Shown: positions 1-64,000 of the stretch, one piece after another | Numbering within the stretch: the stretch's first letter is position 1 | How the letters are laid out: the number at the start of each line of letters is the position of its first letter | Sequence record: OR258281.1 | DNA: 64,000 bases | Strand: one strand, 5' to 3' | Made by a program: the position numbers and the translations under genes | The notes under the pieces: model-generated | The model's input: only the letters and a program-made list of their open reading frames with translations | Database searches by the model: none | Told to the model about the DNA's origin: nothing

Positions 1-18
1 TATTATTAAGGGTCAGTA

Positions 19-639
19 ATGACGAAGCGTAACTGTATTATTTTTGATTGTGATGATATTCTTCTGGATTACATGGAAGGTCTCAAAAAGTTTGTAGAGA
101 AACATTACGATATATATCCAGCAGGTTATAGCACTGATTATGTACTGAATGAATGGCTAGGAGTTGATGAATATACATGTCAGGAAATTATCAATCACTT
201 CAATCATAATTCATACGAATTTGGATTGTTAAAACAACTGGAAGATGGATTAAGTACTGAACTTCTTATTTTATACAATCATGCAAAAAAACATGACACT
301 GATCTTGTTGTACTTACTAAAAGTGGCAAGAAGGGTCATGGTGAAGTACTACGTAAAGTGAACTTAATGAATACATTCGGGGATATATTCTCCGAAATTA
401 TCATTATTGAAACAAATGAAACTAAACGTGCGTCATTACTAAAGCTTAAGTCTAAGTATAATGTATTATGCTTCGTTGATGATTACGTAGGTAATATTGA
501 TGATGGAATCAAGTGCGGGATTAACTCAGTACTGATAGAACGTCATCATAACGTAAAACACAAAGGTAAAGAGCAATACGTATTTTTCAAAGATTGGGAA
601 CTACTTATTGATTACCTGTACGAGTTAATTAAACAATAA
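19..639 (+). CDS. HAD-superfamily hydrolase, 5'(3')-deoxyribonucleotidase-like
   Basis: HAD motif I IIFDCDDILLD and motif IV FVDDYVGN. Confidence 0.75.
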   Translation: MTKRNCIIFDCDDILLDYMEGLKKFVEKHYDIYPAGYSTDYVLNEWLGVDEYTCQEIINHFNHNSYEFGLLKQLEDGLSTELLILYNHAKKHDTDLVVLTKSGKKGHGEVLRKVNLMNTFGDIFSEIIIIETNETKRASLLKLKSKYNVLCFVDDYVGNIDDGIKCGINSVLIERHHNVKHKGKEQYVFFKDWELLIDYLYELIKQ

Positions 640-649
640 GGATTATTGT

Positions 650-1336
650 ATGTGCGAAGTACGAATGGATTCGTTAAAATCAGATATTGAACGTGTACTA
701 TCAAAAGTACCAGAAATTACTGAAAAGCATAGTAAGTTAAACAGCTTATCTTCTTATATTGAATCGAAGATGGCTACCATTGTACCATCTAAAAGTGTGG
801 TTTTTATCGGGCAAACTAAAAAAGATATTCTGGCGAATTCAAAAGAATATCTTAATTTTGCACAGAAAGAACTACTGACCAACTTGAAACCTTTAGATAA
901 ATCAAAGCACCTTGCACTTAATGATCAATTTAACGAAGTTGAGATTGGTTGGGGTTATTCATATTATATTCCAGGAGATAGTGCATTTTACAAGAAGTTT
1001 CTAATGGGTGTTGGTATGATGGATGACTTTGCAAAAATGGCATATGTAGTTGACCACAATACAAAATACAACTCGATGAGTGCAAGAAAGTTAATTGAAG
1101 AAGTATGTATCGGAAGATTTGACTTAAATCTGGCATTGAAACTGAAAGAACGTATTAAGTTCAGTTCATACTATGTTGATGAAAATTTCAAAATTACCAA
1201 TGTGTATGCCCTGAACTTGTACAATTCGCATATCAACGATTTTGAAAGTTTTTATAGTACTACATTTAAACATCATTCAATAGAAGACATTAAAAAAAGT
1301 ATTGAAACATACATCGATTCTCAATTAAGTAAATAA
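650..1336 (+). CDS. hypothetical protein
   Basis: 228-aa ORF chained to the upstream gene; no family recognised. Confidence 0.7.
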   Translation: MCEVRMDSLKSDIERVLSKVPEITEKHSKLNSLSSYIESKMATIVPSKSVVFIGQTKKDILANSKEYLNFAQKELLTNLKPLDKSKHLALNDQFNEVEIGWGYSYYIPGDSAFYKKFLMGVGMMDDFAKMAYVVDHNTKYNSMSARKLIEEVCIGRFDLNLALKLKERIKFSSYYVDENFKITNVYALNLYNSHINDFESFYSTTFKHHSIEDIKKSIETYIDSQLSK

Positions 1337-1372
1337 GTTATAAATGTTAATTACTTTTTGAGGATTAATAAC

Positions 1373-1939
1373 ATGCAAAGTGATAATAGTTCTGGAACCA
1401 TCCAACGTCTGTATGATCAAGACGGTCTTCTAGATATACTACTAGGAGTAGAACAGTACTTTGATGGTATGGATTTGTATGCGTACAAAAACTGGATTGA
1501 TGGGGAAATTGTTGAAGGCCCAATCGTTTCCAAATATTGGGTTGAAGTGACAATTAAGTACAATCATGAAACTTTCCCCGATCCACGTGCACTACTTATT
1601 TTTGAACGTCAAGGTACTAAAGTATTAGTAAAACAGGAGTACGAAGTACATCCTATTGAACATCCACGCAGTTCAGATGATATGCAGAGTGTTCTTGGTA
1701 GTTATACATCAGTACAGAAACCGAAGGAAGTTCGTGAACCTATTCTGTTGGTTAAGTTCCAGATCCCACGCAGATTAGTGAATCCTGAAAGTTTCGATGA
1801 GTACAAACTAATGAATGCTGATTTTAATAATAATGCATTACTGAATGATGATGCTGAACAAGATGCACCACCAGCACCTGAACAACAGGATAATGGTGAT
1901 GATATTCAGTTTGATGAAATGGGAGGAATGGGTGAGTAA
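1373..1939 (+). CDS. conserved large-phage hypothetical protein with acidic C-terminal tail
   Basis: ATG at 1373 with GAGG SD; LYAYKNWIDGEIVEGP..KYWVEVT pattern recalled from large myoviruses. Confidence 0.7.
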   Translation: MQSDNSSGTIQRLYDQDGLLDILLGVEQYFDGMDLYAYKNWIDGEIVEGPIVSKYWVEVTIKYNHETFPDPRALLIFERQGTKVLVKQEYEVHPIEHPRSSDDMQSVLGSYTSVQKPKEVREPILLVKFQIPRRLVNPESFDEYKLMNADFNNNALLNDDAEQDAPPAPEQQDNGDDIQFDEMGGMGE

Positions 1940-2615
1940 TATTCTAAATGAGAAATCACTTAAACCTGAAGTACTAAAGGATCTTATTAATCCAATTGTC
2001 AGTATTGATGAGTACACACCAAAGCTTGATTCAAGCAACATTGTTATCATGTTTCAGGTACTTGACAATTTTGATGCGGCATACGATCTTAGTTCCTTCA
2101 TTGAAAAGTCTCCCGAGGATGTAGTTGATACTGAAGCAGTTGAAACACCTAACGTAGATGGACAATATCAGGTTTTTGTGGAGATGGAGCGTAATGCCGA
2201 ATTTCCTGAGAAATTTGTACGTTTAGTACATGATATTGCTAATATTTCTCCGGGTATAGATTGGAAGTTACAACTATATAAAGTTAACGATCCGATTGAT
2301 CTTGATGTTAAGAAACTTAATAAGAATCTGAGACTAAGTACTGAAGATACTTTGCGTGAATTTTTTGATTACGCACCAGTTCAGGTACAGATGTTAGAAG
2401 AAGGTTTCAAACTTAAGAGTGTATACGGTTCTGAACTTACGTACTCTAAAAACTCCGGTGCAGTATCAGAAGAAACAATGAAGTTCATGCTGAATTGTGA
2501 TACTAAACTGGACGAATCAAAACTAAGTTCAGTACTTGGTTCTGAATATGATGTAGTAAGAAGTGGTTCTGAACTCATTGTAGGCCGTGCCGGAAAATAC
2601 ATTATATTGAGGTAA
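1932..2615 (+). CDS. hypothetical protein
   Basis: GTG at 1932 with GGAGG SD at 1922, overlapping the upstream stop. Confidence 0.7.
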   Translation: MSNILNEKSLKPEVLKDLINPIVSIDEYTPKLDSSNIVIMFQVLDNFDAAYDLSSFIEKSPEDVVDTEAVETPNVDGQYQVFVEMERNAEFPEKFVRLVHDIANISPGIDWKLQLYKVNDPIDLDVKKLNKNLRLSTEDTLREFFDYAPVQVQMLEEGFKLKSVYGSELTYSKNSGAVSEETMKFMLNCDTKLDESKLSSVLGSEYDVVRSGSELIVGRAGKYIILR

Positions 2616-2616
2616 C

Positions 2617-3411
2617 ATGAGAGTACTTAATCTTATTAAGGAACTCCATGAGAATACGCGTTCAGAGCTACAATCACATTCTAATATTGGCTTAACGAAG
2701 CGTATGTACTGTAGAGCATATGAGATTAACCGTATAGGGAAATCATATGATAACAGTGCACGACAAGATATAAGTACTGAATTTATTTTAACATCATACT
2801 TAGCACGTACTGTGTTCATTAATGAAAAGTACTTACGCTCAAGATATTTTTATGATGAAGAGTATCAAAATGAATTAAAGTTCACTAAAGGGTTATGGAA
2901 GATTTTCAGTACTGAAGTATTCAATGAAATCCTTCCTGAACTTCCAGTACCCAAAACCTATAATGAACTTGAAAGTATTTTCATGAGTAGAAGCAGAAAC
3001 ATGAAATTCAACCTGTACAATACAGTAAAAAGTGCAGTCATTCATAGTACTATTACAGATTCTAAACACTGTAGTACCATGAAAGATTTCGACCTTTTCT
3101 GTTGTCTTCCTGGCATACCGGGATGGACTTCAGTACAGCACGGAGCATCACTTTCAGATGGTCGCAGAGAAGCCCCGCAGAGGCTTCTACAATGCAGCAT
3201 GGGTATGTTTAGATACGACCACCTTAATGCTAATGAACCTTACAAAAACTTTTGGAAGGAGCAGGCTAATTTAGCATTGACAAAGGCGATCACTATATGG
3301 GAAGATTCATACATAACGAAGTTTAGGAACGCGTCGATGTATGATTTGACCCCATTACCAGAAAGATTTACTCCAGTTGGGGAATTCAAATGGAACATCA
3401 AAAGGACTTAA
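2617..3411 (+). CDS. hypothetical protein
   Basis: 264-aa ORF followed by a terminator hairpin. Confidence 0.7.
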   Translation: MRVLNLIKELHENTRSELQSHSNIGLTKRMYCRAYEINRIGKSYDNSARQDISTEFILTSYLARTVFINEKYLRSRYFYDEEYQNELKFTKGLWKIFSTEVFNEILPELPVPKTYNELESIFMSRSRNMKFNLYNTVKSAVIHSTITDSKHCSTMKDFDLFCCLPGIPGWTSVQHGASLSDGRREAPQRLLQCSMGMFRYDHLNANEPYKNFWKEQANLALTKAITIWEDSYITKFRNASMYDLTPLPERFTPVGEFKWNIKRT

Positions 3412-3435
3412 CTTTTAGTTGAGTCCTTTCTTTTT
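3404..3435 (+). terminator. intrinsic terminator
   Basis: GGACTTAAC/GTTGAGTCC stem then a T-rich tract. Confidence 0.6.
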
Positions 3436-3454
3436 GAATTAAGGAAACCCACCT

Positions 3455-4261
3455 ATGTTTAGCTTTGCTTTTGGAAACAACTCAGTTTGTAACATAGAAC
3501 CTAAAGTTAAATGGTCAAACATACGTCAGTCTGCGTTACGCCGTAACAAACATATGCGTTTATCAGTAAACCATGTCACTAAGTTACTGGATAAGGATGT
3601 TAATAAAGGAGTATGTGATTACACTGGAGTTGAGTTTAGTACTGATACTAATTCTCCTTTATATCCTACTTTTGACCGGATTAATTCTGCACTTGGATAT
3701 GTACCGGGTAACATTGTAATCTGTACTACACAAGCAAACTTACTAAAAGAAAAAGTATTTGAAAATGGAATTTCTTGGACAAGATCTAAAGAAAATGATT
3801 TTATTGTTAATAGTATCTTCAAAACTTTAAGTACTAATATTGTAGTTAAAGCTAAGAAGTACCTAGTTAAAGGTGAAAGAGTAAATCTTACTCTGAATCT
3901 TAACACTCTTTTAGAGAACCACAAAAAAGCAGTACTTTCTTTAGACTACTGTGATTCTGAAGTACTACTAAGTGTTCAGAATCCTTATGCTAAAGCTGGT
4001 TTAATTAAAATTAACCGCAGTAGTACTAAGTCTGACAAGTGTACCATAAAGGACTATAACGAATTTTGTCGTTTGAACTTTAAAGTACAACTAACGTATC
4101 TGGAATTCCATACTCTGATGAACACTGAATTGTGTCAGCACAGTGGAAAATATATCGAAAATCCTTTGCTAATTGTGCTTGACAAAACTAAGCCAGTGCG
4201 TAAAAATAGCGTTATAGTGATTGACCGGAAATATCAGGAAGCGTATCGTGAGCAAATGTAA
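3455..4261 (+). CDS. His-Me finger (HNH-like) endonuclease
   Basis: CDYTGVEF..PTFDRINSALGYVPGNIVICT..AN matches the DRID..GY..GN motif of phage HNH-like nucleases. Confidence 0.6.
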   Translation: MFSFAFGNNSVCNIEPKVKWSNIRQSALRRNKHMRLSVNHVTKLLDKDVNKGVCDYTGVEFSTDTNSPLYPTFDRINSALGYVPGNIVICTTQANLLKEKVFENGISWTRSKENDFIVNSIFKTLSTNIVVKAKKYLVKGERVNLTLNLNTLLENHKKAVLSLDYCDSEVLLSVQNPYAKAGLIKINRSSTKSDKCTIKDYNEFCRLNFKVQLTYLEFHTLMNTELCQHSGKYIENPLLIVLDKTKPVRKNSVIVIDRKYQEAYREQM

Positions 4262-5249
4262 TGAAATCAAAATTCCTACGGGAAGAGAAGGATATGTGTT
4301 TAGGAGTGATATGCATTTTGGTCATTCAAAAATGGGAAAAACCATGAAGAAAGTTGACATTAAACTGAAAGAAGTACATCCGAATGATATGACGGGAATT
4401 CCTTTACCTGTTACAAGTATTAATGATGTTGAATTGCCAAAATTTAATGATTTTTCATTGGACTTTAGCCTTTATATTCATCACTTGGACCTTACATTGT
4501 CCGATTCATTAAAAAAGAAAATCAACTTCAAACAATTACGTTTTAGTACTTCTTTAAGTGATTTATATCGGCAGCTATTTATTAATGTTCCAGAAGTACA
4601 TTTTTATCTGAATTTTAATAATTACAGTTATCATAATTTTAGTAACTGTTTGAATATTATAGAAAATTTGTTGAAACATGAATTTACCCAACGTGGTTCT
4701 TGTAAAATGAAAAACTTACTGAACCCAGCATACGATTATCAAATTAACCCAGCAATACATGGAAAAAACGAAATGTCTTATACTCTGAAATTCTTTTATA
4801 CTGAAGGCCATACTTTTACTGCTTCTAACGTTGATAACCACACAGTAGGTCAAGGTTGTATCAATTACTACACCAGCAAGCAAACTGATACCGTTCACAG
4901 TTCAGCACAACATCGTGTATTTGTTGATGATGTACTGTATGTAGAAGTACACAAACCTAACGGTTTCTTTGAAGTAATTCCAGGTCTGATCAAATCATTC
5001 AGTGCAGTACCAAATGCACAGGAAATGAATAAAGTTAACAACGTGGTTGCTAACGAAAATCAGCATAAAGAAGCTGCTGCAAAACGACATGACAAAAATG
5101 TTAAGGCAATTGCCGCTAAGCGTAAGGCACAACGTGCTCGTGAACTTGGTGTTACTATTGCAGATCTGGAAAAAATTGGTACTATGCAAAAAGCAGAACG
5201 TACCCGTATTAAAGAAGAAAAGAAAGCTAAGAAAAATACTTCTGCATAA
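4221..5249 (+). CDS. hypothetical protein with Lys/Arg/Ala-rich C-terminus
   Basis: 342-aa ORF; possible internal start at 4707. Confidence 0.6.
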   Translation: MTGNIRKRIVSKCNEIKIPTGREGYVFRSDMHFGHSKMGKTMKKVDIKLKEVHPNDMTGIPLPVTSINDVELPKFNDFSLDFSLYIHHLDLTLSDSLKKKINFKQLRFSTSLSDLYRQLFINVPEVHFYLNFNNYSYHNFSNCLNIIENLLKHEFTQRGSCKMKNLLNPAYDYQINPAIHGKNEMSYTLKFFYTEGHTFTASNVDNHTVGQGCINYYTSKQTDTVHSSAQHRVFVDDVLYVEVHKPNGFFEVIPGLIKSFSAVPNAQEMNKVNNVVANENQHKEAAAKRHDKNVKAIAAKRKAQRARELGVTIADLEKIGTMQKAERTRIKEEKKAKKNTSA

Positions 5250-5267
5250 TAATAAGATATTTTAACA

Positions 5268-5297
5268 ATAGGGAGCTAATGAAAGTTAGCTCCCTAT
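5268..5297. terminator. perfect 12-bp hairpin (terminator or processing site)
   Basis: ATAGGGAGCTAA-tgaaag-TTAGCTCCCTAT. Confidence 0.55.
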
Positions 5298-5314
5298 ATT
5301 GTTTAGGAAGTACA

Positions 5315-5542
5315 ATGAGTAAGTTTAGCAATGTCTTTTATAGTATTGCATGTATAGTACTTTGCGGTACTCTTTTATTTTTAGTTCTACACGATACACC
5401 CACCGATAGCAGCATACAATCATTTGACGATATTATCACTAATCCAAAGGACCGTGAGGTACTTAGGAAGTTAGGTATTCGTCAATTTGTCTGTACTAAA
5501 GACCACAAAACTGACGTAATTATATGTAAAAATGAGAGGTAA
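5315..5542 (+). CDS. small membrane-anchored protein
   Basis: ATG at 5315 with AGGAAG SD; N-terminal hydrophobic helix. Confidence 0.65.
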   Translation: MSKFSNVFYSIACIVLCGTLLFLVLHDTPTDSSIQSFDDIITNPKDREVLRKLGIRQFVCTKDHKTDVIICKNER

Positions 5543-5548
5543 TAATAT

Positions 5549-5758
5549 ATGAACACTGGTAACTATATCATTCTTGGTAGTAATCATGACGGCACAAACG
5601 TTACTGTACGTGCTAAGCCATACGAACACACCTCACTGTGTTCAGCACAGAAAGAAGCAGAGCGTCTTGCCGTGCAATTTCCTGAGCGGTCTTTCATCGT
5701 TGTTGAAGTGAAGGGAACCGTAAAACAGGTTGTTGTAAATCCGATTCAATGGAAATAA
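5549..5758 (+). CDS. hypothetical protein
   Basis: GAGG SD; 69 aa. Confidence 0.65.
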   Translation: MNTGNYIILGSNHDGTNVTVRAKPYEHTSLCSAQKEAERLAVQFPERSFIVVEVKGTVKQVVVNPIQWK

Positions 5759-5786
5759 TTATTTTAAAGAAAAATGATATTTCTGC

Positions 5787-5815
5787 TTGACGGTCCTAAT
5801 GGTATTTGGCATAAT
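5787..5815 (+). promoter_or_regulatory. sigma70-type promoter of the ter cluster
   Basis: TTGACG-N17-CATAAT. Confidence 0.6.
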
Positions 5816-5846
5816 GACCTCACTGAAAACGAACAGGAAAAAAGAA

Positions 5847-6563
5847 ATGGCTCTCTCACTTGATAAAGAAGTAGAAAAAGTTAAATTAACTCTGGACAAA
5901 GTAACTACTGGTGATGTTCCTCCAGTGCAGGTTGAACTGCTGGCAGACGTCTCTGGTTCAATGGGTTCTGCGTATACTCAGCGTGGCTGGATGTACCCAA
6001 TCCTTCAGCGTACTATCGCACTGGCAAGCGTTATTGACCCGGACAAAGTAGTACAACTGACGATCTTCGATACTTCTGCAACTTCGTTGGGCGACTTCGG
6101 TGTTGATAAGTTCGAAAGCATTTATAAAGCATTCGACGGTAAAGTAGGCGGCGGTACTGACTACGAAAGTGCATTTAACCAGGTATTGTCAAACCGTAAT
6201 TCACCGGTACAGAAAGCAAAAGGTTTCTTTGGCTCTCTGTTCGGTAAAAAAGACAATTCAGCAGCAAAAAGTACTTCCAAAGAGCCGTCACTTATTGTAT
6301 TCTTTACTGACGGCGAAGATGGTGGCAGTACTTCAAGTTTCCTGAAAGCAGTAGATAAAGTTCTGGATGGTAATACTTATCTTCTGTGTATTGGTGCTGG
6401 CGGTTCTGAGTACTCTTATCGTACACTGAAACAACTTGCCGATCAGCGTAGTGATGTTGGTTATGTGTACTTCGACAAACCACACAATCTTACCGATGAC
6501 CAGTTCTATAATACAGTACTGAGCGGTGAATTTGGTGAATGGCTGAAGCAGTTCTCTGCTTAA
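5847..6563 (+). CDS. vWA-domain protein (ter-cluster type)
   Basis: MIDAS motif DVSGS, GGTDY, FFTDGE; adjacent to terC/terD. Confidence 0.85.
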   Translation: MALSLDKEVEKVKLTLDKVTTGDVPPVQVELLADVSGSMGSAYTQRGWMYPILQRTIALASVIDPDKVVQLTIFDTSATSLGDFGVDKFESIYKAFDGKVGGGTDYESAFNQVLSNRNSPVQKAKGFFGSLFGKKDNSAAKSTSKEPSLIVFFTDGEDGGSTSSFLKAVDKVLDGNTYLLCIGAGGSEYSYRTLKQLADQRSDVGYVYFDKPHNLTDDQFYNTVLSGEFGEWLKQFSA

Positions 6564-6644
6564 GTTAAAAACAATTAGTACTTAAATGATGCACCAATAT
6601 ATTGTTGGTGCATATAAATCAAAACCTTTTAGGGTAATAAAGTA

Positions 6645-7706
6645 ATGAAAAGCACTTTGAGCTATTTCCGTGGAGCACTGACGTTTCTGGTAATCGGTAT
6701 TGGGTTCGCAGCATATGATGGTTATATGTATGGGGGTATGGCTGGAGCATGGCCTGCTGTACTGACAATGCTGATGCTTGCTGGTCTTGAAATTAGTATG
6801 TCGATGGATAACGCAGTAGTCAATGCTGGTATTCTGAAACACATGTCACCGTTCTGGCGTAAGATGTTCCTGACAGTGGGTATGTTCATTGCAGTATTCG
6901 GTATGCGAGCATTTTTCCCATTAGTGATTATTTCCATTACAGGCGGAACTTCACTACTTGAAGCTGGGAAAATTGCACTATTCGATCATGAAAAATTCCA
7001 GAGTATTATGCTTGGTGCACACATGAGTATCATGGGATTCGGTGCAGCATTCCTACTCATGGTTGGCTTGAATTACTTTGTACAAAAAGAACATGAAACT
7101 ATCTGGATTCCAGTAGAGAAATGGTTCGAAAAATTACCTGAAGGTGTGATTGCCCGTTTAGTACTAGGTGTTCTGATTACTACTCCAGTACTGGCAGGTG
7201 TATATATTACTCACCCATCAGAGTTCCAAGGTTTCGCAATCTCTATTGCTGTAGGCTTTGCTACTTATGTACTGTTAGATGTTATTAAAGCAATTGTTGG
7301 TGGTGGAGATATTGCAGCACTTGCAGCTAAACATGGGGTACTTGCTTTCCTGTGGTTAGAAGTAATCGATGCAAGCTTTAGTCTCGATGGTGTCGTTGGT
7401 GCATTCAGTATCACAAATGATCCAGTACTGATTGCAATTGGTTGTGGTTTAGTTGGTGCAATGACAGTACGTGATGCTACTGTATATCTGGTAGAAACTG
7501 GTAAGTTAGATACTTATGAGTATCTTGAACCAGGTGCAATGTGGGCGATTTTAGCACTCGTTACCATCATGTTTGTAAGTGCATTTGGAGTACACGTACC
7601 GGAAGTAGTAGCTGGTGGCGTTAGTATTATGATTATCATTGCAGCAGTAATTTGTAGTATTAAGAAGAATGGTCTTCATGATACAATGGAACTTGAAAAC
7701 GAATAA
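6645..7706 (+). CDS. terC: TerC-family (DUF475-type) integral membrane protein
   Basis: LEISMSMDNAVVNA and EVIDASFSLDGVVGAF motifs; many transmembrane helices. Confidence 0.88.
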   Translation: MKSTLSYFRGALTFLVIGIGFAAYDGYMYGGMAGAWPAVLTMLMLAGLEISMSMDNAVVNAGILKHMSPFWRKMFLTVGMFIAVFGMRAFFPLVIISITGGTSLLEAGKIALFDHEKFQSIMLGAHMSIMGFGAAFLLMVGLNYFVQKEHETIWIPVEKWFEKLPEGVIARLVLGVLITTPVLAGVYITHPSEFQGFAISIAVGFATYVLLDVIKAIVGGGDIAALAAKHGVLAFLWLEVIDASFSLDGVVGAFSITNDPVLIAIGCGLVGAMTVRDATVYLVETGKLDTYEYLEPGAMWAILALVTIMFVSAFGVHVPEVVAGGVSIMIIIAAVICSIKKNGLHDTMELENE

Positions 7707-7721
7707 GTTCTGACAAATCTA

Positions 7722-7752
7722 AATACTCCCATAATATTATGGGAGTATTTTT
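7722..7752 (+). terminator. intrinsic terminator
   Basis: AATACTCCCATA/TATGGGAGTATT stem plus T tract. Confidence 0.7.
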
Positions 7753-7946
7753 ATGCCAATTAAGTTAACGACAGAACAATGAAGACGCGATTAAAAATGA
7801 TTTTTTCATAAAAAAATGAGATAAATTTATTGCGGATTTCATACAAAGATGATATAGTTAGTGAAATTGATTCACACATGAATGACCTTAAGAAATGTGA
7901 AGTACTTATAAAAATTCATGGCGAAATAAAGTTTAAAAAGCATTGA
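7753..7946 (+). pseudogene. internally deleted, frameshifted homing-endonuclease remnant
   Basis: MPIKLTTEQ* start; then across two frames EDAIKNDFFIK / NEINLLRISYKDDI, like the C-terminus of Vsr-type phage endonucleases. Confidence 0.5.
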
Positions 7947-7971
7947 CAGATAGTACCAAACGTTTTAAAAT
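7943..7971 (+). promoter_or_regulatory. sigma70-type promoter upstream of terD
   Basis: TTGACA-N17-TAAAAT. Confidence 0.7.
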
Positions 7972-8017
7972 ATATCCCGTAACGTAAACTTAATTCATAC
8001 ACAAGAAGGAAAATTAC

Positions 8018-8599
8018 ATGGCTCTCACTCTCGAAAAAGGTTCATCACTGCCACTGACTAAAGAAGACGGCAAAACACCACTGAACCGTATTCGTGTTGA
8101 ACTGTCCTGGAATCCAAACGAAGGTGCATCTCAGTTCCAGTTCGACCTGGATGTATTAGGTGCAGTATGTAAAGATGAAACTCTGCAAGCAGTAGCAGCA
8201 TCTGAAGTAGCATATTGGGGCCAGAAAGTTACCAAAGCTATCAAGGTTTCTCCTGATAACACTACTGGTAAAGGCGATGGCGTTGATGAATATATGGATG
8301 TTACTATCGATCAGGTAGCTCCTGAAGGTACTCGCATTCCGATTCTGGTTTACATCTATAACGCACGTCAGAAACAGCAGAGCTTTGCACAAGTTGATGG
8401 TGCAACAGTAGTACTGCGTGATCTTGATACTGGTAATGTAGTTGGTTCTTGTAACATTACTGAAAAAGGCACTTCAAGCGATGAATCACTGCTGGTCGGT
8501 GTGTTCGAAAAACAGGCTGATGGTACTTTCGTTTACAATCAGTTGAACGAATTCTACGATAAGAGCTTCCAGGAATGGGTTCAAGTCTTCACCAGCTAA
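8018..8599 (+). CDS. terD: TerD-family stress protein
   Basis: VELSWNP..FDLDV..SPDNTTGKGDGVDE motifs. Confidence 0.85.
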   Translation: MALTLEKGSSLPLTKEDGKTPLNRIRVELSWNPNEGASQFQFDLDVLGAVCKDETLQAVAASEVAYWGQKVTKAIKVSPDNTTGKGDGVDEYMDVTIDQVAPEGTRIPILVYIYNARQKQQSFAQVDGATVVLRDLDTGNVVGSCNITEKGTSSDESLLVGVFEKQADGTFVYNQLNEFYDKSFQEWVQVFTS

Positions 8600-8619
8600 T
8601 CTGAAGTTCTTCTACATTA

Positions 8620-8643
8620 TTGGGTACTCAATTGAGTACCCAA
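8620..8643. repeat. perfect 24-bp palindrome
   Basis: TTGGGTACTCAATTGAGTACCCAA. Confidence 0.75.
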
Positions 8644-8690
8644 TTCTTTTTAAACAGTACTTAAACAAAAGCTAAACAGAGGAAAAGTAT

Positions 8691-9281
8691 ATGTCTTTTA
8701 CACTTGATAAAGGTTCTAAACTAAATCTTGATAAGTTTGAAGCCTCCGGCTTGAACGTTCTTCGTGTTGAAATGAATTGGGATGCACCAGAAAAAACAAG
8801 TTCTCATTTTAAAACGTATGATTACGATCTGGATGCAGTTGCATTTATCATTGACAAAAATGAAAAAGCAATTGATAACTACAAACATTTTTGTTTCTTC
8901 AAACAGCCAAATACTCCAGCAATTCTGAGTTCAGGGGATGACCTGAATGGTAAAGATGGTGGTGAATCCCTTCTGATTACCCTGGCTAATGTACCAACAG
9001 AAGGTACACAGATTCCAATTATCGTTGATCTGCACAAAGCAGCAGAACGTAAGCAGAACCTGTCTCAGATGAAATCTGGTACTGTTCAGATCCTGAACCA
9101 TGAAACTGATGAAGTACTTTGTACTATCAACATGAGTTCGTTCTCAAGCAGTGATACTTCAATCCTGTGTGCTATGGTTAACCGCACATCGTCTGGTTTT
9201 GACGTAGAAAACATCAGCTTAGGTTTTGATAAAGGCTTGGGTGATTGGGTTAAATTGTACGGGATTGATTTGACCAAATAA
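8691..9281 (+). CDS. terD: TerD/TerZ-family stress protein (second copy)
   Basis: MNWD..YDLDAVAF..SGDDLNGKDGGE motifs. Confidence 0.82.
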   Translation: MSFTLDKGSKLNLDKFEASGLNVLRVEMNWDAPEKTSSHFKTYDYDLDAVAFIIDKNEKAIDNYKHFCFFKQPNTPAILSSGDDLNGKDGGESLLITLANVPTEGTQIPIIVDLHKAAERKQNLSQMKSGTVQILNHETDEVLCTINMSSFSSSDTSILCAMVNRTSSGFDVENISLGFDKGLGDWVKLYGIDLTK

Positions 9282-9302
9282 GTAAAAGCTGTTAGAATTA
9301 AT

Positions 9303-9326
9303 GGGTGCTGAAGAAGCACCCTTTTT
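9303..9326 (+). terminator. intrinsic terminator
   Basis: GGGTGCT/AGCACCC plus T5. Confidence 0.7.
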
Positions 9327-9343
9327 CGCATAGGGATGAATAA

Positions 9344-10348
9344 ATGAGTACAGATTATAAAAACCTTTTTAACAAGAATAAAAAGAAAGATTATTCTAAT
9401 CTGTTTTCTAATATAGAAAAAGAAGTACCAAGTACTACAACCTCTAATCAGGAATCAAGAATGGCGTATAAAAACTTATTCAACGATGCTGATAAAAAGG
9501 AAGAACCAAGTACACCAGAACCTAAAAAGGCATACAATAATTTGTTTGGTTCTAGTACTAATACTCCTTCAGAACCAGCAAAGAGTAAAATTCCAGTGTT
9601 TCCACAAGAAGCACCTAAACGAACTTCAATACCGCAACGTATCGTAGATCCAAGAGTTCCGGTTATTCAACAAATTGATGCAAAGATTAGTACTCATGCA
9701 GTAATAGAATGGATTGATAACTTTGATCTAAAGTTCAAAGAACTGAGTAAAGTTAACCAGGATTTATCACAGCGTGAATTAGATCTTGCAATGGACTTTA
9801 CTGGTGGTCGTACTTCGGTACAGAAGCTGTTTACGGACATTAAAATTACTGTTGGTAAACTGAAAGGGCCGGAAAAGAAACAAGGTTTTATTTCCCGGTT
9901 ACTTAGTACTCCAGAAGAATTTAAACTTACTCAGGATGTAATTACCGATGTTATCCAGAGTATACGAGTACTTCTTGAAGTTTTCGCAAGAAAGTCAAAG
10001 TACAATACAAGTATGTTTGTACGTTCTGAAATGCGGAAGATTGAAACTGATATTTCTGAATTAAAAAGTGAACTTCAATGTGCATTGGTTGCAAGTCAGT
10101 ACCTTAAAAGTACCGACGACTTTAAAGCACCAGCACTGTTGGAGAAAGTACAGAAATTAAGTACTTTAGTTGATCTGTCTGAAATTCAGTTAAAGAATTC
10201 ATATCAGCTTCTTGAAAAAGATATTGATTCATATGAGAACCTTAAGAACACTACAGTTCCGTTCTTGTATATTAAGATTCAAAGTCTCATGAACAGTACT
10301 TTAGATACTGAAGTACTCAACGTAATTAACGATATTGATAAACTCTAA
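9344..10348 (+). CDS. hypothetical coiled-coil protein with repeated YxNLF motifs in a disordered N-terminus
   Basis: 334 aa; sits between terD and the telA-like gene. Confidence 0.7.
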   Translation: MSTDYKNLFNKNKKKDYSNLFSNIEKEVPSTTTSNQESRMAYKNLFNDADKKEEPSTPEPKKAYNNLFGSSTNTPSEPAKSKIPVFPQEAPKRTSIPQRIVDPRVPVIQQIDAKISTHAVIEWIDNFDLKFKELSKVNQDLSQRELDLAMDFTGGRTSVQKLFTDIKITVGKLKGPEKKQGFISRLLSTPEEFKLTQDVITDVIQSIRVLLEVFARKSKYNTSMFVRSEMRKIETDISELKSELQCALVASQYLKSTDDFKAPALLEKVQKLSTLVDLSEIQLKNSYQLLEKDIDSYENLKNTTVPFLYIKIQSLMNSTLDTEVLNVINDIDKL

Positions 10349-10357
10349 GGGTATACT

Positions 10358-11464
10358 ATGTCATACGGTAATCTGTTTAAAGATAAAAACACATCTGCTA
10401 AAGAAACTACTGTCATTGATGCAGAGAAAAATACAAGTACTGGTACTTTTGAGCAAAGTGTTAAATCACTTCCAGTACTGAAAGATTCTAAGGGTAATAT
10501 TTTCAACATGACCCTTACTGATATTCCAAAATTTGGTGTTGTAAAAGATTCCAAAATGCAGGAAATCAACAACCAGATCCTTAATAAAACAATGGTTGCT
10601 GACAGTGGTGTTATGGCCCAAGGTTTTACCCAAATCATGGCACTTACTGATAAAGTAGACTTTGGCCTACTTCAAGAAACTAATGGTAAAGTAGGCTTTA
10701 TTGCGAGTATTCGTAATAAGTTCATTGATAAAAAAGCCCAAGTTACCGCACAATTTACAACAGTACGTACTCAGATCACTGCGATTGCTGCATCTCTTCA
10801 GGAAAAAGTTAAAGAGATGGAACAGGAAGGTATCTGGCTTGAACAAGCATACCGCATGAACATTGAAGAAATCAAAGAATGGGAACAGAACAAAGTACTT
10901 GTTGAAAATGCACTTGCACAGGCTGAAAAGTATCTCGGTTATCTTGGTGAACTTGACGATTCAAGTACTGAAGAGATCGAAGAAACGCGTATTAAGGTTA
11001 ATGCATTAAGTTCTCAAGCTGATACTGTTCGTAAGATGCATATGCTGAGTACTTTGGCTGCACCAGAAATTCGCATGATGCAGGTTACTAACTACAACAA
11101 CCTGACTAAATTCAATAACATTATTGGGTTAAGTATTCCGTTTTGGGAAAAGAAAATGTCCCTGGCACTTACCTCAGAAAAACAACGTCAGTCTATTGCA
11201 CAAGGTGCTGCAATGGATGACTTCACTAATAAACTTATTGAAGAAACTGCTAAGCAAGTTGGTAAGAATATGGTTGATTCAGCTAACGCAGCACAACGTG
11301 GTATTGCTGATGTAGATATTATGGTTGAAGCTACCAATGTTATCGTGAATGCAATGAAAGAAGCAGTACAGATCGATAAAAACGGTAACGAAACTCGTCG
11401 TCAGAATGCCGTGAAGATTGAAGATTCAATGAATAAAATGAAAGAAGCACTGCGTACCATTTAA
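10358..11464 (+). CDS. telA: TelA/KlaA-like toxic anion resistance protein
   Basis: Helical protein with APEIRMMQVTN..KFNNII..IPFWEKKM pattern; ter-cluster context. Confidence 0.7.
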   Translation: MSYGNLFKDKNTSAKETTVIDAEKNTSTGTFEQSVKSLPVLKDSKGNIFNMTLTDIPKFGVVKDSKMQEINNQILNKTMVADSGVMAQGFTQIMALTDKVDFGLLQETNGKVGFIASIRNKFIDKKAQVTAQFTTVRTQITAIAASLQEKVKEMEQEGIWLEQAYRMNIEEIKEWEQNKVLVENALAQAEKYLGYLGELDDSSTEEIEETRIKVNALSSQADTVRKMHMLSTLAAPEIRMMQVTNYNNLTKFNNIIGLSIPFWEKKMSLALTSEKQRQSIAQGAAMDDFTNKLIEETAKQVGKNMVDSANAAQRGIADVDIMVEATNVIVNAMKEAVQIDKNGNETRRQNAVKIEDSMNKMKEALRTI

Positions 11465-11488
11465 TAGTGATACACAGTACTGAATACT

Positions 11489-11511
11489 AACCCCGCTATG
11501 CGGGGTTTTTT
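11489..11511 (+). terminator. intrinsic terminator ending the ter cluster
   Basis: AACCCCGC-TAT-GCGGGGTT plus T tract. Confidence 0.8.
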
Positions 11512-11525
11512 AGTAGGTAAAAAAC

Positions 11526-11819
11526 ATGATCGGCACTTTTAATGTATGTACTAAAGTACTCAAACTCATCAAAACATATGTATTCGGATGGGATGTAACT
11601 GATCTCAGAAATGAAAGAAATGTTGTAATCAGGTTCTTGAGGAAAAGGTACGATGAATTTGTAGTACTAATGATACTTGCAGGTATCAGTGCAGTCTTTA
11701 ATCTTATATTAGGTTTGTTCTGTGGTCAAATAGGACAAATTATATCTTTCATTGATTTACTAATGAGTATCTTCAGTGCATATCTATTAGTGTCAGAAAA
11801 TAGAGGGCTATTACCGTGA
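11526..11819 (+). CDS. membrane protein
   Basis: Two hydrophobic segments. Confidence 0.6.
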   Translation: MIGTFNVCTKVLKLIKTYVFGWDVTDLRNERNVVIRFLRKRYDEFVVLMILAGISAVFNLILGLFCGQIGQIISFIDLLMSIFSAYLLVSENRGLLP

Positions 11820-12181
11820 TCTGGTTTATTTTATTTCAAGTTTTAGGTTTAGTTGCAGTACTTGGTATTTGGTACTTGATTCACAAAGTACGTAGGAATA
11901 AACATCCAGAAGATATGTTTACTGATCTACTTCTGGATAATATTAAGAAAGTACTAATCAGTGCAGGTTTTGTATTTGTACTTCTTACCTTATGCATGGT
12001 TAAGCCAATCTACTACAGTGCTAAGTGTTCTATTCATGGTACTAGTATGAATGCTAAAACTAAGTACTCATGGGTAATGGGTGAGTGTTTAATGGAAACC
12101 AAAAATGGTTCATGGATTCCGGTAAAGATTACTCGTGGCGTACCTGATGGAGCAGATGATCACGATTCTTATAGTGAATAA
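11816..12181 (+). CDS. membrane protein
   Basis: Two hydrophobic segments; coupled start. Confidence 0.65.
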   Translation: MIWFILFQVLGLVAVLGIWYLIHKVRRNKHPEDMFTDLLLDNIKKVLISAGFVFVLLTLCMVKPIYYSAKCSIHGTSMNAKTKYSWVMGECLMETKNGSWIPVKITRGVPDGADDHDSYSE

Positions 12182-12182
12182 T

Positions 12183-12644
12183 ATGACAATCCAAGAACAA
12201 CTTGATTACATCAGAAAGAATTTAACTTCGTGTGAATATGATAAGGACTTTCAAACAGCAGTACAATTTTATAACTATTGTGGCTCTTATATTGAAATAA
12301 GAACCGTATTCTTTAGTGATGAGGTTAATGACAAATCACTATGGATAAAGTATAAAGAAAATGACCAGTATTTTATTGCTTATGAAGAACGGGGTTTTGT
12401 TGTTAATAGAATTGCAGTTATTAAAAATCAAGTAAACTTATATAATGGTTGTTATTTCAGTAATAGTAGTAATATAGATGTTGAACCTAGATTATGTAAT
12501 ACTGAAGACTTAGATACTTCACTTCTTTTTAATTTGATTATTGATGGTTTTGGTGATTTTAAACCATGTGTAGATGCATATAAACTTATGGTTGAAATGA
12601 AAGATACTATACAAAGTACTTTTCGGGAGGCAGGATGGAGTTAA
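12183..12644 (+). CDS. hypothetical protein (possible weak member of the DEFFN family)
   Basis: ATG 12183 follows the upstream stop; C-terminal SLLFNLII. Confidence 0.6.
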   Translation: MTIQEQLDYIRKNLTSCEYDKDFQTAVQFYNYCGSYIEIRTVFFSDEVNDKSLWIKYKENDQYFIAYEERGFVVNRIAVIKNQVNLYNGCYFSNSSNIDVEPRLCNTEDLDTSLLFNLIIDGFGDFKPCVDAYKLMVEMKDTIQSTFREAGWS

Positions 12645-12755
12645 TTTTAAGTATTCTAACTTTGTGTGCATTTGGAGTACTAGGTGTTGCTTTATTCATG
12701 TTAGTACTAATAGTAATTTGTGCTATTGAAGAAATTTTATCTAAGAGATTTTAAT

Positions 12756-12914
12756 ATGGAAACACTACTTTTTACTTTAACAATTCTAATGCTAATAATG
12801 TGTGTTGTAGCTGTTATTAGTATTTTTGGATTTGTTGTTTATATGATGTACTCTATGATATGCGATGATATTCAAGATCGTAAAAAACGTAAGGATTATG
12901 ACGAATGGAACTAA
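12756..12914 (+). CDS. small membrane protein
   Basis: Single hydrophobic helix with a charged tail. Confidence 0.5.
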   Translation: METLLFTLTILMLIMCVVAVISIFGFVVYMMYSMICDDIQDRKKRKDYDEWN

Positions 12915-13034
12915 TTTTAACCATACTGGCATGGTGGTTTGGTATTACGGTGTTAGGTCTAGCATTAGTTGGATTCTTCGCTATAATGTTATTTTGTGAT
13001 GTAGTAGATGAATTAAACAGACGATAGGAGAAAT

Positions 13035-13514
13035 ATGATTGTATTCGAAGATGATGATTCTGACCTATATGATCCTTTAAATGATGGAATCACTCATATC
13101 AATACATATAGTCGTGGTAAAACATTATTGGGTAGAATGCTCTCTAATTTTTATCACGCACCTTTTGAACATCCAGAATTTGGTAAGTTCGACTCAGTTG
13201 AAGGATTCTGGTACTGGTATAAAACTGGTGCTAAATATGACACACTGAGAAACCTTAGCGGGTATAAAGCTAAGGAAGAAGGAAAGAAGTACCCAACCGT
13301 TGAGGTTGATGATTTTTCTGAAAGAGTACTAGAATGTTTAGTACTTAAAATTACTTCCAATACTGAAATCTACAATGAATTAAAGGATAGTACTCTACCT
13401 TTTGTTCACTACTATTACTATGGGGAAGAAAACCCTAAAGTACATAAAGTACCTAGTGGTGATTGGTTAATGGAAGCACTGGAAGATATTCGTAAATTAA
13501 TTAAGGAAGATTAA
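13035..13514 (+). CDS. NADAR-like phage protein
   Basis: HINTYSRGKTLLGRMLSNFY..F..SVEGFWYWYK resembles the NADAR LSNF..SVE motif; GGAG SD. Confidence 0.5.
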   Translation: MIVFEDDDSDLYDPLNDGITHINTYSRGKTLLGRMLSNFYHAPFEHPEFGKFDSVEGFWYWYKTGAKYDTLRNLSGYKAKEEGKKYPTVEVDDFSERVLECLVLKITSNTEIYNELKDSTLPFVHYYYYGEENPKVHKVPSGDWLMEALEDIRKLIKED

Positions 13515-13515
13515 C

Positions 13516-14661
13516 ATGGAAAAGATTTATAATACTGCTCATACTCGTATTTGTACCTATGATGATGCACTAAAACTACTTGAAAGTCTATCTTTACAGA
13601 CTGAGTTATCTATACTTGCTATGAGCCATAATGAATCTGGTAAAGTAAGTATTACTTATTCATTCAACAAGGATGTTAAAGAACAACTAAGCCTAGAAGT
13701 AATAGCGTCTTATATTGTTAAAGCCAAATCTGACATTTACTCTTATATTATGGAAGACAAGAAACGAAATCTTGATGAATCTGAAAAAGTAAAAGAGTTT
13801 GTAGCAGAACCAGTACTACCTAAAGTAGCTTCATTCTTTGAAAACCTTCTTACAAAGTTTGAAGAAGTAGCACAAGAAGATAATCCTGAAGTACTAAATC
13901 AGATTACTGCTAAACTGCAAGAAGCGGCAGACGATGTTTCTAAAATGGATCTGTTTGACTATGAACGACCAGCAGCCCTAATGAAACAGGTACTGAATGG
14001 ATATAAAAATGCGTTGAATATTCCAGTAAATGAGGTACTATTTCATAAAGATAAAACTGGCAACTTGAAACTTAATGAAGGTAAAGAACCGCAACCAACG
14101 GAACAAAATTTAGTAGAACCGAGTATTACAGTGATTGATGATACTGAACAGCGTAAAAATGCCAAAATTATGCGTGATATTCTTCATGCGGTTGAAGAAG
14201 CAGATAACGGCACTTATCACAAGAAAATTGCCGACGAAATTGATTCTAAAGTACTTGCATATAATGCTACAATTGATAGTGTACTACCATTACAGAAAGA
14301 GATTTATGATCTCGTCCAAAAGCTTCCTAATAAAGAAAGCTATGATGTATTCATCAATGAAAGCGGTAAGTTTGAAGTGGTTAAAGTACCAGGTGTTTCA
14401 GTACTGAAGAACGTTAAGTTCGGTTCACAACGTAGTACTTCTGAATATGATGTACTTTATGTTGACATGTATCATAATGGAGTATTCAGTAGTGAAAATG
14501 CAATTCCAGTTGGGGCAAATGCAAAACACATTATGTACAGTACTACTAAAGTACCTTTTGAGCGTTTTACTATTACACGTTCTGGTAATAACTTTATTGC
14601 GGTTGAAGTAGTAGAAGATCTGGTAGATGAAATTACTCGTCTAGCTGGTGTTAAAAAATAA
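13516..14661 (+). CDS. hypothetical protein
   Basis: 381-aa acidic ORF. Confidence 0.7.
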   Translation: MEKIYNTAHTRICTYDDALKLLESLSLQTELSILAMSHNESGKVSITYSFNKDVKEQLSLEVIASYIVKAKSDIYSYIMEDKKRNLDESEKVKEFVAEPVLPKVASFFENLLTKFEEVAQEDNPEVLNQITAKLQEAADDVSKMDLFDYERPAALMKQVLNGYKNALNIPVNEVLFHKDKTGNLKLNEGKEPQPTEQNLVEPSITVIDDTEQRKNAKIMRDILHAVEEADNGTYHKKIADEIDSKVLAYNATIDSVLPLQKEIYDLVQKLPNKESYDVFINESGKFEVVKVPGVSVLKNVKFGSQRSTSEYDVLYVDMYHNGVFSSENAIPVGANAKHIMYSTTKVPFERFTITRSGNNFIAVEVVEDLVDEITRLAGVKK

Positions 14662-14670
14662 GAGGTAATT

Positions 14671-14886
14671 ATGTTACGTTCACAACTTGAAGTAGATTTT
14701 CCTAAGTTCAAAGATCGCCTGTTCTATACGAAACAGGAGGCACTGGATTCAGGCTTAAGCGGCACGGTGTACATTGGCTCGCCTGCGGTGCACAGCGTGT
14801 GTGAGATTAACACACGTGAGGTCAGAGGTAGTACTGAAGTGGTGAAGGTTATCAATTACACTTGGACTCGGACTTATTGGGACTGA
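14671..14886 (+). CDS. hypothetical protein
   Basis: GAGG SD; followed by a terminator. Confidence 0.6.
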   Translation: MLRSQLEVDFPKFKDRLFYTKQEALDSGLSGTVYIGSPAVHSVCEINTREVRGSTEVVKVINYTWTRTYWD

Positions 14887-14901
14887 GTAAAATTAGATTA
14901 G

Positions 14902-14925
14902 GGAGGCTTCGGCCTCCTTTTTTTT
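14902..14925 (+). terminator. intrinsic terminator
   Basis: GGAGGC-TTCG-GCCTCC-T8. Confidence 0.85.
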
Positions 14926-15000
14926 GGCTCAAAAATAGGTTGATTAACACGGATGATATGATATAATTTTCAGAATTGTTTAGTTCTTGAGTTTTGGGAA

Positions 15001-16593
15001 ATGCCTAAAAAGTTTACAAAAGAAGATTTTATTTCAAAAGCTATTAATATTCATAAAAACAAATATGATTACTCTAAAGTTGAATACATTAATAGTAGAA
15101 CCAAGATTAAGATAATTTGTAAAATACATGGTGAATTTGAACAACTGCCATATGTACATTTTACAAGTGATGGTTGTTATACATGTGGACGAGAAACAAC
15201 TCGCGATAAAAATAAAAAAGGTAAAGAACAATTCATAAAAGATTCAGTTTCAATTTATGGTACTAAATTCAATTATGATAAGGTTGATTACTTAAATGCT
15301 GTTACAAAAGTAATCATCACCTGTCCAATCCATGGTGATATACTAATTAGACCAAAAGACCATATATTTAAAAAGAGAAGTTGTAAACACTGCAATTTAA
15401 TATCTAAGAATGGTAATAGAAGAAGAGGTATAACAAAAAATACAGAGGATTTTGTAAGTAAATCAATAGAAAAACATGGAATGAAATATACTTATGAAAA
15501 AACACAATATATCAATTCCAAAGATAAAGTAATAATAACATGTACTGAACATGGAGATTTTGAGCAAACACCTAGCAATCATTTAACTGGTTTTGGTTGT
15601 TCAAAATGTTCAGGTACATTTAGATACGACACTGAATCTTACATTGAGAAGGCATGTCAGGTACATAACAACAAATATAAGTATGATAAAACCATTTATA
15701 AAATGGGAAGATCTAAAATAATAATAACATGTCCTATTCATGGAGATTTTGAACAGGTTGCAAGTGGTCACCTATCAGGAAATGGTTGCTCAAAATGTGG
15801 AGGAACCGAAAAATTAACAACCGAAATTTTTATTCAGAGAGCAAACAAAGCACATAAGGGATTATATACATATGAAAAAGTAAAGTACGTAAATCTTACT
15901 ACCAAAGTAAAAATTACTTGTCCTACTCATGGAGTATTTGAACAGAGTCCTGATAAACATATAGAAGGAAATGGTTGTAAAAAATGCTCAGGAATGGAAC
16001 AATCCAATACAAATGACTTTATAAAAAAATCTAGCATAATACATAATAACATATATAATTATGATAAAGTAAATTATGTTACAGCACACAAAATCGTTAC
16101 AATAACTTGTCCAGAACATGGTGATTTTGAAATTACACCCAATCGACACTTAAATGGGTCAGGATGTATTTTATGCTCAACTGGTGGTGGATATAGAAGA
16201 ACTAAAATAGGTTATTTTTATATCCACAACATACATGACGAAAATGGATGTGTTAAATATTACAAATTTGGAATTACTAATAATCAGAGGAAAAGATTTC
16301 AAATACTATCTAGAAATAATAATGTAACTATAACTCAGTTTAAATGCTTTAAATCTGATAATGGCGAAGAGATTATAAATTTAGAATCATTCATCAAATC
16401 ATCTGATATAAAAACTAAAGTACTTGAACAAACTAGTATGTCAGACGGGTATACTGAAACTATAAATGTAGAAGATTTACCTAAACTTATGAAAATAGTT
16501 CATAAATTTATGAACAAAGAGGGTTCATCTATTGTAGAAACGAGTTTAGTTACTGATTTAAAAGTATATAAAAAGAAAAATTCTACTAAGTGA
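15001..16593 (+). mobile_element. free-standing homing endonuclease with six zinc-ribbon repeats and a C-terminal GIY-YIG-like domain
   Basis: Six CPxHG.F....HL.G.GC..C repeats; GYFYIH..YYKFGITN; very AT-rich; only one AGTACT site. Confidence 0.75.
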
Positions 16594-16610
16594 TATAATG
16601 AGGTTAAAAT

Positions 16611-16784
16611 ATGAAACGTAAAACAGATACACGTACTGATTTAGAAGAATGTAAAGCAAAGATTGAAGCATTACTTAAAGAGTACAATTGTACTGTTTGG
16701 GGTGTACATGATTGGTGTAATGTAGTACTTGAAGATAAAGATACCAAAGAAACGGTAGGATTAGGTAATGAGAAAACATACTGA
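16611..16784 (+). CDS. small hypothetical protein (paralogue of the next gene)
   Basis: Translated by hand: MKRKTDTRTDLEECKAKIEALLKEYNC..; GAGG SD. Confidence 0.65.
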   Translation: MKRKTDTRTDLEECKAKIEALLKEYNCTVWGVHDWCNVVLEDKDTKETVGLGNEKTY

Positions 16785-16920
16785 AGACCTACAAGAGTGT
16801 ATGGATAAAATTCAAGAAATTCTTGAAGAGTATAATTGTGAAATTGATAGTTCATATGATTACAGTCATGCATTCCTCCGTGACAAAGATACTGATGAAA
16901 CGATTAGTTTTGGGAGGTAG
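16768..16920 (+). CDS. small hypothetical protein (paralogue of the previous gene)
   Basis: Translated by hand: MRKHTEDLQECMDKIQEILEEYNC.. Confidence 0.65.
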   Translation: MRKHTEDLQECMDKIQEILEEYNCEIDSSYDYSHAFLRDKDTDETISFGR

Positions 16921-16922
16921 TA

Positions 16923-17294
16923 ATGTACAATCTTAAAGTAATCAAGCAAGTACTGGAAATGATTCAGAATCCTTTGACCCGTAGAGAATATCACGGTATA
17001 TGGTTTAATCTGAAATTCTACTACGAAGACTTTGCCGATGTGTCTCGTGAACAAAGTAACAAAGATGTTTCACACTTCATGAAAGATTGCCTTACTTCAT
17101 TGTATGGTGAATACATTCCATATCCACTAGAAGCTAATTCTAATAACCCTAGAAGGGAGCATTATCGGATTGAAAAGAAATGGAGTAAGGATTGTAAAAC
17201 AGGCAAAGAACGTGTTGAACTACTCAAGAAGATGATTCAGTACTGCAATTCTGTTCTCGAAATGAGAATCCAAACTCAGAAAACTATTTCTTAA
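16923..17294 (+). CDS. hypothetical protein
   Basis: GGAGG SD; 123 aa. Confidence 0.65.
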   Translation: MYNLKVIKQVLEMIQNPLTRREYHGIWFNLKFYYEDFADVSREQSNKDVSHFMKDCLTSLYGEYIPYPLEANSNNPRREHYRIEKKWSKDCKTGKERVELLKKMIQYCNSVLEMRIQTQKTIS

Positions 17295-17357
17295 TCATCG
17301 TTGATTTCACAAGCCCATTTGCGGTATAATGGGCTTTTAAGGAATCTGGAGAAACAA

Positions 17358-17531
17358 ATGAATCAGGAAACTAAGCTTTTTCAATTCAAAATTCGTCGTG
17401 TATATGCTGATAAAGTCAGGGATAGTAACTATCAGATCCCGGCTACAAGCCGCGATGAGGCACTCATCAAATTAGGTCAGACATTCAGTAATTCAAAAGA
17501 TGAATATGAATTGACATTAATTGATGGTTAG
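17358..17531 (+). CDS. small hypothetical protein
   Basis: GGAG SD before ATG 17358. Confidence 0.55.
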   Translation: MNQETKLFQFKIRRVYADKVRDSNYQIPATSRDEALIKLGQTFSNSKDEYELTLIDG

Positions 17532-17542
17532 CATTACGAATT

Positions 17543-17923
17543 TTGTTTGTATTACTGAAAGAACACCTTCATATTGAATACATACTAGGGGCAATTGTGG
17601 ATATAATTGATTTTCTACAAAATGCAACGGAAGTAAAAAATTTACCAAACCGGTATAATTTTTATTATAACGAAATAAGATATAAAATTGACTGCACTAA
17701 ACTATCAATTACTATACTAAGGGAAATTACATTAAGTGATATTATGGGAGCGATAAATGGAAAAGCTCCAGAAAATCATATACATACGTTTTTTGTACCT
17801 GAATCAGAAGACCATGCATTTAATTTATCACTAATGTGTATAGATCATATTCCATATGAGCATTTAGGTACATATAAAAGCTTTATTTCTAAAATTGACG
17901 TAAGGTGTTTAAGTGAACATTAA
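17543..17923 (+). CDS. DEFFN-motif family protein
   Basis: EDHAFNLSL near the C-terminus. Confidence 0.6.
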   Translation: MFVLLKEHLHIEYILGAIVDIIDFLQNATEVKNLPNRYNFYYNEIRYKIDCTKLSITILREITLSDIMGAINGKAPENHIHTFFVPESEDHAFNLSLMCIDHIPYEHLGTYKSFISKIDVRCLSEH

Positions 17924-18218
17924 AGAATTTTTAGAAACAGCAGTACTTTCAAGTCTATTGACCTATCAATACAAAGGAAGGGCATATACAGTTAAGTGTA
18001 CTGATACCTACATTCGTATTGCATTAAAACTACGACCTTTGATCTTAACATCAACTACAGGTTCAACAATCGATTCAAAAAGAGATATTTTCATTTTTGT
18101 AATACCTGAAGCAGTTGATGACGCTTTTAATTTGAGTACTACGAATGAACACGTACTTCCCTTTGAACTTCTTGATTTGTACTTAAAATTCAAAAAGAAT
18201 CATGAAACAAAGAACTAA
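17913..18218 (+). CDS. DEFFN-motif family protein
   Basis: DDAFNLST; paralogue of the previous ORF. Confidence 0.6.
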   Translation: MNIKEFLETAVLSSLLTYQYKGRAYTVKCTDTYIRIALKLRPLILTSTTGSTIDSKRDIFIFVIPEAVDDAFNLSTTNEHVLPFELLDLYLKFKKNHETKN

Positions 18219-18231
18219 TGTGTTCTATACT
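18203..18231 (+). promoter_or_regulatory. phage-type promoter TGAAAC-N17-TATACT (copy 1)
   Basis: One of five copies with identical spacing. Confidence 0.7.
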
Positions 18232-18235
18232 ACTA

Positions 18236-18940
18236 GGGAGACTTGAAAAAGCCTCCCTTTTTTACAATCCTGATTGGTGCACCCGTTTAGTAGTGGTGAG
18301 TACTTAAGAGTTAGTACTTGCTTGGTGTAATGATATATTCCTGATCCTATCGAAAACGTAGATGGCAGATGAGTTGTCCAAACAGAACGATGAGCAAATG
18401 AGACCCGTGAAGATTTTACAGTGCACGGCAATGCGGCTCAATAAAAGTACCGGATAATACCCCGTAGGTACTCTTGATAGACATATATGGCTAAGACCCA
18501 TACCAAATGGTATAAGGGAATCTAAGTACTATACCAGATTCTGCTTCTGATTTCTATAATATAAATCCGTCCAGAATTCCTGAGTACTTCAGATAGATAT
18601 TAGTATTGATCGTATTGTACTAATATTGAGTGTAGTGATGAGCTACGACCGTTGCATATGAACAGTGATAGGAAGAAACCGGGCAACCCGCTTCCGTGTA
18701 TACAATACAATTCACAATACGATTGAATGATGACTACCAGCGTCAAAATTAGTTTATTCATCCCTCTTGTGGGGGATGGAAATGAATTCAGTCAAACCGC
18801 GTCAAGTAGTAATTGCTGTTAAAGCTATCTATAATTGTAGTAGTTTTAAAATTAATTATAACTGATTTGATATGAGAAATGAATGAACGTAGTGAATTCA
18901 TTACGAATGAAAATCTTGACTTACGAAGTAAGGCAAACAA
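18236..18940 (+). ncRNA. candidate large structured non-coding RNA (or replication origin region)
   Basis: About 700 bp with no credible ORF, directly behind a promoter, with many hairpins. Confidence 0.4.
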
Positions 18941-19318
18941 ATGTCTGATACCAATAATAGTCCATATGATGATGATTTTAAGTCATTTCTAAAAGGACTA
19001 GATTCTTCATGTATTAGTGGCAAAATCATGATTGAACCTGGTGTATCTATTACTGCGATGATTTATTTCAGTAATGGTAATACTATTTTTGTTTCTCAAA
19101 TGATTACCAGAGTAGTAAGTTACAGGAATGCAAGTAGAGATCTTATTCTGTACACAGAAGAAGGCTTGGACGAGGATGATTTTTTTAATAAAAACATGCA
19201 AAGAGAAATCTCATGTATCATCAAGTCCAGTAGTATCAAAATGATACGTGATAAGATGAAACAGTACTTACAGTCTGAAATAAAAAACCTACAAGACTTA
19301 ATAGACCTACTATCATGA
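18941..19318 (+). CDS. DEFFN-motif family protein
   Basis: EDDFFNKNM. Confidence 0.65.
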   Translation: MSDTNNSPYDDDFKSFLKGLDSSCISGKIMIEPGVSITAMIYFSNGNTIFVSQMITRVVSYRNASRDLILYTEEGLDEDDFFNKNMQREISCIIKSSSIKMIRDKMKQYLQSEIKNLQDLIDLLS

Positions 19319-19698
19319 AAACTACGCAATGTATATTAGATAAACTATCTAGTGACGATTTTTCGCTTGAATTGAAAACTAAACCTAAACCTGGAGAAAC
19401 TGGAGTATATATCTGGTTTTTGATACACTATAAACAATATAGTTACCAATCATTTCTTAATTTAGGGAATTCTTTTTGGTTCAAAACGTTAAATGAAGGA
19501 ACTTTACTTGCTAAAAATGATAATAGTCCATTTCTTGAGACGGATGAGTACTTTAATCTCAATATCCTAAATCCAATTCCAGACTTCTTACTTAAAGATA
19601 ATTACTGTAAGATTTATTATCAAATAAAAGATAGATTAAAAAGCATATATAGGCATAGTTATAGATACGAAATTTTCATGAGAATTAACGGTGAATAG
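19315..19698 (+). CDS. DEFFN-motif family protein
   Basis: TDEYFNLNILNPIPDFLLK. Confidence 0.65.
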   Translation: MKTTQCILDKLSSDDFSLELKTKPKPGETGVYIWFLIHYKQYSYQSFLNLGNSFWFKTLNEGTLLAKNDNSPFLETDEYFNLNILNPIPDFLLKDNYCKIYYQIKDRLKSIYRHSYRYEIFMRINGE

Positions 19699-20038
19699 TA
19701 CTGATATAGTGATACAAAAAATAATAGATGGAGATTATACTATTACCAGAACTTATTCTGGATGTGAAGTAATATATGTTAAATATAATTCAAAAAATAG
19801 AGTTGAACTATGGCTAGAACATTCTCTTTCTATTACCACATTTAGTTCAAGCTATGCACAGTATCTTAGAACTAAAAAACTACCAGTTGATGGATTAAGT
19901 GCTGATGAGTACTTTAATATGTCGTTAGAGTTGGATGTACCGGATATTGTATTAAAAGATAATATTAAAAAAATTATCAATTCATTTAAAAATAATATTA
20001 ACCAATCTGCATATAGCATAGAGATAAAATTATGTTAA
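19691..20038 (+). CDS. DEFFN-motif family protein
   Basis: ADEYFNMSLELDVPDIVLK. Confidence 0.65.
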   Translation: MNSTDIVIQKIIDGDYTITRTYSGCEVIYVKYNSKNRVELWLEHSLSITTFSSSYAQYLRTKKLPVDGLSADEYFNMSLELDVPDIVLKDNIKKIINSFKNNINQSAYSIEIKLC

Positions 20039-20496
20039 GTACAGAAAACCTTTTAGATGTACTTCAAAAAAAGACTTACAACAAAATGATTTGTACTAAT
20101 TTTATTAGTACTATCAAAAAGTATTTTCGTAACAGAAAAGACTTTAAAAGAAAGAAATTCAGTATTTCTTATTCCTATAAAGTTGATAATGAAGATATAC
20201 GCATTTTCATTTCAGAAACAGGCGTTAAGTATTCTGTCTTCAATACCAACATTTCTAAATATCAGTCATTCAGTGGCTGTGTACCAAAATACTCATCTCA
20301 AGATTTTATGAATCCTGATGAGTATTTTAACAAAACAATTACTGAAGAATTTCCAGATATTGTTCTGAAGAAAAACCACGATAAAATTGTGGAGTTTTTC
20401 AAAACAAGTAAAATACGACATTTCTCCTGCATTGAAGATGTAGTAGATGAGTCATTCGATATGTTCAACAAATATTTGTACCCTAACTATCTCTAG
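20032..20496 (+). CDS. DEFFN-motif family protein
   Basis: PDEYFNKTITEEFPDIVLK. Confidence 0.65.
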   Translation: MLSTENLLDVLQKKTYNKMICTNFISTIKKYFRNRKDFKRKKFSISYSYKVDNEDIRIFISETGVKYSVFNTNISKYQSFSGCVPKYSSQDFMNPDEYFNKTITEEFPDIVLKKNHDKIVEFFKTSKIRHFSCIEDVVDESFDMFNKYLYPNYL

Positions 20497-20504
20497 GAGA
20501 TTAT

Positions 20505-20750
20505 ATGAAAGTTAAACTACTAAAATTTAAAGATGCAGTACAACGTGTATGGCGTGAAGAAAAGGCTGAGTTCAGTGTGCAGTACTTTGTACATCACCTT
20601 GTACGTGGTGTATTCGCTATGATCCTTATCTCGCTGCTGTTCTGGCTGGTTAATGCAGTACTTGGAACTGGTTTTGTTGCTATCTTAGTACAGATCCCAA
20701 TCCTTGCAGTGATCATGATTATTGTTGACCGTATCAAGTTCGAACTATGA
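20505..20750 (+). CDS. small membrane protein
   Basis: GGAG SD; two hydrophobic helices. Confidence 0.65.
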   Translation: MKVKLLKFKDAVQRVWREEKAEFSVQYFVHHLVRGVFAMILISLLFWLVNAVLGTGFVAILVQIPILAVIMIIVDRIKFEL

Positions 20751-20959
20751 GTAAATTTGTAAAGTACAAAGATTGCTGTGTAGTTAATATGGATCAAGTA
20801 TCATATTTCAATATTTTTACGAGATGTATTAGATTTTTCCATACTGACAGTGAAGATAATTTTACTGAATGGCGTGTATATTCAAAAGAAGAAGCAGAAT
20901 ACGTATATGAACTGCTACTGAATTTGACTAACACTGTAGTACTTAAAGATTTTAAATAA
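20747..20959 (+). CDS. hypothetical protein
   Basis: Overlapping start/stop coupling. Confidence 0.6.
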   Translation: MSKFVKYKDCCVVNMDQVSYFNIFTRCIRFFHTDSEDNFTEWRVYSKEEAEYVYELLLNLTNTVVLKDFK

Positions 20960-20976
20960 AAAGCAGTAAATTTTTT

Positions 20977-21005
20977 TGAAACGATTTTGAAAGATGTACT
21001 ATACT
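20977..21005 (+). promoter_or_regulatory. phage-type promoter TGAAAC-N17-TATACT (copy 2)
   Basis: Ends 10 nt before tRNA-Ser. Confidence 0.75.
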
Positions 21006-21015
21006 ATTAGTACTT

Positions 21016-21103
21016 GGAGAGTTGGGTGAGCGGCTTAAACCAACAGTCTACTAAATTGTCGCAGAGAAATCTGCCGTGGGTTCGAATCCCACACTCTCCG
21101 CCA
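21016..21103 (+). tRNA. trnS: tRNA-Ser, anticodon ACT
   Basis: GGAGAGT/ACTCTCC acceptor, anticodon arm ACAGT-CT-ACT-AA-ATTGT, long variable arm, TTCGAAT T-loop, GCCA end. Confidence 0.9.
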
Positions 21104-21170
21104 CATTTACTTGTCGTCTAATTTTATAATATAGTAGTAACAACAAAAAGCAGTTACGAGATATTATATA

Positions 21171-21226
21171 GGATACTACGTTCGAAATGCGTGGGGATGT
21201 AGGTGAGATTCCTACCGAGTATGCCA
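21171..21226 (+). pseudogene. tRNA-like remnant (T-arm, acceptor 3' strand and CCA)
   Basis: GTAGG-TGAGATT-CCTAC then CGAGTATGCCA; no D-arm. Confidence 0.3.
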
Positions 21227-21232
21227 AATTAA

Positions 21233-21302
21233 AGCCCATATAGGTAATGTGTTCGGCCTCTAAAACCAAAACACAAGAGTTCAAGTCTCTTATGGGTTAC
21301 CA
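21233..21302 (+). tRNA. degenerate tRNA, most likely CTA (amber) anticodon
   Basis: AGCCCAT/ATGGGTT acceptor, AAGAG-TTCAAGT-CTCTT T-arm, ACCA end, loop CT-CTA-AA; weak anticodon stem, no D-stem. Confidence 0.45.
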
Positions 21303-21349
21303 ATTCTAATGGAGAATAAATTATGAAATAGACCAAACCATCTTTAAAA

Positions 21350-21679
21350 ATGTTTCGCTGGGGTAACGATAAGTACTCACATTTAGGTTATAGAATTTTC
21401 ACACTTGCTTATTGTAAGAGATTCGACTTATATCTCTTTAAGTACAATGAAGGTTCGTTTATTCCTAAGCATAAAGATCCCTCTTTTGGGATGCGACACT
21501 ACCGACTTAATTTAGTACTAAAGAAGCCGGATAAAGGTGGAGAGTTTATTTGTAATAATAAAATCTTCTCTATATTCAATGATAGAATCATGCTCTTTAG
21601 AGCAGATACTGAGTACCATAAGATTACAAAAGTTGAAAAGGGTACTAGATGGCTACTGAGCCTCGGTATCAGACTATGA
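21350..21679 (+). CDS. 2OG-Fe(II) oxygenase
   Basis: HKD..GGEF..H...RW facial-triad pattern. Confidence 0.7.
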   Translation: MFRWGNDKYSHLGYRIFTLAYCKRFDLYLFKYNEGSFIPKHKDPSFGMRHYRLNLVLKKPDKGGEFICNNKIFSIFNDRIMLFRADTEYHKITKVEKGTRWLLSLGIRL

Positions 21680-21686
21680 GGTACTT

Positions 21687-21911
21687 ATGGCAAAGACTTA
21701 TAAACCTGAAGTTCACTCCGAATATGAAACGTATTGGGGTGAAGAAAGTGTTTACCATTCAGCACGAATGGTCTACGATAAGCACGGAAAATATGTGACT
21801 TTAGACTCACATTTGAGTACTGTTAATACTCTAATCAGAGTACAGAATAAAAACAGAAAATTCAAAGAAGAAATTGAACGTCTTAAAGAAGAAATTAAGA
21901 AACTAAAATGA
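21687..21911 (+). CDS. hypothetical protein
   Basis: GAGG SD; coiled-coil tail. Confidence 0.6.
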   Translation: MAKTYKPEVHSEYETYWGEESVYHSARMVYDKHGKYVTLDSHLSTVNTLIRVQNKNRKFKEEIERLKEEIKKLK

Positions 21912-22372
21912 AAAACTCAGTGACTGAATATTTGAAGTTAATAATGCGTTATCTTAAAGTTGATACGTTTGAAGATATTACTGATTATAATTACCGTCAT
22001 CAAACTGAATTTAAATTTGAATCAAAAAGAAAGTTTTTACTACAGAAATATATTTCTTCTAGATATAAAAAAGATGAACCAATTGTACCACTGATTTATA
22101 GTTTGTATTATAATGGTTTCTTTATTACCTATAGAACGGTCACAAAGAACTTAGAATTCAGAATGCATCAATTTCAAAAAGGTTCTATCACAGTAGATAT
22201 ACCACTTGATATCGATTCTAAAGATGAATTCTTCAATTTTGCACTTGAAAATAACATTGGTTATTTAAAGCTTGAAGACTTAGATATACTCCGTGAAATT
22301 GTAGAAATTATTAAAATAACTACTAAAAGTGGTGGATATTCGGATAAACTTTATGCAAATCAAAACAATTGA
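21908..22372 (+). CDS. DEFFN-motif family protein
   Basis: KDEFFNFALEN. Confidence 0.65.
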   Translation: MKNSVTEYLKLIMRYLKVDTFEDITDYNYRHQTEFKFESKRKFLLQKYISSRYKKDEPIVPLIYSLYYNGFFITYRTVTKNLEFRMHQFQKGSITVDIPLDIDSKDEFFNFALENNIGYLKLEDLDILREIVEIIKITTKSGGYSDKLYANQNN

Positions 22373-22796
22373 AACGCATCTCAGGTTAATGAAGTACTAT
22401 CTGAAAAATGATAATATGTGTAAACATTCAGATGATTCTGACATTACTGATTATCCCACACTTGAGTTTAAATCTGAGAGGATAAGTCTTAGCACTCAAG
22501 TATGTAATAGAATTGATAATACATACAGTACTTTAATTGAAGTACGTTATGGTACTGTAATGATAATGTTCGGTACTGAGTACTATAACACGGGTTATAT
22601 GTATGTACATAATAAACCTTTTTCGAAGGAAAACAGTTTATTAACTGTACCACGTGGTATTGAAACTATTGATGACTTCTTCAATTACATATTAGTACAC
22701 GATACGCCTTATTTTGAATATGATATAATTCCAGTACTGAATGAAATTGTTGTTTTGGTAACTGAATTTTTGAAATTGAAGTGTAAGTATTTTTAG
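22353..22796 (+). CDS. DEFFN-motif family protein
   Basis: IDDFFNYILVH; N-terminus resembles neighbours (LRLMKYYL / LKLIMRYL / LKLMLHFL). Confidence 0.65.
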   Translation: MQIKTIETHLRLMKYYLKNDNMCKHSDDSDITDYPTLEFKSERISLSTQVCNRIDNTYSTLIEVRYGTVMIMFGTEYYNTGYMYVHNKPFSKENSLLTVPRGIETIDDFFNYILVHDTPYFEYDIIPVLNEIVVLVTEFLKLKCKYF

Positions 22797-22802
22797 GTAC
22801 TT

Positions 22803-23225
22803 ATGAAAAAATCTATTGGGTCTTGTCTCAAATTAATGTTACATTTTTTGCAAAAAGATGAACTTATTACAGACAATGATAAAAAACATAGTATAAGTTC
22901 ATACATAGCAGAATTAAAGTCTGAAAGGCTTGATGTATTAATATCAGGCCACACCGGTACTATAAGTACAAGTACATTATTGTATGTGCATTACAATGAT
23001 ACAAAAATATATATCAAGAACAGTAAAGTTTATATTGCTACGAAAAAGTTTGGTGACGAAGCCAGAAGTTTTTCTGCACCAATCGAAATTGCGGATAAAG
23101 GTGAATTTTTTAATTATGTATTAGAAAATGATGTTGATTGTCTAAAATTTGAAGACCTTGATACTGTTAGATCTATCCTTGATGTTTTAAGTGAAAAACG
23201 TTCAAATTTGTTTAAAAAAACGTGA
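22803..23225 (+). CDS. DEFFN-motif family protein
   Basis: KGEFFNYVLEN. Confidence 0.65.
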   Translation: MKKSIGSCLKLMLHFLQKDELITDNDKKHSISSYIAELKSERLDVLISGHTGTISTSTLLYVHYNDTKIYIKNSKVYIATKKFGDEARSFSAPIEIADKGEFFNYVLENDVDCLKFEDLDTVRSILDVLSEKRSNLFKKT

Positions 23226-23251
23226 AACGTTTTCGAAATATGTTCTATACT
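23223..23251 (+). promoter_or_regulatory. phage-type promoter TGAAAC-N17-TATACT (copy 3)
   Basis: Precedes a structured RNA and tRNA cluster. Confidence 0.75.
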
Positions 23252-23287
23252 ATAGATACAAAGATTGATTAGCAATTAAAACTTTTT

Positions 23288-23506
23288 AAGTACTCAACCT
23301 GCTCTCATTTATAGTTGAGTACTTCTTTTAAAGTTAACTTTAAGATGAATACTCATTTATCACCTTACTCTCGTTGATAATAAAAGTAAGCAGGATAACC
23401 CCTCAGTTAAAGCTGTCCTGCTACTTTCATCTTAAAGTTAATTTGATAACTAAAGAAAAGAAAGTACGTGAGTAACCAAAGTAGGTTAACTACGCTCTTG
23501 TACTTT
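23288..23506 (+). ncRNA. candidate structured RNA in the tRNA-operon leader
   Basis: 11-bp and 16-bp perfect stems with nested hairpins. Confidence 0.5.
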
Positions 23507-23513
23507 TGTATTT

Positions 23514-23589
23514 GCTTCCTTAGCACAGCAGGTAGTGCAACGCACTTGTAATGCGTAGGTCGGCGGTTCGATTCCGTCAGGGAGCACCA
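23514..23589 (+). tRNA. trnT: tRNA-Thr(TGT)
   Basis: ACGCA-CT-TGT-AA-TGCGT arm; full cloverleaf; CCA. Confidence 0.95.
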
Positions 23590-23596
23590 AGATAAA

Positions 23597-23672
23597 TGCT
23601 CGTTAGCTCAGTAGGTAGAGCAGTTGACTGTTAATCAATTGGTCACAGGTTCAAGTCCTGTACGAGCAGCCA
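23597..23672 (+). tRNA. trnN: tRNA-Asn(GTT)
   Basis: GTTGA-CT-GTT-AA-TCAAT arm; full cloverleaf; CCA. Confidence 0.95.
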
Positions 23673-23677
23673 TATAT

Positions 23678-23768
23678 TATAACTAGACTCTGGTTGAATG
23701 TAAGTAGGGTTGAGTAGGCGTACTCAATGTGGATTCCGATACTGGAGTAACGCATATTTCTAGTTATA
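23678..23768 (+). ncRNA. candidate small structured RNA between tRNAs
   Basis: TATAACTAGA/TCTAGTTATA closing stem with inner CTCTGGT/ACTGGAG and TTGAGTA/TACTCAA stems. Confidence 0.45.
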
Positions 23769-23769
23769 T

Positions 23770-23846
23770 GGGGTTGTAGCTCAGTTGGTTAGAGCACTTG
23801 ATTGAAAATCAGGGTGTCAGTGGTTCAAATCCACTCTTCCCCACCA
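23770..23846 (+). tRNA. trnF: tRNA-Phe(GAA)
   Basis: CTTGA-TT-GAA-AA-TCAGG arm; CCA; two T-T mismatches in the acceptor. Confidence 0.88.
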
Positions 23847-23864
23847 CATTAAAAGTACTGAAAT

Positions 23865-24095
23865 ATGAATAATTCAGAGATACGTCAATATCGAATTACT
23901 ATGGTTATGTACTTTACCCAACAAGAACGGTTCTATGATTTATATATCAATGATCGTCTGAAGTTATGTACTGAAGCAATGTTTTTTATAGAATTGCTTT
24001 ATTCTAACGAAATTGATAATACTGATTTCAAACTATACAATGATGGAATCAATATTTGTAATAACATTTATCAAAATCTGAAATCAAGTCTATGA
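23865..24095 (+). CDS. hypothetical protein
   Basis: 76-aa ORF chained to the next gene. Confidence 0.55.
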   Translation: MNNSEIRQYRITMVMYFTQQERFYDLYINDRLKLCTEAMFFIELLYSNEIDNTDFKLYNDGINICNNIYQNLKSSL

Positions 24096-24487
24096 TTAAC
24101 ATAGAGTTACTAGATAAAATCGATAGCTTTTTGAGTACTACAACTCGTAAAGATTTCAACGCCAGTCATGATTATATTGGTGCATTAAAGTACTCTCGTG
24201 ATATAGAGAATGCATCTGTCGAGTTGTGGTTAACTATACAAGGCCATATATATACTTTTATGATTGTTAGTAGTGATCAGTATACTTATCTATCACAACT
24301 AACTAGTGAAATCATAGTATGTAATTATAATAAAGCCATTAGCTTTAATATGGATAATATAGAGTCTGATGATGACATATTCAATATGTCCTTATTAGAA
24401 GATGTTCAAGGTATTACAGTTGAAGTACTAAACAAAATAAAACAATTGCAAGATAAAACAATCAAAATTATTGAGGATTATACATGA
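24092..24487 (+). CDS. DEFFN-motif family protein
   Basis: DDDIFNMSLL. Confidence 0.65.
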   Translation: MINIELLDKIDSFLSTTTRKDFNASHDYIGALKYSRDIENASVELWLTIQGHIYTFMIVSSDQYTYLSQLTSEIIVCNYNKAISFNMDNIESDDDIFNMSLLEDVQGITVEVLNKIKQLQDKTIKIIEDYT

Positions 24488-25113
24488 CTACAATTACTCT
24501 TACTCACGCATTAGTAGAAATCAAGAAACTAGATCAACAGATTCAACGTGCTTCAATGCAAGCATTTGTTGGCTTCACTACTGGTGAGGGCGTGTGGGAG
24601 AAACCTTCTGATCGCAAGTACACTGACAAGAACCAAGCAGCGTCAGCGTATAAATCGGCACTGGATTCTGTACAGGATCTGATTACCCGCCGTACTGCAA
24701 TCAAAGGTGCAATCGTCAAAGCAAACGCTGTTACCTTAGTAAAAGTAGCTGACGTTGAAATGACAATTGCAGAAGCAATTGAGCGTAAGAATAGCATTTC
24801 GTTTAAGCAGTTCCTGCTTGACAGTCTTCGTCGTCAGCAGGCAGAAGCAGTTAATTCTGTTACTCGCCTGGAAGCACAGATGCAGACTGAAATTACCAAA
24901 AGCCGCAACGAACTTGCAGCCGCTGGTAAGTCTGATGAAGCTAAACTTGAACAAAGTTCAGCAGATATTAAAAAGAAAGCACTACCAGTACTGAATGATC
25001 CAAACGGCATTCAGGCTGTAATTGAAGCACTGGAAAAAGAGATCGAAGATTTCGTTTCCAATGTGGATGTAGTACTTTCAGTAGCTAACGCTACAACTAC
25101 TATTGAAGTTTAA
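24484..25113 (+). CDS. coiled-coil protein, possibly DIP1984-like
   Basis: HALVEIKKLDQQI N-terminus and VDVVLSVANATTTIEV C-terminus; GAGG SD. Confidence 0.65.
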   Translation: MTTITLTHALVEIKKLDQQIQRASMQAFVGFTTGEGVWEKPSDRKYTDKNQAASAYKSALDSVQDLITRRTAIKGAIVKANAVTLVKVADVEMTIAEAIERKNSISFKQFLLDSLRRQQAEAVNSVTRLEAQMQTEITKSRNELAAAGKSDEAKLEQSSADIKKKALPVLNDPNGIQAVIEALEKEIEDFVSNVDVVLSVANATTTIEV

Positions 25114-25148
25114 TAGTAAATAGTTCGGCACAATGTGCCGAATTAATT

Positions 25149-25485
25149 AAGTACTCTATCGTCTTTACTGATAAGCCAAACAATTGCAGTTCTGTCTTTC
25201 CAGCGGAACTAAAACTTCTGGAGAACTAATCGGATGATTAATTACACTTTTATGTAAATCAAAACATGTGCGACTTTGGCGGTATTAGTCCTGACCATTA
25301 AACCGCCATAACGATCAACATTGAAGCGATTAACTCTGAAAAGTTTAACGATTGATACATTAAAAGCTAAACGCTAGATAAGCTCAATGCACTTAATGAT
25401 ATTCAAAATCCTTGATTAACGGGAACGATGTTTGCAATTTTGATCTAGGCTTACGACAAGGCTGGTAAACGGGGTTAGAGTACTT
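25149..25485 (+). ncRNA. candidate structured RNA of about 337 nt
   Basis: Perfect long-range stem AAGTACTCTA/TAGAGTACTT; internal hairpins; no ORF; terminator follows. Confidence 0.55.
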
Positions 25486-25503
25486 TACTAATTCGGTCCA
25501 AAT

Positions 25504-25530
25504 AAAGCACCTTCAACGGGTGCTTTTTTA
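25504..25530 (+). terminator. intrinsic terminator
   Basis: AAAGCACC/GGTGCTTT plus T tract. Confidence 0.75.
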
Positions 25531-25557
25531 TTGTCTTCTTTATTTTTAGATGGTACT

Positions 25558-25770
25558 ATGTACAGTGAACAACAAATCTATCGAGTTCAATCTCACTTTA
25601 ACACCTATGGCTTTGAAGCAACCATTCTCGTTGCGATATATCATGGCGTTACAGATCCAGTTGAACTTACAAGAATCCTTTTAGATGCAGCAGTCTTTGA
25701 CTCTTCAATCAAAGACAATATCAGTATTGAAAAAGTAACTGATAGCATCAAAAAGTACACTAAATCATAG
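25558..25770 (+). CDS. hypothetical protein
   Basis: ATG 25558 after the terminator. Confidence 0.55.
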   Translation: MYSEQQIYRVQSHFNTYGFEATILVAIYHGVTDPVELTRILLDAAVFDSSIKDNISIEKVTDSIKKYTKS

Positions 25771-25780
25771 GGTAATTAAA

Positions 25781-26191
25781 ATGGATAAACCACAGTACTC
25801 TTGTTACATAGTACTCCGAAAAGACTTAGATATGCCTGTTGGTAAGTTCTCTGCACAAGTAGGACACGCAGTAGGTAAAATCTTTGAGTACTACATGACA
25901 CAAAAAGAACATCACCGAAATACCGATGATGAAGAACTTCTTTCACGTGTCAGTACTTTTGAGAACTGGAACAAAGAAGGTGGCGGTCACGGTGGTAAGA
26001 AAGTAATTCTTAAAGCCGATACTGAACTTAAACTTGAAAATCTTCGTAAGAAACTTAACGAAGACAATGTTAAGTACTTCGATATTTTCGATTACGGATA
26101 TAACTTCTTTGACGGTTTAACTTGTACTGGATTAGTACTTTATCCACGTCAGGAAGAACTAAAATACATTAAACGCTTACAGTGTTGGTGA
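25781..26191 (+). CDS. pth2: peptidyl-tRNA hydrolase, Pth2 family
   Basis: IVLRKDLDMPVGKFSAQVGHAV..KKVILK..D.G..T signature. Confidence 0.85.
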   Translation: MDKPQYSCYIVLRKDLDMPVGKFSAQVGHAVGKIFEYYMTQKEHHRNTDDEELLSRVSTFENWNKEGGGHGGKKVILKADTELKLENLRKKLNEDNVKYFDIFDYGYNFFDGLTCTGLVLYPRQEELKYIKRLQCW

Positions 26192-26194
26192 TAT

Positions 26195-26482
26195 ATGAGT
26201 AAAAGTAAATTAGATACTACCCCAACGATTGTATTACATCGTTATCGTGAAAGCTTACGTGCTAAAGTTAAATCAGTACGTGAAGATATTAAAATCTGGA
26301 AAGATACATCAAATCCTTATATTACAGAAGTACTGGAATTCAGAAAACAGATTGCCAGCACTGAAGTACTAATCACTATTTGTGATGAACTACTTAAGAA
26401 TATGGGTTGTATCGATCCTAAACGTGATGAACTTATTAATAAGTTCCTGATTGGTACTGGATATTATGTTGAAGAAAATTGA
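26195..26482 (+). CDS. hypothetical protein
   Basis: 95 aa; chained. Confidence 0.6.
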   Translation: MSKSKLDTTPTIVLHRYRESLRAKVKSVREDIKIWKDTSNPYITEVLEFRKQIASTEVLITICDELLKNMGCIDPKRDELINKFLIGTGYYVEEN

Positions 26483-26696
26483 TGATGCTGTTGTACAGGT
26501 AAAATGTAAAGGTAATTATAAGTTCCTGGACTTGTATGTGTTTGATAAAGAAGTTTATGCTAAACTTGGAAGTTCCTATATCAAGATCATGAGTTCTAAT
26601 CTTACGAGTAATTCATCTTATCGTTGGGTGAAACTCTACAACATCAATGAAAGCTATAGCAAATGTGTGCTTATCTACGATGAACCATCAAGGTGA
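26466..26696 (+). CDS. hypothetical protein
   Basis: Chained ORF. Confidence 0.55.
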   Translation: MLKKIDDAVVQVKCKGNYKFLDLYVFDKEVYAKLGSSYIKIMSSNLTSNSSYRWVKLYNINESYSKCVLIYDEPSR

Positions 26697-26700
26697 CTGT

Positions 26701-27042
26701 ATGACTCCTAAGCAGGCTTTAGAGAACGCAATTGATGCAGTGCATGGTTCGGACATTGAGAGCGTATATGTTCGCAACACGCTCCAGACGCTGCTTAAAT
26801 CGCTGTCCGTAGAGTACTCGTACTATATGTACCGTTTTACGACAAGCTCAGGTCAGAGTTCCTGGCAGTACATCAAGTACTCAAAACAGGCTAAACCTTT
26901 GTCAGATCCAGATACCCATGAAGAAATAAAGGAATGGATCTTAGAACAGTCGGAAAACGCTTGGTTTGAGTATGCCGCAAGCGGTAGTATAGAAATTAAT
27001 GAATGTACAAAAGAATTTTTTCAACTCCAGAACCAATTTTAA
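26701..27042 (+). CDS. hypothetical protein
   Basis: AAGGTG SD before ATG 26701. Confidence 0.6.
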   Translation: MTPKQALENAIDAVHGSDIESVYVRNTLQTLLKSLSVEYSYYMYRFTTSSGQSSWQYIKYSKQAKPLSDPDTHEEIKEWILEQSENAWFEYAASGSIEINECTKEFFQLQNQF

Positions 27043-27233
27043 TACCTTTTAACGTTTTATTAACACCTAAGTACCTGATTTAGATACTAATTTTGTAGGC
27101 TTATGATTCTAATGAGGTACTTTGTAAATGTTTTAGGTTCGATTGTTTCATGAAGTGATTATAACCGATAAACCTGTTAAAAAACATAGACTTAAAACTT
27201 TAAAAAAGTTTTTGAAAATCTTTCCAAATCGCA

Positions 27234-27262
27234 TTGACAGATAAATCCGATTTATACATAAT
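27234..27262 (+). promoter_or_regulatory. sigma70-type promoter
   Basis: TTGACA-N17-CATAAT after an A/T-rich UP-like tract. Confidence 0.7.
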
Positions 27263-27274
27263 GGCACTCACAGG

Positions 27275-27742
27275 ATGACGAGGCGGCAAGAAAAAATCGG
27301 ATTTCCTAAGAGAGCAAGGCTTGAGGGATGGGGAGTACTGGTTACTAAAAGTACCGATACGAACTTCAGTTTTACTGGCAAGCCAAGCGAAAAATATAAG
27401 CCCATATTACACGGTGAACCAATGTCTAAAATTCTTCGTTCAGGTATCATGAATCAGATCAACGAACTCAAAACCCTCTCCTTAGACGCGGTTTTGATGC
27501 AATTAGTTCCAGCGATGTTGGTTAAATCCATTCAAGTTTCTCTTGAATGTGCAGAAGAAATTGTCGAGCATTTTCCAGAAGTTTCATTAGTCCGTGTTGA
27601 AAAGATTCATGCATCTATGAGTACTCTGATCAATTGTGTAAAAGAGTACCGTAATACCCTCGGAAGTACTTATACTAAGTTGAATACCAAGAAGGAAATC
27701 AACTGGCAGTCATTTATTGTATTTCCAGTGGTGGTACATTAA
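27275..27742 (+). CDS. hypothetical protein (start uncertain, possibly 27422)
   Basis: ORF track. Confidence 0.5.
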   Translation: MTRRQEKIGFPKRARLEGWGVLVTKSTDTNFSFTGKPSEKYKPILHGEPMSKILRSGIMNQINELKTLSLDAVLMQLVPAMLVKSIQVSLECAEEIVEHFPEVSLVRVEKIHASMSTLINCVKEYRNTLGSTYTKLNTKKEINWQSFIVFPVVVH

Positions 27743-27930
27743 TGATAGTTGAAGTGGACGTATTTGAAGTACAATTAGTAGATCGCATAACAAAAAAAGT
27801 AATAAAAACATATGATGCTGGGATGGATTACGACAAGGCTTTGCAAATACAAGACCAATGGAATTTGGCATATGTTAACGGTACGAACTATACAAAAATA
27901 GAAACGTACTATGATGAAATCGAAGAATAA
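27742..27930 (+). CDS. hypothetical protein
   Basis: Coupled start; terminator follows. Confidence 0.55.
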   Translation: MIVEVDVFEVQLVDRITKKVIKTYDAGMDYDKALQIQDQWNLAYVNGTNYTKIETYYDEIEE

Positions 27931-27935
27931 ACACT

Positions 27936-27957
27936 AACCCGCTCCGGCGGGTTTTTT
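27936..27957 (+). terminator. intrinsic terminator
   Basis: AACCCGC-TCCG-GCGGGTT plus T tract. Confidence 0.8.
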
Positions 27958-27967
27958 AATGCTTTAA

Positions 27968-28209
27968 GATTATATTAGGATGTGGGCTTAGAGGCAGCCA
28001 TCATTTAAAGAGTTTCGAGAACTACGGTACTACCAGAAAAACCTTATAGTACGGTTAGACTTATAAGTTCAGGGATTAATAATTAAAAGTTTGTTTTGCA
28101 TAGGATTCGATCCTGGCAGAATTAAGTACACGAACTGAGAGGGAAAGGGAGTGTATAATGCTTTTAGTTGCCCTTAGAGAATTTGGCGTGACAGCACACT
28201 ATTATAATC
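27968..28209 (+). ncRNA. 23S rRNA L11-binding domain (helices 43/44) mimic with a 172-nt insert
   Basis: AGGATGTGGGCTTAGAGGCAGCCATCATTTAAAGAGT..GCGTGACAGCACACT matches the 23S nt 1054-1105 sequence as I recall it; closed by a GATTATA/TATAATC stem. Confidence 0.8.
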
Positions 28210-28239
28210 TTCTTAATTTGAACAATAAAAGGAAATGTA

Positions 28240-28743
28240 ATGTATGAACTAAAACAAAGACTAGATAAGCTGGAATATCTTAAGTTCTACTATGCACAAA
28301 CCAGAGAACCTATTTTTGATACACTTGAGTTCTTTGGTGAACTGGATTTATTAGGTATCGAGTATGAAGTACTTAAGGACTTGTTCAGTACTGAACAGGA
28401 ACTTTATAAGTTATCGGAATCCCTCTATTTTGAAGGTTCTAACTTAATAGACTTACTCAAAGGTACAGGTACTGTATATCATAACGGTCTTGATGTTACA
28501 TTCTCAAGAACTGAAGACCTGTTTTATATGTATCGTGATAGTTCATCTGACGTACTTTACTACTACGAAGCACAATCAGTTATGGAAGAAGTTTTAGATT
28601 ATAGTACCTGTGATTTTAACGAAATCATTTATTTTTACAAAATAGTCAAACCTCTTTCTGAATTTAATCAAAGTACCGATAAAACTGAAGTAACACGTTC
28701 CTTTATTTCTTTTCTGTTAAAGAATAATACAAGGACATATTAA
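28240..28743 (+). CDS. hypothetical protein
   Basis: AAGGA SD; 167 aa. Confidence 0.65.
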   Translation: MYELKQRLDKLEYLKFYYAQTREPIFDTLEFFGELDLLGIEYEVLKDLFSTEQELYKLSESLYFEGSNLIDLLKGTGTVYHNGLDVTFSRTEDLFYMYRDSSSDVLYYYEAQSVMEEVLDYSTCDFNEIIYFYKIVKPLSEFNQSTDKTEVTRSFISFLLKNNTRTY

Positions 28744-28761
28744 TTAAAAAAGGAGCAGTAA

Positions 28762-29034
28762 ATGATCTATGTAATTGCATGGTTAGTAATTGGTTTTACC
28801 TGTAGTATGTTAGTACAGAGTTATATGACTAACGAATATCTTCAGTTCACACTTGATGAATTACTTGAAGAAAATCGTATTTCCAAACAGACCTATGATG
28901 CAGTAGAACTAAGTAAACTAAAAGTTGCTTTCAGTATCGTAGTAATTCTGTATGGTGTCTTTGGTGTTCTGGAATACTATAATACCAAACGCCGCTTTAA
29001 CAAAATGCTTGACGCAAAGCAGAAAAAAGTCTAA
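28762..29034 (+). CDS. membrane protein
   Basis: GGAG SD; two hydrophobic helices. Confidence 0.65.
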   Translation: MIYVIAWLVIGFTCSMLVQSYMTNEYLQFTLDELLEENRISKQTYDAVELSKLKVAFSIVVILYGVFGVLEYYNTKRRFNKMLDAKQKKV

Positions 29035-29037
29035 GAT
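29009..29037 (+). promoter_or_regulatory. sigma70-type promoter
   Basis: TTGACG-N17-TAAGAT. Confidence 0.5.
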
Positions 29038-29086
29038 TTAAGTCCTTGTGCACCATCCTTAATTGTGAAATCAAAAGGAATACTTA

Positions 29087-29647
29087 ATGAAAGCTCTGGT
29101 ACTTGCTAGTTACGCAGAAGATGAAGAATCACGTTCATCATATGAAGAATGTACTATTATCGGTTATGACCGTGATAAGTACTGTGATTACAAAACACCA
29201 GACTTTGATAGTATTCAAAGTACTAAAGCTGGACATTTCCGTAACCTGGATATGTCCTTCATCAATCCCCGCCAATTTGCTTCATTACCGATTACCCGTA
29301 CTGATTCAGCAGGTCTTACGTACTATATTCGCCGCACTAAGCGTGATGTACAGAAAGAAATCAAAGAGAAGTATAAAAGTAAGACACAGTATCTTGTGTA
29401 TATTGGTGACGGTACTAACAATCCATATTCTAATATGTCATACGACTATAGGTTAACAGTACCAACGTTTGACAAAGCTGTAAAGTACTTTCATAGATAT
29501 ACTCATGTTGATATCATGCAGACTGTTGAAGATAAACGTGGTTACAGTAATAACCAAGTACTTCACAAAGATCCTAAAGATGAATATTACTGCGTTGATT
29601 CTTCTGGTAAGAGTGTAATTTCAAGTAAACGGTTGAATAAGGTATGA
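29087..29647 (+). CDS. hypothetical protein
   Basis: AAGGA SD; 186 aa. Confidence 0.65.
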   Translation: MKALVLASYAEDEESRSSYEECTIIGYDRDKYCDYKTPDFDSIQSTKAGHFRNLDMSFINPRQFASLPITRTDSAGLTYYIRRTKRDVQKEIKEKYKSKTQYLVYIGDGTNNPYSNMSYDYRLTVPTFDKAVKYFHRYTHVDIMQTVEDKRGYSNNQVLHKDPKDEYYCVDSSGKSVISSKRLNKV

Positions 29648-30186
29648 TTAGTACTAAAGAACTGATCAAAATGTTAAATACAGGCTCTGATAAAATCTCA
29701 GTCTATACGCATTATCAAAATAATACCAAAAAATCAGCAAGACTTGTTGAAAAGATAATTAATATACATGAAAACAAAGGTATTGCACCCTATACGTCAC
29801 TCACAAAATTAATAGATTTCTTGAGAAAGGAATATCATAAATCATTAAAGTATCTACCGTACTTCACTGATTCCAGAGAGTACGAACTCTCACTGAGTAT
29901 TCAGAGAGGCCATGCTAAGTATCGTATTACCAATAAAGTAGTACAGGTTTATACTATAGATTGTGATGGTGATGAGGAATATATCTTTAACAGTACTGAT
30001 GGTATGAGTAATGAAGATTTTTTTAATCTCAGTCTAAGTACTCATGTATGTGATGTGGTACTTGATGAAAACGTTAAACAGATTCGTAAAGTACTGAAAA
30101 GTAAAAAGCGTAAAGCAGCATATGTTTATAGTTATCATAACCACAATATTAACTACCAATATAGACTTAAGAGAAAGAAAGCATGA
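29644..30186 (+). CDS. DEFFN-motif family protein
   Basis: NEDFFNLSLSTHVCDVVL. Confidence 0.65.
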   Translation: MISTKELIKMLNTGSDKISVYTHYQNNTKKSARLVEKIINIHENKGIAPYTSLTKLIDFLRKEYHKSLKYLPYFTDSREYELSLSIQRGHAKYRITNKVVQVYTIDCDGDEEYIFNSTDGMSNEDFFNLSLSTHVCDVVLDENVKQIRKVLKSKKRKAAYVYSYHNHNINYQYRLKRKKA

Positions 30187-30683
30187 ATGCTCAAGATGTA
30201 CTTCATCTTTTGAAGAATCATAAAAAACATTTTTATTATGCTTACACCAAAAAAACACAAACTACTAAGTCCAACAAATATCTCAAAAAAGCCAAAGCTA
30301 AGAACTTTGGATCAGTAAGAGCAAAGTACTTCAAAAAAGCAAGAGAAGCAATCCGTGTTATGCCTTATCATAGTCGTTCTGATGAATTTACTGTTTCAAT
30401 TCAGTTAATGATAGATATGTACAACTATCTTCAAATAAGTATCAGTAATTCAGAAGTTCATTTATACGTGTTTAATGTGCGTATGCCTGAACCGATTGAT
30501 TTATATTACGGGAAGACGGGTTTAGAACGAGACGATTTTTTCAGTATTAGTTTGACTTACAATATTCCTCAATTGGTACTAAGTACCGAAATTGCTAAAC
30601 TTCGCCGGGACTTTCCAAAAAAGCTGCGTCAGAAATATTTTCAGATGAATAATGGAACCGTGAAAAAATTTGAAACGTTTTAA
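30183..30683 (+). CDS. DEFFN-motif family protein
   Basis: RDDFFSISLTYNIPQLVL. Confidence 0.65.
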   Translation: MNAQDVLHLLKNHKKHFYYAYTKKTQTTKSNKYLKKAKAKNFGSVRAKYFKKAREAIRVMPYHSRSDEFTVSIQLMIDMYNYLQISISNSEVHLYVFNVRMPEPIDLYYGKTGLERDDFFSISLTYNIPQLVLSTEIAKLRRDFPKKLRQKYFQMNNGTVKKFETF

Positions 30684-30699
30684 AAATGTGTCCTATACT
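30671..30699 (+). promoter_or_regulatory. phage-type promoter TGAAAC-N17-TATACT (copy 4)
   Basis: Identical spacing to the other copies. Confidence 0.75.
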
Positions 30700-30710
30700 A
30701 TAGGTGTATA

Positions 30711-31268
30711 ATGATTGATGCTAATAAGGTTTTCAGATCTCTCTATAAAATTAGATTCACCGATATGATAAATCGGTATAGAGCCGGATGTGTAAAAGAA
30801 GTTGATAAATTAAGAAAACACAGGATCTTGAATAGTAAGATTAATAATCGTTTGCTTTCAGGAATCAAGTTCTATTACAAGTTCTTTAATAAGTTATCTA
30901 ACAAGAGTCTAGCACCTGTAGTAGTGGATGATAGAAAATTTTGTATTGACATTTACCAGAATTATTCTCCAAATTCTTATAATAAAAATTTAACCTTAAT
31001 CAGTATTACTGAATCCAGGGTTTACCTTGAAGTCCTTCATGAAGTAATAGTTTCATGTGCTGATGGACTTGATGATGATGAAATGTTTAATGCAAAATTA
31101 AGATGTGATGTACCTGATATTGTCAGTAAAGCTGAAGTACTTAAGCTTCGTAAATTGATTAAAGACAATAAAAAATATCAGTGCAAAAAGTACTTGCTTT
31201 ATTTTGATAATGACGATAATCAAGTAATTCCGTACTTTACGCGGATGAGCCGTTTGTCTAAGATTTAA
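30711..31268 (+). CDS. DEFFN-motif family protein
   Basis: DDEMFNAKLRCDVPDIVSK. Confidence 0.65.
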   Translation: MIDANKVFRSLYKIRFTDMINRYRAGCVKEVDKLRKHRILNSKINNRLLSGIKFYYKFFNKLSNKSLAPVVVDDRKFCIDIYQNYSPNSYNKNLTLISITESRVYLEVLHEVIVSCADGLDDDEMFNAKLRCDVPDIVSKAEVLKLRKLIKDNKKYQCKKYLLYFDNDDNQVIPYFTRMSRLSKI

Positions 31269-31283
31269 AAAGATTTTGTAGCA

Positions 31284-31312
31284 TTGACTTTTAGGATAAA
31301 AGCTACTAAACT
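31284..31312 (+). promoter_or_regulatory. sigma70-type promoter
   Basis: TTGACT-N17-TAAACT. Confidence 0.55.
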
Positions 31313-31360
31313 TAACATTGAAATTGTAGTGTTTTCAACGAACTTTGAGAGGATGATTCG

Positions 31361-31555
31361 ATGAAAAACGAACCTAAATGGCGTAAAATTTTAAGTTACG
31401 ATTCAAGAACTAACTCTTTGGATATTGAAAAAGAAATCCAACTCGCAATTGAAGAAGGAAGAGTGTTCTTTATTGAGGCTGAACTCACTGAAGATCATGT
31501 ACTTGAAATGGTGGAAGAAGCTGCCATGATACATCAGAATATAACATTACATTAA
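31361..31555 (+). CDS. hypothetical protein
   Basis: GAGGA SD. Confidence 0.6.
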   Translation: MKNEPKWRKILSYDSRTNSLDIEKEIQLAIEEGRVFFIEAELTEDHVLEMVEEAAMIHQNITLH

Positions 31556-31561
31556 TTTAAA

Positions 31562-31690
31562 CGGGATTAATAATTCAGGGTTTTACCTGTTAGGTAAAAT
31601 TGTCTAAGGAGTGTGCATAGACACTCTCTGAAGAATAGACTATGTATCCCGATATATACTGAGTACTTTGATATTATATTGAAGTACTCA
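31562..31690 (+). ncRNA. candidate structured RNA upstream of tRNA(CAT)
   Basis: CGGGAT/ATCCCG closing stem, TTTTACCT/AGGTAAAA and GTCTA/TAGAC arms, TGAGTACTT/AAGTACTCA hairpin. Confidence 0.4.
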
Positions 31691-31705
31691 ACCAAAGTAA
31701 TTTGG

Positions 31706-31797
31706 GGGCCAGTTGGCTAGTGGCCGAAGCCGCTCGACTCATAATCGATTACAGTTAACCAGACACATCACAGGTTCGAATCCTGTCTGGCCCACCA
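31706..31797 (+). tRNA. tRNA with CAT anticodon (Met or Ile2) and a 20-nt extra arm
   Basis: GGGCCAG/CTGGCCC acceptor, CT-CAT-AA loop, TTCGAAT T-loop, ACCA end. Confidence 0.85.
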
Positions 31798-31884
31798 AAT
31801 TACTTTTTATTTGTCAATAATTCATTTTCTTAGACCGTATTCTAGATAAGGAACTATTTACAAGAAAATAATATAGGTACTCCA

Positions 31885-32136
31885 ATGAACTACAATGAAA
31901 TTAAAAAGTGGTGGGATGAATCAAAGTTGTTAAATGCCAATGTAGTACTTAGGATTGGTGATCGTGTAATTAACGATAAAGGTAATTGTGGTGTTGTTGT
32001 TAAGATTTGTAAACCGGAAAGTACAGATGATCATGGTACTATCTACGTATGGCAAGAAGATTTAACCGATTACGGTTCAGACAATTGTGAACACTACTGC
32101 TATACAAATTGGCAATCTTTCCTTCGTTTAATATAA
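31885..32136 (+). CDS. hypothetical protein
   Basis: 83 aa. Confidence 0.6.
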   Translation: MNYNEIKKWWDESKLLNANVVLRIGDRVINDKGNCGVVVKICKPESTDDHGTIYVWQEDLTDYGSDNCEHYCYTNWQSFLRLI

Positions 32137-32152
32137 TAATAAAGAGAATCAA

Positions 32153-32293
32153 ATGAAGACACGCTATATTGTTTATTATATCCTTTTAGGTATTGCTGGA
32201 GTACTATTTGTAACTTCTGCTTTCGTGCTAACGCCATTTAACTACTTCTTGTTAATAGTAGGTTTTGTGGCTGCCTTAGTATGGTATGTATAA
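32153..32293 (+). CDS. small membrane protein
   Basis: Translated by hand: MKTRYIVYYILLGIAGVLFV.. Confidence 0.55.
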   Translation: MKTRYIVYYILLGIAGVLFVTSAFVLTPFNYFLLIVGFVAALVWYV

Positions 32294-32334
32294 AAGTACA
32301 ACATGAGAAGTTTATTTAAATCACAAGGAACTAA

Positions 32335-32511
32335 ATGAATATCATCAAATATATTTTAATGAGTATAGCAGGTGTATTGTTTGTAGGTTCTTTATTTTTT
32401 AGTTTCCCTGTTAGCAACTATATATTACTTGGTGGTTGGATTTCGTACATGGTCTCGTTGGTAATACATTACTACAAACAAAAGCCATTTCGTAAATTGA
32501 ATGATTTTTAA
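32335..32511 (+). CDS. small membrane protein (paralogue of the previous gene)
   Basis: Translated by hand: MNIIKYILMSIAGVLFV..; AAGGA SD. Confidence 0.55.
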   Translation: MNIIKYILMSIAGVLFVGSLFFSFPVSNYILLGGWISYMVSLVIHYYKQKPFRKLNDF

Positions 32512-32522
32512 GGTACTCCATA

Positions 32523-32828
32523 ATGATCAAATATGAAACTCTCCCTGTTAAAGTAGATGCACCATTCTTTTATAGCAGGAAGTTCATGAACAAAATGAAA
32601 TACGCGGTAGTTAAATTGTTTGAGAGTGTTGAGTTCGAACACGTTCCAAATAAAAAGCAAGGACCAGAATTAAAGAACTATCAGCGTGGTTTCTTTATTA
32701 AACGTTATAATGTTCATAAAATTTTCTTGGATTCAAGAACTACTTTTACTGAACGTAAAAAAGGTAAATGTTTTAATTTAGAAGACCATCCAAAAAGTGT
32801 AGTACTACGTTTTAAGGATAAGAGATAA
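32523..32828 (+). CDS. hypothetical basic protein
   Basis: 101 aa. Confidence 0.6.
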   Translation: MIKYETLPVKVDAPFFYSRKFMNKMKYAVVKLFESVEFEHVPNKKQGPELKNYQRGFFIKRYNVHKIFLDSRTTFTERKKGKCFNLEDHPKSVVLRFKDKR

Positions 32829-33052
32829 TGGTATTATTAGAAGAAAAAGCAATTGCTAAAATGAATTTCAAACGACTGAAAGAGTACCGTACATCAGTCA
32901 TTGCACATATCAGTAAATACTACGAAAGTACTGGTACTGATTGTCTGGACCTTAAACCGGTAGACCATGACAGTCAGGAATATAAGGATGCTAAGGCATT
33001 ACTTAAAACAGTTAATAAGTACTATGATGTACTTAAACTGAAAGATATGTAA
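32828..33052 (+). CDS. hypothetical protein
   Basis: Coupled start. Confidence 0.6.
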   Translation: MVLLEEKAIAKMNFKRLKEYRTSVIAHISKYYESTGTDCLDLKPVDHDSQEYKDAKALLKTVNKYYDVLKLKDM

Positions 33053-33071
33053 CATCTGAAAGCGTGACTGC

Positions 33072-33237
33072 AAGTAAGTGGATTGGTAAGGTTCCCGCTT
33101 CCGATGTGCTGGGGAATAGTTCAGTAGGATAACAACGGCTACTCCAATCGACTAGGGTCTGATCTACATTGGTAGGCTTCCTAACCGGACGTAGGGATTA
33201 GTCATCCCAGGGGCATTCGTCACTGCCCTACTTATTT
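33072..33237 (+). ncRNA. candidate multi-branched RNA abutting tRNA-Leu
   Basis: AAGTAAGTG/TACTTATTT closing stem enclosing four GC-rich arms. Confidence 0.5.
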
Positions 33238-33322
33238 GCGGGTATGGTGAAATTGGTAAACACAGGGGATTTAAAATCCCCCGCCGTATGGCTTGTCGGT
33301 TCAAGTCCGACTACCCGCACCA
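33238..33322 (+). tRNA. trnL: tRNA-Leu(TAA)
   Basis: GGGGA-TT-TAA-AA-TCCCC arm; long variable arm; CCA. Confidence 0.95.
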
Positions 33323-33336
33323 TTAATTAAAACAAC

Positions 33337-33412
33337 GCAGACGTAGTGTTAGCGGTTAGCACGGTTGGCTTCCACCCAATAAGCGAGAGTTCAAATCTCT
33401 CTGTCTGCTCCA
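33337..33412 (+). tRNA. trnG: tRNA-Gly(TCC)
   Basis: GTTGG-CT-TCC-AC-CCAAT arm; TCCA end. Confidence 0.95.
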
Positions 33413-33436
33413 TATTATTAACTAAGAGTACTAAAA

Positions 33437-33610
33437 ATGAAAACAGAAAAGATTCATATGATTTTATCATGGGTTACTATTGTACTGGTACTATTAAGTT
33501 TCTTTATCCCAGGTATTTTTACCATCGCGTTATGTTTAGGTTCTGTTCAATTCGGTATGTCCTTGTGTAAAGACGATACCATTCGTAATCTATTACATAT
33601 TAAAGACTAA
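33437..33610 (+). CDS. small membrane protein
   Basis: Translated by hand: MKTEKIHMILSWVTIVLVLLSFF.. Confidence 0.5.
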   Translation: MKTEKIHMILSWVTIVLVLLSFFIPGIFTIALCLGSVQFGMSLCKDDTIRNLLHIKD

Positions 33611-33611
33611 A

Positions 33612-33839
33612 ATGAAAATTTTATTTGAAGTACTAAAGCACTTAATTGTGCTTTTTTTGTGGGCTGGATTATGGTTGGGTTTAGTACATTATATTCCTGA
33701 TGAATTCGCTAAGATGCACCCAACGTGGAGTTTACTGATTGTGATGAGTACATTTCCCAATCTGTATATTGTGTACAGTGTACTTAAACCTTACAATAAA
33801 CTACTGGTTAAACATGAAAGTACTAAAAATTGTTTATAA
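33612..33839 (+). CDS. small membrane protein
   Basis: Two hydrophobic helices. Confidence 0.6.
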   Translation: MKILFEVLKHLIVLFLWAGLWLGLVHYIPDEFAKMHPTWSLLIVMSTFPNLYIVYSVLKPYNKLLVKHESTKNCL

Positions 33840-34029
33840 ATGGGTGACAATTGGTTTCCTGTACGCAACCATTTTAGCACTTGCACTGCAATTATTGCCT
33901 GATGATTTCTATGATAAACATGGTACTTTGTTCTTTATCATGTGCATGGTTACAATACAGGTAAGTATATACATTGTCGGAAGGTTCTTTGTAAAAAATG
34001 AAAAAACCAAGAAAGTTACGAATCAGTAA
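33814..34029 (+). CDS. small membrane protein (paralogue of the previous gene)
   Basis: IPDEFAKMH versus LPDDFYDKH similarity. Confidence 0.6.
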   Translation: MKVLKIVYKWVTIGFLYATILALALQLLPDDFYDKHGTLFFIMCMVTIQVSIYIVGRFFVKNEKTKKVTNQ

Positions 34030-34312
34030 TGCACTAAAGAGCAGGCTTCATACTTCAGTACTACAGGGTCGTCGTAGTACTGTGTATAAGATGATCGCAA
34101 AGAAATTGGACGGACAGGTACTATGTTATGTATGTGGTCGTTATGTGAAAGAACAACACGCGTCACTTGAACATATCATGCCGCTGTCACATGGTGGTAC
34201 TGATTCGATGGATAATCTGTGGATTTCTCATAATGCATGTAATTCCAGACGCGGAAATGATTTAGATTTTCCTTGTTCTGGTATTCCTGACGGTATAACT
34301 AAATTACAATAA
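33998..34312 (+). CDS. HNH endonuclease
   Basis: CYVC..LEHIMPLSHGG..NLWISHNACNSRRGN. Confidence 0.85.
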   Translation: MKKPRKLRISNALKSRLHTSVLQGRRSTVYKMIAKKLDGQVLCYVCGRYVKEQHASLEHIMPLSHGGTDSMDNLWISHNACNSRRGNDLDFPCSGIPDGITKLQ

Positions 34313-34322
34313 GGTACTCAAT

Positions 34323-34694
34323 ATGTTAGAATGGGTGTTATTAGGACTATTCATTTTTATAATTTTATTATTTTGCTATGCATCAGTTCAAGCCGGTAAT
34401 CTTGAAAGTTGGTATAAAGATCGTGAATATATCATCAAGAATGAACTAAAAGAATTAGGTATAAGTATTGAAGCTTATGTTAATTCTGATAAGAAAATAA
34501 CTTCAAAATTTGTACTGAAATACTTTGGCAAACTTAATGGTTCATATGGTAATCATTATACAAAACCAATGTATGTACATGAATTAGCATCATTATTACA
34601 AGATATGGAGAAAGCTAACTACTTGGATGTATTAATTCCAAATTTAGTTACAAAAGATCCAGTACCCGAAATTACTTTTAAGGTGAAGAAATGA
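34323..34694 (+). CDS. membrane-anchored protein
   Basis: N-terminal transmembrane helix. Confidence 0.65.
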   Translation: MLEWVLLGLFIFIILLFCYASVQAGNLESWYKDREYIIKNELKELGISIEAYVNSDKKITSKFVLKYFGKLNGSYGNHYTKPMYVHELASLLQDMEKANYLDVLIPNLVTKDPVPEITFKVKK

Positions 34695-35071
34695 GTTCAC
34701 TAGCTATTGTCGGAATTGTCATTACTGTAATTGCAGTATTAGTAATTCTATATTATGCAATTAAAAAACATTACCATTATTATACAACATATTATAGAGA
34801 GCGTAGTGGTATCATTGATAGTGAACTACGTAGTGTTGGAGTAAGACTACACTCTGATTACCACAATGGTTTGAAATTTGTAATAACTGGTACTGTTCCA
34901 GTTAACTGTAGTAAAGAGACCAAAACATTTAGTGCATACTTCGCGGGAAGAATTTTGTATCGTATGCAGAAAGATTACTACATGGCAGTACTTAAGCCTT
35001 ATTTCGAAGAAGAACTAATAAGGTTCAATAAAGAACAAATCAAAAATTCCTATAAGATTCATAAAGGTTGA
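34691..35071 (+). CDS. membrane-anchored protein
   Basis: N-terminal transmembrane helix; weakly similar to the previous ORF. Confidence 0.65.
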   Translation: MSSLAIVGIVITVIAVLVILYYAIKKHYHYYTTYYRERSGIIDSELRSVGVRLHSDYHNGLKFVITGTVPVNCSKETKTFSAYFAGRILYRMQKDYYMAVLKPYFEEELIRFNKEQIKNSYKIHKG

Positions 35072-35074
35072 TAT

Positions 35075-35347
35075 ATGTTTAGTGGTGCTAAGCTTTTTCA
35101 TATGAAAACTACACACGGTGTTCCACTGGATGTAACTTTACAGGTACTTAAAAGTAAAGGTATAACTGTAACATGGGATAAGTTTATCGATGAAGCCCGT
35201 ATCAACAAATGGTGGGATTTTCAGATTGTACAGTACTGTACTGATTCATTAGGTGATGCAGGTTATAGTACTGATGATATTTCTGAAATCATCCAGCGAA
35301 TGAAACTCTACATTCTTCAGAATGAACACCCAATGATGAAGAAATGA
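35075..35347 (+). CDS. stand-alone protein resembling a helical segment of alanyl-tRNA synthetase
   Basis: SGAKLFHMKTTHGVPLDVT..KGITVTWDKF resembles AlaRS G..AF.LYDTYGFPLDLT..G..VD..F. Confidence 0.5.
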   Translation: MFSGAKLFHMKTTHGVPLDVTLQVLKSKGITVTWDKFIDEARINKWWDFQIVQYCTDSLGDAGYSTDDISEIIQRMKLYILQNEHPMMKK

Positions 35348-35353
35348 TTTGCC

Positions 35354-35400
35354 AGCCCTCTTCTTAGATGTTAAGATGCATTTAAAGAGAGGGCTTTTTT
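35354..35400 (+). terminator. intrinsic terminator
   Basis: AGCCCTCT/AGAGGGCT plus T tract. Confidence 0.55.
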
Positions 35401-35784
35401 ATGCACACAAAAAAATATTATCACATCACTGATAGCAACAACGTGCAAAGCATTTTAAGCACAGGCATTCAGTGTAATAACAAAACTGCACATTCACCAT
35501 TTATGTCAAGTTCTGTTGCATTTGATAAGCATCAGGATTACACCGACCGAACTGGCGTACCGGATGTAGTATTCATCTGTGAAGATCCAGTACTGGCATT
35601 GGCTAAGATGGGTTCTTATACTCCAGTTTATCGTCTTTCTGTAATTGTAGTAGAACTACCAGAAGATGTAGTACTTAAACCTTCTTGGTGTTATGAATTT
35701 GAGTTATTACATTCAGGTACTATTGACCCGAAGTACATTGTCGATAGTCTTTATTATACCGATTTCGAAAGGGTAACAGCATAA
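35401..35784 (+). CDS. ADP-ribosyltransferase-fold / Tpt1-like protein
   Basis: YYHITDSNNVQSILSTGI motif, VVFIC strand and a late Glu. Confidence 0.45.
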   Translation: MHTKKYYHITDSNNVQSILSTGIQCNNKTAHSPFMSSSVAFDKHQDYTDRTGVPDVVFICEDPVLALAKMGSYTPVYRLSVIVVELPEDVVLKPSWCYEFELLHSGTIDPKYIVDSLYYTDFERVTA

Positions 35785-36032
35785 TGGGCTACAGTAATGG
35801 TGGTAATGAATTCACACCGGATAACGATGAAACTACTTTGTACATCGAATGCCGGAGCCGTGACATTCCATTTAATGAAGTACTTGAACAAATCAAATCA
35901 CATTTCGGTGCTGATGTTGATTTAGAGACAGTCAGTATCAGTTCTGAAAACATCCATACTCGTTGTCGATACTATGATCTTCATGATTCTTCCGATTGGG
36001 ATCAGTACTTAGTTATTTCTCGGAGCGTTTAA
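35784..36032 (+). CDS. hypothetical protein
   Basis: Coupled start. Confidence 0.6.
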   Translation: MGYSNGGNEFTPDNDETTLYIECRSRDIPFNEVLEQIKSHFGADVDLETVSISSENIHTRCRYYDLHDSSDWDQYLVISRSV

Positions 36033-36033
36033 A

Positions 36034-36645
36034 ATGTGGGATATTGATAAATTAACAGAACTTCTTAAACGCAAACAGGAAGAGTTTGACAACATGACTC
36101 CTGAAGAACGTCAGATGGATCTGTATGGTTATACTGAAAAACAGTTGGAAGATTATAAAACCAATTCATTCAGTACTGATATGGAAACCCTTACTAAGTA
36201 CATTGAAGAACATGGTACTTATAATACCGAATCAGTAGCATATAAAACAATGCCTGAAGCTAAGTTCATCAACGAAAAGTTCTTGTTTATTTGCTTTAAT
36301 GATGAGTCTGTTGAAATCTCAAGTGATGACTATCATTCTACAACAGTACTGAACGATATTGTTCGTAATGATAGTTATGGTATGGGTTCAACTACTAATT
36401 TCAACAAGTACGAACCTAAACCTGATGACATTCAGTACACTAAAGATGATGTTCGCAGTACAGTTAAAATTGGTACTGGTATTGACGAAATATCAGTTGG
36501 GGCAACCCATAATGACCCTGATGTTATTTTTTTGCGTATAGCAAATGTTGATCATGTTCATTTAATATCCGATATGCGTAAACTCCAAAAGTTGTTAAAC
36601 GTGTACTTGGGTGAGGAAACTAATGATGACAACTATAACGAATGA
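36034..36645 (+). CDS. hypothetical protein
   Basis: GGAG SD; 203 aa. Confidence 0.65.
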   Translation: MWDIDKLTELLKRKQEEFDNMTPEERQMDLYGYTEKQLEDYKTNSFSTDMETLTKYIEEHGTYNTESVAYKTMPEAKFINEKFLFICFNDESVEISSDDYHSTTVLNDIVRNDSYGMGSTTNFNKYEPKPDDIQYTKDDVRSTVKIGTGIDEISVGATHNDPDVIFLRIANVDHVHLISDMRKLQKLLNVYLGEETNDDNYNE

Positions 36646-36841
36646 AAAATTCAGGAAGTCTCTGATTAAGTTCCATGATGGTTCGCCGTTAAGTGATAAA
36701 GATCTTGAAGTACTTCATGATCATTTTCATTCACTGGAAGAACTGGTGAAAGCTAATCCAGATCTTGAAGCGATTAAGCTGTATGCTTATACTCACCTTA
36801 ACCGCATTAACGATTACATTCGTGCAAGAGCAAAAAAATGA
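36611..36841 (+). CDS. hypothetical protein
   Basis: Chained ORF. Confidence 0.55.
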   Translation: MRKLMMTTITNEKFRKSLIKFHDGSPLSDKDLEVLHDHFHSLEELVKANPDLEAIKLYAYTHLNRINDYIRARAKK

Positions 36842-37893
36842 CTCCAGAACAAATTAGTGATTTAACGTCTTTCTTGTCTAAACAACCAAGTATTAACATT
36901 ATACGGTTGAACGACTACTTCTTGAAAGAATATAAATTCGTTTACCTGTTACCTACTATCATTGATAATGATAATGTGAATTTGCAGTTCGGTATCGTTT
37001 TCAGTAATGAAAATTTAGAAACCGAAGGTTTAGAATTTGACAATCTTAATCGTCGTCAGCTTTACGTGTACTGCCATGCTACAGTGAAAGCTGATGGTAA
37101 GTTCAAAGATGAAACTTACAAAGCCCGTACTGCTGATATTGGTGAATTAGTAGTACCAGAAGACCGGGATTCTTATGTACGTAAACAAGCATTACGGTTA
37201 GCTGATTTGCCTAAACTGAAAGACCAGTTCTCTGTTATAAAACCCGATTCTTGTCATTTAATGTCGGGTATTGCAGACGCATACGGTTCCTATGATGGTT
37301 ATGGTTACGTCCATAATCTTTATGGTTCAGAATTCGTTAATATTCAGGGTTTACGTGGGTTTGATGTTTATAACGTAAACTATGACAGTGATGAAGTATA
37401 TCTCATGGAGTACTATGAGTACATGAACACTCCATTATGCGTATGTACCAAATATGCGGATAAGAGTGATTATGAAATTAAGGTTTATGATAAAGAGCAC
37501 TTTAACTCTTTCATGAAAGTACTTGAAACAATGGTTTATAATAATTCAGATGAATACGATGTACATGACTACATCACTGATGACACCATTGAAGATCAAA
37601 GTAATGGATATGGTAATGCGTTTGTTCATAATGGGGATTTGTATTATACCATCGATTCGCCATTCTGGAGTTTCGGTTATACTAATCGTAATAACCAGGC
37701 ATACTATGGTATTATCAAATCATTTAATGATGTTACCATGCAAAAGGTAAACATAGTTAGTATTCATTCCGTCGATCAAAGTAGATACTCCAGTAGTGAA
37801 AACACATTAGTAAGAATAGTACTTGATGGTGCTGAAATTGAGGTAAAACCAAGTACGATATTCTTTAAGGTTCGGGATGCAAAGATTCTTTAA
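36838..37893 (+). CDS. hypothetical protein
   Basis: 351-aa ORF. Confidence 0.7.
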   Translation: MTPEQISDLTSFLSKQPSINIIRLNDYFLKEYKFVYLLPTIIDNDNVNLQFGIVFSNENLETEGLEFDNLNRRQLYVYCHATVKADGKFKDETYKARTADIGELVVPEDRDSYVRKQALRLADLPKLKDQFSVIKPDSCHLMSGIADAYGSYDGYGYVHNLYGSEFVNIQGLRGFDVYNVNYDSDEVYLMEYYEYMNTPLCVCTKYADKSDYEIKVYDKEHFNSFMKVLETMVYNNSDEYDVHDYITDDTIEDQSNGYGNAFVHNGDLYYTIDSPFWSFGYTNRNNQAYYGIIKSFNDVTMQKVNIVSIHSVDQSRYSSSENTLVRIVLDGAEIEVKPSTIFFKVRDAKIL

Positions 37894-38116
37894 AACAAAT
37901 GATGCATTAGGACATAACGAATATGCTTATGTCCTAAAGCTTACTGAGACTGAATATCTTTGCTGCTATTACCCTTCTTTCTCATATTCGTATGAGGAAG
38001 GAGTGGTGGCAGATTATTCAGATTATAATTTAGAACCAGTATCACGTGATGAATTTAAGAAATTTTCTAATATTTCATCGTCACTGATTGATTACCTGTT
38101 GAGAGAGAAACCATGA
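37877..38116 (+). CDS. hypothetical protein
   Basis: Chained ORF. Confidence 0.55.
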   Translation: MQRFFKTNDALGHNEYAYVLKLTETEYLCCYYPSFSYSYEEGVVADYSDYNLEPVSRDEFKKFSNISSSLIDYLLREKP

Positions 38117-38376
38117 TTAAAGTACATGAAGTACAACACAATTTTAATACCTATATCAATCTGTCAGAAATTACAGATGAACATCGTGAAATTAAAGATA
38201 AAATTCATCAGTCTATTAACTATCTGATTGGTGAAGGTAAGTATATTCAATTCCGTGGATCATTTGGTGTAGTATATTCATTTGATGATAGTGTTGAATG
38301 GATGGAAGAATTTCGTTCTCTGCTTCCTAAAAGTACTCTTGCTCGTGAAAGTAATATTGCTATTTTACTGGATTAA
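38113..38376 (+). CDS. hypothetical protein
   Basis: Chained ORF. Confidence 0.6.
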   Translation: MIKVHEVQHNFNTYINLSEITDEHREIKDKIHQSINYLIGEGKYIQFRGSFGVVYSFDDSVEWMEEFRSLLPKSTLARESNIAILLD

Positions 38377-38545
38377 TAAATGAAACATTTTATTGCAGCA
38401 GTACTAATTATATTACTACTGACATTCGTAACTTCATTAGAAGCTATCGTAACTGGTCAGTACTTGATGGTACTAATGGTTGCCGGATTTTGGGTAGTTG
38501 TTTTTACTCTTATTGTCGTAATCGCAAAACTTTTGGTGGATTAAA

Positions 38546-38803
38546 ATGAGTATTGAAATTAAAGAATATGAAACCCGTATTAATAACTTTATTCATGGTT
38601 CGGAACTTTTAAAGAAGAACCCGACCCTATATGAGTCCATCCGGGAAGATGCGGTAGAATACGATGAATGGCAGGTTGATTATCAAGATGGTGATTTCTA
38701 CTTTGCATTTACCGATGAAGATGAATTTTCATGGATGCCGGAACTTCTTGAACTATTAGGTATTAAAGAGTTCGGCAAGTTCGCCGTTTATTTCTGTCAT
38801 TAA
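38546..38803 (+). CDS. hypothetical acidic protein
   Basis: 85 aa. Confidence 0.6.
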   Translation: MSIEIKEYETRINNFIHGSELLKKNPTLYESIREDAVEYDEWQVDYQDGDFYFAFTDEDEFSWMPELLELLGIKEFGKFAVYFCH

Positions 38804-38818
38804 CTAAGGTCGTATATT

Positions 38819-39004
38819 ATGAAATTTGTACTCCTATCATGCATTGCTTCAGTTATTGTAGCAATCGTATGCGTAATAGTGTTTTCATTTGTTGGTGTTA
38901 ATGTACCAGTGCTTATTGCGGCTGGTTGTGTAACTTATATGGTAGCTATGGCAGTATGTGGTATTGCTGGTCTTCTGTATGCATTATCTAGTACTCAAAA
39001 ATGA
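38819..39004 (+). CDS. small membrane protein
   Basis: Entirely hydrophobic. Confidence 0.55.
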   Translation: MKFVLLSCIASVIVAIVCVIVFSFVGVNVPVLIAAGCVTYMVAMAVCGIAGLLYALSSTQK

Positions 39005-39693
39005 AGAAGTTATTTCTAATTCTTCTGCTTTTAGTACCGGGAATTTCATTCGCAGAAGAGTACACATGTCCTAATGTGTACTTGAATAATGAACTACCAA
39101 CTGTTAAGTACGATAAGGTACTTTGTTTCAAAGACTATTCAGTTCTGTATAGTACTAAGTACAAAATACCTTTAGTATCATCTGAGCACCTTACCAGTAC
39201 TGAGTTACACGGTGCGGAGGATATTAACCGAAAGAATAGCTTCCATCGTGAGTTACAACTTCCGGTGGAAGATGCAAGCAACCCCAAAGACTACGCCAAA
39301 AGTGGGTATGATATGGGGCATATGTCACCTGCTGGTGATATGCCTGATATGTCGTCACAGTACGAGAGCTTCAGCTTAAGTAATATGACACCACAAACAC
39401 CACAACTGAATCGTATTGTGTGGCGTAAGATTGAAGGTACAGTGCGTGCAATGGCTAAGCAGTACGGAGAAGTATATGTTGTCACTGGTGCTATTGTATC
39501 AGATACCTCTGTAGAAATACATGATGGTATTAAAGTACCTGACTTGTTGTATAAATCTGTCTATGTACCAAGTAACGGAGCATCACAAGTTTTTGTTGCT
39601 CCTAATGATACTACTAAAACTTTCAAGATTATGACTCTTGGTAGTTTTGCAGAAGAGTATGGCATTACTCCGTTCCCTGCACTGAAAAACTGA
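39001..39693 (+). CDS. DNA/RNA non-specific endonuclease (NucA/EndA type) with signal peptide
   Basis: YDMGHMSPAGD active site, NMTPQ..LN..W; MKKLFLILLLLVPGISFA signal. Confidence 0.88.
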   Translation: MKKLFLILLLLVPGISFAEEYTCPNVYLNNELPTVKYDKVLCFKDYSVLYSTKYKIPLVSSEHLTSTELHGAEDINRKNSFHRELQLPVEDASNPKDYAKSGYDMGHMSPAGDMPDMSSQYESFSLSNMTPQTPQLNRIVWRKIEGTVRAMAKQYGEVYVVTGAIVSDTSVEIHDGIKVPDLLYKSVYVPSNGASQVFVAPNDTTKTFKIMTLGSFAEEYGITPFPALKN

Positions 39694-39853
39694 TTGCGTT
39701 TTACAACCCTCTTTGATATAATTTTTAAAAATCCAGAGAGGGTGATAAAATGTCATTTAAAGATTGTATAAAAGGTATTCTGGTAACCACCGCCATCTCA
39801 TTAGCTGGTGGTGTTGTTGTTGGTATCTTTCAATATTTTTCTAAGGTTAAATA

Positions 39854-40105
39854 ATGGTATTGAATAAAACAGGTGCATCACAGGAAGAGATCGAGAGTCT
39901 TGAACCATTCCGTGAACTGCGTATTAAACTAATCGAAGGTGAATCAATTCTGTTTATCTCTGAAGTACAAAAAGATTTAGTACAATACTTTGGTAAGTAC
40001 TATCAATACTTTATGTTGTACTTTAAAAAGGGAAGACTTGAGTACAAAACTTACTCTGAACTTACGGAAGAAGATTTCACTCGACAAATGATCGAGATTG
40101 TATAA
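39854..40105 (+). CDS. hypothetical protein
   Basis: 83 aa. Confidence 0.55.
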   Translation: MVLNKTGASQEEIESLEPFRELRIKLIEGESILFISEVQKDLVQYFGKYYQYFMLYFKKGRLEYKTYSELTEEDFTRQMIEIV

Positions 40106-40555
40106 ATGAAATTTATACCCAATGAAGATATTACTGTGTATTACAGCTTAATTAAAAAAGCACACTCAGTAATTAACGATATATATTATGCTAAAACAAA
40201 AGAAGGCTGGGATTCATTTTACGTCAAGAATAGTACTTTAAAAATTGATGTATCATATTATGATGGTTACTACTTCTTTACTTTTGAAGATGCAGATTTA
40301 AGTATTGTTTTGAATGATGAAGGTTTTGTTTTCATGCCAATTTATGATTTAAGGTACAAAAACGATACCTGTCTTCGTGACCACTTTGATTACAAACTTG
40401 AAGATGCAGAAGTAAATGATCCAGGTTCTTACTTCCAACACCATTTGATTAATGATGAATGTGGTGTTTCATATCAATACTATCCTCTACTAAGAGACTT
40501 ACAGCGTAAGTTTCATAGTACTTATGACTTCACAAAAAACTTTTTAATGGAGTAA
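40106..40555 (+). CDS. DEFFN-motif family protein (divergent)
   Basis: PGSYFQHHLIND. Confidence 0.6.
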   Translation: MKFIPNEDITVYYSLIKKAHSVINDIYYAKTKEGWDSFYVKNSTLKIDVSYYDGYYFFTFEDADLSIVLNDEGFVFMPIYDLRYKNDTCLRDHFDYKLEDAEVNDPGSYFQHHLINDECGVSYQYYPLLRDLQRKFHSTYDFTKNFLME

Positions 40556-40558
40556 TAT

Positions 40559-40693
40559 ATGCATCCTAATGCACGCCGTTATCGTACCCAATCACGCCCA
40601 CTTAAGTTAAGTGATTTGGTTCCTCAGTACCGGAAGAAAGAAATTCCTGATAATGTGATCCGTGTTGACTTCCAAGCTAAAAAGAAAATCTAA
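40559..40693 (+). CDS. small basic protein
   Basis: Translated by hand: MHPNARRYRTQSRPLKLSDLVPQYRKKEIPDNVIRVDFQAKKKI; GGAG SD. Confidence 0.6.
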   Translation: MHPNARRYRTQSRPLKLSDLVPQYRKKEIPDNVIRVDFQAKKKI

Positions 40694-40702
40694 AGGTGAA
40701 CT

Positions 40703-40921
40703 ATGAGTACTAAAGTTACATTACACGTATCTGATGAAGATATGGAATATGCTCATTCCCCTTGGACTTCTGCTGAATCTGCATTACAGGCAGTCAATAA
40801 AGTACTTAAAGAACGTGGCATCGATATTGAGTTCGAAGTGCTCAATTATGGCTGTGCTGAAGATGTACCAGATGAATTCTTCGGTGAGGATGATGAATGG
40901 ATCGAGGTGAAAGAAGAATAA
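40703..40921 (+). CDS. hypothetical acidic protein
   Basis: AGGTG SD. Confidence 0.6.
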   Translation: MSTKVTLHVSDEDMEYAHSPWTSAESALQAVNKVLKERGIDIEFEVLNYGCAEDVPDEFFGEDDEWIEVKEE

Positions 40922-41086
40922 TGAAACTATTTTTCAAACAGTTCTTTTGTCACCATGATTATGAGTATTACAAATCCGTTAGTGTATCTTTCCTCTTAAA
41001 GTATTCACATTCGTACTATGAGTATAAATGTAAGAAGTGCGATAAGATTAAAAATACTAACGAAAAATTATAATAAAACTAATAAT

Positions 41087-41162
41087 GCTCCTATAGTTAA
41101 ACTGGACATAACCTGAACCTTCTAAGTTCATGTTCCCCGTTCGAGTCGGGGTGGGAGTGCCA
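41087..41162 (+). tRNA. trnR: tRNA-Arg(TCT)
   Basis: TGAAC-CT-TCT-AA-GTTCA arm; GCCA end. Confidence 0.93.
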
Positions 41163-41179
41163 TATTTTTAGGGTTCACA

Positions 41180-41395
41180 ATGAAAGTAAAAATTAAAGAC
41201 TTATCAGGTTTTTGTAGTTCAGTATTTGGCGGCGATGATTTTATTCGTCATTTCCCTGAACTGCAAAGTACCGGAATTGAAGTTAAACAGCATGACGGTA
41301 ATTACTATGTAATGATCGACAACAAGATTGCACACGATAGTTGTTTCTTCAGTCCTAGCGAAATGAAGTACTTGGAAGAGGTGAAAAATGCGTAA
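41180..41395 (+). CDS. hypothetical protein
   Basis: 71 aa. Confidence 0.6.
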   Translation: MKVKIKDLSGFCSSVFGGDDFIRHFPELQSTGIEVKQHDGNYYVMIDNKIAHDSCFFSPSEMKYLEEVKNA

Positions 41396-41654
41396 CAAAA
41401 CTATTCCAGACTATAAAGCACTATATCAGGAAGCAGCACAAAAGCTGAACTGTACTGAAATTGATCTACGTATGTACTCGTGGTATGAATCTTTTCCAAC
41501 TACTGCTGGCCCACACAAAGACCGTATTGCAGGGCAGGCATTTACCGATTTCCAGGTACTGGCATTCAGTACTGTTAACTGTAGCGATGCTGTGATGTAC
41601 TGTGACGGTATTTGGTCTAAGTGGGACGGTCGTACTATGGGTGGCTGGAAATGA
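41388..41654 (+). CDS. hypothetical protein
   Basis: GAGGTG SD. Confidence 0.6.
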   Translation: MRNKTIPDYKALYQEAAQKLNCTEIDLRMYSWYESFPTTAGPHKDRIAGQAFTDFQVLAFSTVNCSDAVMYCDGIWSKWDGRTMGGWK

Positions 41655-42046
41655 AACTTGCTGAACTTATCGATGTAGTGAAACAAAATCCAGGCCGGGA
41701 TCTCATCTTTAAAGTACAGCCAAAACAAAGTCTTGAAGTCGGTCCTGGTTATACCAACTTTAAGATCAATTATAGTCATTGTATTTTAGTACTATCCAGA
41801 ATTCAACATGGTGAATCATACTCAAAGAATCATGTTGAAATTAATTCTCCGGTTATTGTTGGTTTGTTTAGTCTTCCACTTGAACAAAACAAACATATCA
41901 GTAATAAAGACATGGATAACCTTAAAAGTAATTTTCTTGAAAAAGATGGTACATTCAGTACTGTAATGTTTATTACCAATGATGAATTCTGTTCTGGTAT
42001 TGAATTATTACATGTTTGTGAACCTGATACCTGCGGGATCGAATAA
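41651..42046 (+). CDS. hypothetical protein
   Basis: Coupled ATG at 41651. Confidence 0.6.
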   Translation: MKLAELIDVVKQNPGRDLIFKVQPKQSLEVGPGYTNFKINYSHCILVLSRIQHGESYSKNHVEINSPVIVGLFSLPLEQNKHISNKDMDNLKSNFLEKDGTFSTVMFITNDEFCSGIELLHVCEPDTCGIE

Positions 42047-42112
42047 AGAGGTTGACAGAATTACATAAACTGTGTTATGGTCGTAAGGTACATAATACAC
42101 GGGGATAGAAAA

Positions 42113-42346
42113 ATGTTATTCACACTACTCTTTATCATAACTACCAGTACTGGTGGTATAACTTCCAATTCAGTACAAAATTTAACAGAACAAGACTGCA
42201 ACGATATTAAGAAGACAATAAACTACCGCTTTAGTGGGTACGTTAAAATGAATGATTGTTTCGTACAGGGAACTCCTAATTTCATTATTACTGATCAGTC
42301 CAAAGAACAGAAAGAGTTGGATGCACTGATTAAAAAGGTGAAGTAA
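42113..42346 (+). CDS. small exported or membrane protein
   Basis: Hydrophobic N-terminus; two Cys. Confidence 0.55.
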   Translation: MLFTLLFIITTSTGGITSNSVQNLTEQDCNDIKKTINYRFSGYVKMNDCFVQGTPNFIITDQSKEQKELDALIKKVK

Positions 42347-42672
42347 TGGACATTGTACCCTTTTCTTTCATATTAGATAGCGTAGGCGAGTACTGGATCA
42401 TAGAACGTGTAGAGCGTTGTATTGTCGGTAGGGATTATCTTACACCTGATAGTATCGGAATAGGGTACAAGTTACCTCACAATAAAGTATTCCTTGAAGG
42501 GTCAAGCCGCAAGGAATATATTAACATGCGTACATGTACCTTTCAGCAGTTGCGGAATTTTTTGAATCACAGTGTTAGTACTGAAAAATCATGGATTTAC
42601 GTTTTAGACATTAAAGGTGTTATAAAACGTAAACCCTTTTTGTTTGAGATACCTGGAGTGCCGGAAATATGA
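42346..42672 (+). CDS. hypothetical protein
   Basis: Coupled start. Confidence 0.6.
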   Translation: MDIVPFSFILDSVGEYWIIERVERCIVGRDYLTPDSIGIGYKLPHNKVFLEGSSRKEYINMRTCTFQQLRNFLNHSVSTEKSWIYVLDIKGVIKRKPFLFEIPGVPEI

Positions 42673-43028
42673 TAAGTGTTGTGGTAAGCATTGATACTAT
42701 ATACAATTACAGAGAAACATTTGATTTTAATCATGGGATCAAAATACGTTCACCTAAAACCGATTTTTATATTGGAAATATGAGTATAGAAGACCATCCA
42801 TGTTTTTTCATTGCTAATCCATACAAAACATCACTTAATTTTGATATAAAATCCGGTTATATATCTATAAATGATGAAAAGTGGATTCCATATATTTTCG
42901 AAGATAAAAATGAATTCTTCCAGCATCAAACAATGAATAATTACTATGACTTAAAGTTTGAGCATTTAGTTAAGTTAAAAGAACTCTTTGAATTTTTATG
43001 TAAGAAACTAAATTATGAACTTGAATGA
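42669..43028 (+). CDS. DEFFN-motif family protein
   Basis: KNEFFQHQTMNNYYDL. Confidence 0.62.
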   Translation: MISVVVSIDTIYNYRETFDFNHGIKIRSPKTDFYIGNMSIEDHPCFFIANPYKTSLNFDIKSGYISINDEKWIPYIFEDKNEFFQHQTMNNYYDLKFEHLVKLKELFEFLCKKLNYELE

Positions 43029-43410
43029 AGTAGTGAATAATATTGTAACCAATCTACATACTTTTGAGGTTGAGAGTTACCGGACAAGTAGTGATGGTAC
43101 TTATTATGGAAGGGTATTTAAAAGTACTGAGCATGAAAACCCAATCGTTGTTATTGATAATTTTGGTAGATTTTTAGTTCAAGTAAGAAATAAAACTAAT
43201 ATTTTATTTTTATCAGAGTTGGATTGTACCATAAGAAATGATTATGGAATGTACATACCCGATTGTAGTATCTGGTACGAAGAGTGTACTACAAAATCTG
43301 ACTTCTTCAATATATCAGTACTTCATGATTTATTGGGATTAACTTTTGAGTCCTTTTTGGACACCAAAAAAATATTCCACGCGTTCACCAAAACCGATAA
43401 AAAATCGTGA
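43015..43410 (+). CDS. DEFFN-motif family protein
   Basis: KSDFFNISVLHDLLGL. Confidence 0.65.
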   Translation: MNLNEVVNNIVTNLHTFEVESYRTSSDGTYYGRVFKSTEHENPIVVIDNFGRFLVQVRNKTNILFLSELDCTIRNDYGMYIPDCSIWYEECTTKSDFFNISVLHDLLGLTFESFLDTKKIFHAFTKTDKKS

Positions 43411-43436
43411 AACGCTTTATGAATGTGTCCTATACT
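43408..43436 (+). promoter_or_regulatory. phage-type promoter TGAAAC-N17-TATACT (copy 5)
   Basis: Upstream of a small ORF and the RNA array. Confidence 0.75.
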
Positions 43437-43468
43437 ATAGATGTAGGGAACAGCAGCGAAGAGACACT

Positions 43469-43600
43469 ATGACGGCTGAACAGTTACACGAACTACTTGA
43501 TGCGTTAGCACAAGGTAAAGGAGACGAGTTTCTAAGTGAACTTGGCTTCGAATGTACAAAGAATGATTCAAAGTCTATTGAATGGACTCTGAAGAAATAA
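43469..43600 (+). CDS. small hypothetical protein
   Basis: MTAEQLHELLDALAQGKG..; GAGA SD. Confidence 0.5.
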   Translation: MTAEQLHELLDALAQGKGDEFLSELGFECTKNDSKSIEWTLKK

Positions 43601-43610
43601 AAAGTATTTT

Positions 43611-43661
43611 AGGATTCTTACAGCAACCATAATCTTATGCTTAAAGAAAAAAGAGAATCCT
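43611..43661 (+). ncRNA. ACAGCAA hairpin unit 1
   Basis: AGGATTCT-TACAGCAA..AGAATCCT followed by GTATTAATTTAG. Confidence 0.65.
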
Positions 43662-43671
43662 GTATTAATTT

Positions 43672-43753
43672 AGCAAGATAACATAAAGTCATCACAATGT
43701 ACCAGCCAAACTTAGGGTTGGGTATGTAGCCTGACGCACTACTCTTGCAACCA
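43672..43753 (+). ncRNA. cloverleaf-shaped RNA ending in ACCA with non-canonical loops
   Basis: GCAAGA/TCTTGC, ACAT/ATGT, CCAGCC/GGTTGG and GTAG/CTAC stems in tRNA order. Confidence 0.45.
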
Positions 43754-43759
43754 GTATTG

Positions 43760-43818
43760 AAGAATCTTACAGCAAACATAACCCAATCAAACTTTTAATT
43801 TGAAAATTAAAGATTCTT
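43760..43818 (+). ncRNA. ACAGCAA hairpin unit 2 with a tRNA-Lys(UUU)-like anticodon arm
   Basis: AAGAATCT/AGATTCTT stem; TCAAA-CT-TTT-AA-TTTGA. Confidence 0.7.
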
Positions 43819-43839
43819 GTTTTAATTTAGACCAGATTT

Positions 43840-43898
43840 TGGATTCTTCCAGCAACCATAAAACAATCAAACTTTTAATTTGAAAATTAAAGAATCCA
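43840..43898 (+). ncRNA. ACAGCAA hairpin unit 3 with a tRNA-Lys(UUU)-like anticodon arm
   Basis: TGGATTCT/AGAATCCA stem; identical anticodon arm to unit 2. Confidence 0.7.
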
Positions 43899-43922
43899 GT
43901 ATTAATTAGTACTACAAGTTTT

Positions 43923-44040
43923 TGGAATCAAACAGCAAACAATTCTAATGGGAACTTTTTGTCGCGGGTTCGAATCCCTCCCTCACGTCCCGCGTGAGGT
44001 AGCTCAGCGGTAGAGCGAAAGTAGAAAAAAATTGATTCCA
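43923..44040 (+). ncRNA. ACAGCAA hairpin unit 4 containing a circularly permuted tRNA (YrlA Y-RNA-like)
   Basis: Order is T-arm, loop-closed 7-bp acceptor, TA, D-arm; ACTTT/AAAGT anticodon stem opens into the TGGAATCA/TGATTCCA outer stem. Confidence 0.8.
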
Positions 44041-44070
44041 GTTTTAATTTAAACAACATGTGAATACATC

Positions 44071-44787
44071 ATGAGCAAACTAGATAAAAGTACTTCTGAA
44101 GATAAACCAAAAAAAGTTAAGAAAGTAAAAGAGCAGAAGGTTGAAGTACCAACTGTTAAATTTGCATCTTTAACTATCATGGATAATCCTAAAGTAGCAA
44201 CTCATACAATGACTGGTACTATTAATGATAGTACTCATAAAGAGTTCCGCGAGTTCCTGAATAAAGTATTTGAACACAATCGCAAGATTGATGATGATGC
44301 ACGTGAAAATGCAGAGAAAGTTGAATTTAATAAGATTCACGATCCTGAAGCTAAAAATACCTTTGTCTTTAAGAAAGACAAAATTGAGCGTATCAATCTG
44401 GTTATTGATAGTTATGGCGGTGCATGTCGTAGTATGATGAACATTACTGCACTCATGGAAGCATCCCCTATCCCGATTGATACCTACTGCTTCGGCGTAG
44501 CTATGAGTGCTGGGTTTATGATCTTCGTGCATGGCAAACGCCGCTACGTAGGTACTGCTTCAGATTTGATGACTCACAGCTTAAGTACTATGGTATGGGA
44601 TAATGCACCTAATATCTTGACTCAGGCTGAACAAATCAACAAGCTGAATCAGATCTTCCAGAAGATCATTTCTTCTAAAACTGGTCTTACAATGGACTGG
44701 ATGAAGGAAAATGAAAAGATTGATGTTCATTTCTTTGCAGACGAAGCGGTTAAGCTTAAAATTGCTGACTTCATTGTAGAGTACTGA
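44071..44787 (+). CDS. clpP: ClpP-family protease
   Basis: LVIDSYGG, GVAMSAG (catalytic Ser), LMTHS (His), DVHFFADEAVKL. Confidence 0.85.
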   Translation: MSKLDKSTSEDKPKKVKKVKEQKVEVPTVKFASLTIMDNPKVATHTMTGTINDSTHKEFREFLNKVFEHNRKIDDDARENAEKVEFNKIHDPEAKNTFVFKKDKIERINLVIDSYGGACRSMMNITALMEASPIPIDTYCFGVAMSAGFMIFVHGKRRYVGTASDLMTHSLSTMVWDNAPNILTQAEQINKLNQIFQKIISSKTGLTMDWMKENEKIDVHFFADEAVKLKIADFIVEY

Positions 44788-44797
44788 TAAAATATTT

Positions 44798-44852
44798 TGG
44801 ATTCTTACAGCAACCATAACCTTTACTGATGATAAAAGAAACCTAGAATCCA
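44798..44852 (+). ncRNA. ACAGCAA hairpin unit 5
   Basis: TGGATTCT-TACAGCAA..AGAATCCA-GTTTTAATTTAG; inner TTTA-CT-GAT-GA-TAAA. Confidence 0.65.
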
Positions 44853-44873
44853 GTTTTAATTTAGATATAGCTT

Positions 44874-45200
44874 ATGAATGAACTAGAGACATTAATACAT
44901 GAAGTGCATGATCACTTAGTAAACAATGCTATTTTAGACCCGACTATAAGAATTATAGCTCGTGCAAAAAATTTCAATATTAAGTACTTTAAGTTCAATA
45001 TATACCTGTGTTCCAGTAAAGTACTATATGGTGATGGCTGCGATGCACATGAAGTACCTTACTACTTTGAGAAAGACCATTATTTTAATGCAAGTTTAGA
45101 AAATGATATTAAAATCGATTTCAACACTATGGTAAAAATTGCATCTATACTTGAGTACTATAATATTCCCTATAGGTCATTTAATGATAGAGCCTACTAA
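44874..45200 (+). CDS. DEFFN-motif family protein
   Basis: KDHYFNASLEND. Confidence 0.62.
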   Translation: MNELETLIHEVHDHLVNNAILDPTIRIIARAKNFNIKYFKFNIYLCSSKVLYGDGCDAHEVPYYFEKDHYFNASLENDIKIDFNTMVKIASILEYYNIPYRSFNDRAY

Positions 45201-45564
45201 AATAATAAAAAAGTTGCATGAATGTATTGGGAATATCCACTTTGAATTTAAACGTAAGGGCGAAAGTGAAATATGGAAATGCCGTATAGAATATGGTATT
45301 CAAATTACATGTATTGCTGGTGTTTCACCTTGCCTTTATATAATACACAATGACAAACAAGTTCTTTTTATTACTGATCGAACGGTAGCACAAAATAAAA
45401 TCAAAATAGAAAACTATCATGTTTTGCAAAATAAAGATGAATTCTTTAATTTTATAATGCTAAATGACAGTGCAGGTTTTAATCGTATTGATTTTGTGCG
45501 TTTGCCAGAAATATATGAGTACTACATACATTTGTTTCAAAACCGAAAAATAAAAGTGCCGTAA
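45184..45564 (+). CDS. DEFFN-motif family protein
   Basis: KDEFFNFIMLND. Confidence 0.62.
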   Translation: MIEPTKIIKKLHECIGNIHFEFKRKGESEIWKCRIEYGIQITCIAGVSPCLYIIHNDKQVLFITDRTVAQNKIKIENYHVLQNKDEFFNFIMLNDSAGFNRIDFVRLPEIYEYYIHLFQNRKIKVP

Positions 45565-45717
45565 GTGTCGGCGGTTTCTATAAGCGTTGCCTCACTAGCC
45601 AGAGGAATGATGGAACCGGTTAACTAACTTTACGTGTTCGGGGCATAATACATGGCAAGTATTGTGTGCAAAGGTCGCACCTGAACTTTCATATAGTATC
45701 CGACTAGTACTATATGA
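45565..45717 (+). ncRNA. candidate structured RNA with a possible pseudoknot
   Basis: CGGTTTC/GGAACCG, GTTCGGG/CCTGAAC and TCATATAGTA/TACTATATGA stems; loop CCGAC complementary to 5' GTCGG. Confidence 0.5.
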
Positions 45718-45737
45718 GCCATTAATTAAGACTCTAT

Positions 45738-45881
45738 GGGGATATTCTACCACTTGCAAATCAACAAGAATTTGATCAACTCAGCGTTGGTTGAACGGTG
45801 GCTGGTGAGATTGAAACAGTACCATGGTGTGCACAAACTGGTACTGATTCAGAGTTGGTTCGATTCCGCTCTATCCCTTCA
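45738..45881 (+). ncRNA. tRNA-like RNA with acceptor and T-arm but an expanded body
   Basis: GGGGATA/TATCCCT acceptor, TTCGATT T-loop, CAGTACCA/TGGTACTG arm; no encoded CCA. Confidence 0.6.
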
Positions 45882-45887
45882 AATTTC

Positions 45888-45912
45888 AAGACTCGCATTG
45901 CGAGTCTTTTTT
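45888..45912 (+). terminator. intrinsic terminator after the ncRNA pair
   Basis: AAGACTCGC-ATT-GCGAGTCTT plus T tract. Confidence 0.8.
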
Positions 45913-45927
45913 GTTGGTTCAAAAAAA

Positions 45928-46323
45928 ATGAAACTTGATGAAATAGTACCAATGGTACTCAACGGAAACTATACTTGCCGTGCTTACGATTCAGTTAATA
46001 CTAGGTTAGTCGTCAGATTAACTATTGATGACCCGTATAAAACTGAGGCATTGATGGTATCAGGAAATTATGGCGTCAGGATTAATTTCAATACAGATAA
46101 TGTATGCATTAGACTTGGTACGGATAATGAAATAGGTTATTGTCTTGATTATATTAAATCCACGAATAAATCATTTAGTAAGATACCAACTGAACCGGAT
46201 GATATTTTCAATTTTAAAATAGTTAATGATTTTAATTTAGACGAAGACTTTAAAATGGCAATTTATAAACTGGCTGAAAGTTTTAACGTAATATATAAAA
46301 AACGGTACAATTTAAATGAATGA
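45928..46323 (+). CDS. DEFFN-motif family protein
   Basis: PDDIFNFKIVND; start taken as MKLDEIV after the terminator. Confidence 0.62.
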   Translation: MKLDEIVPMVLNGNYTCRAYDSVNTRLVVRLTIDDPYKTEALMVSGNYGVRINFNTDNVCIRLGTDNEIGYCLDYIKSTNKSFSKIPTEPDDIFNFKIVNDFNLDEDFKMAIYKLAESFNVIYKKRYNLNE

Positions 46324-46702
46324 AATTATAAACAAAGTACTTGATAAACAATTCTCAGTGCTACATCATTCTTCCGAAAACGGATTGTTTTTACTCTTTG
46401 TAAAAATCGGAAATATCACTGAATTAATGATAAATGTCTCTAGAAGTGGAATATTTGTCATTGGATTTTTTCAGATAGATTTTGAATTTGTGGTGCAGGA
46501 TGTATCAAAATTCGATATTTTTTATAAAGTATCAGATAATCCTAACTATGAAGTACTTCCAAAAACGACAGATGATATTTTCAATTTTAATTTAGTACAT
46601 TCAATTGATATATCTAATCCAAAAATTGGAGAATTCGTTCATGCATGTCATGAATTATATCATGATGAATTGTATAAAAACATACAGAATGTGTTACCAT
46701 GA
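46316..46702 (+). CDS. DEFFN-motif family protein
   Basis: TDDIFNFNLVH. Confidence 0.62.
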   Translation: MNEIINKVLDKQFSVLHHSSENGLFLLFVKIGNITELMINVSRSGIFVIGFFQIDFEFVVQDVSKFDIFYKVSDNPNYEVLPKTTDDIFNFNLVHSIDISNPKIGEFVHACHELYHDELYKNIQNVLP

Positions 46703-46893
46703 TAACAATCGACTGTTATATTTGCCATGAACCAAATCAGGTACTTAAACCACATAAAGTTCGTTATGGTGGATTTCTTAATTTAACATCACCGCGTACA
46801 GAATGTACTAATTGTGGTTCTTTTCTGTACTGTATTAAAGTAGAAAACGCGAACATTAAATTCACGAAATATGTTATGAAAGGAATGAAATAA
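46699..46893 (+). CDS. small zinc-ribbon protein
   Basis: CYIC..CTNC. Confidence 0.6.
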   Translation: MITIDCYICHEPNQVLKPHKVRYGGFLNLTSPRTECTNCGSFLYCIKVENANIKFTKYVMKGMK

Positions 46894-47105
46894 TGAGTCT
46901 TACCCTTACCCTCAATAAGAAACAGATCAAAGAACTTGCTGCACTTGTCGGCTTCCATGTACAAGATGTGACATTCGCTGATGAAAGTACTCAAGTAGTA
47001 ATTACACATGGCAATATTGAAGCTGATGATAATAATCCAGAATTCAATGGTATGCTGGTGTATAAAGTACCTGCCTCAGATAATGGCACACATCCTTTAG
47101 GCTAA
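46893..47105 (+). CDS. hypothetical protein
   Basis: Coupled start. Confidence 0.6.
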   Translation: MSLTLTLNKKQIKELAALVGFHVQDVTFADESTQVVITHGNIEADDNNPEFNGMLVYKVPASDNGTHPLG

Positions 47106-47111
47106 TTGCCT

Positions 47112-47486
47112 ATGAAAAGAAGTAGTGTAATATATTTCTGTAAAGAACTGGACAAAGATAAAGTACAGCTTAATAAACTATCAAGTACATATAATGCTGT
47201 CTTCTATGATGTTAAGTTAGGAAGAAGTACTTTCTATGTAACTTATAATAAAAACAAGAAATCAGTCATGCTTAATGCTGACGACTATCTGGTTAAGATG
47301 TGTAATGATAAAAACGTATCAGTTACCGTCAATCAAGTTAATACATATAATTCGGTACTTCTTCCTGCTGCATTAGCTACTAAAGATGAGTGGTTTAATT
47401 TTAATCTAATCTGTGATCTCCAGAAAAATGAAGTACTGATCATAAGAAAAGGAATGTACAAGTTACATTACATGGTTAATAAATGA
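47112..47486 (+). CDS. DEFFN-motif family protein
   Basis: KDEWFNFNLICD. Confidence 0.62.
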   Translation: MKRSSVIYFCKELDKDKVQLNKLSSTYNAVFYDVKLGRSTFYVTYNKNKKSVMLNADDYLVKMCNDKNVSVTVNQVNTYNSVLLPAALATKDEWFNFNLICDLQKNEVLIIRKGMYKLHYMVNK

Positions 47487-47866
47487 ATTATAATGAATTT
47501 ATTGAAAAAATTTTAGAGACAAAGCCTGAGTTTATTAGAAATATTAACACTCTACATTTTAATATTGAAGATATGTACTTAGAGGTTAACTTTGACAGTG
47601 GGTATTTTTTAGTTGAGCGACGATTTATAGATGACGAAGGATATCAAGTCGTAGCTTGCTGGAACGTCTATGAGTTAGATTATGTTAATGTTATATTAGC
47701 TAAAAACCATCAAGAATACCTTGATGAAATGGATGTAATACCAGATAACCTTAGCAAAGATGATTTTTTCAATTACACAGTTAACCATGAAGTCTTAATT
47801 TCATACGAAGAGTACCTTAATTTACATAACGTGTATAAAAGACTGGAAGAATTTTATGGAATTTAG
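47483..47866 (+). CDS. DEFFN-motif family protein
   Basis: KDDFFNYTVNH. Confidence 0.65.
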   Translation: MNYNEFIEKILETKPEFIRNINTLHFNIEDMYLEVNFDSGYFLVERRFIDDEGYQVVACWNVYELDYVNVILAKNHQEYLDEMDVIPDNLSKDDFFNYTVNHEVLISYEEYLNLHNVYKRLEEFYGI

Positions 47867-48287
47867 TATATCAGATTGTTATAATGCATTTAATAATGAT
47901 TATGTTTCAGTACTAAATCGTTATCGTTCACGTATAGTATTTGAATGGGGTCAATACATCTTAAAATTTAATATAGTAGAGACCATATATAAAGGATACT
48001 ATACTATTAAATTAAAAAATGATGCAAGTGTAGTATATGATGAATATGGTACATATACTAACCAATGCAGATTTGTAGTGGATTTTAATACTATTATTCC
48101 AGTTACTGATTTACACATCAAGTTCGACAGTGAATCTAATTTAGAAGTACTTAGACTTAATTGTACAAAAGATGAGTATTTTAACTATTGTTTATACTAC
48201 GATACTCCTTTCAAATTTGAAGAACTCCATTTTTTTGAAAAACTGTACCATCTAGTACAAAGGAAATATTTTGATGAAAAATCATAA
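47856..48287 (+). CDS. DEFFN-motif family protein
   Basis: KDEYFNYCLYYD. Confidence 0.65.
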   Translation: MEFSISDCYNAFNNDYVSVLNRYRSRIVFEWGQYILKFNIVETIYKGYYTIKLKNDASVVYDEYGTYTNQCRFVVDFNTIIPVTDLHIKFDSESNLEVLRLNCTKDEYFNYCLYYDTPFKFEELHFFEKLYHLVQRKYFDEKS

Positions 48288-48666
48288 TAAAATAATCGAA
48301 GAATTTTGGAAGTACTTTGAAGAAGCAATTGAGTCTGATAAGAAATTTCATTCCTTCTATCATATTTTCACAATGGATATTGACAAATACAATATAGTTT
48401 TGGGATCTGATTATTTCATTATCAGAATTCAAAATGACCCAATTGTAGCGTTCAATGATACTAAAGATCTTAATAACTATATTATTACGCATGACTTTCC
48501 ACTTAAAAATCATACTCCTTATTTTAAATCTCATGATGAATATTTCAACTACAGTTTAGAAAATGAATGTGTACTTACATGGGATAGTATATTGGTAATT
48601 GATAAAATTATTGATAAGATCCATTCAATGCAAATTCCATTTAAAGTACAAAGCAGGCAGATATAA
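48271..48666 (+). CDS. DEFFN-motif family protein
   Basis: HDEYFNYSLEN. Confidence 0.65.
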   Translation: MMKNHNKIIEEFWKYFEEAIESDKKFHSFYHIFTMDIDKYNIVLGSDYFIIRIQNDPIVAFNDTKDLNNYIITHDFPLKNHTPYFKSHDEYFNYSLENECVLTWDSILVIDKIIDKIHSMQIPFKVQSRQI

Positions 48667-48669
48667 TTT

Positions 48670-49131
48670 ATGGCTATTGATAGTAGTTCATATTATTACA
48701 GAAGTACTACTGATATTATGATAGGAAACATGACATTGCTGGAAAAATTGAATATGATCTATGATATTCTGCCTTATGCATGTTTAAGTACTTCAGATGT
48801 GATATATGTACTAACTGGTATGGGAATAGATGATTTAAATAGATTTCGAACTCCTGAAACTGAGACTCAAACAGTTAGAACTTATTTCTTCTCCAATGAC
48901 AAGCTCGGAATTGAGTTGGAAATCTGTGACGATACGACTGTTTTCAGAACAAATACCAAAATAGTAATATTAAGATTATCTCAAAATAATTTTTCTTTTA
49001 ACGGATATTATACTGTTAACTATATTGAAACTAAAGAAGACCATTTCAATGAAACCATGATGAATCCAGACATAACAGATTGGGAAATTTATGAAATGGT
49101 ACAGAAGATTAAGAATGCCCTTCCTACATAA
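48670..49131 (+). CDS. DEFFN-motif family protein (divergent)
   Basis: KEDHFNETMMN. Confidence 0.6.
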   Translation: MAIDSSSYYYRSTTDIMIGNMTLLEKLNMIYDILPYACLSTSDVIYVLTGMGIDDLNRFRTPETETQTVRTYFFSNDKLGIELEICDDTTVFRTNTKIVILRLSQNNFSFNGYYTVNYIETKEDHFNETMMNPDITDWEIYEMVQKIKNALPT

Positions 49132-49174
49132 ATAATTTCGTACAATTCAGTACTGAAAATTAAAGGAAGCAAGG

Positions 49175-49540
49175 ATGTTTCACACAAAATTACAAGTTGA
49201 GCTACAAGACGATGGAAGTACCTGGAAAACTCTTCAGGATTTAGTTTATGAAGATGAGATGGAAGGGTTCATAGGCGTCCCTGAAGCGTATTTGACGGAC
49301 TTTGCAAGCGTACCCCGAATCCCGGTTGTCTTTGACCTCGTAGGCGATTATGGACACGCTGCCGCCACTGTACATGACTATCTGTATGACCACGGAAAGA
49401 TCACACGTAAAGAAATCGATAAAGTGTTTCATAGAGCACTACTTGATACCGGAGTTGGAAAGTTCAGATCATACATCATGTATAAAGGTGTGAGACTTTT
49501 TGGTTTTATAGCGTTCAGAAACGCACGCAAAGGAAAATAA
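49175..49540 (+). CDS. DUF1353-family protein
   Basis: VP...LTDFASVPR..AATVHDYLY motif. Confidence 0.8.
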   Translation: MFHTKLQVELQDDGSTWKTLQDLVYEDEMEGFIGVPEAYLTDFASVPRIPVVFDLVGDYGHAAATVHDYLYDHGKITRKEIDKVFHRALLDTGVGKFRSYIMYKGVRLFGFIAFRNARKGK

Positions 49541-49953
49541 TGAACATTGATTATTTCAAGAAACAAGATATTAAAAACATGCAATCTGCTCTCAGATATG
49601 TTATCGATAATTTTGACAGGATCAAAACGGTACTTAACGAAGACCTCATAGCAAAAACCTCTCCGGTATCTATTAAGTACCCAAGAAATTATTGTCATAA
49701 CGTCAATGTAGAAGTACTTAAGTCCAAGATTGTTATTATAAACACCCATAGATATGCTTTTATTTTTGATGATCATACAATAATTAAGAGATGTGGAGTT
49801 GTTACCTATAACTTTCAACATGATTTAAGCAAAGATGAATTTTTTAATATGAGTATTAATTATGATACTTATGGGTTAACCTTTGAGGATCTTGAAATAA
49901 TCAGTACTATCAAAACTGTATTAGGAGGTATTATTAGTGGGCAACAATGTTGA
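49540..49953 (+). CDS. DEFFN-motif family protein
   Basis: KDEFFNMSINYD. Confidence 0.65.
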   Translation: MNIDYFKKQDIKNMQSALRYVIDNFDRIKTVLNEDLIAKTSPVSIKYPRNYCHNVNVEVLKSKIVIINTHRYAFIFDDHTIIKRCGVVTYNFQHDLSKDEFFNMSINYDTYGLTFEDLEIISTIKTVLGGIISGQQC

Positions 49954-50407
49954 TATAAAGTTTGAAGGTTTAAAGACTGCACTGAAGATGGTATATAGTT
50001 CTGAGAGTGCTATTCTTAATTTAATCAATAACAAACAAATCAATCTCAAGAAAAATAAACATAAAGATTTAACTAACTATAATTCAATATTAGCAACATA
50101 TGGTGGATATGTATCTGAAGAAAAGTTCCCTTGTATACTGGAATCAGATACATTGGGTGATGTTAACATTCACATATATAAAACCTATATCTTGTTGAAC
50201 TACAAAAAAAACAATTACAGATTAGATAAAGGTTCATTAATGGTTAATGAATATGAAGTTGATATCAGTGATGTAGACACTAAACAGGATATGTTTAGTT
50301 TTAGTACTTTACGTGATTTTTATGATCTTGATTACGATGATATTGAACGCACAAAACATATCTATAAAGTTCTCATTGAAGCCGCTGATAAAGCAAGAAA
50401 TGCTTGA
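49937..50407 (+). CDS. DEFFN-motif family protein
   Basis: KQDMFSFSTLRD. Confidence 0.6.
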   Translation: MGNNVDIKFEGLKTALKMVYSSESAILNLINNKQINLKKNKHKDLTNYNSILATYGGYVSEEKFPCILESDTLGDVNIHIYKTYILLNYKKNNYRLDKGSLMVNEYEVDISDVDTKQDMFSFSTLRDFYDLDYDDIERTKHIYKVLIEAADKARNA

Positions 50408-50467
50408 TTTATTTTAAAAACCCTGATAGGATCACTTCATCGGGGTTTTCTTTTTACAGGAAAGACC

Positions 50468-50986
50468 TTGAAAAGTACTAATAAGATTACCGAAATTTAT
50501 CGCAGTGTTGGCGTCCAAGAGTACTATAAAACTGTAGGCTCTGAATACGTTAATCCTCACAAGGATTTTGTTTATCAGTGTCTTGATGAACTTAATTGTA
50601 CTGCTGGCGGTACTGTACTTGATCTCGCTTGTGGTACAGGTGATGTGAGTATGTACTTTAAAGCTGCAAGTTGTGTAGGTTCCGATAAGTTCCTGTACAA
50701 CGAGTACCAGGATATTACTGGTAACAACTGCTATCAGTATTCGTTTGAAGATATAGCAGATTTTAATTTCGACATTAAAGAAACCATTGATTTGATTGTA
50801 TGTAGTTATGCTATAGATTTAGTACCTAGTACTTATCTTAACAAGCTACTGTACTCACTGAGTACTATAAGTTCAAGAATGATTTTGATTAGACCGAACT
50901 CGCATATAGTGCCTGAAAAGTACTGGAGGGTAGTTCAAAAGGTGAAGCACGGGAAAAGTAGAGGGGTACTATATGAAACGTATTGA
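50468..50986 (+). CDS. class I SAM-dependent methyltransferase-like protein
   Basis: VLDLACGTGDV motif I; IDLIVCSYA. Confidence 0.75.
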   Translation: MKSTNKITEIYRSVGVQEYYKTVGSEYVNPHKDFVYQCLDELNCTAGGTVLDLACGTGDVSMYFKAASCVGSDKFLYNEYQDITGNNCYQYSFEDIADFNFDIKETIDLIVCSYAIDLVPSTYLNKLLYSLSTISSRMILIRPNSHIVPEKYWRVVQKVKHGKSRGVLYETY

Positions 50987-51458
50987 TTTTGTTGATGAAG
51001 TACTGAACAACATTTCTGGTCTAGTAAGTCACAAAGTACCACATAAACATGTTCATACTTCTGATATGGATGTGAAGATTTATACAGTTTATTTCCATAA
51101 TCACCTTTACTATCTGTATTACAATTTTAAAAATAATACATTCAGTATCAGTGATTATAATTCAAGAAAGAAAACAATGGTTCAGTCCATTAGTATTACT
51201 TTCTATGAAAATACATTCGCTGTGTATTGGGAAAATAAAGCACATTTTCTTCCAAGTTTAAGTACTAAAGCATTCCATATCAATCGTGATATTACCCGTG
51301 CTGAACTTGACAAGATACCTTTATCTAAAAGGCACGTAACTCACCATCAGTTTGTAAAGCTGGACTATATTGAGAAAGAATTCAAGCGTAAGAAGCGTCA
51401 CCGTAATAATTTACTGTACCGTATTGGATTCCATATTCGTAGTATAATTCGTATGTAG
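50973..51458 (+). CDS. hypothetical protein
   Basis: GAGGGG SD. Confidence 0.62.
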   Translation: MKRIDFVDEVLNNISGLVSHKVPHKHVHTSDMDVKIYTVYFHNHLYYLYYNFKNNTFSISDYNSRKKTMVQSISITFYENTFAVYWENKAHFLPSLSTKAFHINRDITRAELDKIPLSKRHVTHHQFVKLDYIEKEFKRKKRHRNNLLYRIGFHIRSIIRM

Positions 51459-51463
51459 AATGC

Positions 51464-51487
51464 AAAAAAGGAGCCATATGGCTCCTT
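51464..51487. terminator. terminator between convergent genes
   Basis: A-run plus AAGGAGCC/GGCTCCTT. Confidence 0.75.
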
Positions 51488-51489
51488 CA

Positions 51490-52641
51490 TTATTTCCCAC
51501 TGATAACAATACGTGCATCAAATGGATCATCTACTGTCAGTACAACATCGTTATTCTCTTTAATTACGCGTTGTTCCTGAATAATATGATAATCAGTTCC
51601 TGAAATAAGTTCAGATAACTGAACAACAATATTATCAGACTGATTATGTATGCTTTGAGGTATAGTATAAGTATAAACAGAACCACTTTTTTCCCAATCA
51701 GAACTTAAAATGTTGTCTGCATAAACTGAGTGCTGAGTACTGTCGCCAATCATGACAAGGTTAAGTGACTGTGCAGTATTCTGGTTAACAACAATATCAC
51801 CAGTACTGATACTGTAATTTATAGATGGAACATATAAAGTACCGGTAGTACTCTGTGCCTGTACAATAAAGTTAACACCACGATTATGAGTACTGCCTAA
51901 TAGTGTTGCAGCATAAGTACCATCACTCTGTTGTACAAAGGAGGAACTAGGTATTGCATAAGATGTTACATAATCACTATCAACATCATCACCTACTACT
52001 GGAACTGTTACATCAGCAGTCTTATAGTACGGAGATATAACATTTATACTTACAACTCCAGTACTTGTAAGTTCAGGAACAGTAACACTGAACCGCATAT
52101 TAGTTACAGTACCTGTATATGAATTAGAGCCAATTGTTACTGTTACATTCATTCCGTCTTCAACCAGATCACCAACAGCAGGCATGATAGTACCAGTAAT
52201 TATTGTATCGCCAACCCGTACAGTATCAACATATACTGCACCGAGCATTTGCTTTGGTAGTCCACAAGTAGGTGGAACCAAATCATAAAGATGAATACCG
52301 GTACTCAGTATAACTTTGTGGTCAAAGAACTTGATAGCGAAACCATAGTCATTATTGATGTTCATGGAACGAACATAAAAATGACCGTTCCTTATCTGAT
52401 TTATTAGTTCATCATCACTCTTTGAATAATCAAGTTGTTTACCTTGTTTATCTAATCCGGTGATCCTGAGTGAACGGTGTAGTACTCCATTTTCGTCTTT
52501 AATATCGAAGTCATATGAGTTACGCTGTTTGTGTATTCGTGCATTCGTGAGTGTTGTACCATCTTTCAGTACTGCACCTTGTATTAAAAAGCCGCAAATA
52601 CCATATGGGTATCTGCCAGCCGCTGCAATAGTTTTAGCCAT
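51490..52641 (-). CDS. probable virion structural protein with beta-rich (Ig-like) repeats
   Basis: Ser/Thr/Val-rich with a duplicated domain; lone - strand gene; GGAG SD before MAKT; TATAAATA upstream. Confidence 0.6.
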   Translation of the reverse strand: MAKTIAAAGRYPYGICGFLIQGAVLKDGTTLTNARIHKQRNSYDFDIKDENGVLHRSLRITGLDKQGKQLDYSKSDDELINQIRNGHFYVRSMNINNDYGFAIKFFDHKVILSTGIHLYDLVPPTCGLPKQMLGAVYVDTVRVGDTIITGTIMPAVGDLVEDGMNVTVTIGSNSYTGTVTNMRFSVTVPELTSTGVVSINVISPYYKTADVTVPVVGDDVDSDYVTSYAIPSSSFVQQSDGTYAATLLGSTHNRGVNFIVQAQSTTGTLYVPSINYSISTGDIVVNQNTAQSLNLVMIGDSTQHSVYADNILSSDWEKSGSVYTYTIPQSIHNQSDNIVVQLSELISGTDYHIIQEQRVIKENNDVVLTVDDPFDARIVISGK

Positions 52642-52697
52642 TTTTGTCTCCATAGAGGTACTAAACATTTATGATGTATTTACCTCGAAAAATGCAA

Positions 52698-52705
52698 TAT
52701 TTATA
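52698..52705 (-). promoter_or_regulatory. T4-type late promoter
   Basis: TATAAATA on the - strand about 55 nt upstream of the structural gene. Confidence 0.5.
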
Positions 52706-52714
52706 GGTATTATA

Positions 52715-53281
52715 ATGAGTCGTTATAGAATTTTTAATGAAGATATTAAGGTAAAAATCTTCAACTCTGAGTACGAATTGTTCTGTGAACAGGCAGAAGT
52801 TAAAGCAAAAAAGTACCAGAACATTGCAAGAAGTAAAAGTCCATATGGTTTTAATACCGCACACTCGCACATTGTTGGGTTAGTAACTGAATACGCTGCA
52901 CTACTTATGTTTAAAGGTATTGAGGAAACCAATGGTATTGAACTTAATATTGATCCTGTATTTCAGGACAATACAAGAGACTCACAATGTGATATTGTAG
53001 TTAATAATCTGAGAATTGAAGTCAAAGGGATTAAGTACAAATCATGGGTTGAATACGGCCCATGCATCAGTAATATTCAATACGATAGACTACTAAAGAA
53101 AGCAGATGTAGTTCTGTGGGCATTATATAATGAACGTCAGCAGGAAGTTACCTTTAAGGGTTTCAACCGTGTATCTGATATTTCAACATTAAGGCCAGTA
53201 CTTACTGGTCCTGAAGGAAAACAAATCCTGAACTATAAAGTACTAGATTTAGTTAAACCACTAAAAGAACTTAATATATGA
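52715..53281 (+). CDS. PD-(D/E)xK nuclease-like protein
   Basis: CDIVVNNLRIEVKG motif; ATG 52715. Confidence 0.6.
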   Translation: MSRYRIFNEDIKVKIFNSEYELFCEQAEVKAKKYQNIARSKSPYGFNTAHSHIVGLVTEYAALLMFKGIEETNGIELNIDPVFQDNTRDSQCDIVVNNLRIEVKGIKYKSWVEYGPCISNIQYDRLLKKADVVLWALYNERQQEVTFKGFNRVSDISTLRPVLTGPEGKQILNYKVLDLVKPLKELNI

Positions 53282-53658
53282 TCTATATTATGGTCGGTGT
53301 AGTACTTCTGGTTATAGCAGCATATGCAATAGCTTTGTACAATCAGCCTATATGTGCCACTGATAAATTCCTTAACAGTAATGGTATATTTCTGGTGAAC
53401 AATATAATTATGTACAACGGCGATGAGTTCTGGACTGACAACAATGATTTAATAATTAAAGCTGGTAAAGTACATTACAGAATAAGGAAAAAACATGGTA
53501 CTTATGATGTATTACTTGCAGATCATGATTGTATTATTGCTGAGAAAATCCGTTTATATCAACGGCAGAAAGTTGAAATAAAAAAGTTAAAAAGACTCTT
53601 TGCAACGAAGCCTTATTATGATAATCTTGTCTCCAGTGAAAAAACGGGATGTGCATGA
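53278..53658 (+). CDS. membrane-anchored protein
   Basis: N-terminal transmembrane helix. Confidence 0.6.
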   Translation: MIYIMVGVVLLVIAAYAIALYNQPICATDKFLNSNGIFLVNNIIMYNGDEFWTDNNDLIIKAGKVHYRIRKKHGTYDVLLADHDCIIAEKIRLYQRQKVEIKKLKRLFATKPYYDNLVSSEKTGCA

Positions 53659-53761
53659 AACTGAATACGATTCGTGAAAATTTTGGAGTGACCTTCAAAA
53701 ATTAATCCAGTACTCAAAAGTGCATGAAAACTGAACCAATCATTAGAGTGCAGAGGTTGAA

Positions 53762-54316
53762 ATGACAGTATTAGTAACAATGATGAAGAACAGCATGACA
53801 CGTAGTGCTGGTTATATTACACTTAATGAACTGGAATTCATTGATTCGTACACGTTCAGTAAATGTATTAAAGTAAAGAACGTAAAGAAACCACAAGACA
53901 TTGACAAACTGGTTATCTTCTATGAAGATACTAATATTGTTGCAATGTTCGATGTGATGTGTTCTAACATCATTACTGGTGAACTGCGTGTAACCATGTA
54001 TAACAAGAAAGTACTGTTCGATGGTTCATTGGGTGAATACAAGTGTCCAGCAAACAAAAGTCATTACTTTACTGAGTTCTACAATGATACTCTGATGGCA
54101 CCAACTGAAATTGCTGAGTACTTCAGAAAGAACCTTATTTCGTCAGTTAACAGTACAGCAGAAAAATTCAGTACAGGTTCTGCGACAATTATGCCAGCAC
54201 CAAAAAGTACCAAAAAAGAGAAACGTTCAAGTACTTCACTGAATGAAATGACACCAGAAAGACTGCTTGAACTTAAGAAGAAGATCTTTGGTGATGGGTA
54301 TACTGAAGACAAATAG
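53762..54316 (+). CDS. hypothetical protein
   Basis: GAGG SD. Confidence 0.65.
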   Translation: MTVLVTMMKNSMTRSAGYITLNELEFIDSYTFSKCIKVKNVKKPQDIDKLVIFYEDTNIVAMFDVMCSNIITGELRVTMYNKKVLFDGSLGEYKCPANKSHYFTEFYNDTLMAPTEIAEYFRKNLISSVNSTAEKFSTGSATIMPAPKSTKKEKRSSTSLNEMTPERLLELKKKIFGDGYTEDK

Positions 54317-54347
54317 TCTATCACACTTGAACCTCTGAAGTCAATGA

Positions 54348-54371
54348 AAAACCTGCTCTGTGCGGGTTTTT
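54348..54371 (+). terminator. intrinsic terminator
   Basis: AAAACCTGC/GCGGGTTTT. Confidence 0.7.
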
Positions 54372-54394
54372 CTGTTTTATATAATAGGTAAACT

Positions 54395-54769
54395 ATGACT
54401 GAACTATTAGAATTCTTCTTGAATGATAGTAACTATTTTATAGAGGAAGAATTTCGCCAACATAAGAATTACACTTACAAAGATAAGAGTACTTCAGAAG
54501 TACAGTTGTATATTAGGGAAACTTGTTTAGTAAAAATAATATGGTTTAAAAAATTATCAATACATATTAATAGAAAACAAATACTCGTAGTACTAGACAG
54601 TTCATCTTTTACTTTAGAGTATTTGTTAGAAGAATATAAAGATAATAGTCTTTTTAATATAAGCCTGAATTACGATACTTCAGTCTTTATGAATTTATTT
54701 TCTTGTGCTGATTTTGAACGCTTCATCGAAATAGCAAAAAAACTCCATAAAGATTTAAAAACTGCTTAA
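54395..54769 (+). CDS. DEFFN-motif family protein (divergent)
   Basis: DNSLFNISLNYD. Confidence 0.6.
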   Translation: MTELLEFFLNDSNYFIEEEFRQHKNYTYKDKSTSEVQLYIRETCLVKIIWFKKLSIHINRKQILVVLDSSSFTLEYLLEEYKDNSLFNISLNYDTSVFMNLFSCADFERFIEIAKKLHKDLKTA

Positions 54770-54776
54770 AAATCTA

Positions 54777-54805
54777 TTGACGGGCCGGGTGGATTTGCAT
54801 AAACT
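54777..54805 (+). promoter_or_regulatory. sigma70-type promoter
   Basis: TTGACG-N17-TAAACT. Confidence 0.55.
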
Positions 54806-54992
54806 GAAAGTCCTTTAAGAGAAAAGCATTTTATGATTTCAACCAGCAATGAGGATTGAACGCAGATGTAACGGACAAATATAAGCCTAATACCTTGACA
54901 AAATAGAGATTATATTAAGAGTACATATTAAGTTTTGTATTATTGGAGTACCAGTAATAGTGCTGGTACTCTAACCCTAAAGAGAAAGTAAA

Positions 54993-55274
54993 ATGGTTGA
55001 AGCATATTATGCCGGTGCTTTAGTAAGTATCATAACATTCTTGATGTTTTACTTTATGGTCTTTACTGATGATAAACACCGTTTCTGTGGTTCATTATTT
55101 GGTGCATTATTGTACGGTGGTTTGGTTTTCTGGTCTCGGTACGATACCATAACAGATAACGAAGAAGCCTGTGCAAGCAGTACTGAACAAAAGATTCTGG
55201 TTGATAACGTATGTTATATTAAAGCACCGGAAGGAACGTATATCAAGTACGATAGCGAAATTTTTAAGAAATAG
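54993..55274 (+). CDS. membrane protein
   Basis: Two hydrophobic helices. Confidence 0.6.
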   Translation: MVEAYYAGALVSIITFLMFYFMVFTDDKHRFCGSLFGALLYGGLVFWSRYDTITDNEEACASSTEQKILVDNVCYIKAPEGTYIKYDSEIFKK

Positions 55275-55346
55275 CTGTACTAAATCTCAAAGTACTAGTA
55301 ATATATTAGTACTTTCAAATTCAGTACATAACAGAGAGGGTGTACA

Positions 55347-55613
55347 ATGGAACTTCATGATGTTAATAACAGCATTCAAGAGAAGTTAAATGAAATCGAA
55401 TCCCTTCAGGGTTTAATTGCAAAAACCCATGAAGAAGGTGAACCAATCCGGGCTGAAATGAGTAAGTCTAAAGACCAGGGCCGTATTAATAAACTGGAAA
55501 ACAAACTGAATATGCTGTTCAGTCGCCGCTTGAATCTTATCTATCAGGTACAGGCTTGCAAAGAGCAGATTGTTAAGTACCGCAACGATTATATGAGTGC
55601 TGTTCTACTTTAG
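55347..55613 (+). CDS. small coiled-coil protein
   Basis: GAGGG SD. Confidence 0.62.
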   Translation: MELHDVNNSIQEKLNEIESLQGLIAKTHEEGEPIRAEMSKSKDQGRINKLENKLNMLFSRRLNLIYQVQACKEQIVKYRNDYMSAVLL

Positions 55614-55679
55614 TCCTTGCAAAATTGATAAGAAGTGGTGTATAATTGACGGTAAGAAAGGTACATAAAGGGGTCGGAA

Positions 55680-55898
55680 ATGAGAATTCTTCTCACTATT
55701 ATACGTTCCCTGTACAGTCGAGCGAAGACTGATCTGAATTACATTGCACAGTCAGTATTCGTAGGCAATATTACCGTACAGGAAGCAGTACAAATCTACG
55801 GGCTTAATTTGAGAGAACTTGAATATGTTCGGAACAATATTGCTGAGTACCGTGCTGCTGACAAATACATCACAGATCGCTTATCACAAGGAATATAG
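55680..55898 (+). CDS. hypothetical protein
   Basis: 72 aa. Confidence 0.55.
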   Translation: MRILLTIIRSLYSRAKTDLNYIAQSVFVGNITVQEAVQIYGLNLRELEYVRNNIAEYRAADKYITDRLSQGI

Positions 55899-55899
55899 T

Positions 55900-56055
55900 A
55901 TGAATCAATATCTCGTGCAGTACATTACTTCTGGTGTTTCGCGTCCATCTGAAGAACAGGTTGGTGCATATAATGAATCCGATGCTATTCGCCGTATCAG
56001 AGAACGGTATGGATTCAATAATGTAACCATCAAAGGTGTTCGCAAAGCGAACTAG
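55900..56055 (+). CDS. small hypothetical protein
   Basis: AAGGA SD before ATG 55900. Confidence 0.5.
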   Translation: MNQYLVQYITSGVSRPSEEQVGAYNESDAIRRIRERYGFNNVTIKGVRKAN

Positions 56056-56085
56056 TACCATTAGCAGTACCTCACATTAATAAAA

Positions 56086-56113
56086 GAGCCACCTCAAGAA
56101 GTGTGGCTTTTTT
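56086..56113 (+). terminator. intrinsic terminator
   Basis: GAGCCAC/GTGGCTT plus T tract. Confidence 0.65.
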
Positions 56114-56207
56114 ATTGCCCGAATTTATACGCCATTCTGTCAGTACTAAATAAGTACCACAATGAAGTATAAGATTAATTTGAACCTGTTGTAAGAGAGA
56201 TATACGA

Positions 56208-57212
56208 ATGGCTAATAATAAATCGCATGACCACTTTGAAAACGATATTCTTAACCTCGATAAACATATCGAAGATGAAGTACTTCAGGAAGTATTCAGT
56301 AACGAAAACAGTACCTATCAGAATATGTCACAGATGGATTACGAAACATCTGAAGATACATACGAAGCTCCTGTTATCAGTATCAAAAACAGCCAGAACG
56401 AAATCAAAATCGTCCATACTAATGAAGAGTTAATTGCTTTTATTAAATCTGGCGTTGATGTAGAAAAGAACCGTAATCAGTTAGTACTACAAAACCAGGG
56501 TATTGTACATAAAGAAGCAAAATCATGTACTTCACGTATTCCCTACGACGATAAAGTACAGTACGGTTTCGAAGCACTGCTTATGTGTATTAATACCTAT
56601 AACCCCGATATTGGTATTAAATTCATTACCTATGCAGGAACCAGTATTCGCCGTCACATGTATAGCTGGGGTAATACAGAATCCAGGGCAGTAGAGATCC
56701 CTAAGTACTTAAGTAATGATAACATTAAGATCCAGAAGTTTATTGCTGAATACCAGACTGCTAATGGTAAAGAACCATCAGAAGAAGAAGTACAGGCTGG
56801 TACAGAACTAAACATCAAACGTGTAAAATCAGCAATGCGTTTTGTTAATAATGCATTCTCACTTGATACACCGTTTGGTTCAGGTGATAGTACTCTTACA
56901 CTTGAGGAAGTTATTTCAGGTGAAGGTTCTGATTATGTACTTGATGAACGAATCAATAGTACTAAAATCGAAGAGGTAATGGATATTGTAAACCCATTAC
57001 TTAAACCACTTGAATCTGAACTGATCTCTTTAGTACACGGACTGAATGGTAATAAACAACATTCATTCAATGATATTCTGGATTTGGGTATTATCGACCA
57101 CAACGGTAATTTCATTAACTCTAAACCTACACTGTCTCGCCGCTATAACGAGGCACTTGATAAAGTTAAAAGAATTATCAAAGATAAGAAAATCTTTTTA
57201 AGCGATTTGTAA
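56208..57212 (+). CDS. RNA polymerase sigma factor, sigma-70 family
   Basis: Region 2 RNQLVLQNQGIVHKEA..DDKVQYG..TYNPDIGIKFITYA; region 3 VEIP..GKEPSEEEV..FSLDTP; region-4-like C-terminus. Confidence 0.85.
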   Translation: MANNKSHDHFENDILNLDKHIEDEVLQEVFSNENSTYQNMSQMDYETSEDTYEAPVISIKNSQNEIKIVHTNEELIAFIKSGVDVEKNRNQLVLQNQGIVHKEAKSCTSRIPYDDKVQYGFEALLMCINTYNPDIGIKFITYAGTSIRRHMYSWGNTESRAVEIPKYLSNDNIKIQKFIAEYQTANGKEPSEEEVQAGTELNIKRVKSAMRFVNNAFSLDTPFGSGDSTLTLEEVISGEGSDYVLDERINSTKIEEVMDIVNPLLKPLESELISLVHGLNGNKQHSFNDILDLGIIDHNGNFINSKPTLSRRYNEALDKVKRIIKDKKIFLSDL

Positions 57213-57400
57213 TTATAGTACCTTCTTATCAAAGACTATATCAGTAGGTTCCTTGTAATAAAAGCTAACCTACTGATAACACTGAAAAACCATAGCCTAA
57301 CTGTTTATTTCGCATCGAAAAATAAATCTTTAGTACTTGCAATATCGATGCAAGGTATGTTAATCTGTACAGGTAATATGGTGGTCAGGAGGTGTCAACA

Positions 57401-57559
57401 ATGACAAAGAAGAAGAAAGAGCAGCACGGGAAAAAAGGTTCTGAGATTGATCCCGACCGGTACTTACAGGCTGTCGAGAAGACCGACAGAGATGAAGAAG
57501 CTGGTAGTATTGATTACGTAAAACTCTTTAAAAATCGTGACTTAAAGAAGCCTCATTAA
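57401..57559 (+). CDS. small charged protein
   Basis: AGGAGGT SD; translated by hand MTKKKKEQHGKKGSEIDPDRYLQAVEK.. Confidence 0.65.
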   Translation: MTKKKKEQHGKKGSEIDPDRYLQAVEKTDRDEEAGSIDYVKLFKNRDLKKPH

Positions 57560-57584
57560 GAGGCTTCACCACAGGAGACAGTAA

Positions 57585-57839
57585 ATGAACTTACCAGATG
57601 AATTAGTACTACTGCGTACCCGAATCCTTGAAAATCAGGGAAAAGTTGATTCTCTTGACTCTGAAATTAAAGAACTCTTCACTAAAAAAATTCTTGTTAT
57701 TGATAAGAACAATAACGTTATTACTAAAGAAGTACAAGAAATCTCAAACAAGATTGAATATAACTTTAAAATTAAAAGTGATTACGAAAACCGCGTAAAA
57801 CGCGACAAAGAATTAGTACTTAGTACCGTACTCGCTTAA
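57585..57839 (+). CDS. small coiled-coil protein
   Basis: AGGAG SD. Confidence 0.62.
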   Translation: MNLPDELVLLRTRILENQGKVDSLDSEIKELFTKKILVIDKNNNVITKEVQEISNKIEYNFKIKSDYENRVKRDKELVLSTVLA

Positions 57840-57846
57840 ATCTTCT

Positions 57847-57870
57847 AATCCCCTACTTGGGGATTTTTTT
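57847..57870 (+). terminator. intrinsic terminator
   Basis: AATCCC/GGGATT plus T tract. Confidence 0.65.
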
Positions 57871-57883
57871 ATGGTAAAATATA

Positions 57884-58348
57884 ATGTTCAGAAAAATTCT
57901 GGAAGAAAATAATATTCAGGATGTGCTTCACAATATCAGATCAGAATTTAAAAATTCCGTAAGTGCAATTCGTGTTTTTGGAAAAGCTGAAAGTACTAAT
58001 TATACTAAAGCTACATATGGCGGTGCAAACTTGCTGGATAAAAAGTGCAGATACGTTACTATTAATAACGATAAAGTACGTATATTAATACGATACAACA
58101 ATGAAGTACTAGAAGCACTAAGTATTGATGTCAAATCTAATCACGATCAAATAATTTATCATCTTGAACGTAATACTTTTGAATATTTCTTCGGTACTGA
58201 GGGAGTTTATAGGATCGAAATGCCAGATATGGAAGATAAAGAATATATCTTTAATATGTGCATTCAATATCCAGAACTTGATATTATTGGAATTAAAAAC
58301 GATATGCAGTGGCTTATCGAAAAGTACGGAATAGTGAAATACTTATGA
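57884..58348 (+). CDS. DEFFN-motif family protein
   Basis: DKEYIFNMCIQYP. Confidence 0.62.
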   Translation: MFRKILEENNIQDVLHNIRSEFKNSVSAIRVFGKAESTNYTKATYGGANLLDKKCRYVTINNDKVRILIRYNNEVLEALSIDVKSNHDQIIYHLERNTFEYFFGTEGVYRIEMPDMEDKEYIFNMCIQYPELDIIGIKNDMQWLIEKYGIVKYL

Positions 58349-58803
58349 TTGGTCTTAAGGAAGCAGTACTTAAACACCGTGTTTCTGAATTAATCAGTGA
58401 TGTTAGTGAAAGAAACATTGACTACAAAAACGATAATTTTTTCAATTTTAAAGAATGTTATATTATTGGTACTAACGTCCATTACAAACAGGGAAGTTTA
58501 GCCGGGTTATGTAAATTGCATTACGTAAAGGGTAATAAACTTTTTCGTATATTTTTTAACGATAGAGTACTCGGCACGATTTCTATAATGAGGAATCGTA
58601 TGGTAATGACTAAAGACCACACCAGTATTACTGTAGAACTGGATTTTGCTTCTTTACTTGATAAAGAATATATTTTTAATGAGACCATCAGGCTATCTGG
58701 TACACCTCTTATATCAGAAATGGATATACCTGAATTATTCAGTGATATAAACTGGATATATGAAAACTTTGGAGTACTTAATGTACCAGGAAGTGGCGAA
58801 TGA
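58345..58803 (+). CDS. DEFFN-motif family protein
   Basis: DKEYIFNETIRL. Confidence 0.62.
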   Translation: MIGLKEAVLKHRVSELISDVSERNIDYKNDNFFNFKECYIIGTNVHYKQGSLAGLCKLHYVKGNKLFRIFFNDRVLGTISIMRNRMVMTKDHTSITVELDFASLLDKEYIFNETIRLSGTPLISEMDIPELFSDINWIYENFGVLNVPGSGE

Positions 58804-59195
58804 TAAATTTACTACTTGACGGGAAAGTTATTAATGAGTTATTAAATCCAAAACAACTTTCAGTTGGTGCACTGTACTATGATGAAAACGAGATTCATTT
58901 CTACCGGACTAATATTTCGGATAAAGTTACTTATCTTAATCTTTATATAAAATATGGTTCAGTGAATTGTTCACTTAAGTATGTGTGTAACAAATTCAGT
59001 ACAATTGAGTATGATAATGATAGGTACTATTGCGATAGGCAGGACTTTATATTAAATTCAGTACCCTATTCTGAACAGGACTTTAATGATCCGGGATTTG
59101 AATTTAATTTAAGTATACTGGACGATATAGATTATAAGTTCTTCAGGCTCTTTAAAGAACTCAGAAGTACCAGATTTTTGTTGAGTTTTCCTTGA
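58800..59195 (+). CDS. DEFFN-motif family protein (divergent)
   Basis: PGFEFNLSILDD. Confidence 0.6.
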   Translation: MINLLLDGKVINELLNPKQLSVGALYYDENEIHFYRTNISDKVTYLNLYIKYGSVNCSLKYVCNKFSTIEYDNDRYYCDRQDFILNSVPYSEQDFNDPGFEFNLSILDDIDYKFFRLFKELRSTRFLLSFP

Positions 59196-59220
59196 CGGAC
59201 AGCCCCTGATATGAGATACT
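59192..59220 (+). promoter_or_regulatory. sigma70-type promoter
   Basis: TTGACG-N17-GATACT upstream of the ATPase. Confidence 0.5.
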
Positions 59221-59248
59221 TTCAGTACAGAGAGGGGAGATTTTCAAA

Positions 59249-60037
59249 ATGACTACTACCGTTCAAGTACTCACAGATGAGCAGATTCGTTCAAACATTC
59301 ATCAGCGTTTTGGTGCTATGATGACTACGCTTGAATGCATCATCGATCCTTTCAATACCATTCGTGCAATGATTGTTACAGGTGCACCCGGTGTAGGTAA
59401 ATCCTATAACCTTATCAAACGTCTGGAACAGGCACATGATAATCTGGAATGTGACTTTCATAAAATCAGTGGTAAAGTAACTCCACTCGGTTTATATCAG
59501 GCACTGAATAAAACCCGCCATTTCGGTTCAGTACTGTTACTTGATGACGTTGATGTATTCGAAGATGAAGGTACTCTTGATATTCTTAAAGCTGCACTGG
59601 ATAGCTCTAAGACCCGTACCGTTTCATATATCAGTAACAGTAACGTACTGCGTAAAGAAGGTATTCCGAATCAGATCGAATACAGCGGAAAGATTATCTT
59701 TGTAAGTAACAAGAATTTCATGCACATACTGAATAGTAACAGCAAGTTACAACCGCATGTTAAAGCTCTTGTAACGCGTGGTACTTTCATCGATTTACAA
59801 ATCCACGATACCCGCAGCATTCTTATCCAGATTGAAGATGTACTGACCCATACCGATATGCTTACCAAGCATGTATCAGTACAGCAACAGAAGGATATAC
59901 TGGACTTCATGAAGTCAAACGCAGATAGGTTACTTGAACCTTCATTGCGTACCCCGATTAACATCAGTGGTTTAGTACTCCACGATGCACAGAACTGGAA
60001 GAATACCGCTGAAGTATCTTTCCTGAAGAGTGCGTAA
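59249..60037 (+). CDS. AAA+ / P-loop ATPase
   Basis: Walker A GAPGVGKS, Walker B LLLDDVD, IIFVSN sensor-1. Confidence 0.85.
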   Translation: MTTTVQVLTDEQIRSNIHQRFGAMMTTLECIIDPFNTIRAMIVTGAPGVGKSYNLIKRLEQAHDNLECDFHKISGKVTPLGLYQALNKTRHFGSVLLLDDVDVFEDEGTLDILKAALDSSKTRTVSYISNSNVLRKEGIPNQIEYSGKIIFVSNKNFMHILNSNSKLQPHVKALVTRGTFIDLQIHDTRSILIQIEDVLTHTDMLTKHVSVQQQKDILDFMKSNADRLLEPSLRTPINISGLVLHDAQNWKNTAEVSFLKSA

Positions 60038-60038
60038 T

Positions 60039-60066
60039 AAAAAAAGCCAGCATTACGCTGGCTTTT
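60039..60066. terminator. bidirectional terminator
   Basis: AAAAGCCAGC-ATTAC-GCTGGCTTTT between convergent genes. Confidence 0.85.
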
Positions 60067-60069
60067 CTG

Positions 60070-61221
60070 TTATTCAGAATTATAGTTATATGGTGTTTTT
60101 AAAGGAATAAAAATATAAGAATCAGTACCAGTACTTGAGTTATAAGTTACATCACCCGCCCAATACACTTTATCATTCTGGACTACGTAGTTAGAGGTAT
60201 AGTACTGTGTGCAGACAAATTGTACAGGATCAGTACTTAATCCTACACATGGCATAAACCCATATACGTTCTGGTCTGTAGTATTGTTAATACCTAATTG
60301 TCCCTTCACATTATATCCAGAAGAACGTAAACCATCAGTACAGGTTAACGTCATGATATGAGTACTTGAACCACTGTTTTTAATATCCTGTACTAAACCA
60401 TCGTATGCTGTTAATGCAGTCATGTTTGATACGTTTTTAGACGTCAGGGTAAGATCGCCAGCGTAGTTATAACCCGCTCCGTAAATCCGCGTGGTGCCGT
60501 CTGTGGTACTCTTCATCAGAAGAAATGCCTCACCAACCGTAGGCTGTACCTGAAACGGCTCATAGCCGGTAGGATTCGCAAAGGCCGTCCAGGTCTGATA
60601 CGTTGTTAAACCATTATTACTTAACTGACCATTGGCGTTATTACCAACACGCCAGTACTGCCCGTTCTTTATTACCCAGGTATTGACAGAAAGTAGTTCT
60701 ACTTCAGAACATGATGTATTGGTTAATGTCCATGAGGTAACAGTACTGTTATGACCTAAACCAAGCTCGTAGTTAAGGTTAGTACCAATCCCATACAAAT
60801 CACCACTCTTAAGCAAAATAACAGTACTGTTATTTGAACCACCTCTTATTTTTCTTATCTGATCGTATGTACCAACTGAATTTATAATACTCGTACAATC
60901 AGTAAAAACTGTGTTATTCCCGCTTGTACCATATATACCAGTTTTTACTCCACAATGCCAGAAAGTATTATCCCTTTTAACTGCTAACGTCCATGTAGCA
61001 CTTACAAAAACATCCTTAACATCAGTAAGTACTTTACTCCAGTTCAGGTAATCAGTACTTGTTGTGCCTGTACCCGTTTTGTATGATGTACCCGCACCTG
61101 CTGTATAAAGTTCACCATTCTCATATAATAACGCACGATGAGTCTGTGATGCTACCATTTTCTGTATCTTCATCTTTGGTGCTTTATTGCCGTACTGCGA
61201 TATGACAGGAATAGGAAACAT
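60070..61221 (-). CDS. RCC1/BLIP-II-like beta-propeller repeat protein
   Basis: Repeated G.N..G.LG motifs; MFPIP start. Confidence 0.75.
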   Translation of the reverse strand: MFPIPVISQYGNKAPKMKIQKMVASQTHRALLYENGELYTAGAGTSYKTGTGTTSTDYLNWSKVLTDVKDVFVSATWTLAVKRDNTFWHCGVKTGIYGTSGNNTVFTDCTSIINSVGTYDQIRKIRGGSNNSTVILLKSGDLYGIGTNLNYELGLGHNSTVTSWTLTNTSCSEVELLSVNTWVIKNGQYWRVGNNANGQLSNNGLTTYQTWTAFANPTGYEPFQVQPTVGEAFLLMKSTTDGTTRIYGAGYNYAGDLTLTSKNVSNMTALTAYDGLVQDIKNSGSSTHIMTLTCTDGLRSSGYNVKGQLGINNTTDQNVYGFMPCVGLSTDPVQFVCTQYYTSNYVVQNDKVYWAGDVTYNSSTGTDSYIFIPLKTPYNYNSE

Positions 61222-61312
61222 TTTATCTCCTTTTAAATGTATTAAATTTATATTTAGGTACTAAAGCATTACAAAACAAAGACTTCCGCCAGAAGTACCT
61301 AATATAATCATT

Positions 61313-62437
61313 TTATTTAATTGTACGATCCAGTAACTGTAAACCAACAACATTCGCGGTAAAGTACGGTAACAGGTTCTGTACTGAACCAGCATTATAA
61401 TTACCACTTCCATATAAGTTATTATTAACTAATGCATATAACTTCATATAACCAAGCTGCAATGAATCATCACTCGGATTTAAATTAGCAATATATGATG
61501 CTGGAATTAAAGTAAAATTACTTCCGCCAGAACTGGCTGAACCTGTCATGTTCTGCCCGGAAAAATAATAAGAAGTGCCAATCTTAACAATTATCTGATA
61601 CCTGTTCCCCCACATTTTGGAGGGTACACCAAAGGAAATACTCTGCTGTGCAAAACTTCTGTTAGTGTTTGCTGACACACCATTACCTAACTGACCACTA
61701 AACTGTGTACCACATGTATATAATCCTGAAGTACTTAATACGTACATACACAAATAACCCATCTGTACATCAGTAACCGTACCACTTATTCCAGTAACCT
61801 GCTGGAACCGGTTAGCAGTTGTTACTGTACTGTAACCTAACTGTAAATTACTGTTAGAACCACATGTATATACAGTACCGTCTTTGTGTAGTACTGCAAC
61901 TGAAATAGAGTCCATCGTGAATGATATCTTGTTAACTGACGTTCTTAATTGTGTAAAAGATGTAACCGCCGTTGTATTTCCAGTACCTAACTGACCACTA
62001 CTGTTACGACCCATACCAAGTAAATTATCATTATTATCTATAATATAAACATTCTCTGTATTATAATATAATGCACGGTAGTTATTATTGTATTGAACAA
62101 AATATGAGGTACAATCCGTATAAGTATTATATGTAACAGATGAACCAGTAAATCGGTTTAAACCGGCTGTCTGCCACGTACCATCATTCTTTCGTACTAA
62201 AGTACCACTCTGATCGCTCGCCCATACGTCATTTACATTACTGTTGATCTTCCTCCACGTAGTAATAGCAGTAGTATCTCCAGTACCAAACATACCGTTA
62301 CTGTTCTGACCTATAGCATATAAATCACCCGAAGTACTTAATACCATCAAGCCATTAAACATCGCTACGTACTTCTTTATTCCGGTAATAACCGGAATGT
62401 TATTACCGTACTTGCTTATAATTGGAATAGGAAACAT
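61313..62437 (-). CDS. RCC1/BLIP-II-like beta-propeller repeat protein
   Basis: GQNSNGMFG, GRNSSGQLG, GSNSNLQLG repeats; MFPIP start. Confidence 0.78.
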   Translation of the reverse strand: MFPIPIISKYGNNIPVITGIKKYVAMFNGLMVLSTSGDLYAIGQNSNGMFGTGDTTAITTWRKINSNVNDVWASDQSGTLVRKNDGTWQTAGLNRFTGSSVTYNTYTDCTSYFVQYNNNYRALYYNTENVYIIDNNDNLLGMGRNSSGQLGTGNTTAVTSFTQLRTSVNKISFTMDSISVAVLHKDGTVYTCGSNSNLQLGYSTVTTANRFQQVTGISGTVTDVQMGYLCMYVLSTSGLYTCGTQFSGQLGNGVSANTNRSFAQQSISFGVPSKMWGNRYQIIVKIGTSYYFSGQNMTGSASSGGSNFTLIPASYIANLNPSDDSLQLGYMKLYALVNNNLYGSGNYNAGSVQNLLPYFTANVVGLQLLDRTIK

Positions 62438-62447
62438 ATTCTCCCCC

Positions 62448-63593
62448 TTATTTGTATGGTGTAGGCATTAATCTGTAAACAGGAGTATTTGTAGTACCAA
62501 GTGTCATAGCCGCACCACCCGCTGCATATACTAATCCCTGATATACATAATACGATGCGTTCACTATGTTACACATGTATGTTATCGAACTCAACGTCTG
62601 TGACTGTACTGTACCAGCACATGCAACAAAGTTAGTGGGCGAAGTAGAAGTACTTATAGCAAGACGACCGGAGTTGTTGTCCCCAGTACTCATCATCTGT
62701 GAAGCACCAATAACAAAAGTACTGTAGAAATTCATAGAACTTATACGGTTAATTGCACTCAACCCTGGATTGTAAAATGCTAACTGTCCAGTTGTAGTAC
62801 CATTACCTGTACCGTAACTTGCACCACATGTTCTTATTGTTCCGTCACTTAAAAGTAATGTACAGTTATACTGCCCCGCACCAACATCTAGTACCGTTAA
62901 TCCCGTACCCGGCGTGTACTGACCAAATGTAGTCTGAGTAGAAGTCTTTGAACCAAATCCTAATGTTGCTACACTGTTTGTACCACATCGCCACGCAGTA
63001 CCATCATTCTTTAATATCCATGTACCATATAACGTGCACTGGATCTTCTTAACGTTTGTACCACTCGTTAATGCTGTCCAGTTATATGTTCCAGTACCAC
63101 TACCAGCACCTAATGCATAGTACTGATTACTGCCTATTCCCCATATCTGACCTGAACCATCAACTACAAATAACCTAGCTGGCGTATCATTATATCCCTG
63201 TATAGCCTGTATAGCACTAATGTCAAAACGAGAAAATGCAGAAGTAATATCCTGATAGGTAGTACTGTTAGATATAGAATATCCTAACGCAGAAGTGAAT
63301 ATCGTGTTCAATGAACCTGAACCATATACCTTGTTATCCTTAGTAATCAATATACTGAAATTACCACAACATGCAAATAAACGTACATCATTACGTAATA
63401 ACGCCCAATTTCCTGTAATGTCTGTAGTTGTACCTGTACCGTACATCCCACTCGTGTTTGCACCCAATGCATAAGTCTCGCCTGAATTATATTGCAGTAC
63501 TACACTCTTTGCCTCCGGGCCAGTAGTTAAAGTCTTTATTCCCGGATTACTAGGCTGTACCCTAAGTGAACTTATAATCGGAATCGGAAACAT
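62448..63593 (-). CDS. RCC1/BLIP-II-like beta-propeller repeat protein
   Basis: GANTSGMYG, GSNQYYALG, GDNNSGRLA repeats; MFPIP start. Confidence 0.78.
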   Translation of the reverse strand: MFPIPIISSLRVQPSNPGIKTLTTGPEAKSVVLQYNSGETYALGANTSGMYGTGTTTDITGNWALLRNDVRLFACCGNFSILITKDNKVYGSGSLNTIFTSALGYSISNSTTYQDITSAFSRFDISAIQAIQGYNDTPARLFVVDGSGQIWGIGSNQYYALGAGSGTGTYNWTALTSGTNVKKIQCTLYGTWILKNDGTAWRCGTNSVATLGFGSKTSTQTTFGQYTPGTGLTVLDVGAGQYNCTLLLSDGTIRTCGASYGTGNGTTTGQLAFYNPGLSAINRISSMNFYSTFVIGASQMMSTGDNNSGRLAISTSTSPTNFVACAGTVQSQTLSSITYMCNIVNASYYVYQGLVYAAGGAAMTLGTTNTPVYRLMPTPYK

Positions 63594-63603
63594 ATCTCTC
63601 TCC

Positions 63604-63729
63604 TTAATATGGCATTGCTAACGCCGTGAAAATGGTAGCAGTCCCTAAACCATAATTAGTACCTGAACCACTATAATATAATTTATTACCTGCAAATAAA
63701 AATGCCGTATTACCACATATCCTGTAAGC
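63604..63729 (-). pseudogene. orphan C-terminal fragment of a fourth RCC1-like paralogue
   Basis: Translated by hand: AYRICGNTAFLFAGNKLYYSGSGTNYGLGTATIFTALAMPY*, preceded in frame by TAG with no start. Confidence 0.55.
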
Positions 63730-63732
63730 CTA

Positions 63733-63758
63733 TAGTACTCGTAGTACTCGTAGTACTT
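63733..63758. repeat. 9-bp tandem repeat TAGTACTCG (about 3 copies)
   Basis: tagtactcg tagtactcg tagtactt. Confidence 0.8.
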
Positions 63759-63938
63759 ACCATCTCACGATATGCCTGTACCCTCCGTATGTAGATATAG
63801 CATCTTATATTTACCACAAATAGGGATTGATATCCGTAGGATTTCAAACCCGGTAAAACGCAGTTATTGATAGAAGAATGAATATTAAAGTACTTAAAAA
63901 TATTCCAGAAAATGAAAGTAATTATTAACGTAAGTAAT

Positions 63939-63990
63939 CATTGAGTACTACAGATAAACCAATATAAACCGATATAAACATTGAGTACTA
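63939..63990. repeat. direct repeats CATTGAGTACTA x2 bracketing three ATAAAC-containing 10-mers
   Basis: Read directly from the sequence. Confidence 0.75.
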
Positions 63991-64000
63991 TATGCTGCTA

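What the first reader, a model, noticed from the sequence alone, without database searches (positions are those of the whole stretch)
17543..59195. About 30 hyper-diverged small paralogues sharing a C-terminal [DE][DE][YF]FN-x-x-[LIV] motif
Seen: I count 31 ORFs of about 100-185 aa (starts 17543, 17913, 18941, 19315, 19691, 20032, 21908, 22353, 22803, 24092, 29644, 30183, 30711, 40106, 42669, 43015, 44874, 45184, 45928, 46316, 47112, 47483, 47856, 48271, 48670, 49540, 49937, 54395, 57884, 58345, 58800) with a motif like KDEFFNFSL..D at a similar distance from the C-terminus, followed by a short helix, while the N-terminal beta-rich parts look unrelated. They occur in tandem runs. Inference: an arsenal with variable target-binding N-domains and a constant docking tail, for example anti-defence proteins, adaptors for the phage ClpP, or cargo tagged for capsid loading.
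Basis: partly seen in the sequence, partly recalled or inferred. Interest (0 to 1): 0.75.

Follow-up and report, generated by a model that had tools for sequence, protein, structure and literature searches.

The report
Giant paralogue family in jumbo phage
The window comes from Xanthomonas jumbo phage XaC1, and its roughly 30 small genes with a shared C-terminal motif belong to an uncharacterised, fast-evolving family of at least 67 paralogues (about 12% of the phage's genes) that E. coli and Klebsiella jumbo phages also carry; its function is unknown but is probably host interaction before the late phase of infection.

Summary
The window is Xanthomonas phage XaC1 (OR258281.1, bases 284968-348967).

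**Window members.**
- 26 are recruited by an iterative profile at E<1e-3, with no shuffled, reversed or minus-strand ORF recruited.
- 2 are tied to neighbouring members by phmmer.
- 1 is marginal and 2 are unconfirmed.

**Whole genome.** The same profile finds 67 members in 28 tandem runs, covering 8.9% of the genome. All 67 have the invariant F and 60 have the following N.

**Other phages.** 50-kb stretches of E. coli phage EJP2 and Klebsiella phage RaK2 each hold 12 members. In these the N is usually replaced by Q.

**Known families.** Pfam, NCBIfam, PADLOC, PDB sequences and PDB folds gave no match. PHROGs gave only small families of unknown function.

**Structure.** AlphaFold models (pLDDT about 70) place the motif in the best-predicted helix of one compact alpha/beta domain. 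It does not look like a detachable tail.

**Evolution.** Orthologues diverge about four times faster than interspersed genes (dN 0.174 vs 0.040). dN/dS stays below 1.

**Reading.** Most likely this is a diversified set of soluble binder proteins expressed before the late genes, for host takeover or counter-defence. The family is shown; the function is inferred. I rate it a new member of a known kind (virus multigene expansions), interest about 0.6.

The parts
17597..17923 (+). Family member (XaC1_449; the longest ORF starts at 17543)
   Evidence: Genome-wide iterative HMM E<1e-3; F-N core present; BLAST pair with 17913
17913..18218 (+). Family member (XaC1_450), the shortest at 101 aa
18941..19318 (+). 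Family member (XaC1_452)
   Evidence: (leave-one-out E 4.5e-7)
19315..19698 (+). Family member (XaC1_453)
   Evidence: BLAST cluster of 6
19691..20038 (+). Family member (XaC1_454); second AlphaFold model
   Evidence: Leave-one-out E 8e-11; model pLDDT 69.6, motif helix at residues 71-78
20032..20496 (+). Family member (XaC1_455)
21908..22372 (+). Family member (XaC1_461)
   Evidence: BLAST cluster of 3
22353..22796 (+). Family member (XaC1_462)
22803..23225 (+). Family member (XaC1_463; annotated start 22836); first AlphaFold model
   Evidence: Leave-one-out E 4e-9 over residues 1-130; model pLDDT 72, motif helix at residues 99-109
24092..24487 (+). Family member (XaC1_468)
29644..30186 (+). 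Family member (XaC1_480)
30183..30683 (+). Family member (XaC1_481); has S in place of N after the F
30711..31268 (+). Family member (XaC1_482), directly downstream of a promoter-like motif
40106..40555 (+). Unconfirmed candidate (XaC1_510)
   Evidence: Motif-like string with Q, but HMM E 0.19 among decoys and no phmmer link
42669..43028 (+). Family member (XaC1_520); has Q in place of N
43015..43410 (+). Family member (XaC1_521)
44874..45200 (+). Family member (XaC1_524)
45184..45564 (+). Family member (XaC1_525)
45754..46323 (+). Family member (XaC1_526); the family domain lies in roughly the last 130 aa (from about 45928)
   Evidence: (match to residues 111-192 of the longest ORF)
46316..46702 (+). 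Probable member (XaC1_527)
   Evidence: HMM E 0.05, ahead of the first decoy; phmmer link to neighbour 45754-46323, E 0.007; clear F-N core
47112..47486 (+). Family member (XaC1_530)
47483..47866 (+). Family member (XaC1_531)
47856..48287 (+). Family member (XaC1_532)
48274..48666 (+). Family member (XaC1_533)
48670..49131 (+). Family member (XaC1_534)
   Evidence: Recruited in the genome-wide iteration
49540..49953 (+). Family member (XaC1_536)
   Evidence: Leave-one-out E 9e-10; 88% identical orthologue in L004
49937..50407 (+). Family member (XaC1_537); has S in place of N
   Evidence: orthologue 74% identical, dN/dS 0.38
54395..54769 (+). Marginal member (XaC1_544)
   Evidence: HMM E 0.04, ahead of the first decoy; orthologue in L004 only 49% identical, the most diverged gene of that stretch
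57884..58348 (+). Family member (XaC1_552)
   Evidence: not recovered in the 23-member leave-one-out
58345..58803 (+). Probable member (XaC1_553)
   Evidence: BLAST and phmmer link to 57884-58348 (E 0.0014); family HMM alone gives E 0.8
58800..59195 (+). Unconfirmed candidate (XaC1_554)
   Evidence: F-N-x-S string present, but HMM E 1.3 among decoys and no phmmer link
18203..18231 (+). Phage promoter-like motif (TGAAAC ... CTATACT class)
   Evidence: 37 sites genome-wide, all on the + strand
20977..21005 (+). Phage promoter-like motif of the same class
23223..23251 (+). Phage promoter-like motif of the same class, just after the 21908-23225 run
30671..30699 (+). Phage promoter-like motif of the same class, 12 nt upstream of member 30711
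43408..43436 (+). Phage promoter-like motif of the same class, just after the 42669-43410 run

Best explanation
These genes are a massively expanded, lineage-specific family of small (101-197 aa), soluble, single-domain alpha/beta proteins of RaK2-like jumbo phages. XaC1 has at least 67 copies in 28 tandem, mostly overlapping runs.

**Shown.**
- Common descent of the copies.
- Conservation at the protein level, not the DNA level.
- Presence in three phage genera that infect different hosts.
- Purifying selection combined with unusually fast divergence.

**Predicted at moderate confidence.** The fold runs: N-terminal helix, a 3-5-stranded beta meander, then a conserved C-terminal module (motif helix, loop, long helix, and in the second model a last strand). 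The motif forms the packed core, with an invariant F and a neighbouring N or Q. It is not a free tail.

**Inferred.** The copies sit in operon-like arrays behind a phage promoter class that also precedes replication genes, so they would be made before the late genes. Each copy would use its fast-changing sheet and loop surface to bind a different host or competitor protein. This would be a diversified binder set for host takeover or counter-defence, comparable to the multigene families of large eukaryotic DNA viruses. No enzymatic role is expected, because no polar residue is invariant.
For: **Family and census.**
- Iterative profiles recruit 23 window ORFs and 67 genome ORFs, with 0 of about 3500 decoys and 0 of 486 minus-strand ORFs.
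- Leave-one-out recovers 21 of 23.
- F is present in 67/67 and N in 60/67.
- Motif enrichment is more than 100-fold over shuffles.
- Motif codons vary synonymously.

**Single domain.**
- Leave-one-out matches often span most of the protein.
- The N-parts alone carry a signal: 42/67 beat their own decoys against 11 expected, p=4e-17.
- Two AlphaFold models of distant members share the architecture, and their highest pLDDT (83-93) lies on the motif and following helix.
- BFVD fold hits (probability 0.9-0.99, TM about 0.5) are uncharacterised proteins of RaK2, PBECO4 and Yersinia fHe-Yen9 phages.

**Distribution.** There are 12 members each in 50-kb stretches of EJP2 and RaK2, with 0 decoys. Metagenomic relatives show synteny.

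**Selection.** For the family, dN is 0.174 and dN/dS 0.36. For interspersed genes, dN is 0.040 and dN/dS 0.09 (p about 1e-4). No gene exceeds 1. The N-part evolves faster than the C-part.

**Physical properties.** The proteins are soluble and of mixed charge: no TM segment and pI 4.2-9.9.

**Expression class (inferred).** The TGAAAC...CTATACT motif occurs 37 times, always on the + strand. Sites lie a few hundred nt or less upstream of the annotated DNA polymerase, SSB, primase, topoisomerase and late sigma factor genes, and also within the family arrays. The CBB paper describes the same motif class and proposes the syntenic region as early, host-takeover genes (PMC5259590).

**Not virion.** 0 of 12 RaK2 members is annotated 'virion structural protein'.
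Against: - No functional evidence of any kind exists. The binder and host-takeover role is inferred from gene position, size, lack of catalytic conservation and evolutionary rate.
- dN/dS is below 1 everywhere, so positive selection is not shown. Fast change could be relaxed constraint alone.
- The AlphaFold models are only moderately confident (pLDDT 70-72), with disordered stretches in the variable part. Only two members could be modelled.
- The N-part signal could reflect a shared secondary-structure pattern, not strict homology. The alignment used for that test had been built with the left-out sequence present.
- Expression timing rests on a sequence motif and on a proposal made for another phage, not on data from XaC1.
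Confidence: 0.5

Rival explanations
1. Unrelated target-binding N-domains are each fused to a constant C-terminal docking module that delivers them, or their targets, to one common partner such as the phage ClpP/ClpS/Lon-type proteases.
For: - Most of the detectable family-wide conservation lies in the last 45 or so residues.
- Charged residues before the F are well kept.
- XaC1 encodes ClpP, a ClpS-domain protein and a 775-aa ATP-dependent protease.
- The N-part evolves faster than the C-part.
Against: - The invariant residue is a hydrophobic F inside the most confidently predicted helix of a compact domain.
- In the second model the chain returns to a final strand after the C-terminal helix; an aromatic column near the C-terminus is shared by 45 of 67 members.
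- The N-parts share a weak family-wide signal, and two distant members share a predicted architecture.
- No partner has been identified.
Confidence: 0.2
2. The proteins associate with each other, as homo- or hetero-oligomers, through the conserved helix-loop-helix. This would build a mixed assembly and not target host proteins one by one.
For: - The module is conserved while the rest varies.
- Many copies are co-transcribed and translationally coupled: 39 neighbouring pairs, mostly overlapping by 4-8 nt.
Against: No evidence of oligomerisation exists; the monomer models are compact. This mechanism would not by itself explain the fast divergence of the variable part.
Confidence: 0.1
3. The arrays are immunity- or antitoxin-like proteins. 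Each would neutralise a different toxin or effector from the host or from competing phages, as in the tandem immunity-gene arrays of polymorphic toxin systems.
For: The genes form tandem arrays of small, hyper-diverged, non-enzymatic alpha/beta proteins that evolve fast.
Against: - 80 members showed no recurrent match to any Pfam immunity family; there was a single Imm59 hit at E 0.007.
- PADLOC gave no match.
- No toxin genes are annotated next to the arrays.
Confidence: 0.1
4. The proteins are cargo packaged into the capsid (internal proteins) and injected with the DNA.
For: Their small size and large number; a gene annotated as a head maturation protease lies among the arrays.
Against: - 0 of 12 RaK2 members carries the 'virion structural protein' label, although six other ORFs in the same 50 kb do (the RaK2 authors based structural annotation on similarity and/or MS/MS, PMC3622015).
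- No XaC1 member is labelled virion structural.
- The conserved element is C-terminal and internal, unlike an N-terminal targeting peptide.
Confidence: 0.05
5. The pattern is an artefact: chance motif matches in AT-rich ORFs, a DNA-level repeat, or decaying non-functional duplicates.
For: The genome is AT-rich (33% GC). Most pairs are undetectable by BLAST.
Against: - Enrichment is more than 100-fold over shuffles, with zero hits in 486 minus-strand ORFs.
- No decoy was recruited.
- Motif codons vary synonymously.
- All copies are intact ORFs with dN/dS 0.07-0.55.
- The family is conserved in three phage genera.
Confidence: 0.02

Closest known systems
Lineage-specific expansions in jumbo phages: the roughly 35-copy zinc-ribbon family of Bacillus phage G (Iyer et al. 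[quoted passage not shown]
   Same: One protein family is multiplied many times within a single giant phage genome. The copies are mostly hypothetical proteins and are closer to each other than to anything else.
   Different: - This is a different fold, with no zinc ligands.
- It has about twice as many copies (at least 67, or 12% of genes).
- The copies are so diverged that BLAST links only a handful. The CBB authors counted only 22 paralogous ORFs in total (PMC5259590).
- In the papers I could search, the family itself is not delineated or named.
Multigene families of large eukaryotic DNA viruses (for example the MGF families of asfarviruses, or poxvirus host-range families); comparison made from general knowledge, not tested here
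   Same: Tens of tandem paralogues lie near the genome ends, evolve fast, vary in copy number between relatives, and are presumed to act in host interaction.
   Different: - The host is bacterial and the fold is unrelated.
- Each copy is a single small domain, not a repeat protein.
- No functional data exist.
Tandem immunity-protein arrays of bacterial polymorphic toxin systems (SUKH and Imm families); comparison made from general knowledge
   Same: Arrays of small, hyper-diverged, non-catalytic alpha/beta proteins.
   Different: There is no recurrent sequence match to those Pfam families and no adjacent toxin genes. The arrays are encoded by a lytic phage.
PHROGs 24321, 17453, 24941, 23322 and 27549 (all of unknown function)
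   Same: A few members match these at E 1e-4 to 3e-6. They are probably fragments of the same superfamily drawn from RaK2-like phages.
   Different: Each PHROG captures only 2-6 of the 80 proteins scanned. None carries a function or unites the family.

Membership tests
Any curated protein family (Pfam-A, NCBIfam, PADLOC) | A recurrent, significant profile match across members | tested here: not met
   80 members against Pfam: 48 different families each hit by a single member, best E 2.8e-4. NCBIfam and PADLOC gave single stray hits only.
Any protein with a solved structure | Sequence-profile or fold match to a PDB chain | tested here: not met
   Profile A1 had best E 0.043. The cross-genus profile A4 had 0 hits at E<=10. 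Foldseek with both models found no hit at E<=0.001 and the listed top-50 hits had TM below 0.4. The models are only moderately confident, so a distant fold match could have been missed.
Virus multigene family / lineage-specific expansion | Many paralogues of common descent in one genome | tested here: met
   67 members with 0 decoys; leave-one-out recovery.
Virus multigene family / lineage-specific expansion | Tandem clustering | tested here: met
   28 runs; 39 neighbouring pairs, mostly overlapping by 4-8 nt.
Virus multigene family / lineage-specific expansion | Faster evolution than neighbouring genes, and copy-number change between relatives | tested here: met
   dN 0.174 against 0.040, p=8e-5. 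Between the orthologues of window genes 16923 and 24484, the distant relative L005 has 5 profile hits and XaC1 has 10. Close relatives keep one-to-one synteny.
Capsid-targeted internal proteins (T4-type cargo) | Presence in purified virions | tested here: not met
   0 of 12 RaK2 members is annotated 'virion structural protein' (the RaK2 authors based structural annotation on similarity and/or MS/MS, PMC3622015). This is indirect: no XaC1 virion proteome was available.
Capsid-targeted internal proteins (T4-type cargo) | N-terminal targeting peptide removed by the head protease | not tested
   The conserved element here is C-terminal. Cleavage sites were not examined.
Short linear docking motif or degron | The motif lies in an exposed, flexible segment outside the folded domain | tested here: inconclusive
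   Both models put it in a helix with the highest pLDDT, and the invariant residue is hydrophobic. These are predictions only, and I had no access to coordinates to measure burial.
Protease adaptors (ClpS-like or ClpXP adaptors) | Direct binding to the protease or unfoldase | not testable with these tools
   The phage encodes ClpP, a ClpS-domain protein and a Lon-like protease. There are no interaction data.
Polymorphic-toxin immunity arrays (SUKH/Imm) | Match to SUKH/Imm profiles and adjacency to toxin genes | tested here: not met
   One Imm59 hit at E 0.007 among 80 members. No toxin is annotated beside the arrays.

The most novel reading that the evidence does not exclude
RaK2-like jumbo phages carry a genome-encoded 'binder library'. 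One small scaffold, held together by the conserved C-terminal helix module, is copied about 70-80 times per genome, and its variable face is diversified so that each copy neutralises a different host factor or defence protein. It would be the largest single-family expansion I know of in a phage, and a bacterial-virus counterpart of the host-range multigene families of giant eukaryotic viruses. It could help explain how phages at 33-35% GC infect hosts as different as Xanthomonas (about 65% GC), E. coli and Klebsiella.
Probability: 0.3. Interest if true: 0.8.

Novelty: new member of a known kind. Interest (0 to 1): 0.6.

Why it matters
About one gene in eight of a 349-kb phage, and comparable numbers per 50 kb in E. 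coli and Klebsiella jumbo phages, belongs to one family. Current annotation lists these genes as unrelated 'hypothetical proteins' and splits them over several orphan PHROGs.

- **Annotation.** Recognising the family removes a large part of the 'dark matter' of RaK2-like genomes. It also yields a profile that can annotate 77 or more related genomes.
- **Function.** It focuses the question of function on one scaffold instead of 70 orphans.
- **Evolution.** Fast divergence under purifying selection makes the family a natural data set for studying how phages diversify host-interaction proteins.

If the members are binders of host or defence proteins, they would be a rich source of new inhibitors. 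If they are not, the conserved module still marks an unknown fold worth solving.

Tried and rejected
**Searches that led nowhere.**
1. All-against-all BLASTP links only small clusters, so it is too insensitive for this family.
2. Pfam, NCBIfam, PADLOC and PDB sequence profiles gave nothing recurrent.
3. Foldseek against PDB with both models gave no significant hit. The top hit, p32/gC1qR, had E 0.09 and TM 0.2, and I rejected it.
4. The profile search of 1.84 billion representatives gave only 38 hits, nearly all XaC1 itself or close metagenomic relatives. The top hit, P0001, is a giant repeat protein: 16 near-identical repeats of about 7.6 bits each, individually insignificant. I rejected it as score summation.
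An exact DNA-pattern scan of IMG/VR returned only chance hits, none encoding a member.
6. tblastn of single members against the phage collection finds only XaC1.
7. The search for homologous proteins with the alignment returned 3 XaC1 proteins.

**Tests that came out negative or uninformative.**
8. The sigma-70 consensus scan shows no enrichment. A phage-specific motif was found instead.
I complied and used only window proteins and returned proteins.
10. The DNA-mimic idea was rejected because pI ranges from 4.2 to 9.9.
11. An enzyme was rejected because no polar residue is invariant.
12. A membrane or secreted protein was rejected because there is no hydrophobic segment.
13. A first leave-one-out run on N-parts timed out and was redone.

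**Literature.** The PA5oct omics paper and the Avs5 paper had no bearing on this family.

Full report
**What the window is.** The first 12 kb match Xanthomonas phage XaC1 (OR258281.1, 348,967 bp) at 100% identity, so window coordinate = record coordinate minus 284,967. XaC1 is a 33-35% GC jumbo myovirus isolated on X. vesicatoria. Its paper reports 550 ORFs, 426 of them hypothetical, and does not mention paralogues (PMC11273794). A tblastn search with the window's sigma factor places XaC1 in the RaK2-like clade (77 records). Identity is about 40% to GAP32, CBB and fHe-Yen9-04, and about 30% to Asteriusvirus and to RaK2/K64-1. All 31 ORFs of the finding exist and are annotated 'hypothetical protein'.

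- A motif pattern built round the F-N core hits 14 of 150 plus-strand window ORFs; shuffles give 0.05.
- Genome-wide it hits 32 of 697 plus-strand ORFs, 0 of 486 minus-strand ORFs, and 0.28 in shuffles.
- Codons at the motif positions vary synonymously: TTT 42/TTC 25, AAT 45/AAC 15, and GAT, GAC, GAA and GAG all in use. The conserved object is therefore a peptide, not a DNA repeat.

**Homology within the window.**
- BLASTP joins only clusters of 6, 3, 2 and 2.
- An iterative HMM seeded on the cluster of six recruited 14 and then 23 window ORFs. None of about 1400 shuffled or reversed decoys was recruited.
- In leave-one-out, 21 of 23 scored E<2e-3, often over most of their length.
- 46316 and 58345 are linked to neighbouring members by phmmer.
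- 54395 is marginal. 40106 and 58800 remain unconfirmed.

**The family is much larger than the finding.** I fetched the rest of the record and iterated the profile over all 1183 ORFs of at least 50 aa.
- It converged on 67 plus-strand ORFs. None of about 3500 decoys and none of 486 minus-strand ORFs was recruited.
- Seven more real ORFs score ahead of the first decoy, six of them carrying the motif, and about eight motif-bearing neighbours sit in the twilight zone. The true number is probably 75-80.
- The 67 lie in 28 runs at record positions 34-45, 50-62, 82-91, 101-110, 123, 261-262 and 302-343 kb. They cover 8.9% of the genome. Neighbours mostly overlap by 4-8 nt.
- Shares by column, relative to the invariant F (67/67), are:

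| Position | Shares |
|---|---|
| -4 | K 35 |
| -3 | D 44, E 12 |
| -2 | D 30, E 25 |
| -1 | Y 22, F 17 |
| +1 | N 60, S 4 |
| +2 | L 29 |
| +3 | S 34, T 7, N 7 |
| +4 | L 38, I 9, M 8 |
| +7 | D 25, E 16, N 11 |

- The F lies 27-68 residues from the C-terminus.
- Members are 101-197 aa, with pI 4.2-9.9 and no hydrophobic segment.

**Outside XaC1.**
- The XaC1 profile, iterated on a 50-kb stretch of E. coli phage EJP2 (Asteriusvirus), finds 12 members with no decoys.
- The same procedure on Klebsiella phage RaK2 also finds 12.
- In both phages the residue after the F is usually Q, and the preceding residues are mostly T/S-E-E.
- Metagenomic contigs from close and distant XaC1 relatives carry syntenic members.
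- A full HMMER pass over 1.84 billion representatives gave only 38 hits, nearly all of them XaC1-like. This reflects the family's extreme divergence more than its rarity, since EJP2 and RaK2 members would not reach significance in a database of that size.

**What is it like?**
- No member set gives a recurrent hit in Pfam, NCBIfam or PADLOC.
- PHROGs returns only five small families of unknown function, each covering 2-6 of 80 proteins.
- PDB sequence profiles give nothing.
- Two AlphaFold models were built, using alignments restricted to window proteins and returned proteins. Member 22803 has pLDDT 72 and member 19691 has pLDDT 69.6.
- Both show an N-terminal helix, a beta meander of 3-5 strands, the motif as a short helix, a loop and a long C-terminal helix. 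The second model adds a final strand.
- The motif and the following helix have the highest confidence, at 83-93.
- Foldseek finds no PDB analogue.
- It does find uncharacterised proteins of RaK2, PBECO4, slurp01 and Yersinia fHe-Yen9-03/04 in BFVD, at probability 0.9-0.99 and TM about 0.5.

**Are the N-terminal parts related?**
- At BLAST level they hardly are: only 7 of 67 N-parts, cut six residues before the F, have any partner.
- A family-wide leave-one-out profile beats the best of 335 decoys in only 11 of 67 cases.
- The same test against each protein's own five decoys is won 42 times against 11 expected (p=4e-17, +4.6 bits).
- Together with the shared predicted architecture, this favours one diverged domain over unrelated domains fused to a tag. 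The evidence is moderate.

**Evolution.** I compared 32 orthologue pairs between XaC1 and close metagenomic relatives.

| Gene set | n | Median identity | dN | dN/dS |
|---|---|---|---|---|
| Family members | 15 | 70% | 0.174 | 0.36 |
| Interspersed non-family genes | 17 | 92% | 0.040 | 0.09 |

- The Mann-Whitney tests give p=8e-5 for dN and p=1e-4 for dN/dS. No gene exceeds 1.
- Within members the N-part changes faster than the C-part (dN 0.241 against 0.164, p=0.008).
- Close relatives keep one-to-one synteny. A distant relative has about half as many copies in one interval.
- The genes are therefore functional and under purifying selection, but evolve unusually fast. Positive selection is not demonstrated.

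**Expression class (inferred).**
- The generic sigma-70 scan is not enriched.
- A motif of the form TGAAAC(G), about 13 nt, then TGT[TC]CTATACT occurs 37 times in the genome, always on the + strand. Five of these are in the window.
- Sites lie a few hundred nt or less upstream of the annotated DNA polymerase, SSB, primase, topoisomerase and late sigma factor genes, and within or beside family runs. One lies 12 nt upstream of member 30711.
- The CBB paper describes the same -35/-10 pair. It proposes the syntenic block of short hypothetical genes around the RpoD-like sigma factor as early, host-takeover genes (PMC5259590).
- None of the 12 RaK2 members carries the 'virion structural protein' label, although six other ORFs in the same stretch do. 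The RaK2 authors based structural annotation on similarity and/or MS/MS (PMC3622015).

**Explanation.** The best-supported reading is a lineage-specific expansion of one small soluble scaffold. Its conserved C-terminal module is the structural core, and its variable sheet and loops diversify quickly. It is expressed before the late genes and probably acts by binding host or competitor proteins. The family, its scale, its distribution and its rates are shown. The fold is predicted. Timing and function are inferred.

Capsid cargo is disfavoured. Artefact, DNA repeat and pseudogene explanations are excluded.

**Novelty.** The RaK2 paper says nearly 10% of its proteins are paralogues, without defining families. 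The CBB paper counted 22 paralogous ORFs. The broad jumbo-phage survey highlights a roughly 35-copy zinc-ribbon expansion in phage G but not this family. I found no description of this family in the papers searched. It is a new protein family within a known kind of phenomenon.

**Limits.**
- Only two structure jobs and three fold searches were allowed.
- Only 50-kb samples of EJP2 and RaK2 were examined.
- The orthologue fragments come from several samples.

Noticed in passing
window 18203-18231, 20977-21005, 23223-23251, 30671-30699, 43408-43436; 32 further sites in L002, L003, L008-L011: A strongly conserved promoter-like motif (TGAAAC(G), about 13 nt, TGT[TC]CTATACT) occurs 37 times in XaC1, always on the + strand. 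Sites lie shortly upstream of replication genes and the late sigma factor as well as small-gene arrays. It matches the 'divergent RpoD-like' promoter described for phages CBB and GAP32 (PMC5259590).
   Followed up: partly
window 60070-61221, 61313-62437, 62448-63593 (minus strand): Three tandem paralogues of 374-383 aa lie on the opposite strand (BLAST cluster). One is annotated 'GTPase regulator'. EJP2 has an 'RCC1 repeat domain protein' on the minus strand at the end of its equivalent region.
   Followed up: no
window 8018-11464: Two TerD-family paralogues are followed by a TelA-like 'toxic anion resistance' gene. The same order is kept in a distant metagenomic relative (L005) and TelA is also present in RaK2.
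   Followed up: no
window 16611-16920, 33612-34029, 34323-35071: Three further small tandem paralogue pairs unrelated to the main family.
   Followed up: no
P0001 (2689 aa) and P0021 (1610 aa), from the representative search: Giant repeat proteins topped the profile search (E 7e-16). This happened only because 16 near-identical repeats each add about 7.6 bits. Each repeat has a motif-like acidic-F-[NS] stretch, which is probably chance.
   Followed up: yes
window 12135-12644: This ORF scores E 0.018 against the family profile but lacks the motif and has no phmmer link. It is probably not a member.
   Followed up: partly
whole window: The phage has 30-39% GC, while its Xanthomonas host has about 65% (PMC11273794). 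It carries eight tRNA genes scattered among the family arrays.
   Followed up: no
window 35075-35347, 44071-44787, 49175-49540: Some annotated names inside the small-gene arrays look doubtful for their size and context: a 90-aa 'alanine-tRNA ligase', a 'head maturation protease', and a 'tail assembly chaperone' whose orthologue carries DUF1353.
   Followed up: no
L002 1-32000 (start of the XaC1 record; terminal repeat according to PMC11273794): About 70 very small ORFs are regularly spaced with 70-100-nt gaps. None belongs to the family, and the first member starts at about 34 kb, just past this block.
   Followed up: no

Follow-up and report, generated by a model that had tools for sequence, protein, structure and literature searches.

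The jumbo Xanthomonas phage XaC1 probably carries a ribonucleoprotein system of the Ro60/Y-RNA type, embedded in a co-oriented 'RNA island' of 8 tRNAs and at least five families of conserved, stable non-coding RNAs, a reading that is held, taken as a whole, with moderate confidence. The island covers 18.2-45.9 kb of the window, which is the last 64 kb of the phage genome (OR258281.1, record positions 284968-348967, 100% identity). The existence, conservation and structure of the RNAs, their linkage to a protein gene and the Ro60 fold predicted for its product form the observed basis of this reading, from which we infer binding, co-expression and function. Ro60/Y-RNA systems are a known kind of RNA-surveillance machinery. 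A sequence-only reading had taken the same elements as RNA decoys against translation-targeting abortive infection and the stringent response. Spelled out, this model has free-standing decoys, expressed together early and soaking up host factors that attack or sense translation, the targets being anticodon nucleases such as PrrC or RloC for the copies of the Lys arm, tRNA-sensing abortive infection systems, and uL11/RelA for the rRNA look-alike. Most of the elements listed there were confirmed as present, and more often than by chance; all are on the plus strand, and parts of tRNA and rRNA are copied, namely the anticodon arm of tRNA-Lys, T and D arms, and helix 43 of 23S rRNA.

Layout of the RNA island

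A promoter class with the motif GAAAC-N17-TATACT is found in five exact copies in the window, on the plus strand only, against a mean of 0.095 copies in 200 shuffles, and non-coding stretches lie downstream of 4 of the 5 (Table 1). Several elements are placed behind one promoter class, as had been proposed, and the class also precedes the gene of the Ro60-like protein; a promoter common to several elements counts in favour of decoys as well. The promoter and leader hairpin of copy 1 recur together in relatives.

Table 1. Features of the XaC1 RNA island (window positions)
Position	Strand	Feature	Remarks
18204..18231	+	Promoter-class copy 1	Then short hairpin and T-run at 18238-18262
18329..18814	+	Large structured non-coding RNA, ~470 nt	Multi-copy family of Rak2-like jumbo phages
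20978..21005	+	Promoter-class copy 2	Exact motif
21016..21103	+	tRNA-Ser, anticodon ACU	A34, atypical
21233..21302	+	Candidate D-armless tRNA-like RNA, ACCA end	Orphan, weakly supported, z = -1.6
23224..23251	+	Promoter-class copy 3	Exact motif
23288..23507	+	Three stable hairpins, tRNA-cluster leader	23288-23324, 23331-23444, 23460-23507
23514..23672	+	tRNA-Thr(UGU) and tRNA-Asn(GUU)	
23678..23768	+	Four-way-junction RNA ('loop-less cloverleaf')	Directly upstream of tRNA-Phe
23770..23846	+	tRNA-Phe(GAA)	Two U.U mismatches in acceptor stem, atypical
25150..25534	+	Orphan non-coding stretch	Ends can pair (AAGTACTCTA / TAGAGTACTT); intrinsic terminator 25504-25534
27974..28040	+	23S rRNA GTPase-associated-centre look-alike	Helix-43-like hairpin 27978-28006, then phage-specific AAAGAGTNTCGAGAA box
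30672..30699	+	Promoter-class copy 4	Protein gene downstream
31582..31598	+	Anticodon-arm-like hairpin, loop CTGTTAG (GUU)	
31706..31797	+	tRNA-Met(CAU), 92 nt	Long variable region, atypical
33056..33232	+	Conserved ~175-nt RNA inside tRNA cluster	Homologs in other phages
33238..33412	+	tRNA-Leu(UAA) and tRNA-Gly(UCC)	
41087..41162	+	tRNA-Arg(UCU)	
43409..43436	+	Promoter-class copy 5	Upstream of module cluster
43611..43673	+	Y-RNA-like module 1	Stem, CUUACAGCAA and short insert
43759..43830	+	Y-RNA-like module 2	tRNA-Lys(UUU)-like anticodon arm 43787-43803
43840..43909	+	Y-RNA-like module 3	tRNA-Lys(UUU)-like anticodon arm 43867-43883
43923..44052	+	Y-RNA-like module 4	Permuted tRNA-like (YrlA-type) domain: T arm, closed acceptor-like stem, D arm
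44071..44787	+	ClpP-family protease gene, annotated 'head maturation protease'	Between modules 4 and 5
44798..44864	+	Y-RNA-like module 5	Stem and box
45738..45912	+	Candidate 'expanded tRNA-like' RNA	Acceptor-like stem and T-arm-like hairpin; intrinsic terminator 45885-45912

Sliding 100-nt folding z-scores did not separate non-coding from coding sequence (p = 0.14), and support for the RNAs therefore comes from comparison across phages and not from folding energy. Such scores would suit an alternative in which the modules are promoter, operator or terminator repeats acting at the level of DNA or transcription, and the other elements are processing spacers or functionless decayed remnants, such as tRNA pseudogenes and a captured rRNA fragment. 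Three weakly supported orphans among the listed elements are also in its favour. The candidate at 21233-21302 was missed by ARAGORN and Rfam and a search for its homologs came back empty, no homologs were found for the stretch at 25150-25530, and the proposed 'expanded tRNA-like' RNA (45738-45881), which overlaps the annotated start of XaC1_526, is weakly supported, with no homologs found and a folding z of only -1.8.

tRNAs and RNAs of the tRNA clusters

CCA is encoded in all 8 island tRNAs, most of which are canonical, and the three described earlier as atypical (tRNA-Ser, tRNA-Phe and tRNA-Met) are indeed so. One of the leader hairpins, at 23331-23444, has a 19-bp stem and a folding z of -6.4. 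The 'loop-less cloverleaf' proved to be a conserved four-way junction (z = -4.0), with a near-invariant core and 5 covarying closing-stem pairs in the Vequintavirinae phages Ro1, CR9 and DP. Homologs of the 175-nt RNA lie between tRNA-Thr and tRNA-Gly in Klebsiella Stephanstirmvirinae phages, and 10 of its 42 predicted pairs covary in an alignment of only 4 sequences.

Both of these RNAs sit inside tRNA clusters and travel between phages with the neighbouring tRNAs, as might be expected if the region served tRNA supply for codon-usage compensation and its structured RNAs were cis-acting processing or stability elements of polycistronic tRNA precursors, in the manner of the leader and spacer RNAs found in the T4 tRNA cluster. 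The encoded CCA ends and the canonical majority agree with this, as does the report that 5 of the 8 phage tRNAs match codons commoner in the phage than in its host (XaC1 paper, PMC11273794). Supply of tRNAs alone is nevertheless a quite unlikely account of the island, leaving unexplained the multi-copy 470-nt RNA, which in relatives has its own promoter and is remote from any tRNA, the linkage of the modules to a Ro60-like gene, and the rRNA look-alike, which stands alone with a terminator on one side and a promoter on the other.

Y-RNA-like modules and a Ro60-like protein

The five tandem modules share a terminal stem, an ACAGCAA box beside the 5' arm, an insert that varies, and the ending C(U/A)GU. 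The annotators of the related phage fHe-Yen9-03 marked -35/-10 signals inside a homologous module. Signals of this kind, and module tails (TTTAAT-like) that all resemble a -10 box, would fit repeats acting at the DNA level; the stem pairing, however, is kept through compensatory changes among the five XaC1 copies and across unrelated phages, which is expected for RNA and not for protein-bound duplex DNA.

The permuted tRNA noticed earlier corresponds to a tRNA-like domain in module 4. Here 43948-44044 resembles the Rfam YrlA family with a score of 40.9 bits (E 1e-7), where 69 is the gathering score; further sub-threshold YrlA matches were obtained at two loci, L068 and L047. GAP32 and unrelated Klebsiella phages have homologs of module 4, in which both the outer and the acceptor-like stem show compensatory changes, and T-arm covariation is seen throughout the long-insert modules. 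None of the five modules contains GNCGAA, the motif by which YrlA binds Ro. Module 1 matches Rfam Dicty_Class_I_RNA with 30.4 bits, under the gathering score.

Anticodon-arm hairpins are also more frequent than expected, in line with the earlier claim: 8 were counted in 4.4 kb of non-coding sequence where 1.96 would be expected, and 1 of 300 shuffles reached 8. Those of modules 2 and 3 have the loop CTTTTAA, exactly that of real phage tRNA-Lys(UUU) genes, and the Lys-type loop is kept in modules of Yersinia and Serratia phages, with an Asn(GUU)-like loop in a GAP32 module. The decoy idea is not arbitrary, because Lys(UUU) is a classic target of anticodon nucleases, and these exact, conserved loops speak for it. 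Moreover, phage tRNAs and RNA repair are discussed as answers to tRNA-cleaving defences in the XaC1 paper and by Iyer et al. (PMC11273794, PMC7824862). Free-standing decoys are nonetheless unlikely: the arm copies sit within modules whose stem and box tie them to a Ro60-like protein, and a ribonucleoprotein is therefore indicated.

This tie comes from gene neighbourhood. In Klebsiella phages the module 4 homologs follow a DUF2828 gene on its strand at a distance of about 260 nt, and a tRNA cluster comes after them. The flanks of DUF2828 homologs at 28 IMG/VR loci hold 45 stem+CAGCAA modules on the gene strand (35 of them upstream of the gene, most less than 600 nt from its start), as opposed to 6 on the other strand and 1 within the gene, the background of the module finder being about 0.04 per kb per strand. 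The strand bias of 45 to 6 likewise stands against repeats acting at the DNA level. Clusters of tRNAs lie downstream in 20 of the 20 DUF2828 loci scanned.

The DUF2828 family matches the Ro60 fold in a predicted structure, the 12 best PDB matches of an AlphaFold model (pLDDT 83.8, pTM 0.85) being Ro60, Rsr and Thermus phage Ro60 (E 1e-10 to 2e-7). Pfam TROVE gave no match to the XaC1 protein, and its profile comparison with Ro60 sequences was not significant. This protein, XaC1_252 (DUF2828+DUF7788), is encoded near genes for an RNA ligase, a CCA-adding enzyme and an HPF-like protein, and lies 199 kb from the modules, compared with less than 4 kb in the linked loci.

The five modules would thus be partner RNAs of XaC1_252, their stem and box docking them on the Ro60-like ring, and the insert would display a part of tRNA: module 4 the T and D arms, modules 2 and 3 the anticodon arm of tRNA-Lys(UUU). 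The displayed part may recruit tRNA-recognising proteins to the particle, candidates being enzymes that process, repair or cleave, or else an exonuclease, the part that PNPase plays in complexes with Ro60 and Y RNA. Both phage Y-like RNAs and host PNPase are bound by phage Ro60 proteins (PMC12135203), tRNA mimicry is known from YrlA RNAs (Chen et al. 2014, PMC4201824), and in some jumbo phages a ROT/TROVE protein is accompanied by a tRNA-like partner (Iyer et al. 2021, PMC7824862). These observations point to the module cluster as an RNA-surveillance-type ribonucleoprotein, an organising principle that the sequence-only reading missed, and not as free-standing decoys. A decoy function of the island RNAs is compatible with this, and the likely role of most of them as Ro60-type partners turns the decoy idea into a concrete hypothesis.

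Other conserved RNAs of the island

The 470-nt RNA, the 175-nt RNA, the four-way junction and the helix-43 look-alike would be further conserved stable RNAs of the island, and what ties them to the Ro60 system is only their location or a promoter in common. The 470-nt family is present in 71 phage records, at 3-5 places per genome, and at 26 IMG/VR loci. Covariation is seen in 30 of its 54 pairs, with 98.8% of cells paired against 36-46% when the partners were slid, and it matched no Rfam family, GOLLD and ROOL included. The earlier claim of unnamed structured RNAs is upheld by the covariation at 18329-18814 and by the homologs of 33056-33232 in other phages, but not at 25150-25530, which is without homologs.

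Over 37 nt, positions 27977-28013 agree with E. coli 23S rRNA at 92% identity in all 5,426 genomes. The copy is kept in several phage lineages, distant ones included, with covarying pairing, and adjoins the Ro60-like gene in other jumbo phages (loci L055 and L063). What had been called a GTPase-centre mimic is a copy of helix 43, whereas helix 44 is not kept by sequence. Since the uL11 site requires both helices, uL11 binding by the look-alike is not implied, a point against decoys, although the retention of helix 43 across distant phages is in their favour. The strong covariation and cross-genus retention of this look-alike and of the 470-nt RNA argue against decay, and an origin of the island in DNA-level repeats and remnants is very unlikely.

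Comparison with known RNA systems

As predicted here for the phage DUF2828 family, Ro60 (Rsr)-Y RNA particles have a ring-shaped Ro60-fold protein, and their partner RNAs, like the putative ones of XaC1, combine a terminal stem with a variable module. YrlA-type Y RNAs and module 4 both contain a tRNA-like domain with T and D arms around a closed acceptor-like stem, and several tandem Y-like RNAs accompany the Ro60 of Thermus phage phiLo (Yrl1/Yrl2; PMC12135203), as in XaC1. Adjacency of gene and RNA on one strand is shared by the relatives of XaC1, while in XaC1 itself the two are far apart. The XaC1 protein differs in being DUF2828/DUF7788 and not Pfam TROVE, the conserved box is ACAGCAA and not the GNCGAA/CGAA of Ro60-bound Y RNAs, some modules show an anticodon-arm copy in place of the T and D arms, and the Rfam YrlA score is under threshold.

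The modules also resemble Dictyostelium Class I RNAs (Rfam RF01414). In both, compensatory changes preserve a short terminal stem, the 5' arm is followed at once by a conserved box (CUUACAGCAA in modules 1 and 5, aligned with the 11-nt motif of Class I), and the rest is variable, with a total of about 60 nt; the AAG-type start and CUG(U) end are shared by many phage loci. The phage modules score 19-32 bits, however, against a gathering score of 41.5, and Class I RNAs belong to eukaryotes and were described as exclusive to Dictyostelia, with an RRM protein as their known direct binder (Kjellin et al. 2021, PMC7919456).

The hairpin of the 23S GTPase-associated centre (helices 43/44) and the UUUAAAG junction after it are near-identical in the phage copy, but a phage-specific AGAGUNUCGAGAA box, common to distant phages and absent from rRNA, takes the place of helix 44. 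Unlike rRNA-mimicking leaders of ribosomal-protein mRNAs, the look-alike has no ribosomal-protein gene nearby, and it matched no Rfam leader family. GOLLD, ROOL and the stable RNAs of the T4 tRNA cluster are, like the 470-nt RNA, phage-encoded, large, highly structured and non-coding, often near tRNA genes; the 470-nt RNA differs in being present as 3-5 paralogs per genome, all of which have a promoter and a leader hairpin of their own. Finally, phage tRNA islands have been described as a counter to defences that target tRNA (van den Berg et al. 2023, cited in PMC11273794; Iyer et al. 2021, PMC7824862). Like them, XaC1 has a tRNA cluster with some unusual anticodon loops or stems, and it also encodes RNA ligases, a polynucleotide kinase and a CCA-adding enzyme; to this arrangement it adds RNAs other than tRNAs, in which only parts of tRNA or rRNA are copied.

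Origin of the sequence and choice of evidence

The window is identical to the end of the genome of Xanthomonas phage XaC1 (OR258281.1, 348,967 bp; 100% identity over 64,000 bases), and window coordinates correspond to record coordinates minus 284,967. A published jumbo phage of the Rak2/GAP32-like type, XaC1 has eight annotated tRNAs and a genome G+C content of 35.1% (PMC11273794). The G+C content of the window is 30-39%, although the reported host is Xanthomonas, and the closest relatives all infect Enterobacterales. All eight tRNAs are on the + strand inside the interval 18203-45912, in which the sequence-only reading had placed a distributed set of RNA mimics of the translation apparatus, and all eight encode CCA. 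Three of them are atypical: a tRNA-Ser(ACU), a tRNA-Phe whose acceptor stem contains two U.U mismatches, and a tRNA-Met(CAU) of 92 nt. Between positions 16,001 and 48,001, annotation is lacking for 16.5% of the sequence, including a dozen gaps of 190-640 nt.

Folding energy was dropped as evidence, since z-scores do not separate non-coding from coding sequence (mean z of -0.83 and -0.63, respectively, in sliding 100-nt windows; p = 0.14), and each element was therefore judged by comparison with other phages. Terminal stems containing AGTACT, a motif that seems to flank many of the elements, were also ruled out as a processing signal, since coding and non-coding sequence alike have about 10 times more AGTACT than expected. 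In window 16001-48001 this word occurs at 3-4 per kb in both kinds of sequence, against 0.34 per kb expected from base composition, and for GTAC the figure in coding DNA is as high as 11 per kb; the excess of AGTACT and GTAC is a genome-wide word bias.

Coordinates of the features of the XaC1 RNA island and its surroundings (window numbering)
Feature	Coordinates	Strand	Remark
GAAAC-N17-TATACT copies	18204, 20978, 23224, 30672, 43409	+	five copies
470-nt RNA	18329-18814
Orphan a	21233-21302
Four-way junction	23678-23768		z = -4.0
Orphan b	25150-25534
Helix-43 look-alike	27974-28040
Gap between annotated genes	32137-32522		386 nt
First small ORF	32153-32293		46 aa
Second small ORF	32335-32511		58 aa
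175-nt RNA	33056-33232
Module 1	43611-43673	+
Spacer	43673-43758		86 nt
Module 2	43759-43830	+
Module 3	43840-43909	+
Module 4	43923-44052	+
ClpP-family protease gene	44071-44787
Module 5	44798-44864	+
Orphan c	45738-45881		followed by terminator
Intrinsic terminator	45885-45912		strong
Genes flanking the island	6645-7706, 10358-11464, 15001-16593, 56208-57212

A large structured RNA and a shared promoter class

The 470-nt RNA is large, structured and new, and its covariation is unusually clean. It is matched in 71 phage records at about 67% identity (blastn), all from Rak2-like jumbo phages, whose hosts include Escherichia, Salmonella, Klebsiella, Cronobacter, Erwinia, Yersinia, Serratia, Pectobacterium and Xanthomonas, and a pattern scan of IMG/VR adds 26 further loci, with at most three per contig. 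Each genome carries it at 3-5 places, in gaps with no CDS or with tiny annotated CDS only, and every copy comes with a promoter of its own, plus a short hairpin with a T-run in the leader. In an RNAalifold consensus of 27 sequences, 30 of the 54 predicted pairs show compensatory changes, and 98.8% of the cells are paired, compared with 36-46% when the partners are slid. No match to Rfam 15, including GOLLD and ROOL, was found in the window (E <= 5) or in six homologs (E <= 1).

The GAAAC-N17-TATACT sequence occurs five times, on the + strand only, against 0.095 copies expected, and its copies have about 40 nt of context in common. Non-coding stretches lie downstream of four of the five, and judging by their sequence, the copies can be read as sigma-70-like promoters (TGAAAC / TATACT, 18-nt spacer).

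A phage family of 23S rRNA helix-43 look-alikes

The segment 27977-28013 is 92% identical over 37 nt to the 23S rRNA of E. coli, matching the rrl copies in all 5,426 genomes. Counted from the start of the annotated 23S gene, the match covers nucleotides ~1,043-1,079, which is the GTPase-associated centre. The phage look-alike contains the helix-43 hairpin with its loop and the UUUAAAG junction on the 3' side; helix 44 and the closing helix of the uL11 site are not kept, and the sequence after AAAG differs from that of rRNA, being replaced by a phage-specific box in which no consensus helix is predicted. The hairpin itself is supported by three covarying pairs, with 93.9% of the cells paired versus 31-67% when slid.

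The element is syntenic in GAP32, in Yersinia and Erwinia phages and in other relatives, and is also found in Prevotella Lak megaphages and in a Pseudomonas Otagovirus, in the latter between two tRNAs. All the phage copies have a AAAGAGTNTCGAGAA-type box that is absent from rRNA, so that they constitute a family of their own instead of stemming from repeated capture of host rRNA. Four of the 11 matches in an exact-pattern scan of IMG/VR are real. Two of the look-alikes, L055:4472-4530 and L063:4497-4555, on jumbo-phage contigs of 385 kb and 364 kb, are located 60-90 nt 3' of a gene for a Ro60-like (DUF2828) protein, on the same strand, and the L063 site also matches the archaeal LSU model of Rfam (E 6e-5). 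Separately, four GenBank "phage" records of 2-7 kb (H130, H131, H133 and H134) match the 23S segment, examples of such records being Staphylococcus phage SA 1306 Kay and Listeria phage LM 4-11-1; these four look like rRNA fragments deposited as phage sequence.

Tandem Y-RNA-like modules with tRNA-part inserts

The five modules have a terminal stem formed by GGATTCTT and AAGAATCC, with compensatory variants such as GGAATCAA and TTGATTCC; each also has an ACAGCAA box and an insert that varies, together with a C(T/A)GT...TTAATTTAG tail. The insert of module 4 is a permuted tRNA, in which a T arm, a hairpin-closed acceptor-like stem and a D arm follow each other and are enclosed by the stem that the ends of the RNA form. 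In cmscan, module 4 aligns with the whole of the Rfam YrlA model (RF02553, positions 1-114), with a score below the gathering threshold (40.9 bits against 69; E 1e-7 to 6e-6). Its acceptor-like and outer stems show compensatory changes across five phages. The T arm covaries in the long-insert modules, and it is the only part that RNAalifold recovers from ten of them, because MAFFT failed on the variable parts.

Modules 2 and 3 both contain tcaaa-CTTTTAA-tttga, the loop of which is identical to the loops of real phage tRNA-Lys(UUU) genes, and this Lys-type hairpin is kept in the homologous modules of Yersinia phage fHe-Yen9-03 and Serratia phage BF. A module of Cronobacter phage GAP32 (L035:1559-1640) has the same stem and ACAGCAA box around an insert with the loop CTGTTAA, which is the anticodon loop of tRNA-Asn(GUU); the anticodon arm sampled by the inserts thus seems to differ from phage to phage. 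Hairpins resembling anticodon arms number eight, against 1.96 expected.

The spacer that separates modules 1 and 2 folds as a closed hairpin (GCAAGA...TCTTGC, z = -1.3) and is covered by none of the homolog matches. The gene annotated as a head maturation protease encodes a ClpP-family protease (Pfam E 2e-20); it has Y-RNA-like modules on both sides, and structural genes are far off.

A Ro60-like protein family linked to the modules

GAP32 and unrelated Klebsiella phages of the Stephanstirmvirinae contain homologs of module 4, in which both stems show compensatory changes. The Klebsiella homologs are located some 260 nt 3' of a gene for a 479-aa protein with DUF2828 and DUF7788 domains and upstream of a tRNA cluster, and further modules follow them. 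The DUF2828 family is present in 711 phage records, in some of which it is annotated as "Ro-like RNA binding protein", and one search returned more than 6,500 DUF2828 proteins at E <= 1e-5. A module finder requiring 7-bp arms around CAGCAA, with a background of about 0.04 per kb per strand, was applied to 28 IMG/VR loci around DUF2828 homologs and located 45 modules in the flanks on the strand of the gene, one inside a gene and six on the opposite strand; 35 of the 45 are upstream of the DUF2828 gene, most within 600 nt. Clusters of tRNA genes lie downstream in 20 of 20 IMG/VR loci scanned.

The relation of these proteins to Ro60 is visible in the predicted fold. Pfam assigns DUF2828 and DUF7788 only, with no match to TROVE, and a profile search finds Ro60 (E 0.83) and TROVE (E 2) among PDB sequences at non-significant values; searches by sequence fall short of significance, and the link was settled by a fold search. 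The AlphaFold model of P0001, a DUF2828 relative 90% identical to the protein of Klebsiella phage KP13-16, has a pLDDT of 83.8 and a pTM of 0.85, and its 12 best PDB matches are all Ro60, Rsr or TROVE proteins, including the Ro60 of a Thermus phage (TM 0.5-0.63). P0001 is thus predicted to have the Ro60 fold, in which a von Willebrand A domain comes after a ring of HEAT repeats.

In XaC1 the corresponding protein is XaC1_252, which has the same two Pfam domains as P0001 (DUF2828 and DUF7788, E 1e-31 and 4e-42). Its gene is elsewhere in the genome, at record positions 128391-129977, while the module 4 RNA is at ~328.9 kb; within the window no Ro60/TROVE gene was found among the large ORFs, nor any adjoining the modules. 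Upstream of XaC1_252 there is a terminator together with the same promoter class as in the island, this sixth copy of GAAAC-N17-TATACT being immediately 5' of the gene and far outside the window. The neighbourhood (L094, record 126000-133000) also encodes an RNA ligase, a ComF-like phosphoribosyltransferase (PF15610), an HPF/RaiA-like translation inhibitor and a CCA-adding enzyme. A literature search found no paper tying DUF2828 to Y RNAs. With DUF2828, a protein family much larger than the few known phage Ro60 cases comes into view, with a candidate cognate RNA that bears a different box.

Other elements of the island

In Vequintavirinae phages the four-way junction has a near-invariant core and a covarying closing stem and is always just 5' of tRNA-Phe, and the 175-nt RNA recurs in Klebsiella phages between tRNA-Thr and tRNA-Gly. 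No homologs of 21100-21349, 25114-25557 or 45565-45915 were found in 50,697 phage records, and orphan a (a tRNA-like stretch), orphan b and orphan c (the "expanded tRNA-like" RNA), with their weak folds, are candidates only. Orphans a and c are not detected by ARAGORN or by the Rfam tRNA and tmRNA models, and have acceptor-like and T-arm-like parts only, in single-sequence folds. The strong terminator lies inside the annotated gene XaC1_526, whose annotated start is upstream of it (window 45736-45930), and an in-frame ATG follows at 45928, so that the annotated 5' end of XaC1_526 may be wrong.

The gap at 32137-32522 was rejected as an RNA. It is filled by two small unannotated ORFs encoding hydrophobic and apparently paralogous products, and is probably coding. 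The genes flanking the island encode a sigma-70-family factor with regions 2 and 3 (56208-57212), a zinc-ribbon protein of 530 aa (15001-16593), and homologs of TerC/DUF475 (6645-7706) and TelA (10358-11464); the zinc-ribbon protein has a borderline match to a CapR-homology domain, with a score equal to the curated cut-off.

A probable Ro60/Y-RNA-type particle in a tRNA island

The sequence-only reading had seen the island as a coordinated counter-defence layer of RNA decoys that mimic the translation apparatus. That reading is supported in part: both the mimicry and the coordination are real, a decoy function is hypothetical, and most members of the proposed set stand, the exceptions being orphans a, b and c. 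The best-supported frame for them is a particle of the Ro60/Y-RNA type embedded in a tRNA/RNA island. The analysis shows the sequences, their conservation and covariation, the gene linkage and the protein fold; RNA binding, co-expression and the mechanism are inferred. If true, this would provide a function for a common "hypothetical protein" of phages and for the unannotated gaps beside phage tRNA clusters. The copies of anticodon arms and the helix-43 look-alike turn a vague idea of RNA mimicry into defined sequences that are open to probing.

Comparison with known systems

Chen et al. define YrlA RNAs by three features, a TROVE gene nearby, the motif GNCGAA and a domain resembling tRNA (PMC4201824), of which XaC1 has the last only. 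The GNCGAAN0-1G motif marks the Rsr-binding region near the 5' end of YrlA, whereas no GNCGAA is present on the + strand at 43600-44070 or 44790-44870 and its place in the XaC1 modules is taken by ACAGCAA. A YrlA RNA lies within ~4 kb of its Ro60 ortholog on the same strand, which is not so in XaC1, but Klebsiella phages KP13-16, FBKp34 and KP2025 show such proximity for their homologous RNAs, as do 20 of the 28 IMG/VR loci for their modules. To our knowledge, phage Ro60/Y-RNA systems are known from a few cases only, all with a CGAA-type motif. The Ro60 of a Thermus phage binds two phage Y-like RNAs with the CGAA motif and recruits the host PNPase (PMC12135203), and in some jumbo phages Iyer et al. 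note ROT/TROVE proteins that have a tRNA-like partner (PMC7824862). The XaC1 system thus varies the known kind by another protein subfamily, another box and new kinds of insert.

The second-best Rfam family for the modules is the Class I RNA of Dictyostelium (RF01414), with scores of 30.4, 27.1 and 19.6 bits for XaC1 and 32.2 bits for the phage locus L068, all under the gathering threshold of 41.5 bits. Class I RNAs start with AAG, have a 6-bp covarying terminal stem, an 11-nt box beside its 5' arm and a variable rest, and end in CUGU (PMC7919456). The phage modules parallel these features, having both the short covarying terminal stem and the conserved box adjacent to the 5' arm, whereas the DUSE promoter ~60 nt upstream and the dictyostelid genome are features inapplicable to a phage. 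On these grounds of sequence, the modules appear to resemble Class I RNAs, and we claim no membership.

A wider proposal, which we regard as unlikely, is that the RNAs with the stem and ACAGCAA box would be an unrecognized and widespread class of Y RNAs for DUF2828-type Ro60 paralogs. In phages they would form a modular "bait" particle with interchangeable tRNA-part inserts (T and D arms, or the anticodon arm of a Lys or Asn tRNA). The RNAs would travel with the 23S helix-43 look-alike, and together they would show the most attacked surfaces of translation to host nucleases or sensors. The Class I RNAs of Dictyostelium, to date regarded as peculiar to social amoebae, would belong to the same class of RNA as its eukaryotic members. 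A Class I pull-down yielded four proteins, one of them of unknown function, and besides the Class I preprint a literature search found no paper naming the pull-down protein DDB_G0281243. The resemblance, if real, would give a 20-year-old orphan class of RNAs a testable protein partner.

Follow-up and report, generated by a model that had tools for sequence, protein, structure and literature searches.

A tRNA-Ser with an ACU anticodon in Xanthomonas jumbo phage XaC1 is probably an unedited A34 decoder of AGU codons

Xanthomonas phage XaC1 carries a class II tRNA-Ser gene with the anticodon ACU, and the tRNA encoded there is probably a decoder of essentially AGU codons only, in which the adenosine at the wobble position (A34) stays unedited. 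The original prediction had set this reading beside a second one, namely an anticodon change that escapes a host anticodon nuclease. The first is now the best supported, as AGU is the commonest serine codon of the phage, an identical anticodon loop resists the deaminase TadA, and no TadA is encoded by the phage; we infer the expression of the gene, its charging, the unmodified state of A34 and the gain for the phage.

The DNA analyzed (hereafter, the window) is a stretch of 64 kb corresponding to the 3' end of the XaC1 record OR258281.1, to which it is 100% identical, with record position equal to 284,967 + w for window position w. XaC1 is a 348,967-bp Rak2-like jumbo myovirus of X. vesicatoria with a G+C content of 35%; that of the Xanthomonas host is about 65%. 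The whole record holds eight tRNAs, all of them inside the window, and tRNA-Ser(ACU) is the sole Ser tRNA among them. GenBank already annotates the gene at 21016-21103 as tRNA-Ser (XaC1_458), and Table S4 of the XaC1 paper gives 'Ser ACT' both by ARAGORN and by tRNAscan-SE, an anticodon that receives no comment in that work (PMC11273794). The features of the window discussed below are the following:

20976..21005, + strand: candidate sigma-70-like promoter, TTGAAA-18 nt-TATACT, with 10/12 consensus matches, ending 10 nt before tRNA-Ser
21016..21103, + strand: tRNA-Ser(ACU), class II, 88 nt, G73, encoded CCA (ARAGORN, Rfam RF00005, fold, XaC1_458, covariation)
21050..21052, + strand: anticodon ACU, with A34 at 21050, within the loop CUACUAA at 21048-21054 (from the sequence)
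21233-21302, + strand: degenerate tRNA-like element of 70 nt with a CUA (amber) anticodon (ARAGORN at lowered threshold, 'tRNA-Pyl(cta)')
31706-31797, + strand: 'tRNA-Met(CAU)', 92 nt, a class II-like body with CAU, A73 and roughly 21 nt of variable region
41087..41162, + strand: phage tRNA-Arg(UCU), the cognate AGA reader (ARAGORN)

The gene was predicted from the letters alone to be a well-formed class II Ser tRNA with the loop CT-ACT-AA, and this is confirmed. ARAGORN, the check originally proposed, calls a tRNA-Ser with anticodon ACT at 21016-21103 on the + strand, its score on the Rfam tRNA model RF00005 is 52.5 bits (E = 7.5e-9; gathering score, 29), and the minimum free energy fold is a cloverleaf (z = -2.6). 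The anticodon stem has 5 bp (ACAGU/AUUGU) and encloses the 7-nt loop C32-U33-A34-C35-U36-A37-A38; the variable arm folds into a stem of 5 bp (GCAGA/UCUGC), three of whose pairs covary among relatives. Moreover, the 7-bp acceptor stem contains G1:C72, G2:C71 and A3:U70, and is followed by the discriminator G73 and an encoded CCA end. G73 and these three pairs, the identity set of E. coli SerRS, are invariant in 10/10 sequences of the XaC1 clade. The gene is thus a canonical class II tRNA-Ser with all Ser identity features that can be read from a sequence, and serylation of its product is predicted.

The clade was assembled from relatives reached through homologues and cluster members of the neighbor gene XaC1_459 (window 21350-21676). 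A syntenic tRNA-Ser with the anticodon ACT was found in 8/8 contigs from eight different public samples of Logan, ENA and JGI: L376 and L377 (Logan, approximately 90% DNA identity), L378 to L380 (two from ENA, including a 349-kb contig, and one from JGI), L381 (a 158-kb ENA contig), and L382 and L383 (Logan). XaC1 itself was not found among public sequencing runs (best share of words, 0.11); four public runs yielded contigs about 90% identical to XaC1 across tRNA-Ser. The presence of ACT at the syntenic site in eight contigs of eight samples rules out a base-calling error, and the anticodon base, whose confirmation in relatives had been proposed, is thereby confirmed. A ninth contig, L374, has the orthologous tRNA at the syntenic place with the anticodon GCT; its acceptor and D arms are identical to those of XaC1, and its anticodon stem is completely different.

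The ten sequences of the clade reduce to six distinct rows, in which ACU is represented by five distinct alleles from nine sources. Over this alignment, 98.7% of cloverleaf cells are paired, compensatory double changes occur in 11 of the 25 pairs, and all five pairs of the anticodon stem covary; none of 500 shuffles and no slid register approached the observed pairing. The loop CUACUAA is invariant across the five ACU alleles. Since the stems covary around a constant loop, A34 is a maintained feature, neither an error nor a fresh mutation. Outside these contigs, three homologues of the neighbor gene (P0004, P0005 and P0003) lie in contexts without a Ser tRNA, and a search of IMG/VR for the exact XaC1 anticodon arm with any base at position 34 gave no match. 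The one match to this arm in JGI metagenomes (L367) was rejected, as it belongs to an unrelated tRNA with the anticodon TCT (Arg).

Upstream of the gene, both hexamer regions of the promoter candidate are invariant in relatives in which the upstream sequence has otherwise diverged. Promoter-like matches are no rarer in this A+T-rich DNA than in shuffles, and the resemblance of TTGAAA-TATACT to a promoter is suggestive only.

We then turned to the codons that such a tRNA would serve. Codon counts were taken from 382 non-overlapping XaC1 ORFs of at least 100 aa, which cover 81% of the genome. AGT is the commonest Ser codon, with 2613 occurrences (36% of Ser codons, 27.9 per 1000 codons), and AGC occurs 458 times (6% of Ser codons). 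The AGT:AGC ratio asked for by the original prediction is accordingly 5.7 in the phage, as compared with 1.4 to 3.8 in the other two-codon pyrimidine boxes; a value of this size is similar to that of four-codon boxes. In the sister phage XbC2, which carries a GCT tRNA, the ratio is 3.8. AGU codons had also been said to be abundant partly through the hexamer AGTACT, and this proved right: AGTACT occurs 1356 times in the XaC1 genome against 118 expected from base composition (11.5-fold), and 504 of 2609 in-frame AGT codons (19%) are followed by ACT, that is, lie inside AGTACT. Without the codons inside this hexamer, the AGT:AGC ratio is still 4.6:1. No other 6-bp palindrome in XaC1 comes near AGTACT in over-representation, and one copy of AGTACT lies at window 21009-21014, just before tRNA-Ser. 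CGGCCG, CCGCGG, CCCGGG, CAGCTG, AGGCCT, AGCGCT and other G+C-rich palindromes are completely absent from the genome.

Ten abundant virion genes were considered separately. In these genes, the codon choice of Asn (odds ratio 0.44, p = 1.5e-9) and of Phe (odds ratio 0.66, p = 0.012), the two boxes that XaC1 serves with G34 tRNAs, moves toward codons ending in C. AGT is still the top Ser codon there, with an AGT:AGC ratio of 4.2:1, and the preference for it is slightly weaker (odds ratio 0.72, not significant).

A published phage/host AGT ratio of 4.2 (Table S6, PMC11273794) is rough, as its host column, with TGA at 1.1%, appears to correspond to the whole genome read in one frame. In Tables S6-S8, among them Table S7, the same work also takes the anticodon string as a codon, so that, for instance, the tRNA 'ACT' is placed under the Thr codon ACT. 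Anticodon-as-codon matching combined with a one-frame host table makes the codon-compensation counts of that paper unreliable (PMC11273794).

The XaC1 gene is not an isolated case. One identical tRNA-Ser(ACU) is common to Salmonella phages 7t3, SE_PL, Munch and PHA46 and to Klebsiella phage fENko-Kae01, and Erwinia phage Hallingskeid has a copy at 97.8% identity. Rhizobium phage RHph_TM30 also has a tRNA-Ser(ACU), annotated as 'tRNA-Ser(act)'. Besides XaC1, the cultured carriers thus include six jumbo phages of enterobacteria, and at least one more carrier infects Rhizobium. The closest tRNA relatives among cultured phages are those of Rak2-like jumbo phages, of which GAP32, CBB, BF17 and RaK2 have GCT. 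In IMG/VR, a pattern combining the ACT loop, class II spacing and the T-loop, followed by ARAGORN confirmation, gave at least 64 tRNA-Ser(ACT) among the 120 loci listed, with at least 55 unique sequences; the contigs bearing them range from 25 to 52% G+C among the matches listed.

The frequency of ACU was estimated from an IMG/VR scan left unbiased by allowing R at position 34. Of 80 stretches listed, 64 carried GCT only, 8 ACT only, 1 both, and 7 no tRNA. ACT is thus present in 9 of the 73 tRNA-bearing loci, or approximately 12% among the matches listed (8-13% allowing for unlisted matches), a frequency that holds for the Ser(NCU) subset with the loop and T-loop fixed by the patterns. In by-catch tRNAs of the IMG/VR loci listed, A34 occurs in 5 of 203 tRNAs of the six other two-codon pyrimidine boxes, against 9 of 74 for Ser(NCU) (odds ratio 5.5, p = 0.003). 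In cellular genomes, 12 of the 120 pattern matches listed are tRNA-Ser(ACT). An ACT-type and a GCT-type Ser tRNA occur together, by pattern match, in the Patescibacteria MAGs L254, L286 and L314 and in Polynucleobacter L264, and ARAGORN calls the ACT copy tRNA-Ser in the three Patescibacteria. Ser tRNAs with A34 thus exist outside viruses as well, and both anticodons are present together in some phages and some cells. Hence, the earlier statement that essentially restricts A34 tRNAs to tRNA-Arg(ACG) was drawn too narrowly, given that roughly a tenth of the comparable phage Ser(NCU) genes are Ser(ACU) and that this tRNA is also found in some Patescibacteria and Polynucleobacter genomes. In L254 and L286, the ACT copy is clustered with the tRNA genes Gln-ttg and Lys-ttt.

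The ACU tRNAs also differ from the GCU ones outside the wobble base. On a tree of 153 unique Ser(NCU) tRNAs with the wobble base masked, 25 changes of state between ACT and GCT are needed, as compared with 48.3 +/- 3.0 for shuffled labels, and the nearest GCT partner of any ACT tRNA is at most 82% identical to it. With about 90 columns, the tree is indicative only; it speaks for several long-standing ACT lineages and against a multitude of recent slips. Moreover, ACT tRNAs bear a signature in the anticodon stem, with G30:C40 in 84% and either U31:A39 (55%) or C31:G39 (37%), where GCT tRNAs have C30:G40 (70%) and C31:G39 (79%). The ACT stem pattern is similar to that of phage tRNA-Ser(UGA).

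Codon usage was compared between ACT and GCT carriers in IMG/VR on the 4-15 kb around the tRNA genes of the loci listed. AGT is more frequent in ACT carriers (17.4 vs. 14.3 per 1000 codons, p = 0.007), but the fraction AGT/(AGT+AGC) does not differ between these loci after correction for G+C (coefficient -0.06 +/- 0.10). As this corrected fraction does not differ, codon demand alone does not predict which phages carry A34: it fits XaC1, but alone it does not explain who carries this base.

Both the systematic stem differences and the failure of codon usage to separate ACU from GCU carriers after G+C correction speak for the nuclease-escape reading, in which A34 and a remodelled stem would hide the phage Ser tRNA from a host factor that cleaves or depletes tRNA-Ser(GCU), so that AGY decoding continues. 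XaC1 also encodes a polynucleotide kinase as well as two RNA ligases, and such equipment for tRNA repair is suggestive of pressure from tRNA nucleases. To our knowledge, no nuclease specific for Ser(GCU) has been described, and none was found here, which leaves this part of the original prediction without direct support. Anticodon-loop changes have been proposed to let phage tRNAs evade anticodon nucleases, but the same work names tRNA-Ser(gct) as untargeted by nucleases in mycobacteria (PMC10264068). In addition, if the host GCU tRNA were destroyed, AGC codons would gain no reader from a tRNA with A34, and the carriers infect unrelated hosts (Xanthomonas, Salmonella, Klebsiella, Erwinia, Rhizobium and many uncultured ones), which makes a single cognate nuclease unlikely. 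We therefore regard nuclease escape as an unlikely explanation of the ACU anticodon, and the preferred reading remains that of an unedited decoder of AGU.

A further possibility is that host TadA, or an unrecognized enzyme, deaminates A34 to inosine (I34), so that one tRNA would read both AGU and AGC. The loop of the XaC1 tRNA shares C32, U33, A34, C35, A37 and A38 with the TadA substrate tRNA-Arg(ACG) and differs from it at position 36 only, where U36 stands in place of G36; moreover, some bacteria deaminate more than one A34 tRNA, Oenococcus oeni being the example given in a work cited in PMC11066159. Nevertheless, a published experiment on this very loop counts against editing. [quoted passage not shown] Only A was present at position 34 of this version, and inosine was found only with ACG, AUG and AAG, a TadA specificity measured in E. 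coli and not in Xanthomonas (PMC11066159). For the ACU tRNA, reading amounted to 9.4% at AGU and 0.36% at AGG, and none was detected at AGC or AGA (PMC11066159). Likewise, PMC11066159 cites Takai et al. (1999) for the observation that A34, placed in the body of a Ser tRNA, prefers codons ending in U when assayed in vitro.

The genome of XaC1 is in agreement with these data. No TadA-like gene was found in it: its sole gene of the cytidine-deaminase fold, XaC1_157, scores 38 bits on the TadA model (cut-off 150) and has ComEB and dCMP deaminase as best matches, so that a phage-encoded TadA was rejected in favor of a dCMP-deaminase-like protein. Furthermore, editing of the Ser tRNA, unlike that of tRNA-Arg(ACG), would cause Arg-to-Ser misreading at AGA, a codon used 7.9 times per 1000 in XaC1. 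The phage tRNA-Arg(UCU) would compete against such near-cognate reading. Among the IMG/VR contigs listed, the median AGA usage is 13.6 per 1000 codons in ACU-bearing and 15.2 in GCU-bearing contigs, that is, ACU phages do not avoid AGA; I34 would then be costly, which again counts against editing. Altogether, editing of A34 to inosine appears even less probable than escape from a nuclease. Least credible of all is a non-decoding tRNA-shaped RNA (a regulator, decoy, primer or source of fragments) or a neutral relic in which A34 is tolerated drift. The window does contain the degenerate CUA element, probably no ordinary decoder, but the Ser tRNA keeps its full cloverleaf, G73 and CCA end, covaries strictly in every stem around a loop constant in five alleles, and has an anticodon that, if drifting, would not stay ACU in eight relatives or recur in about 12% of the comparable Ser(NCU) genes of phages.

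The unedited A34 tRNA can be fitted into the decoding of the infected cell as follows. The host is expected to offer only the G34 tRNA-Ser(GCU) for AGY codons, and this tRNA would form Watson-Crick pairs with AGC but need wobble for AGU. An A34 isoacceptor would be added by the phage for its own AGU-rich messages, and the few phage AGC codons would be left to the host tRNA-Ser(GCU). In the phage tRNA, A34 would keep a plain adenosine and read AGU by Watson-Crick pairing. Such a base would be tolerated because SerRS recognizes the long variable arm and the acceptor end rather than the anticodon, because TadA needs G36, so that the ACU loop escapes deamination, and because A34 pairs poorly with A or G, so that the Arg codons AGA and AGG are not misread. 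SerRS makes no contact with the anticodon; PheRS, CysRS, AsnRS, AspRS and TyrRS each rely on position 34 or on the anticodon, and GUN tRNAs also gain U-reading through queuosine. As SerRS is blind to the anticodon, a change from G34 to A34 would carry no charging cost, which fits the odds ratio of A34 in Ser(NCU).

The XaC1 tRNA can be set against several known systems. It shares with tRNA-Ser(GCU) the class II architecture, G73, the acceptor identity pairs, U36-A37 and the loop context. tRNA-Ser(GCU) has G34 with C30:G40 and C31:G39, whereas ACU tRNAs have A34, G30 and a pyrimidine at position 31; the former reads AGC better than AGU, whereas the XaC1 tRNA is expected to read AGU only. Genomically encoded A34, thought to stay adenosine, is likewise present in Mycoplasma tRNA-Thr(AGU) and yeast mitochondrial tRNA-Arg(ACG) (PMC11066159, PMC3711424). 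Those tRNAs serve four-codon boxes in reduced genomes and read several codons; the A34 tRNA of XaC1, in contrast, works in a split box (AGY Ser/AGR Arg), where only U-specific reading would be harmless, and would be a viral supplement to the set of the host. The engineered orthogonal M. jannaschii tRNA with ACU has the identical loop, is not deaminated and is AGU-specific in E. coli (PMC11066159), but it is a synthetic tyrosine-accepting class I construct, as opposed to a natural class II Ser tRNA, from a phage of Xanthomonas, known from its sequence. Finally, Bailly-Bechet et al. reportedly modeled in 2007 how phage-encoded tRNAs compensate for codon usage. XaC1 resembles such cases in being an A+T-rich phage in a G+C-rich host, with 8/8 of its tRNAs reading A/U-rich codons; codon compensation normally works with standard anticodons, whereas in the XaC1 Ser tRNA the wobble base itself is altered toward the U-ending codon.

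From the recurrence and the stem signature, we tentatively propose, as a possibility of somewhat less than even standing, that phage tRNA-Ser(ACU) forms a widespread and long-maintained natural class of unmodified-A34 tRNAs. This class would amount to about one-tenth of comparable phage Ser(NCU) genes, with its own G30:C40 and U31:A39/C31:G39 signature, and its members would act as 'private' AGU decoders that speed phage messages but not the AGC-rich messages of the host, permitted by an anticodon-blind SerRS and by the rejection of U36 by TadA. Plain A34 is almost absent from cellular tRNA sets, and knowledge of the rules of A34 decoding comes for the most part from engineered tRNAs, together with a few cases in Mycoplasma and mitochondria. 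If the proposal is true, the largest natural collection of A34 decoders is that of phages; cells nearly always avoid this state. Cultivable natural A34 systems would be available in XaC1 on Xanthomonas and in Munch and 7t3 on Salmonella; such systems could show how A34 decodes in vivo and why cells avoid it, and whether phages match the wobble base itself, in addition to tRNA dosage, to the codons they use. When phages are annotated or codon-adaptation indices computed, 'Ser-ACT' should count as a reader of AGU. Phage tRNA-Ser(ACU) is not discussed in the literature searched, which was open access only and is thus weak evidence of novelty; within it, the conservation with covariation, the frequency of about 10%, the stem signature and the serine rationale appear to be undescribed.

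Several minor observations were made on other tRNA genes. A further A34 tRNA beyond Arg(ACG), namely Leu-aag, Thr-agt, Tyr-ata, Cys-aca or Asp-atc, accompanies Ser(ACT) in 8 of 64 IMG/VR loci (L023, L030, L032, L037, L038, L066, L106 and L134), as compared with 4 of 86 tRNA-bearing loci of the GCT scan, among the matches listed; some phages may thus make broader use of A34. The CUA element shows a compensatory acceptor-stem change in the relative L376, and its counterpart directly follows the Ser tRNA in L374, L378, L381 and L382. Downstream of it, the string ATG-AAA-TAG, in frame with the annotated start of XaC1_459 (start region 21323-21352), allows an upstream extension of this gene and is conserved in L374. 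Long Met(CAT) genes like that of XaC1, which may be Met, Ile2 or of another identity, were also seen elsewhere, with 90 nt in the sister phage XbC2 and 94 nt in the IMG/VR contig L018. Lastly, in addition to the two RNA ligases and the polynucleotide kinase, the tRNA-maintenance kit of XaC1 comprises a tRNA-His guanylyltransferase, a CCA-adding enzyme and a tRNA amidotransferase (61886-64758, 105846-106580, 124968-126230 and 132571-134862 of the XaC1 record for the kit), and a peptidyl-tRNA hydrolase is annotated at window 25781-26191.
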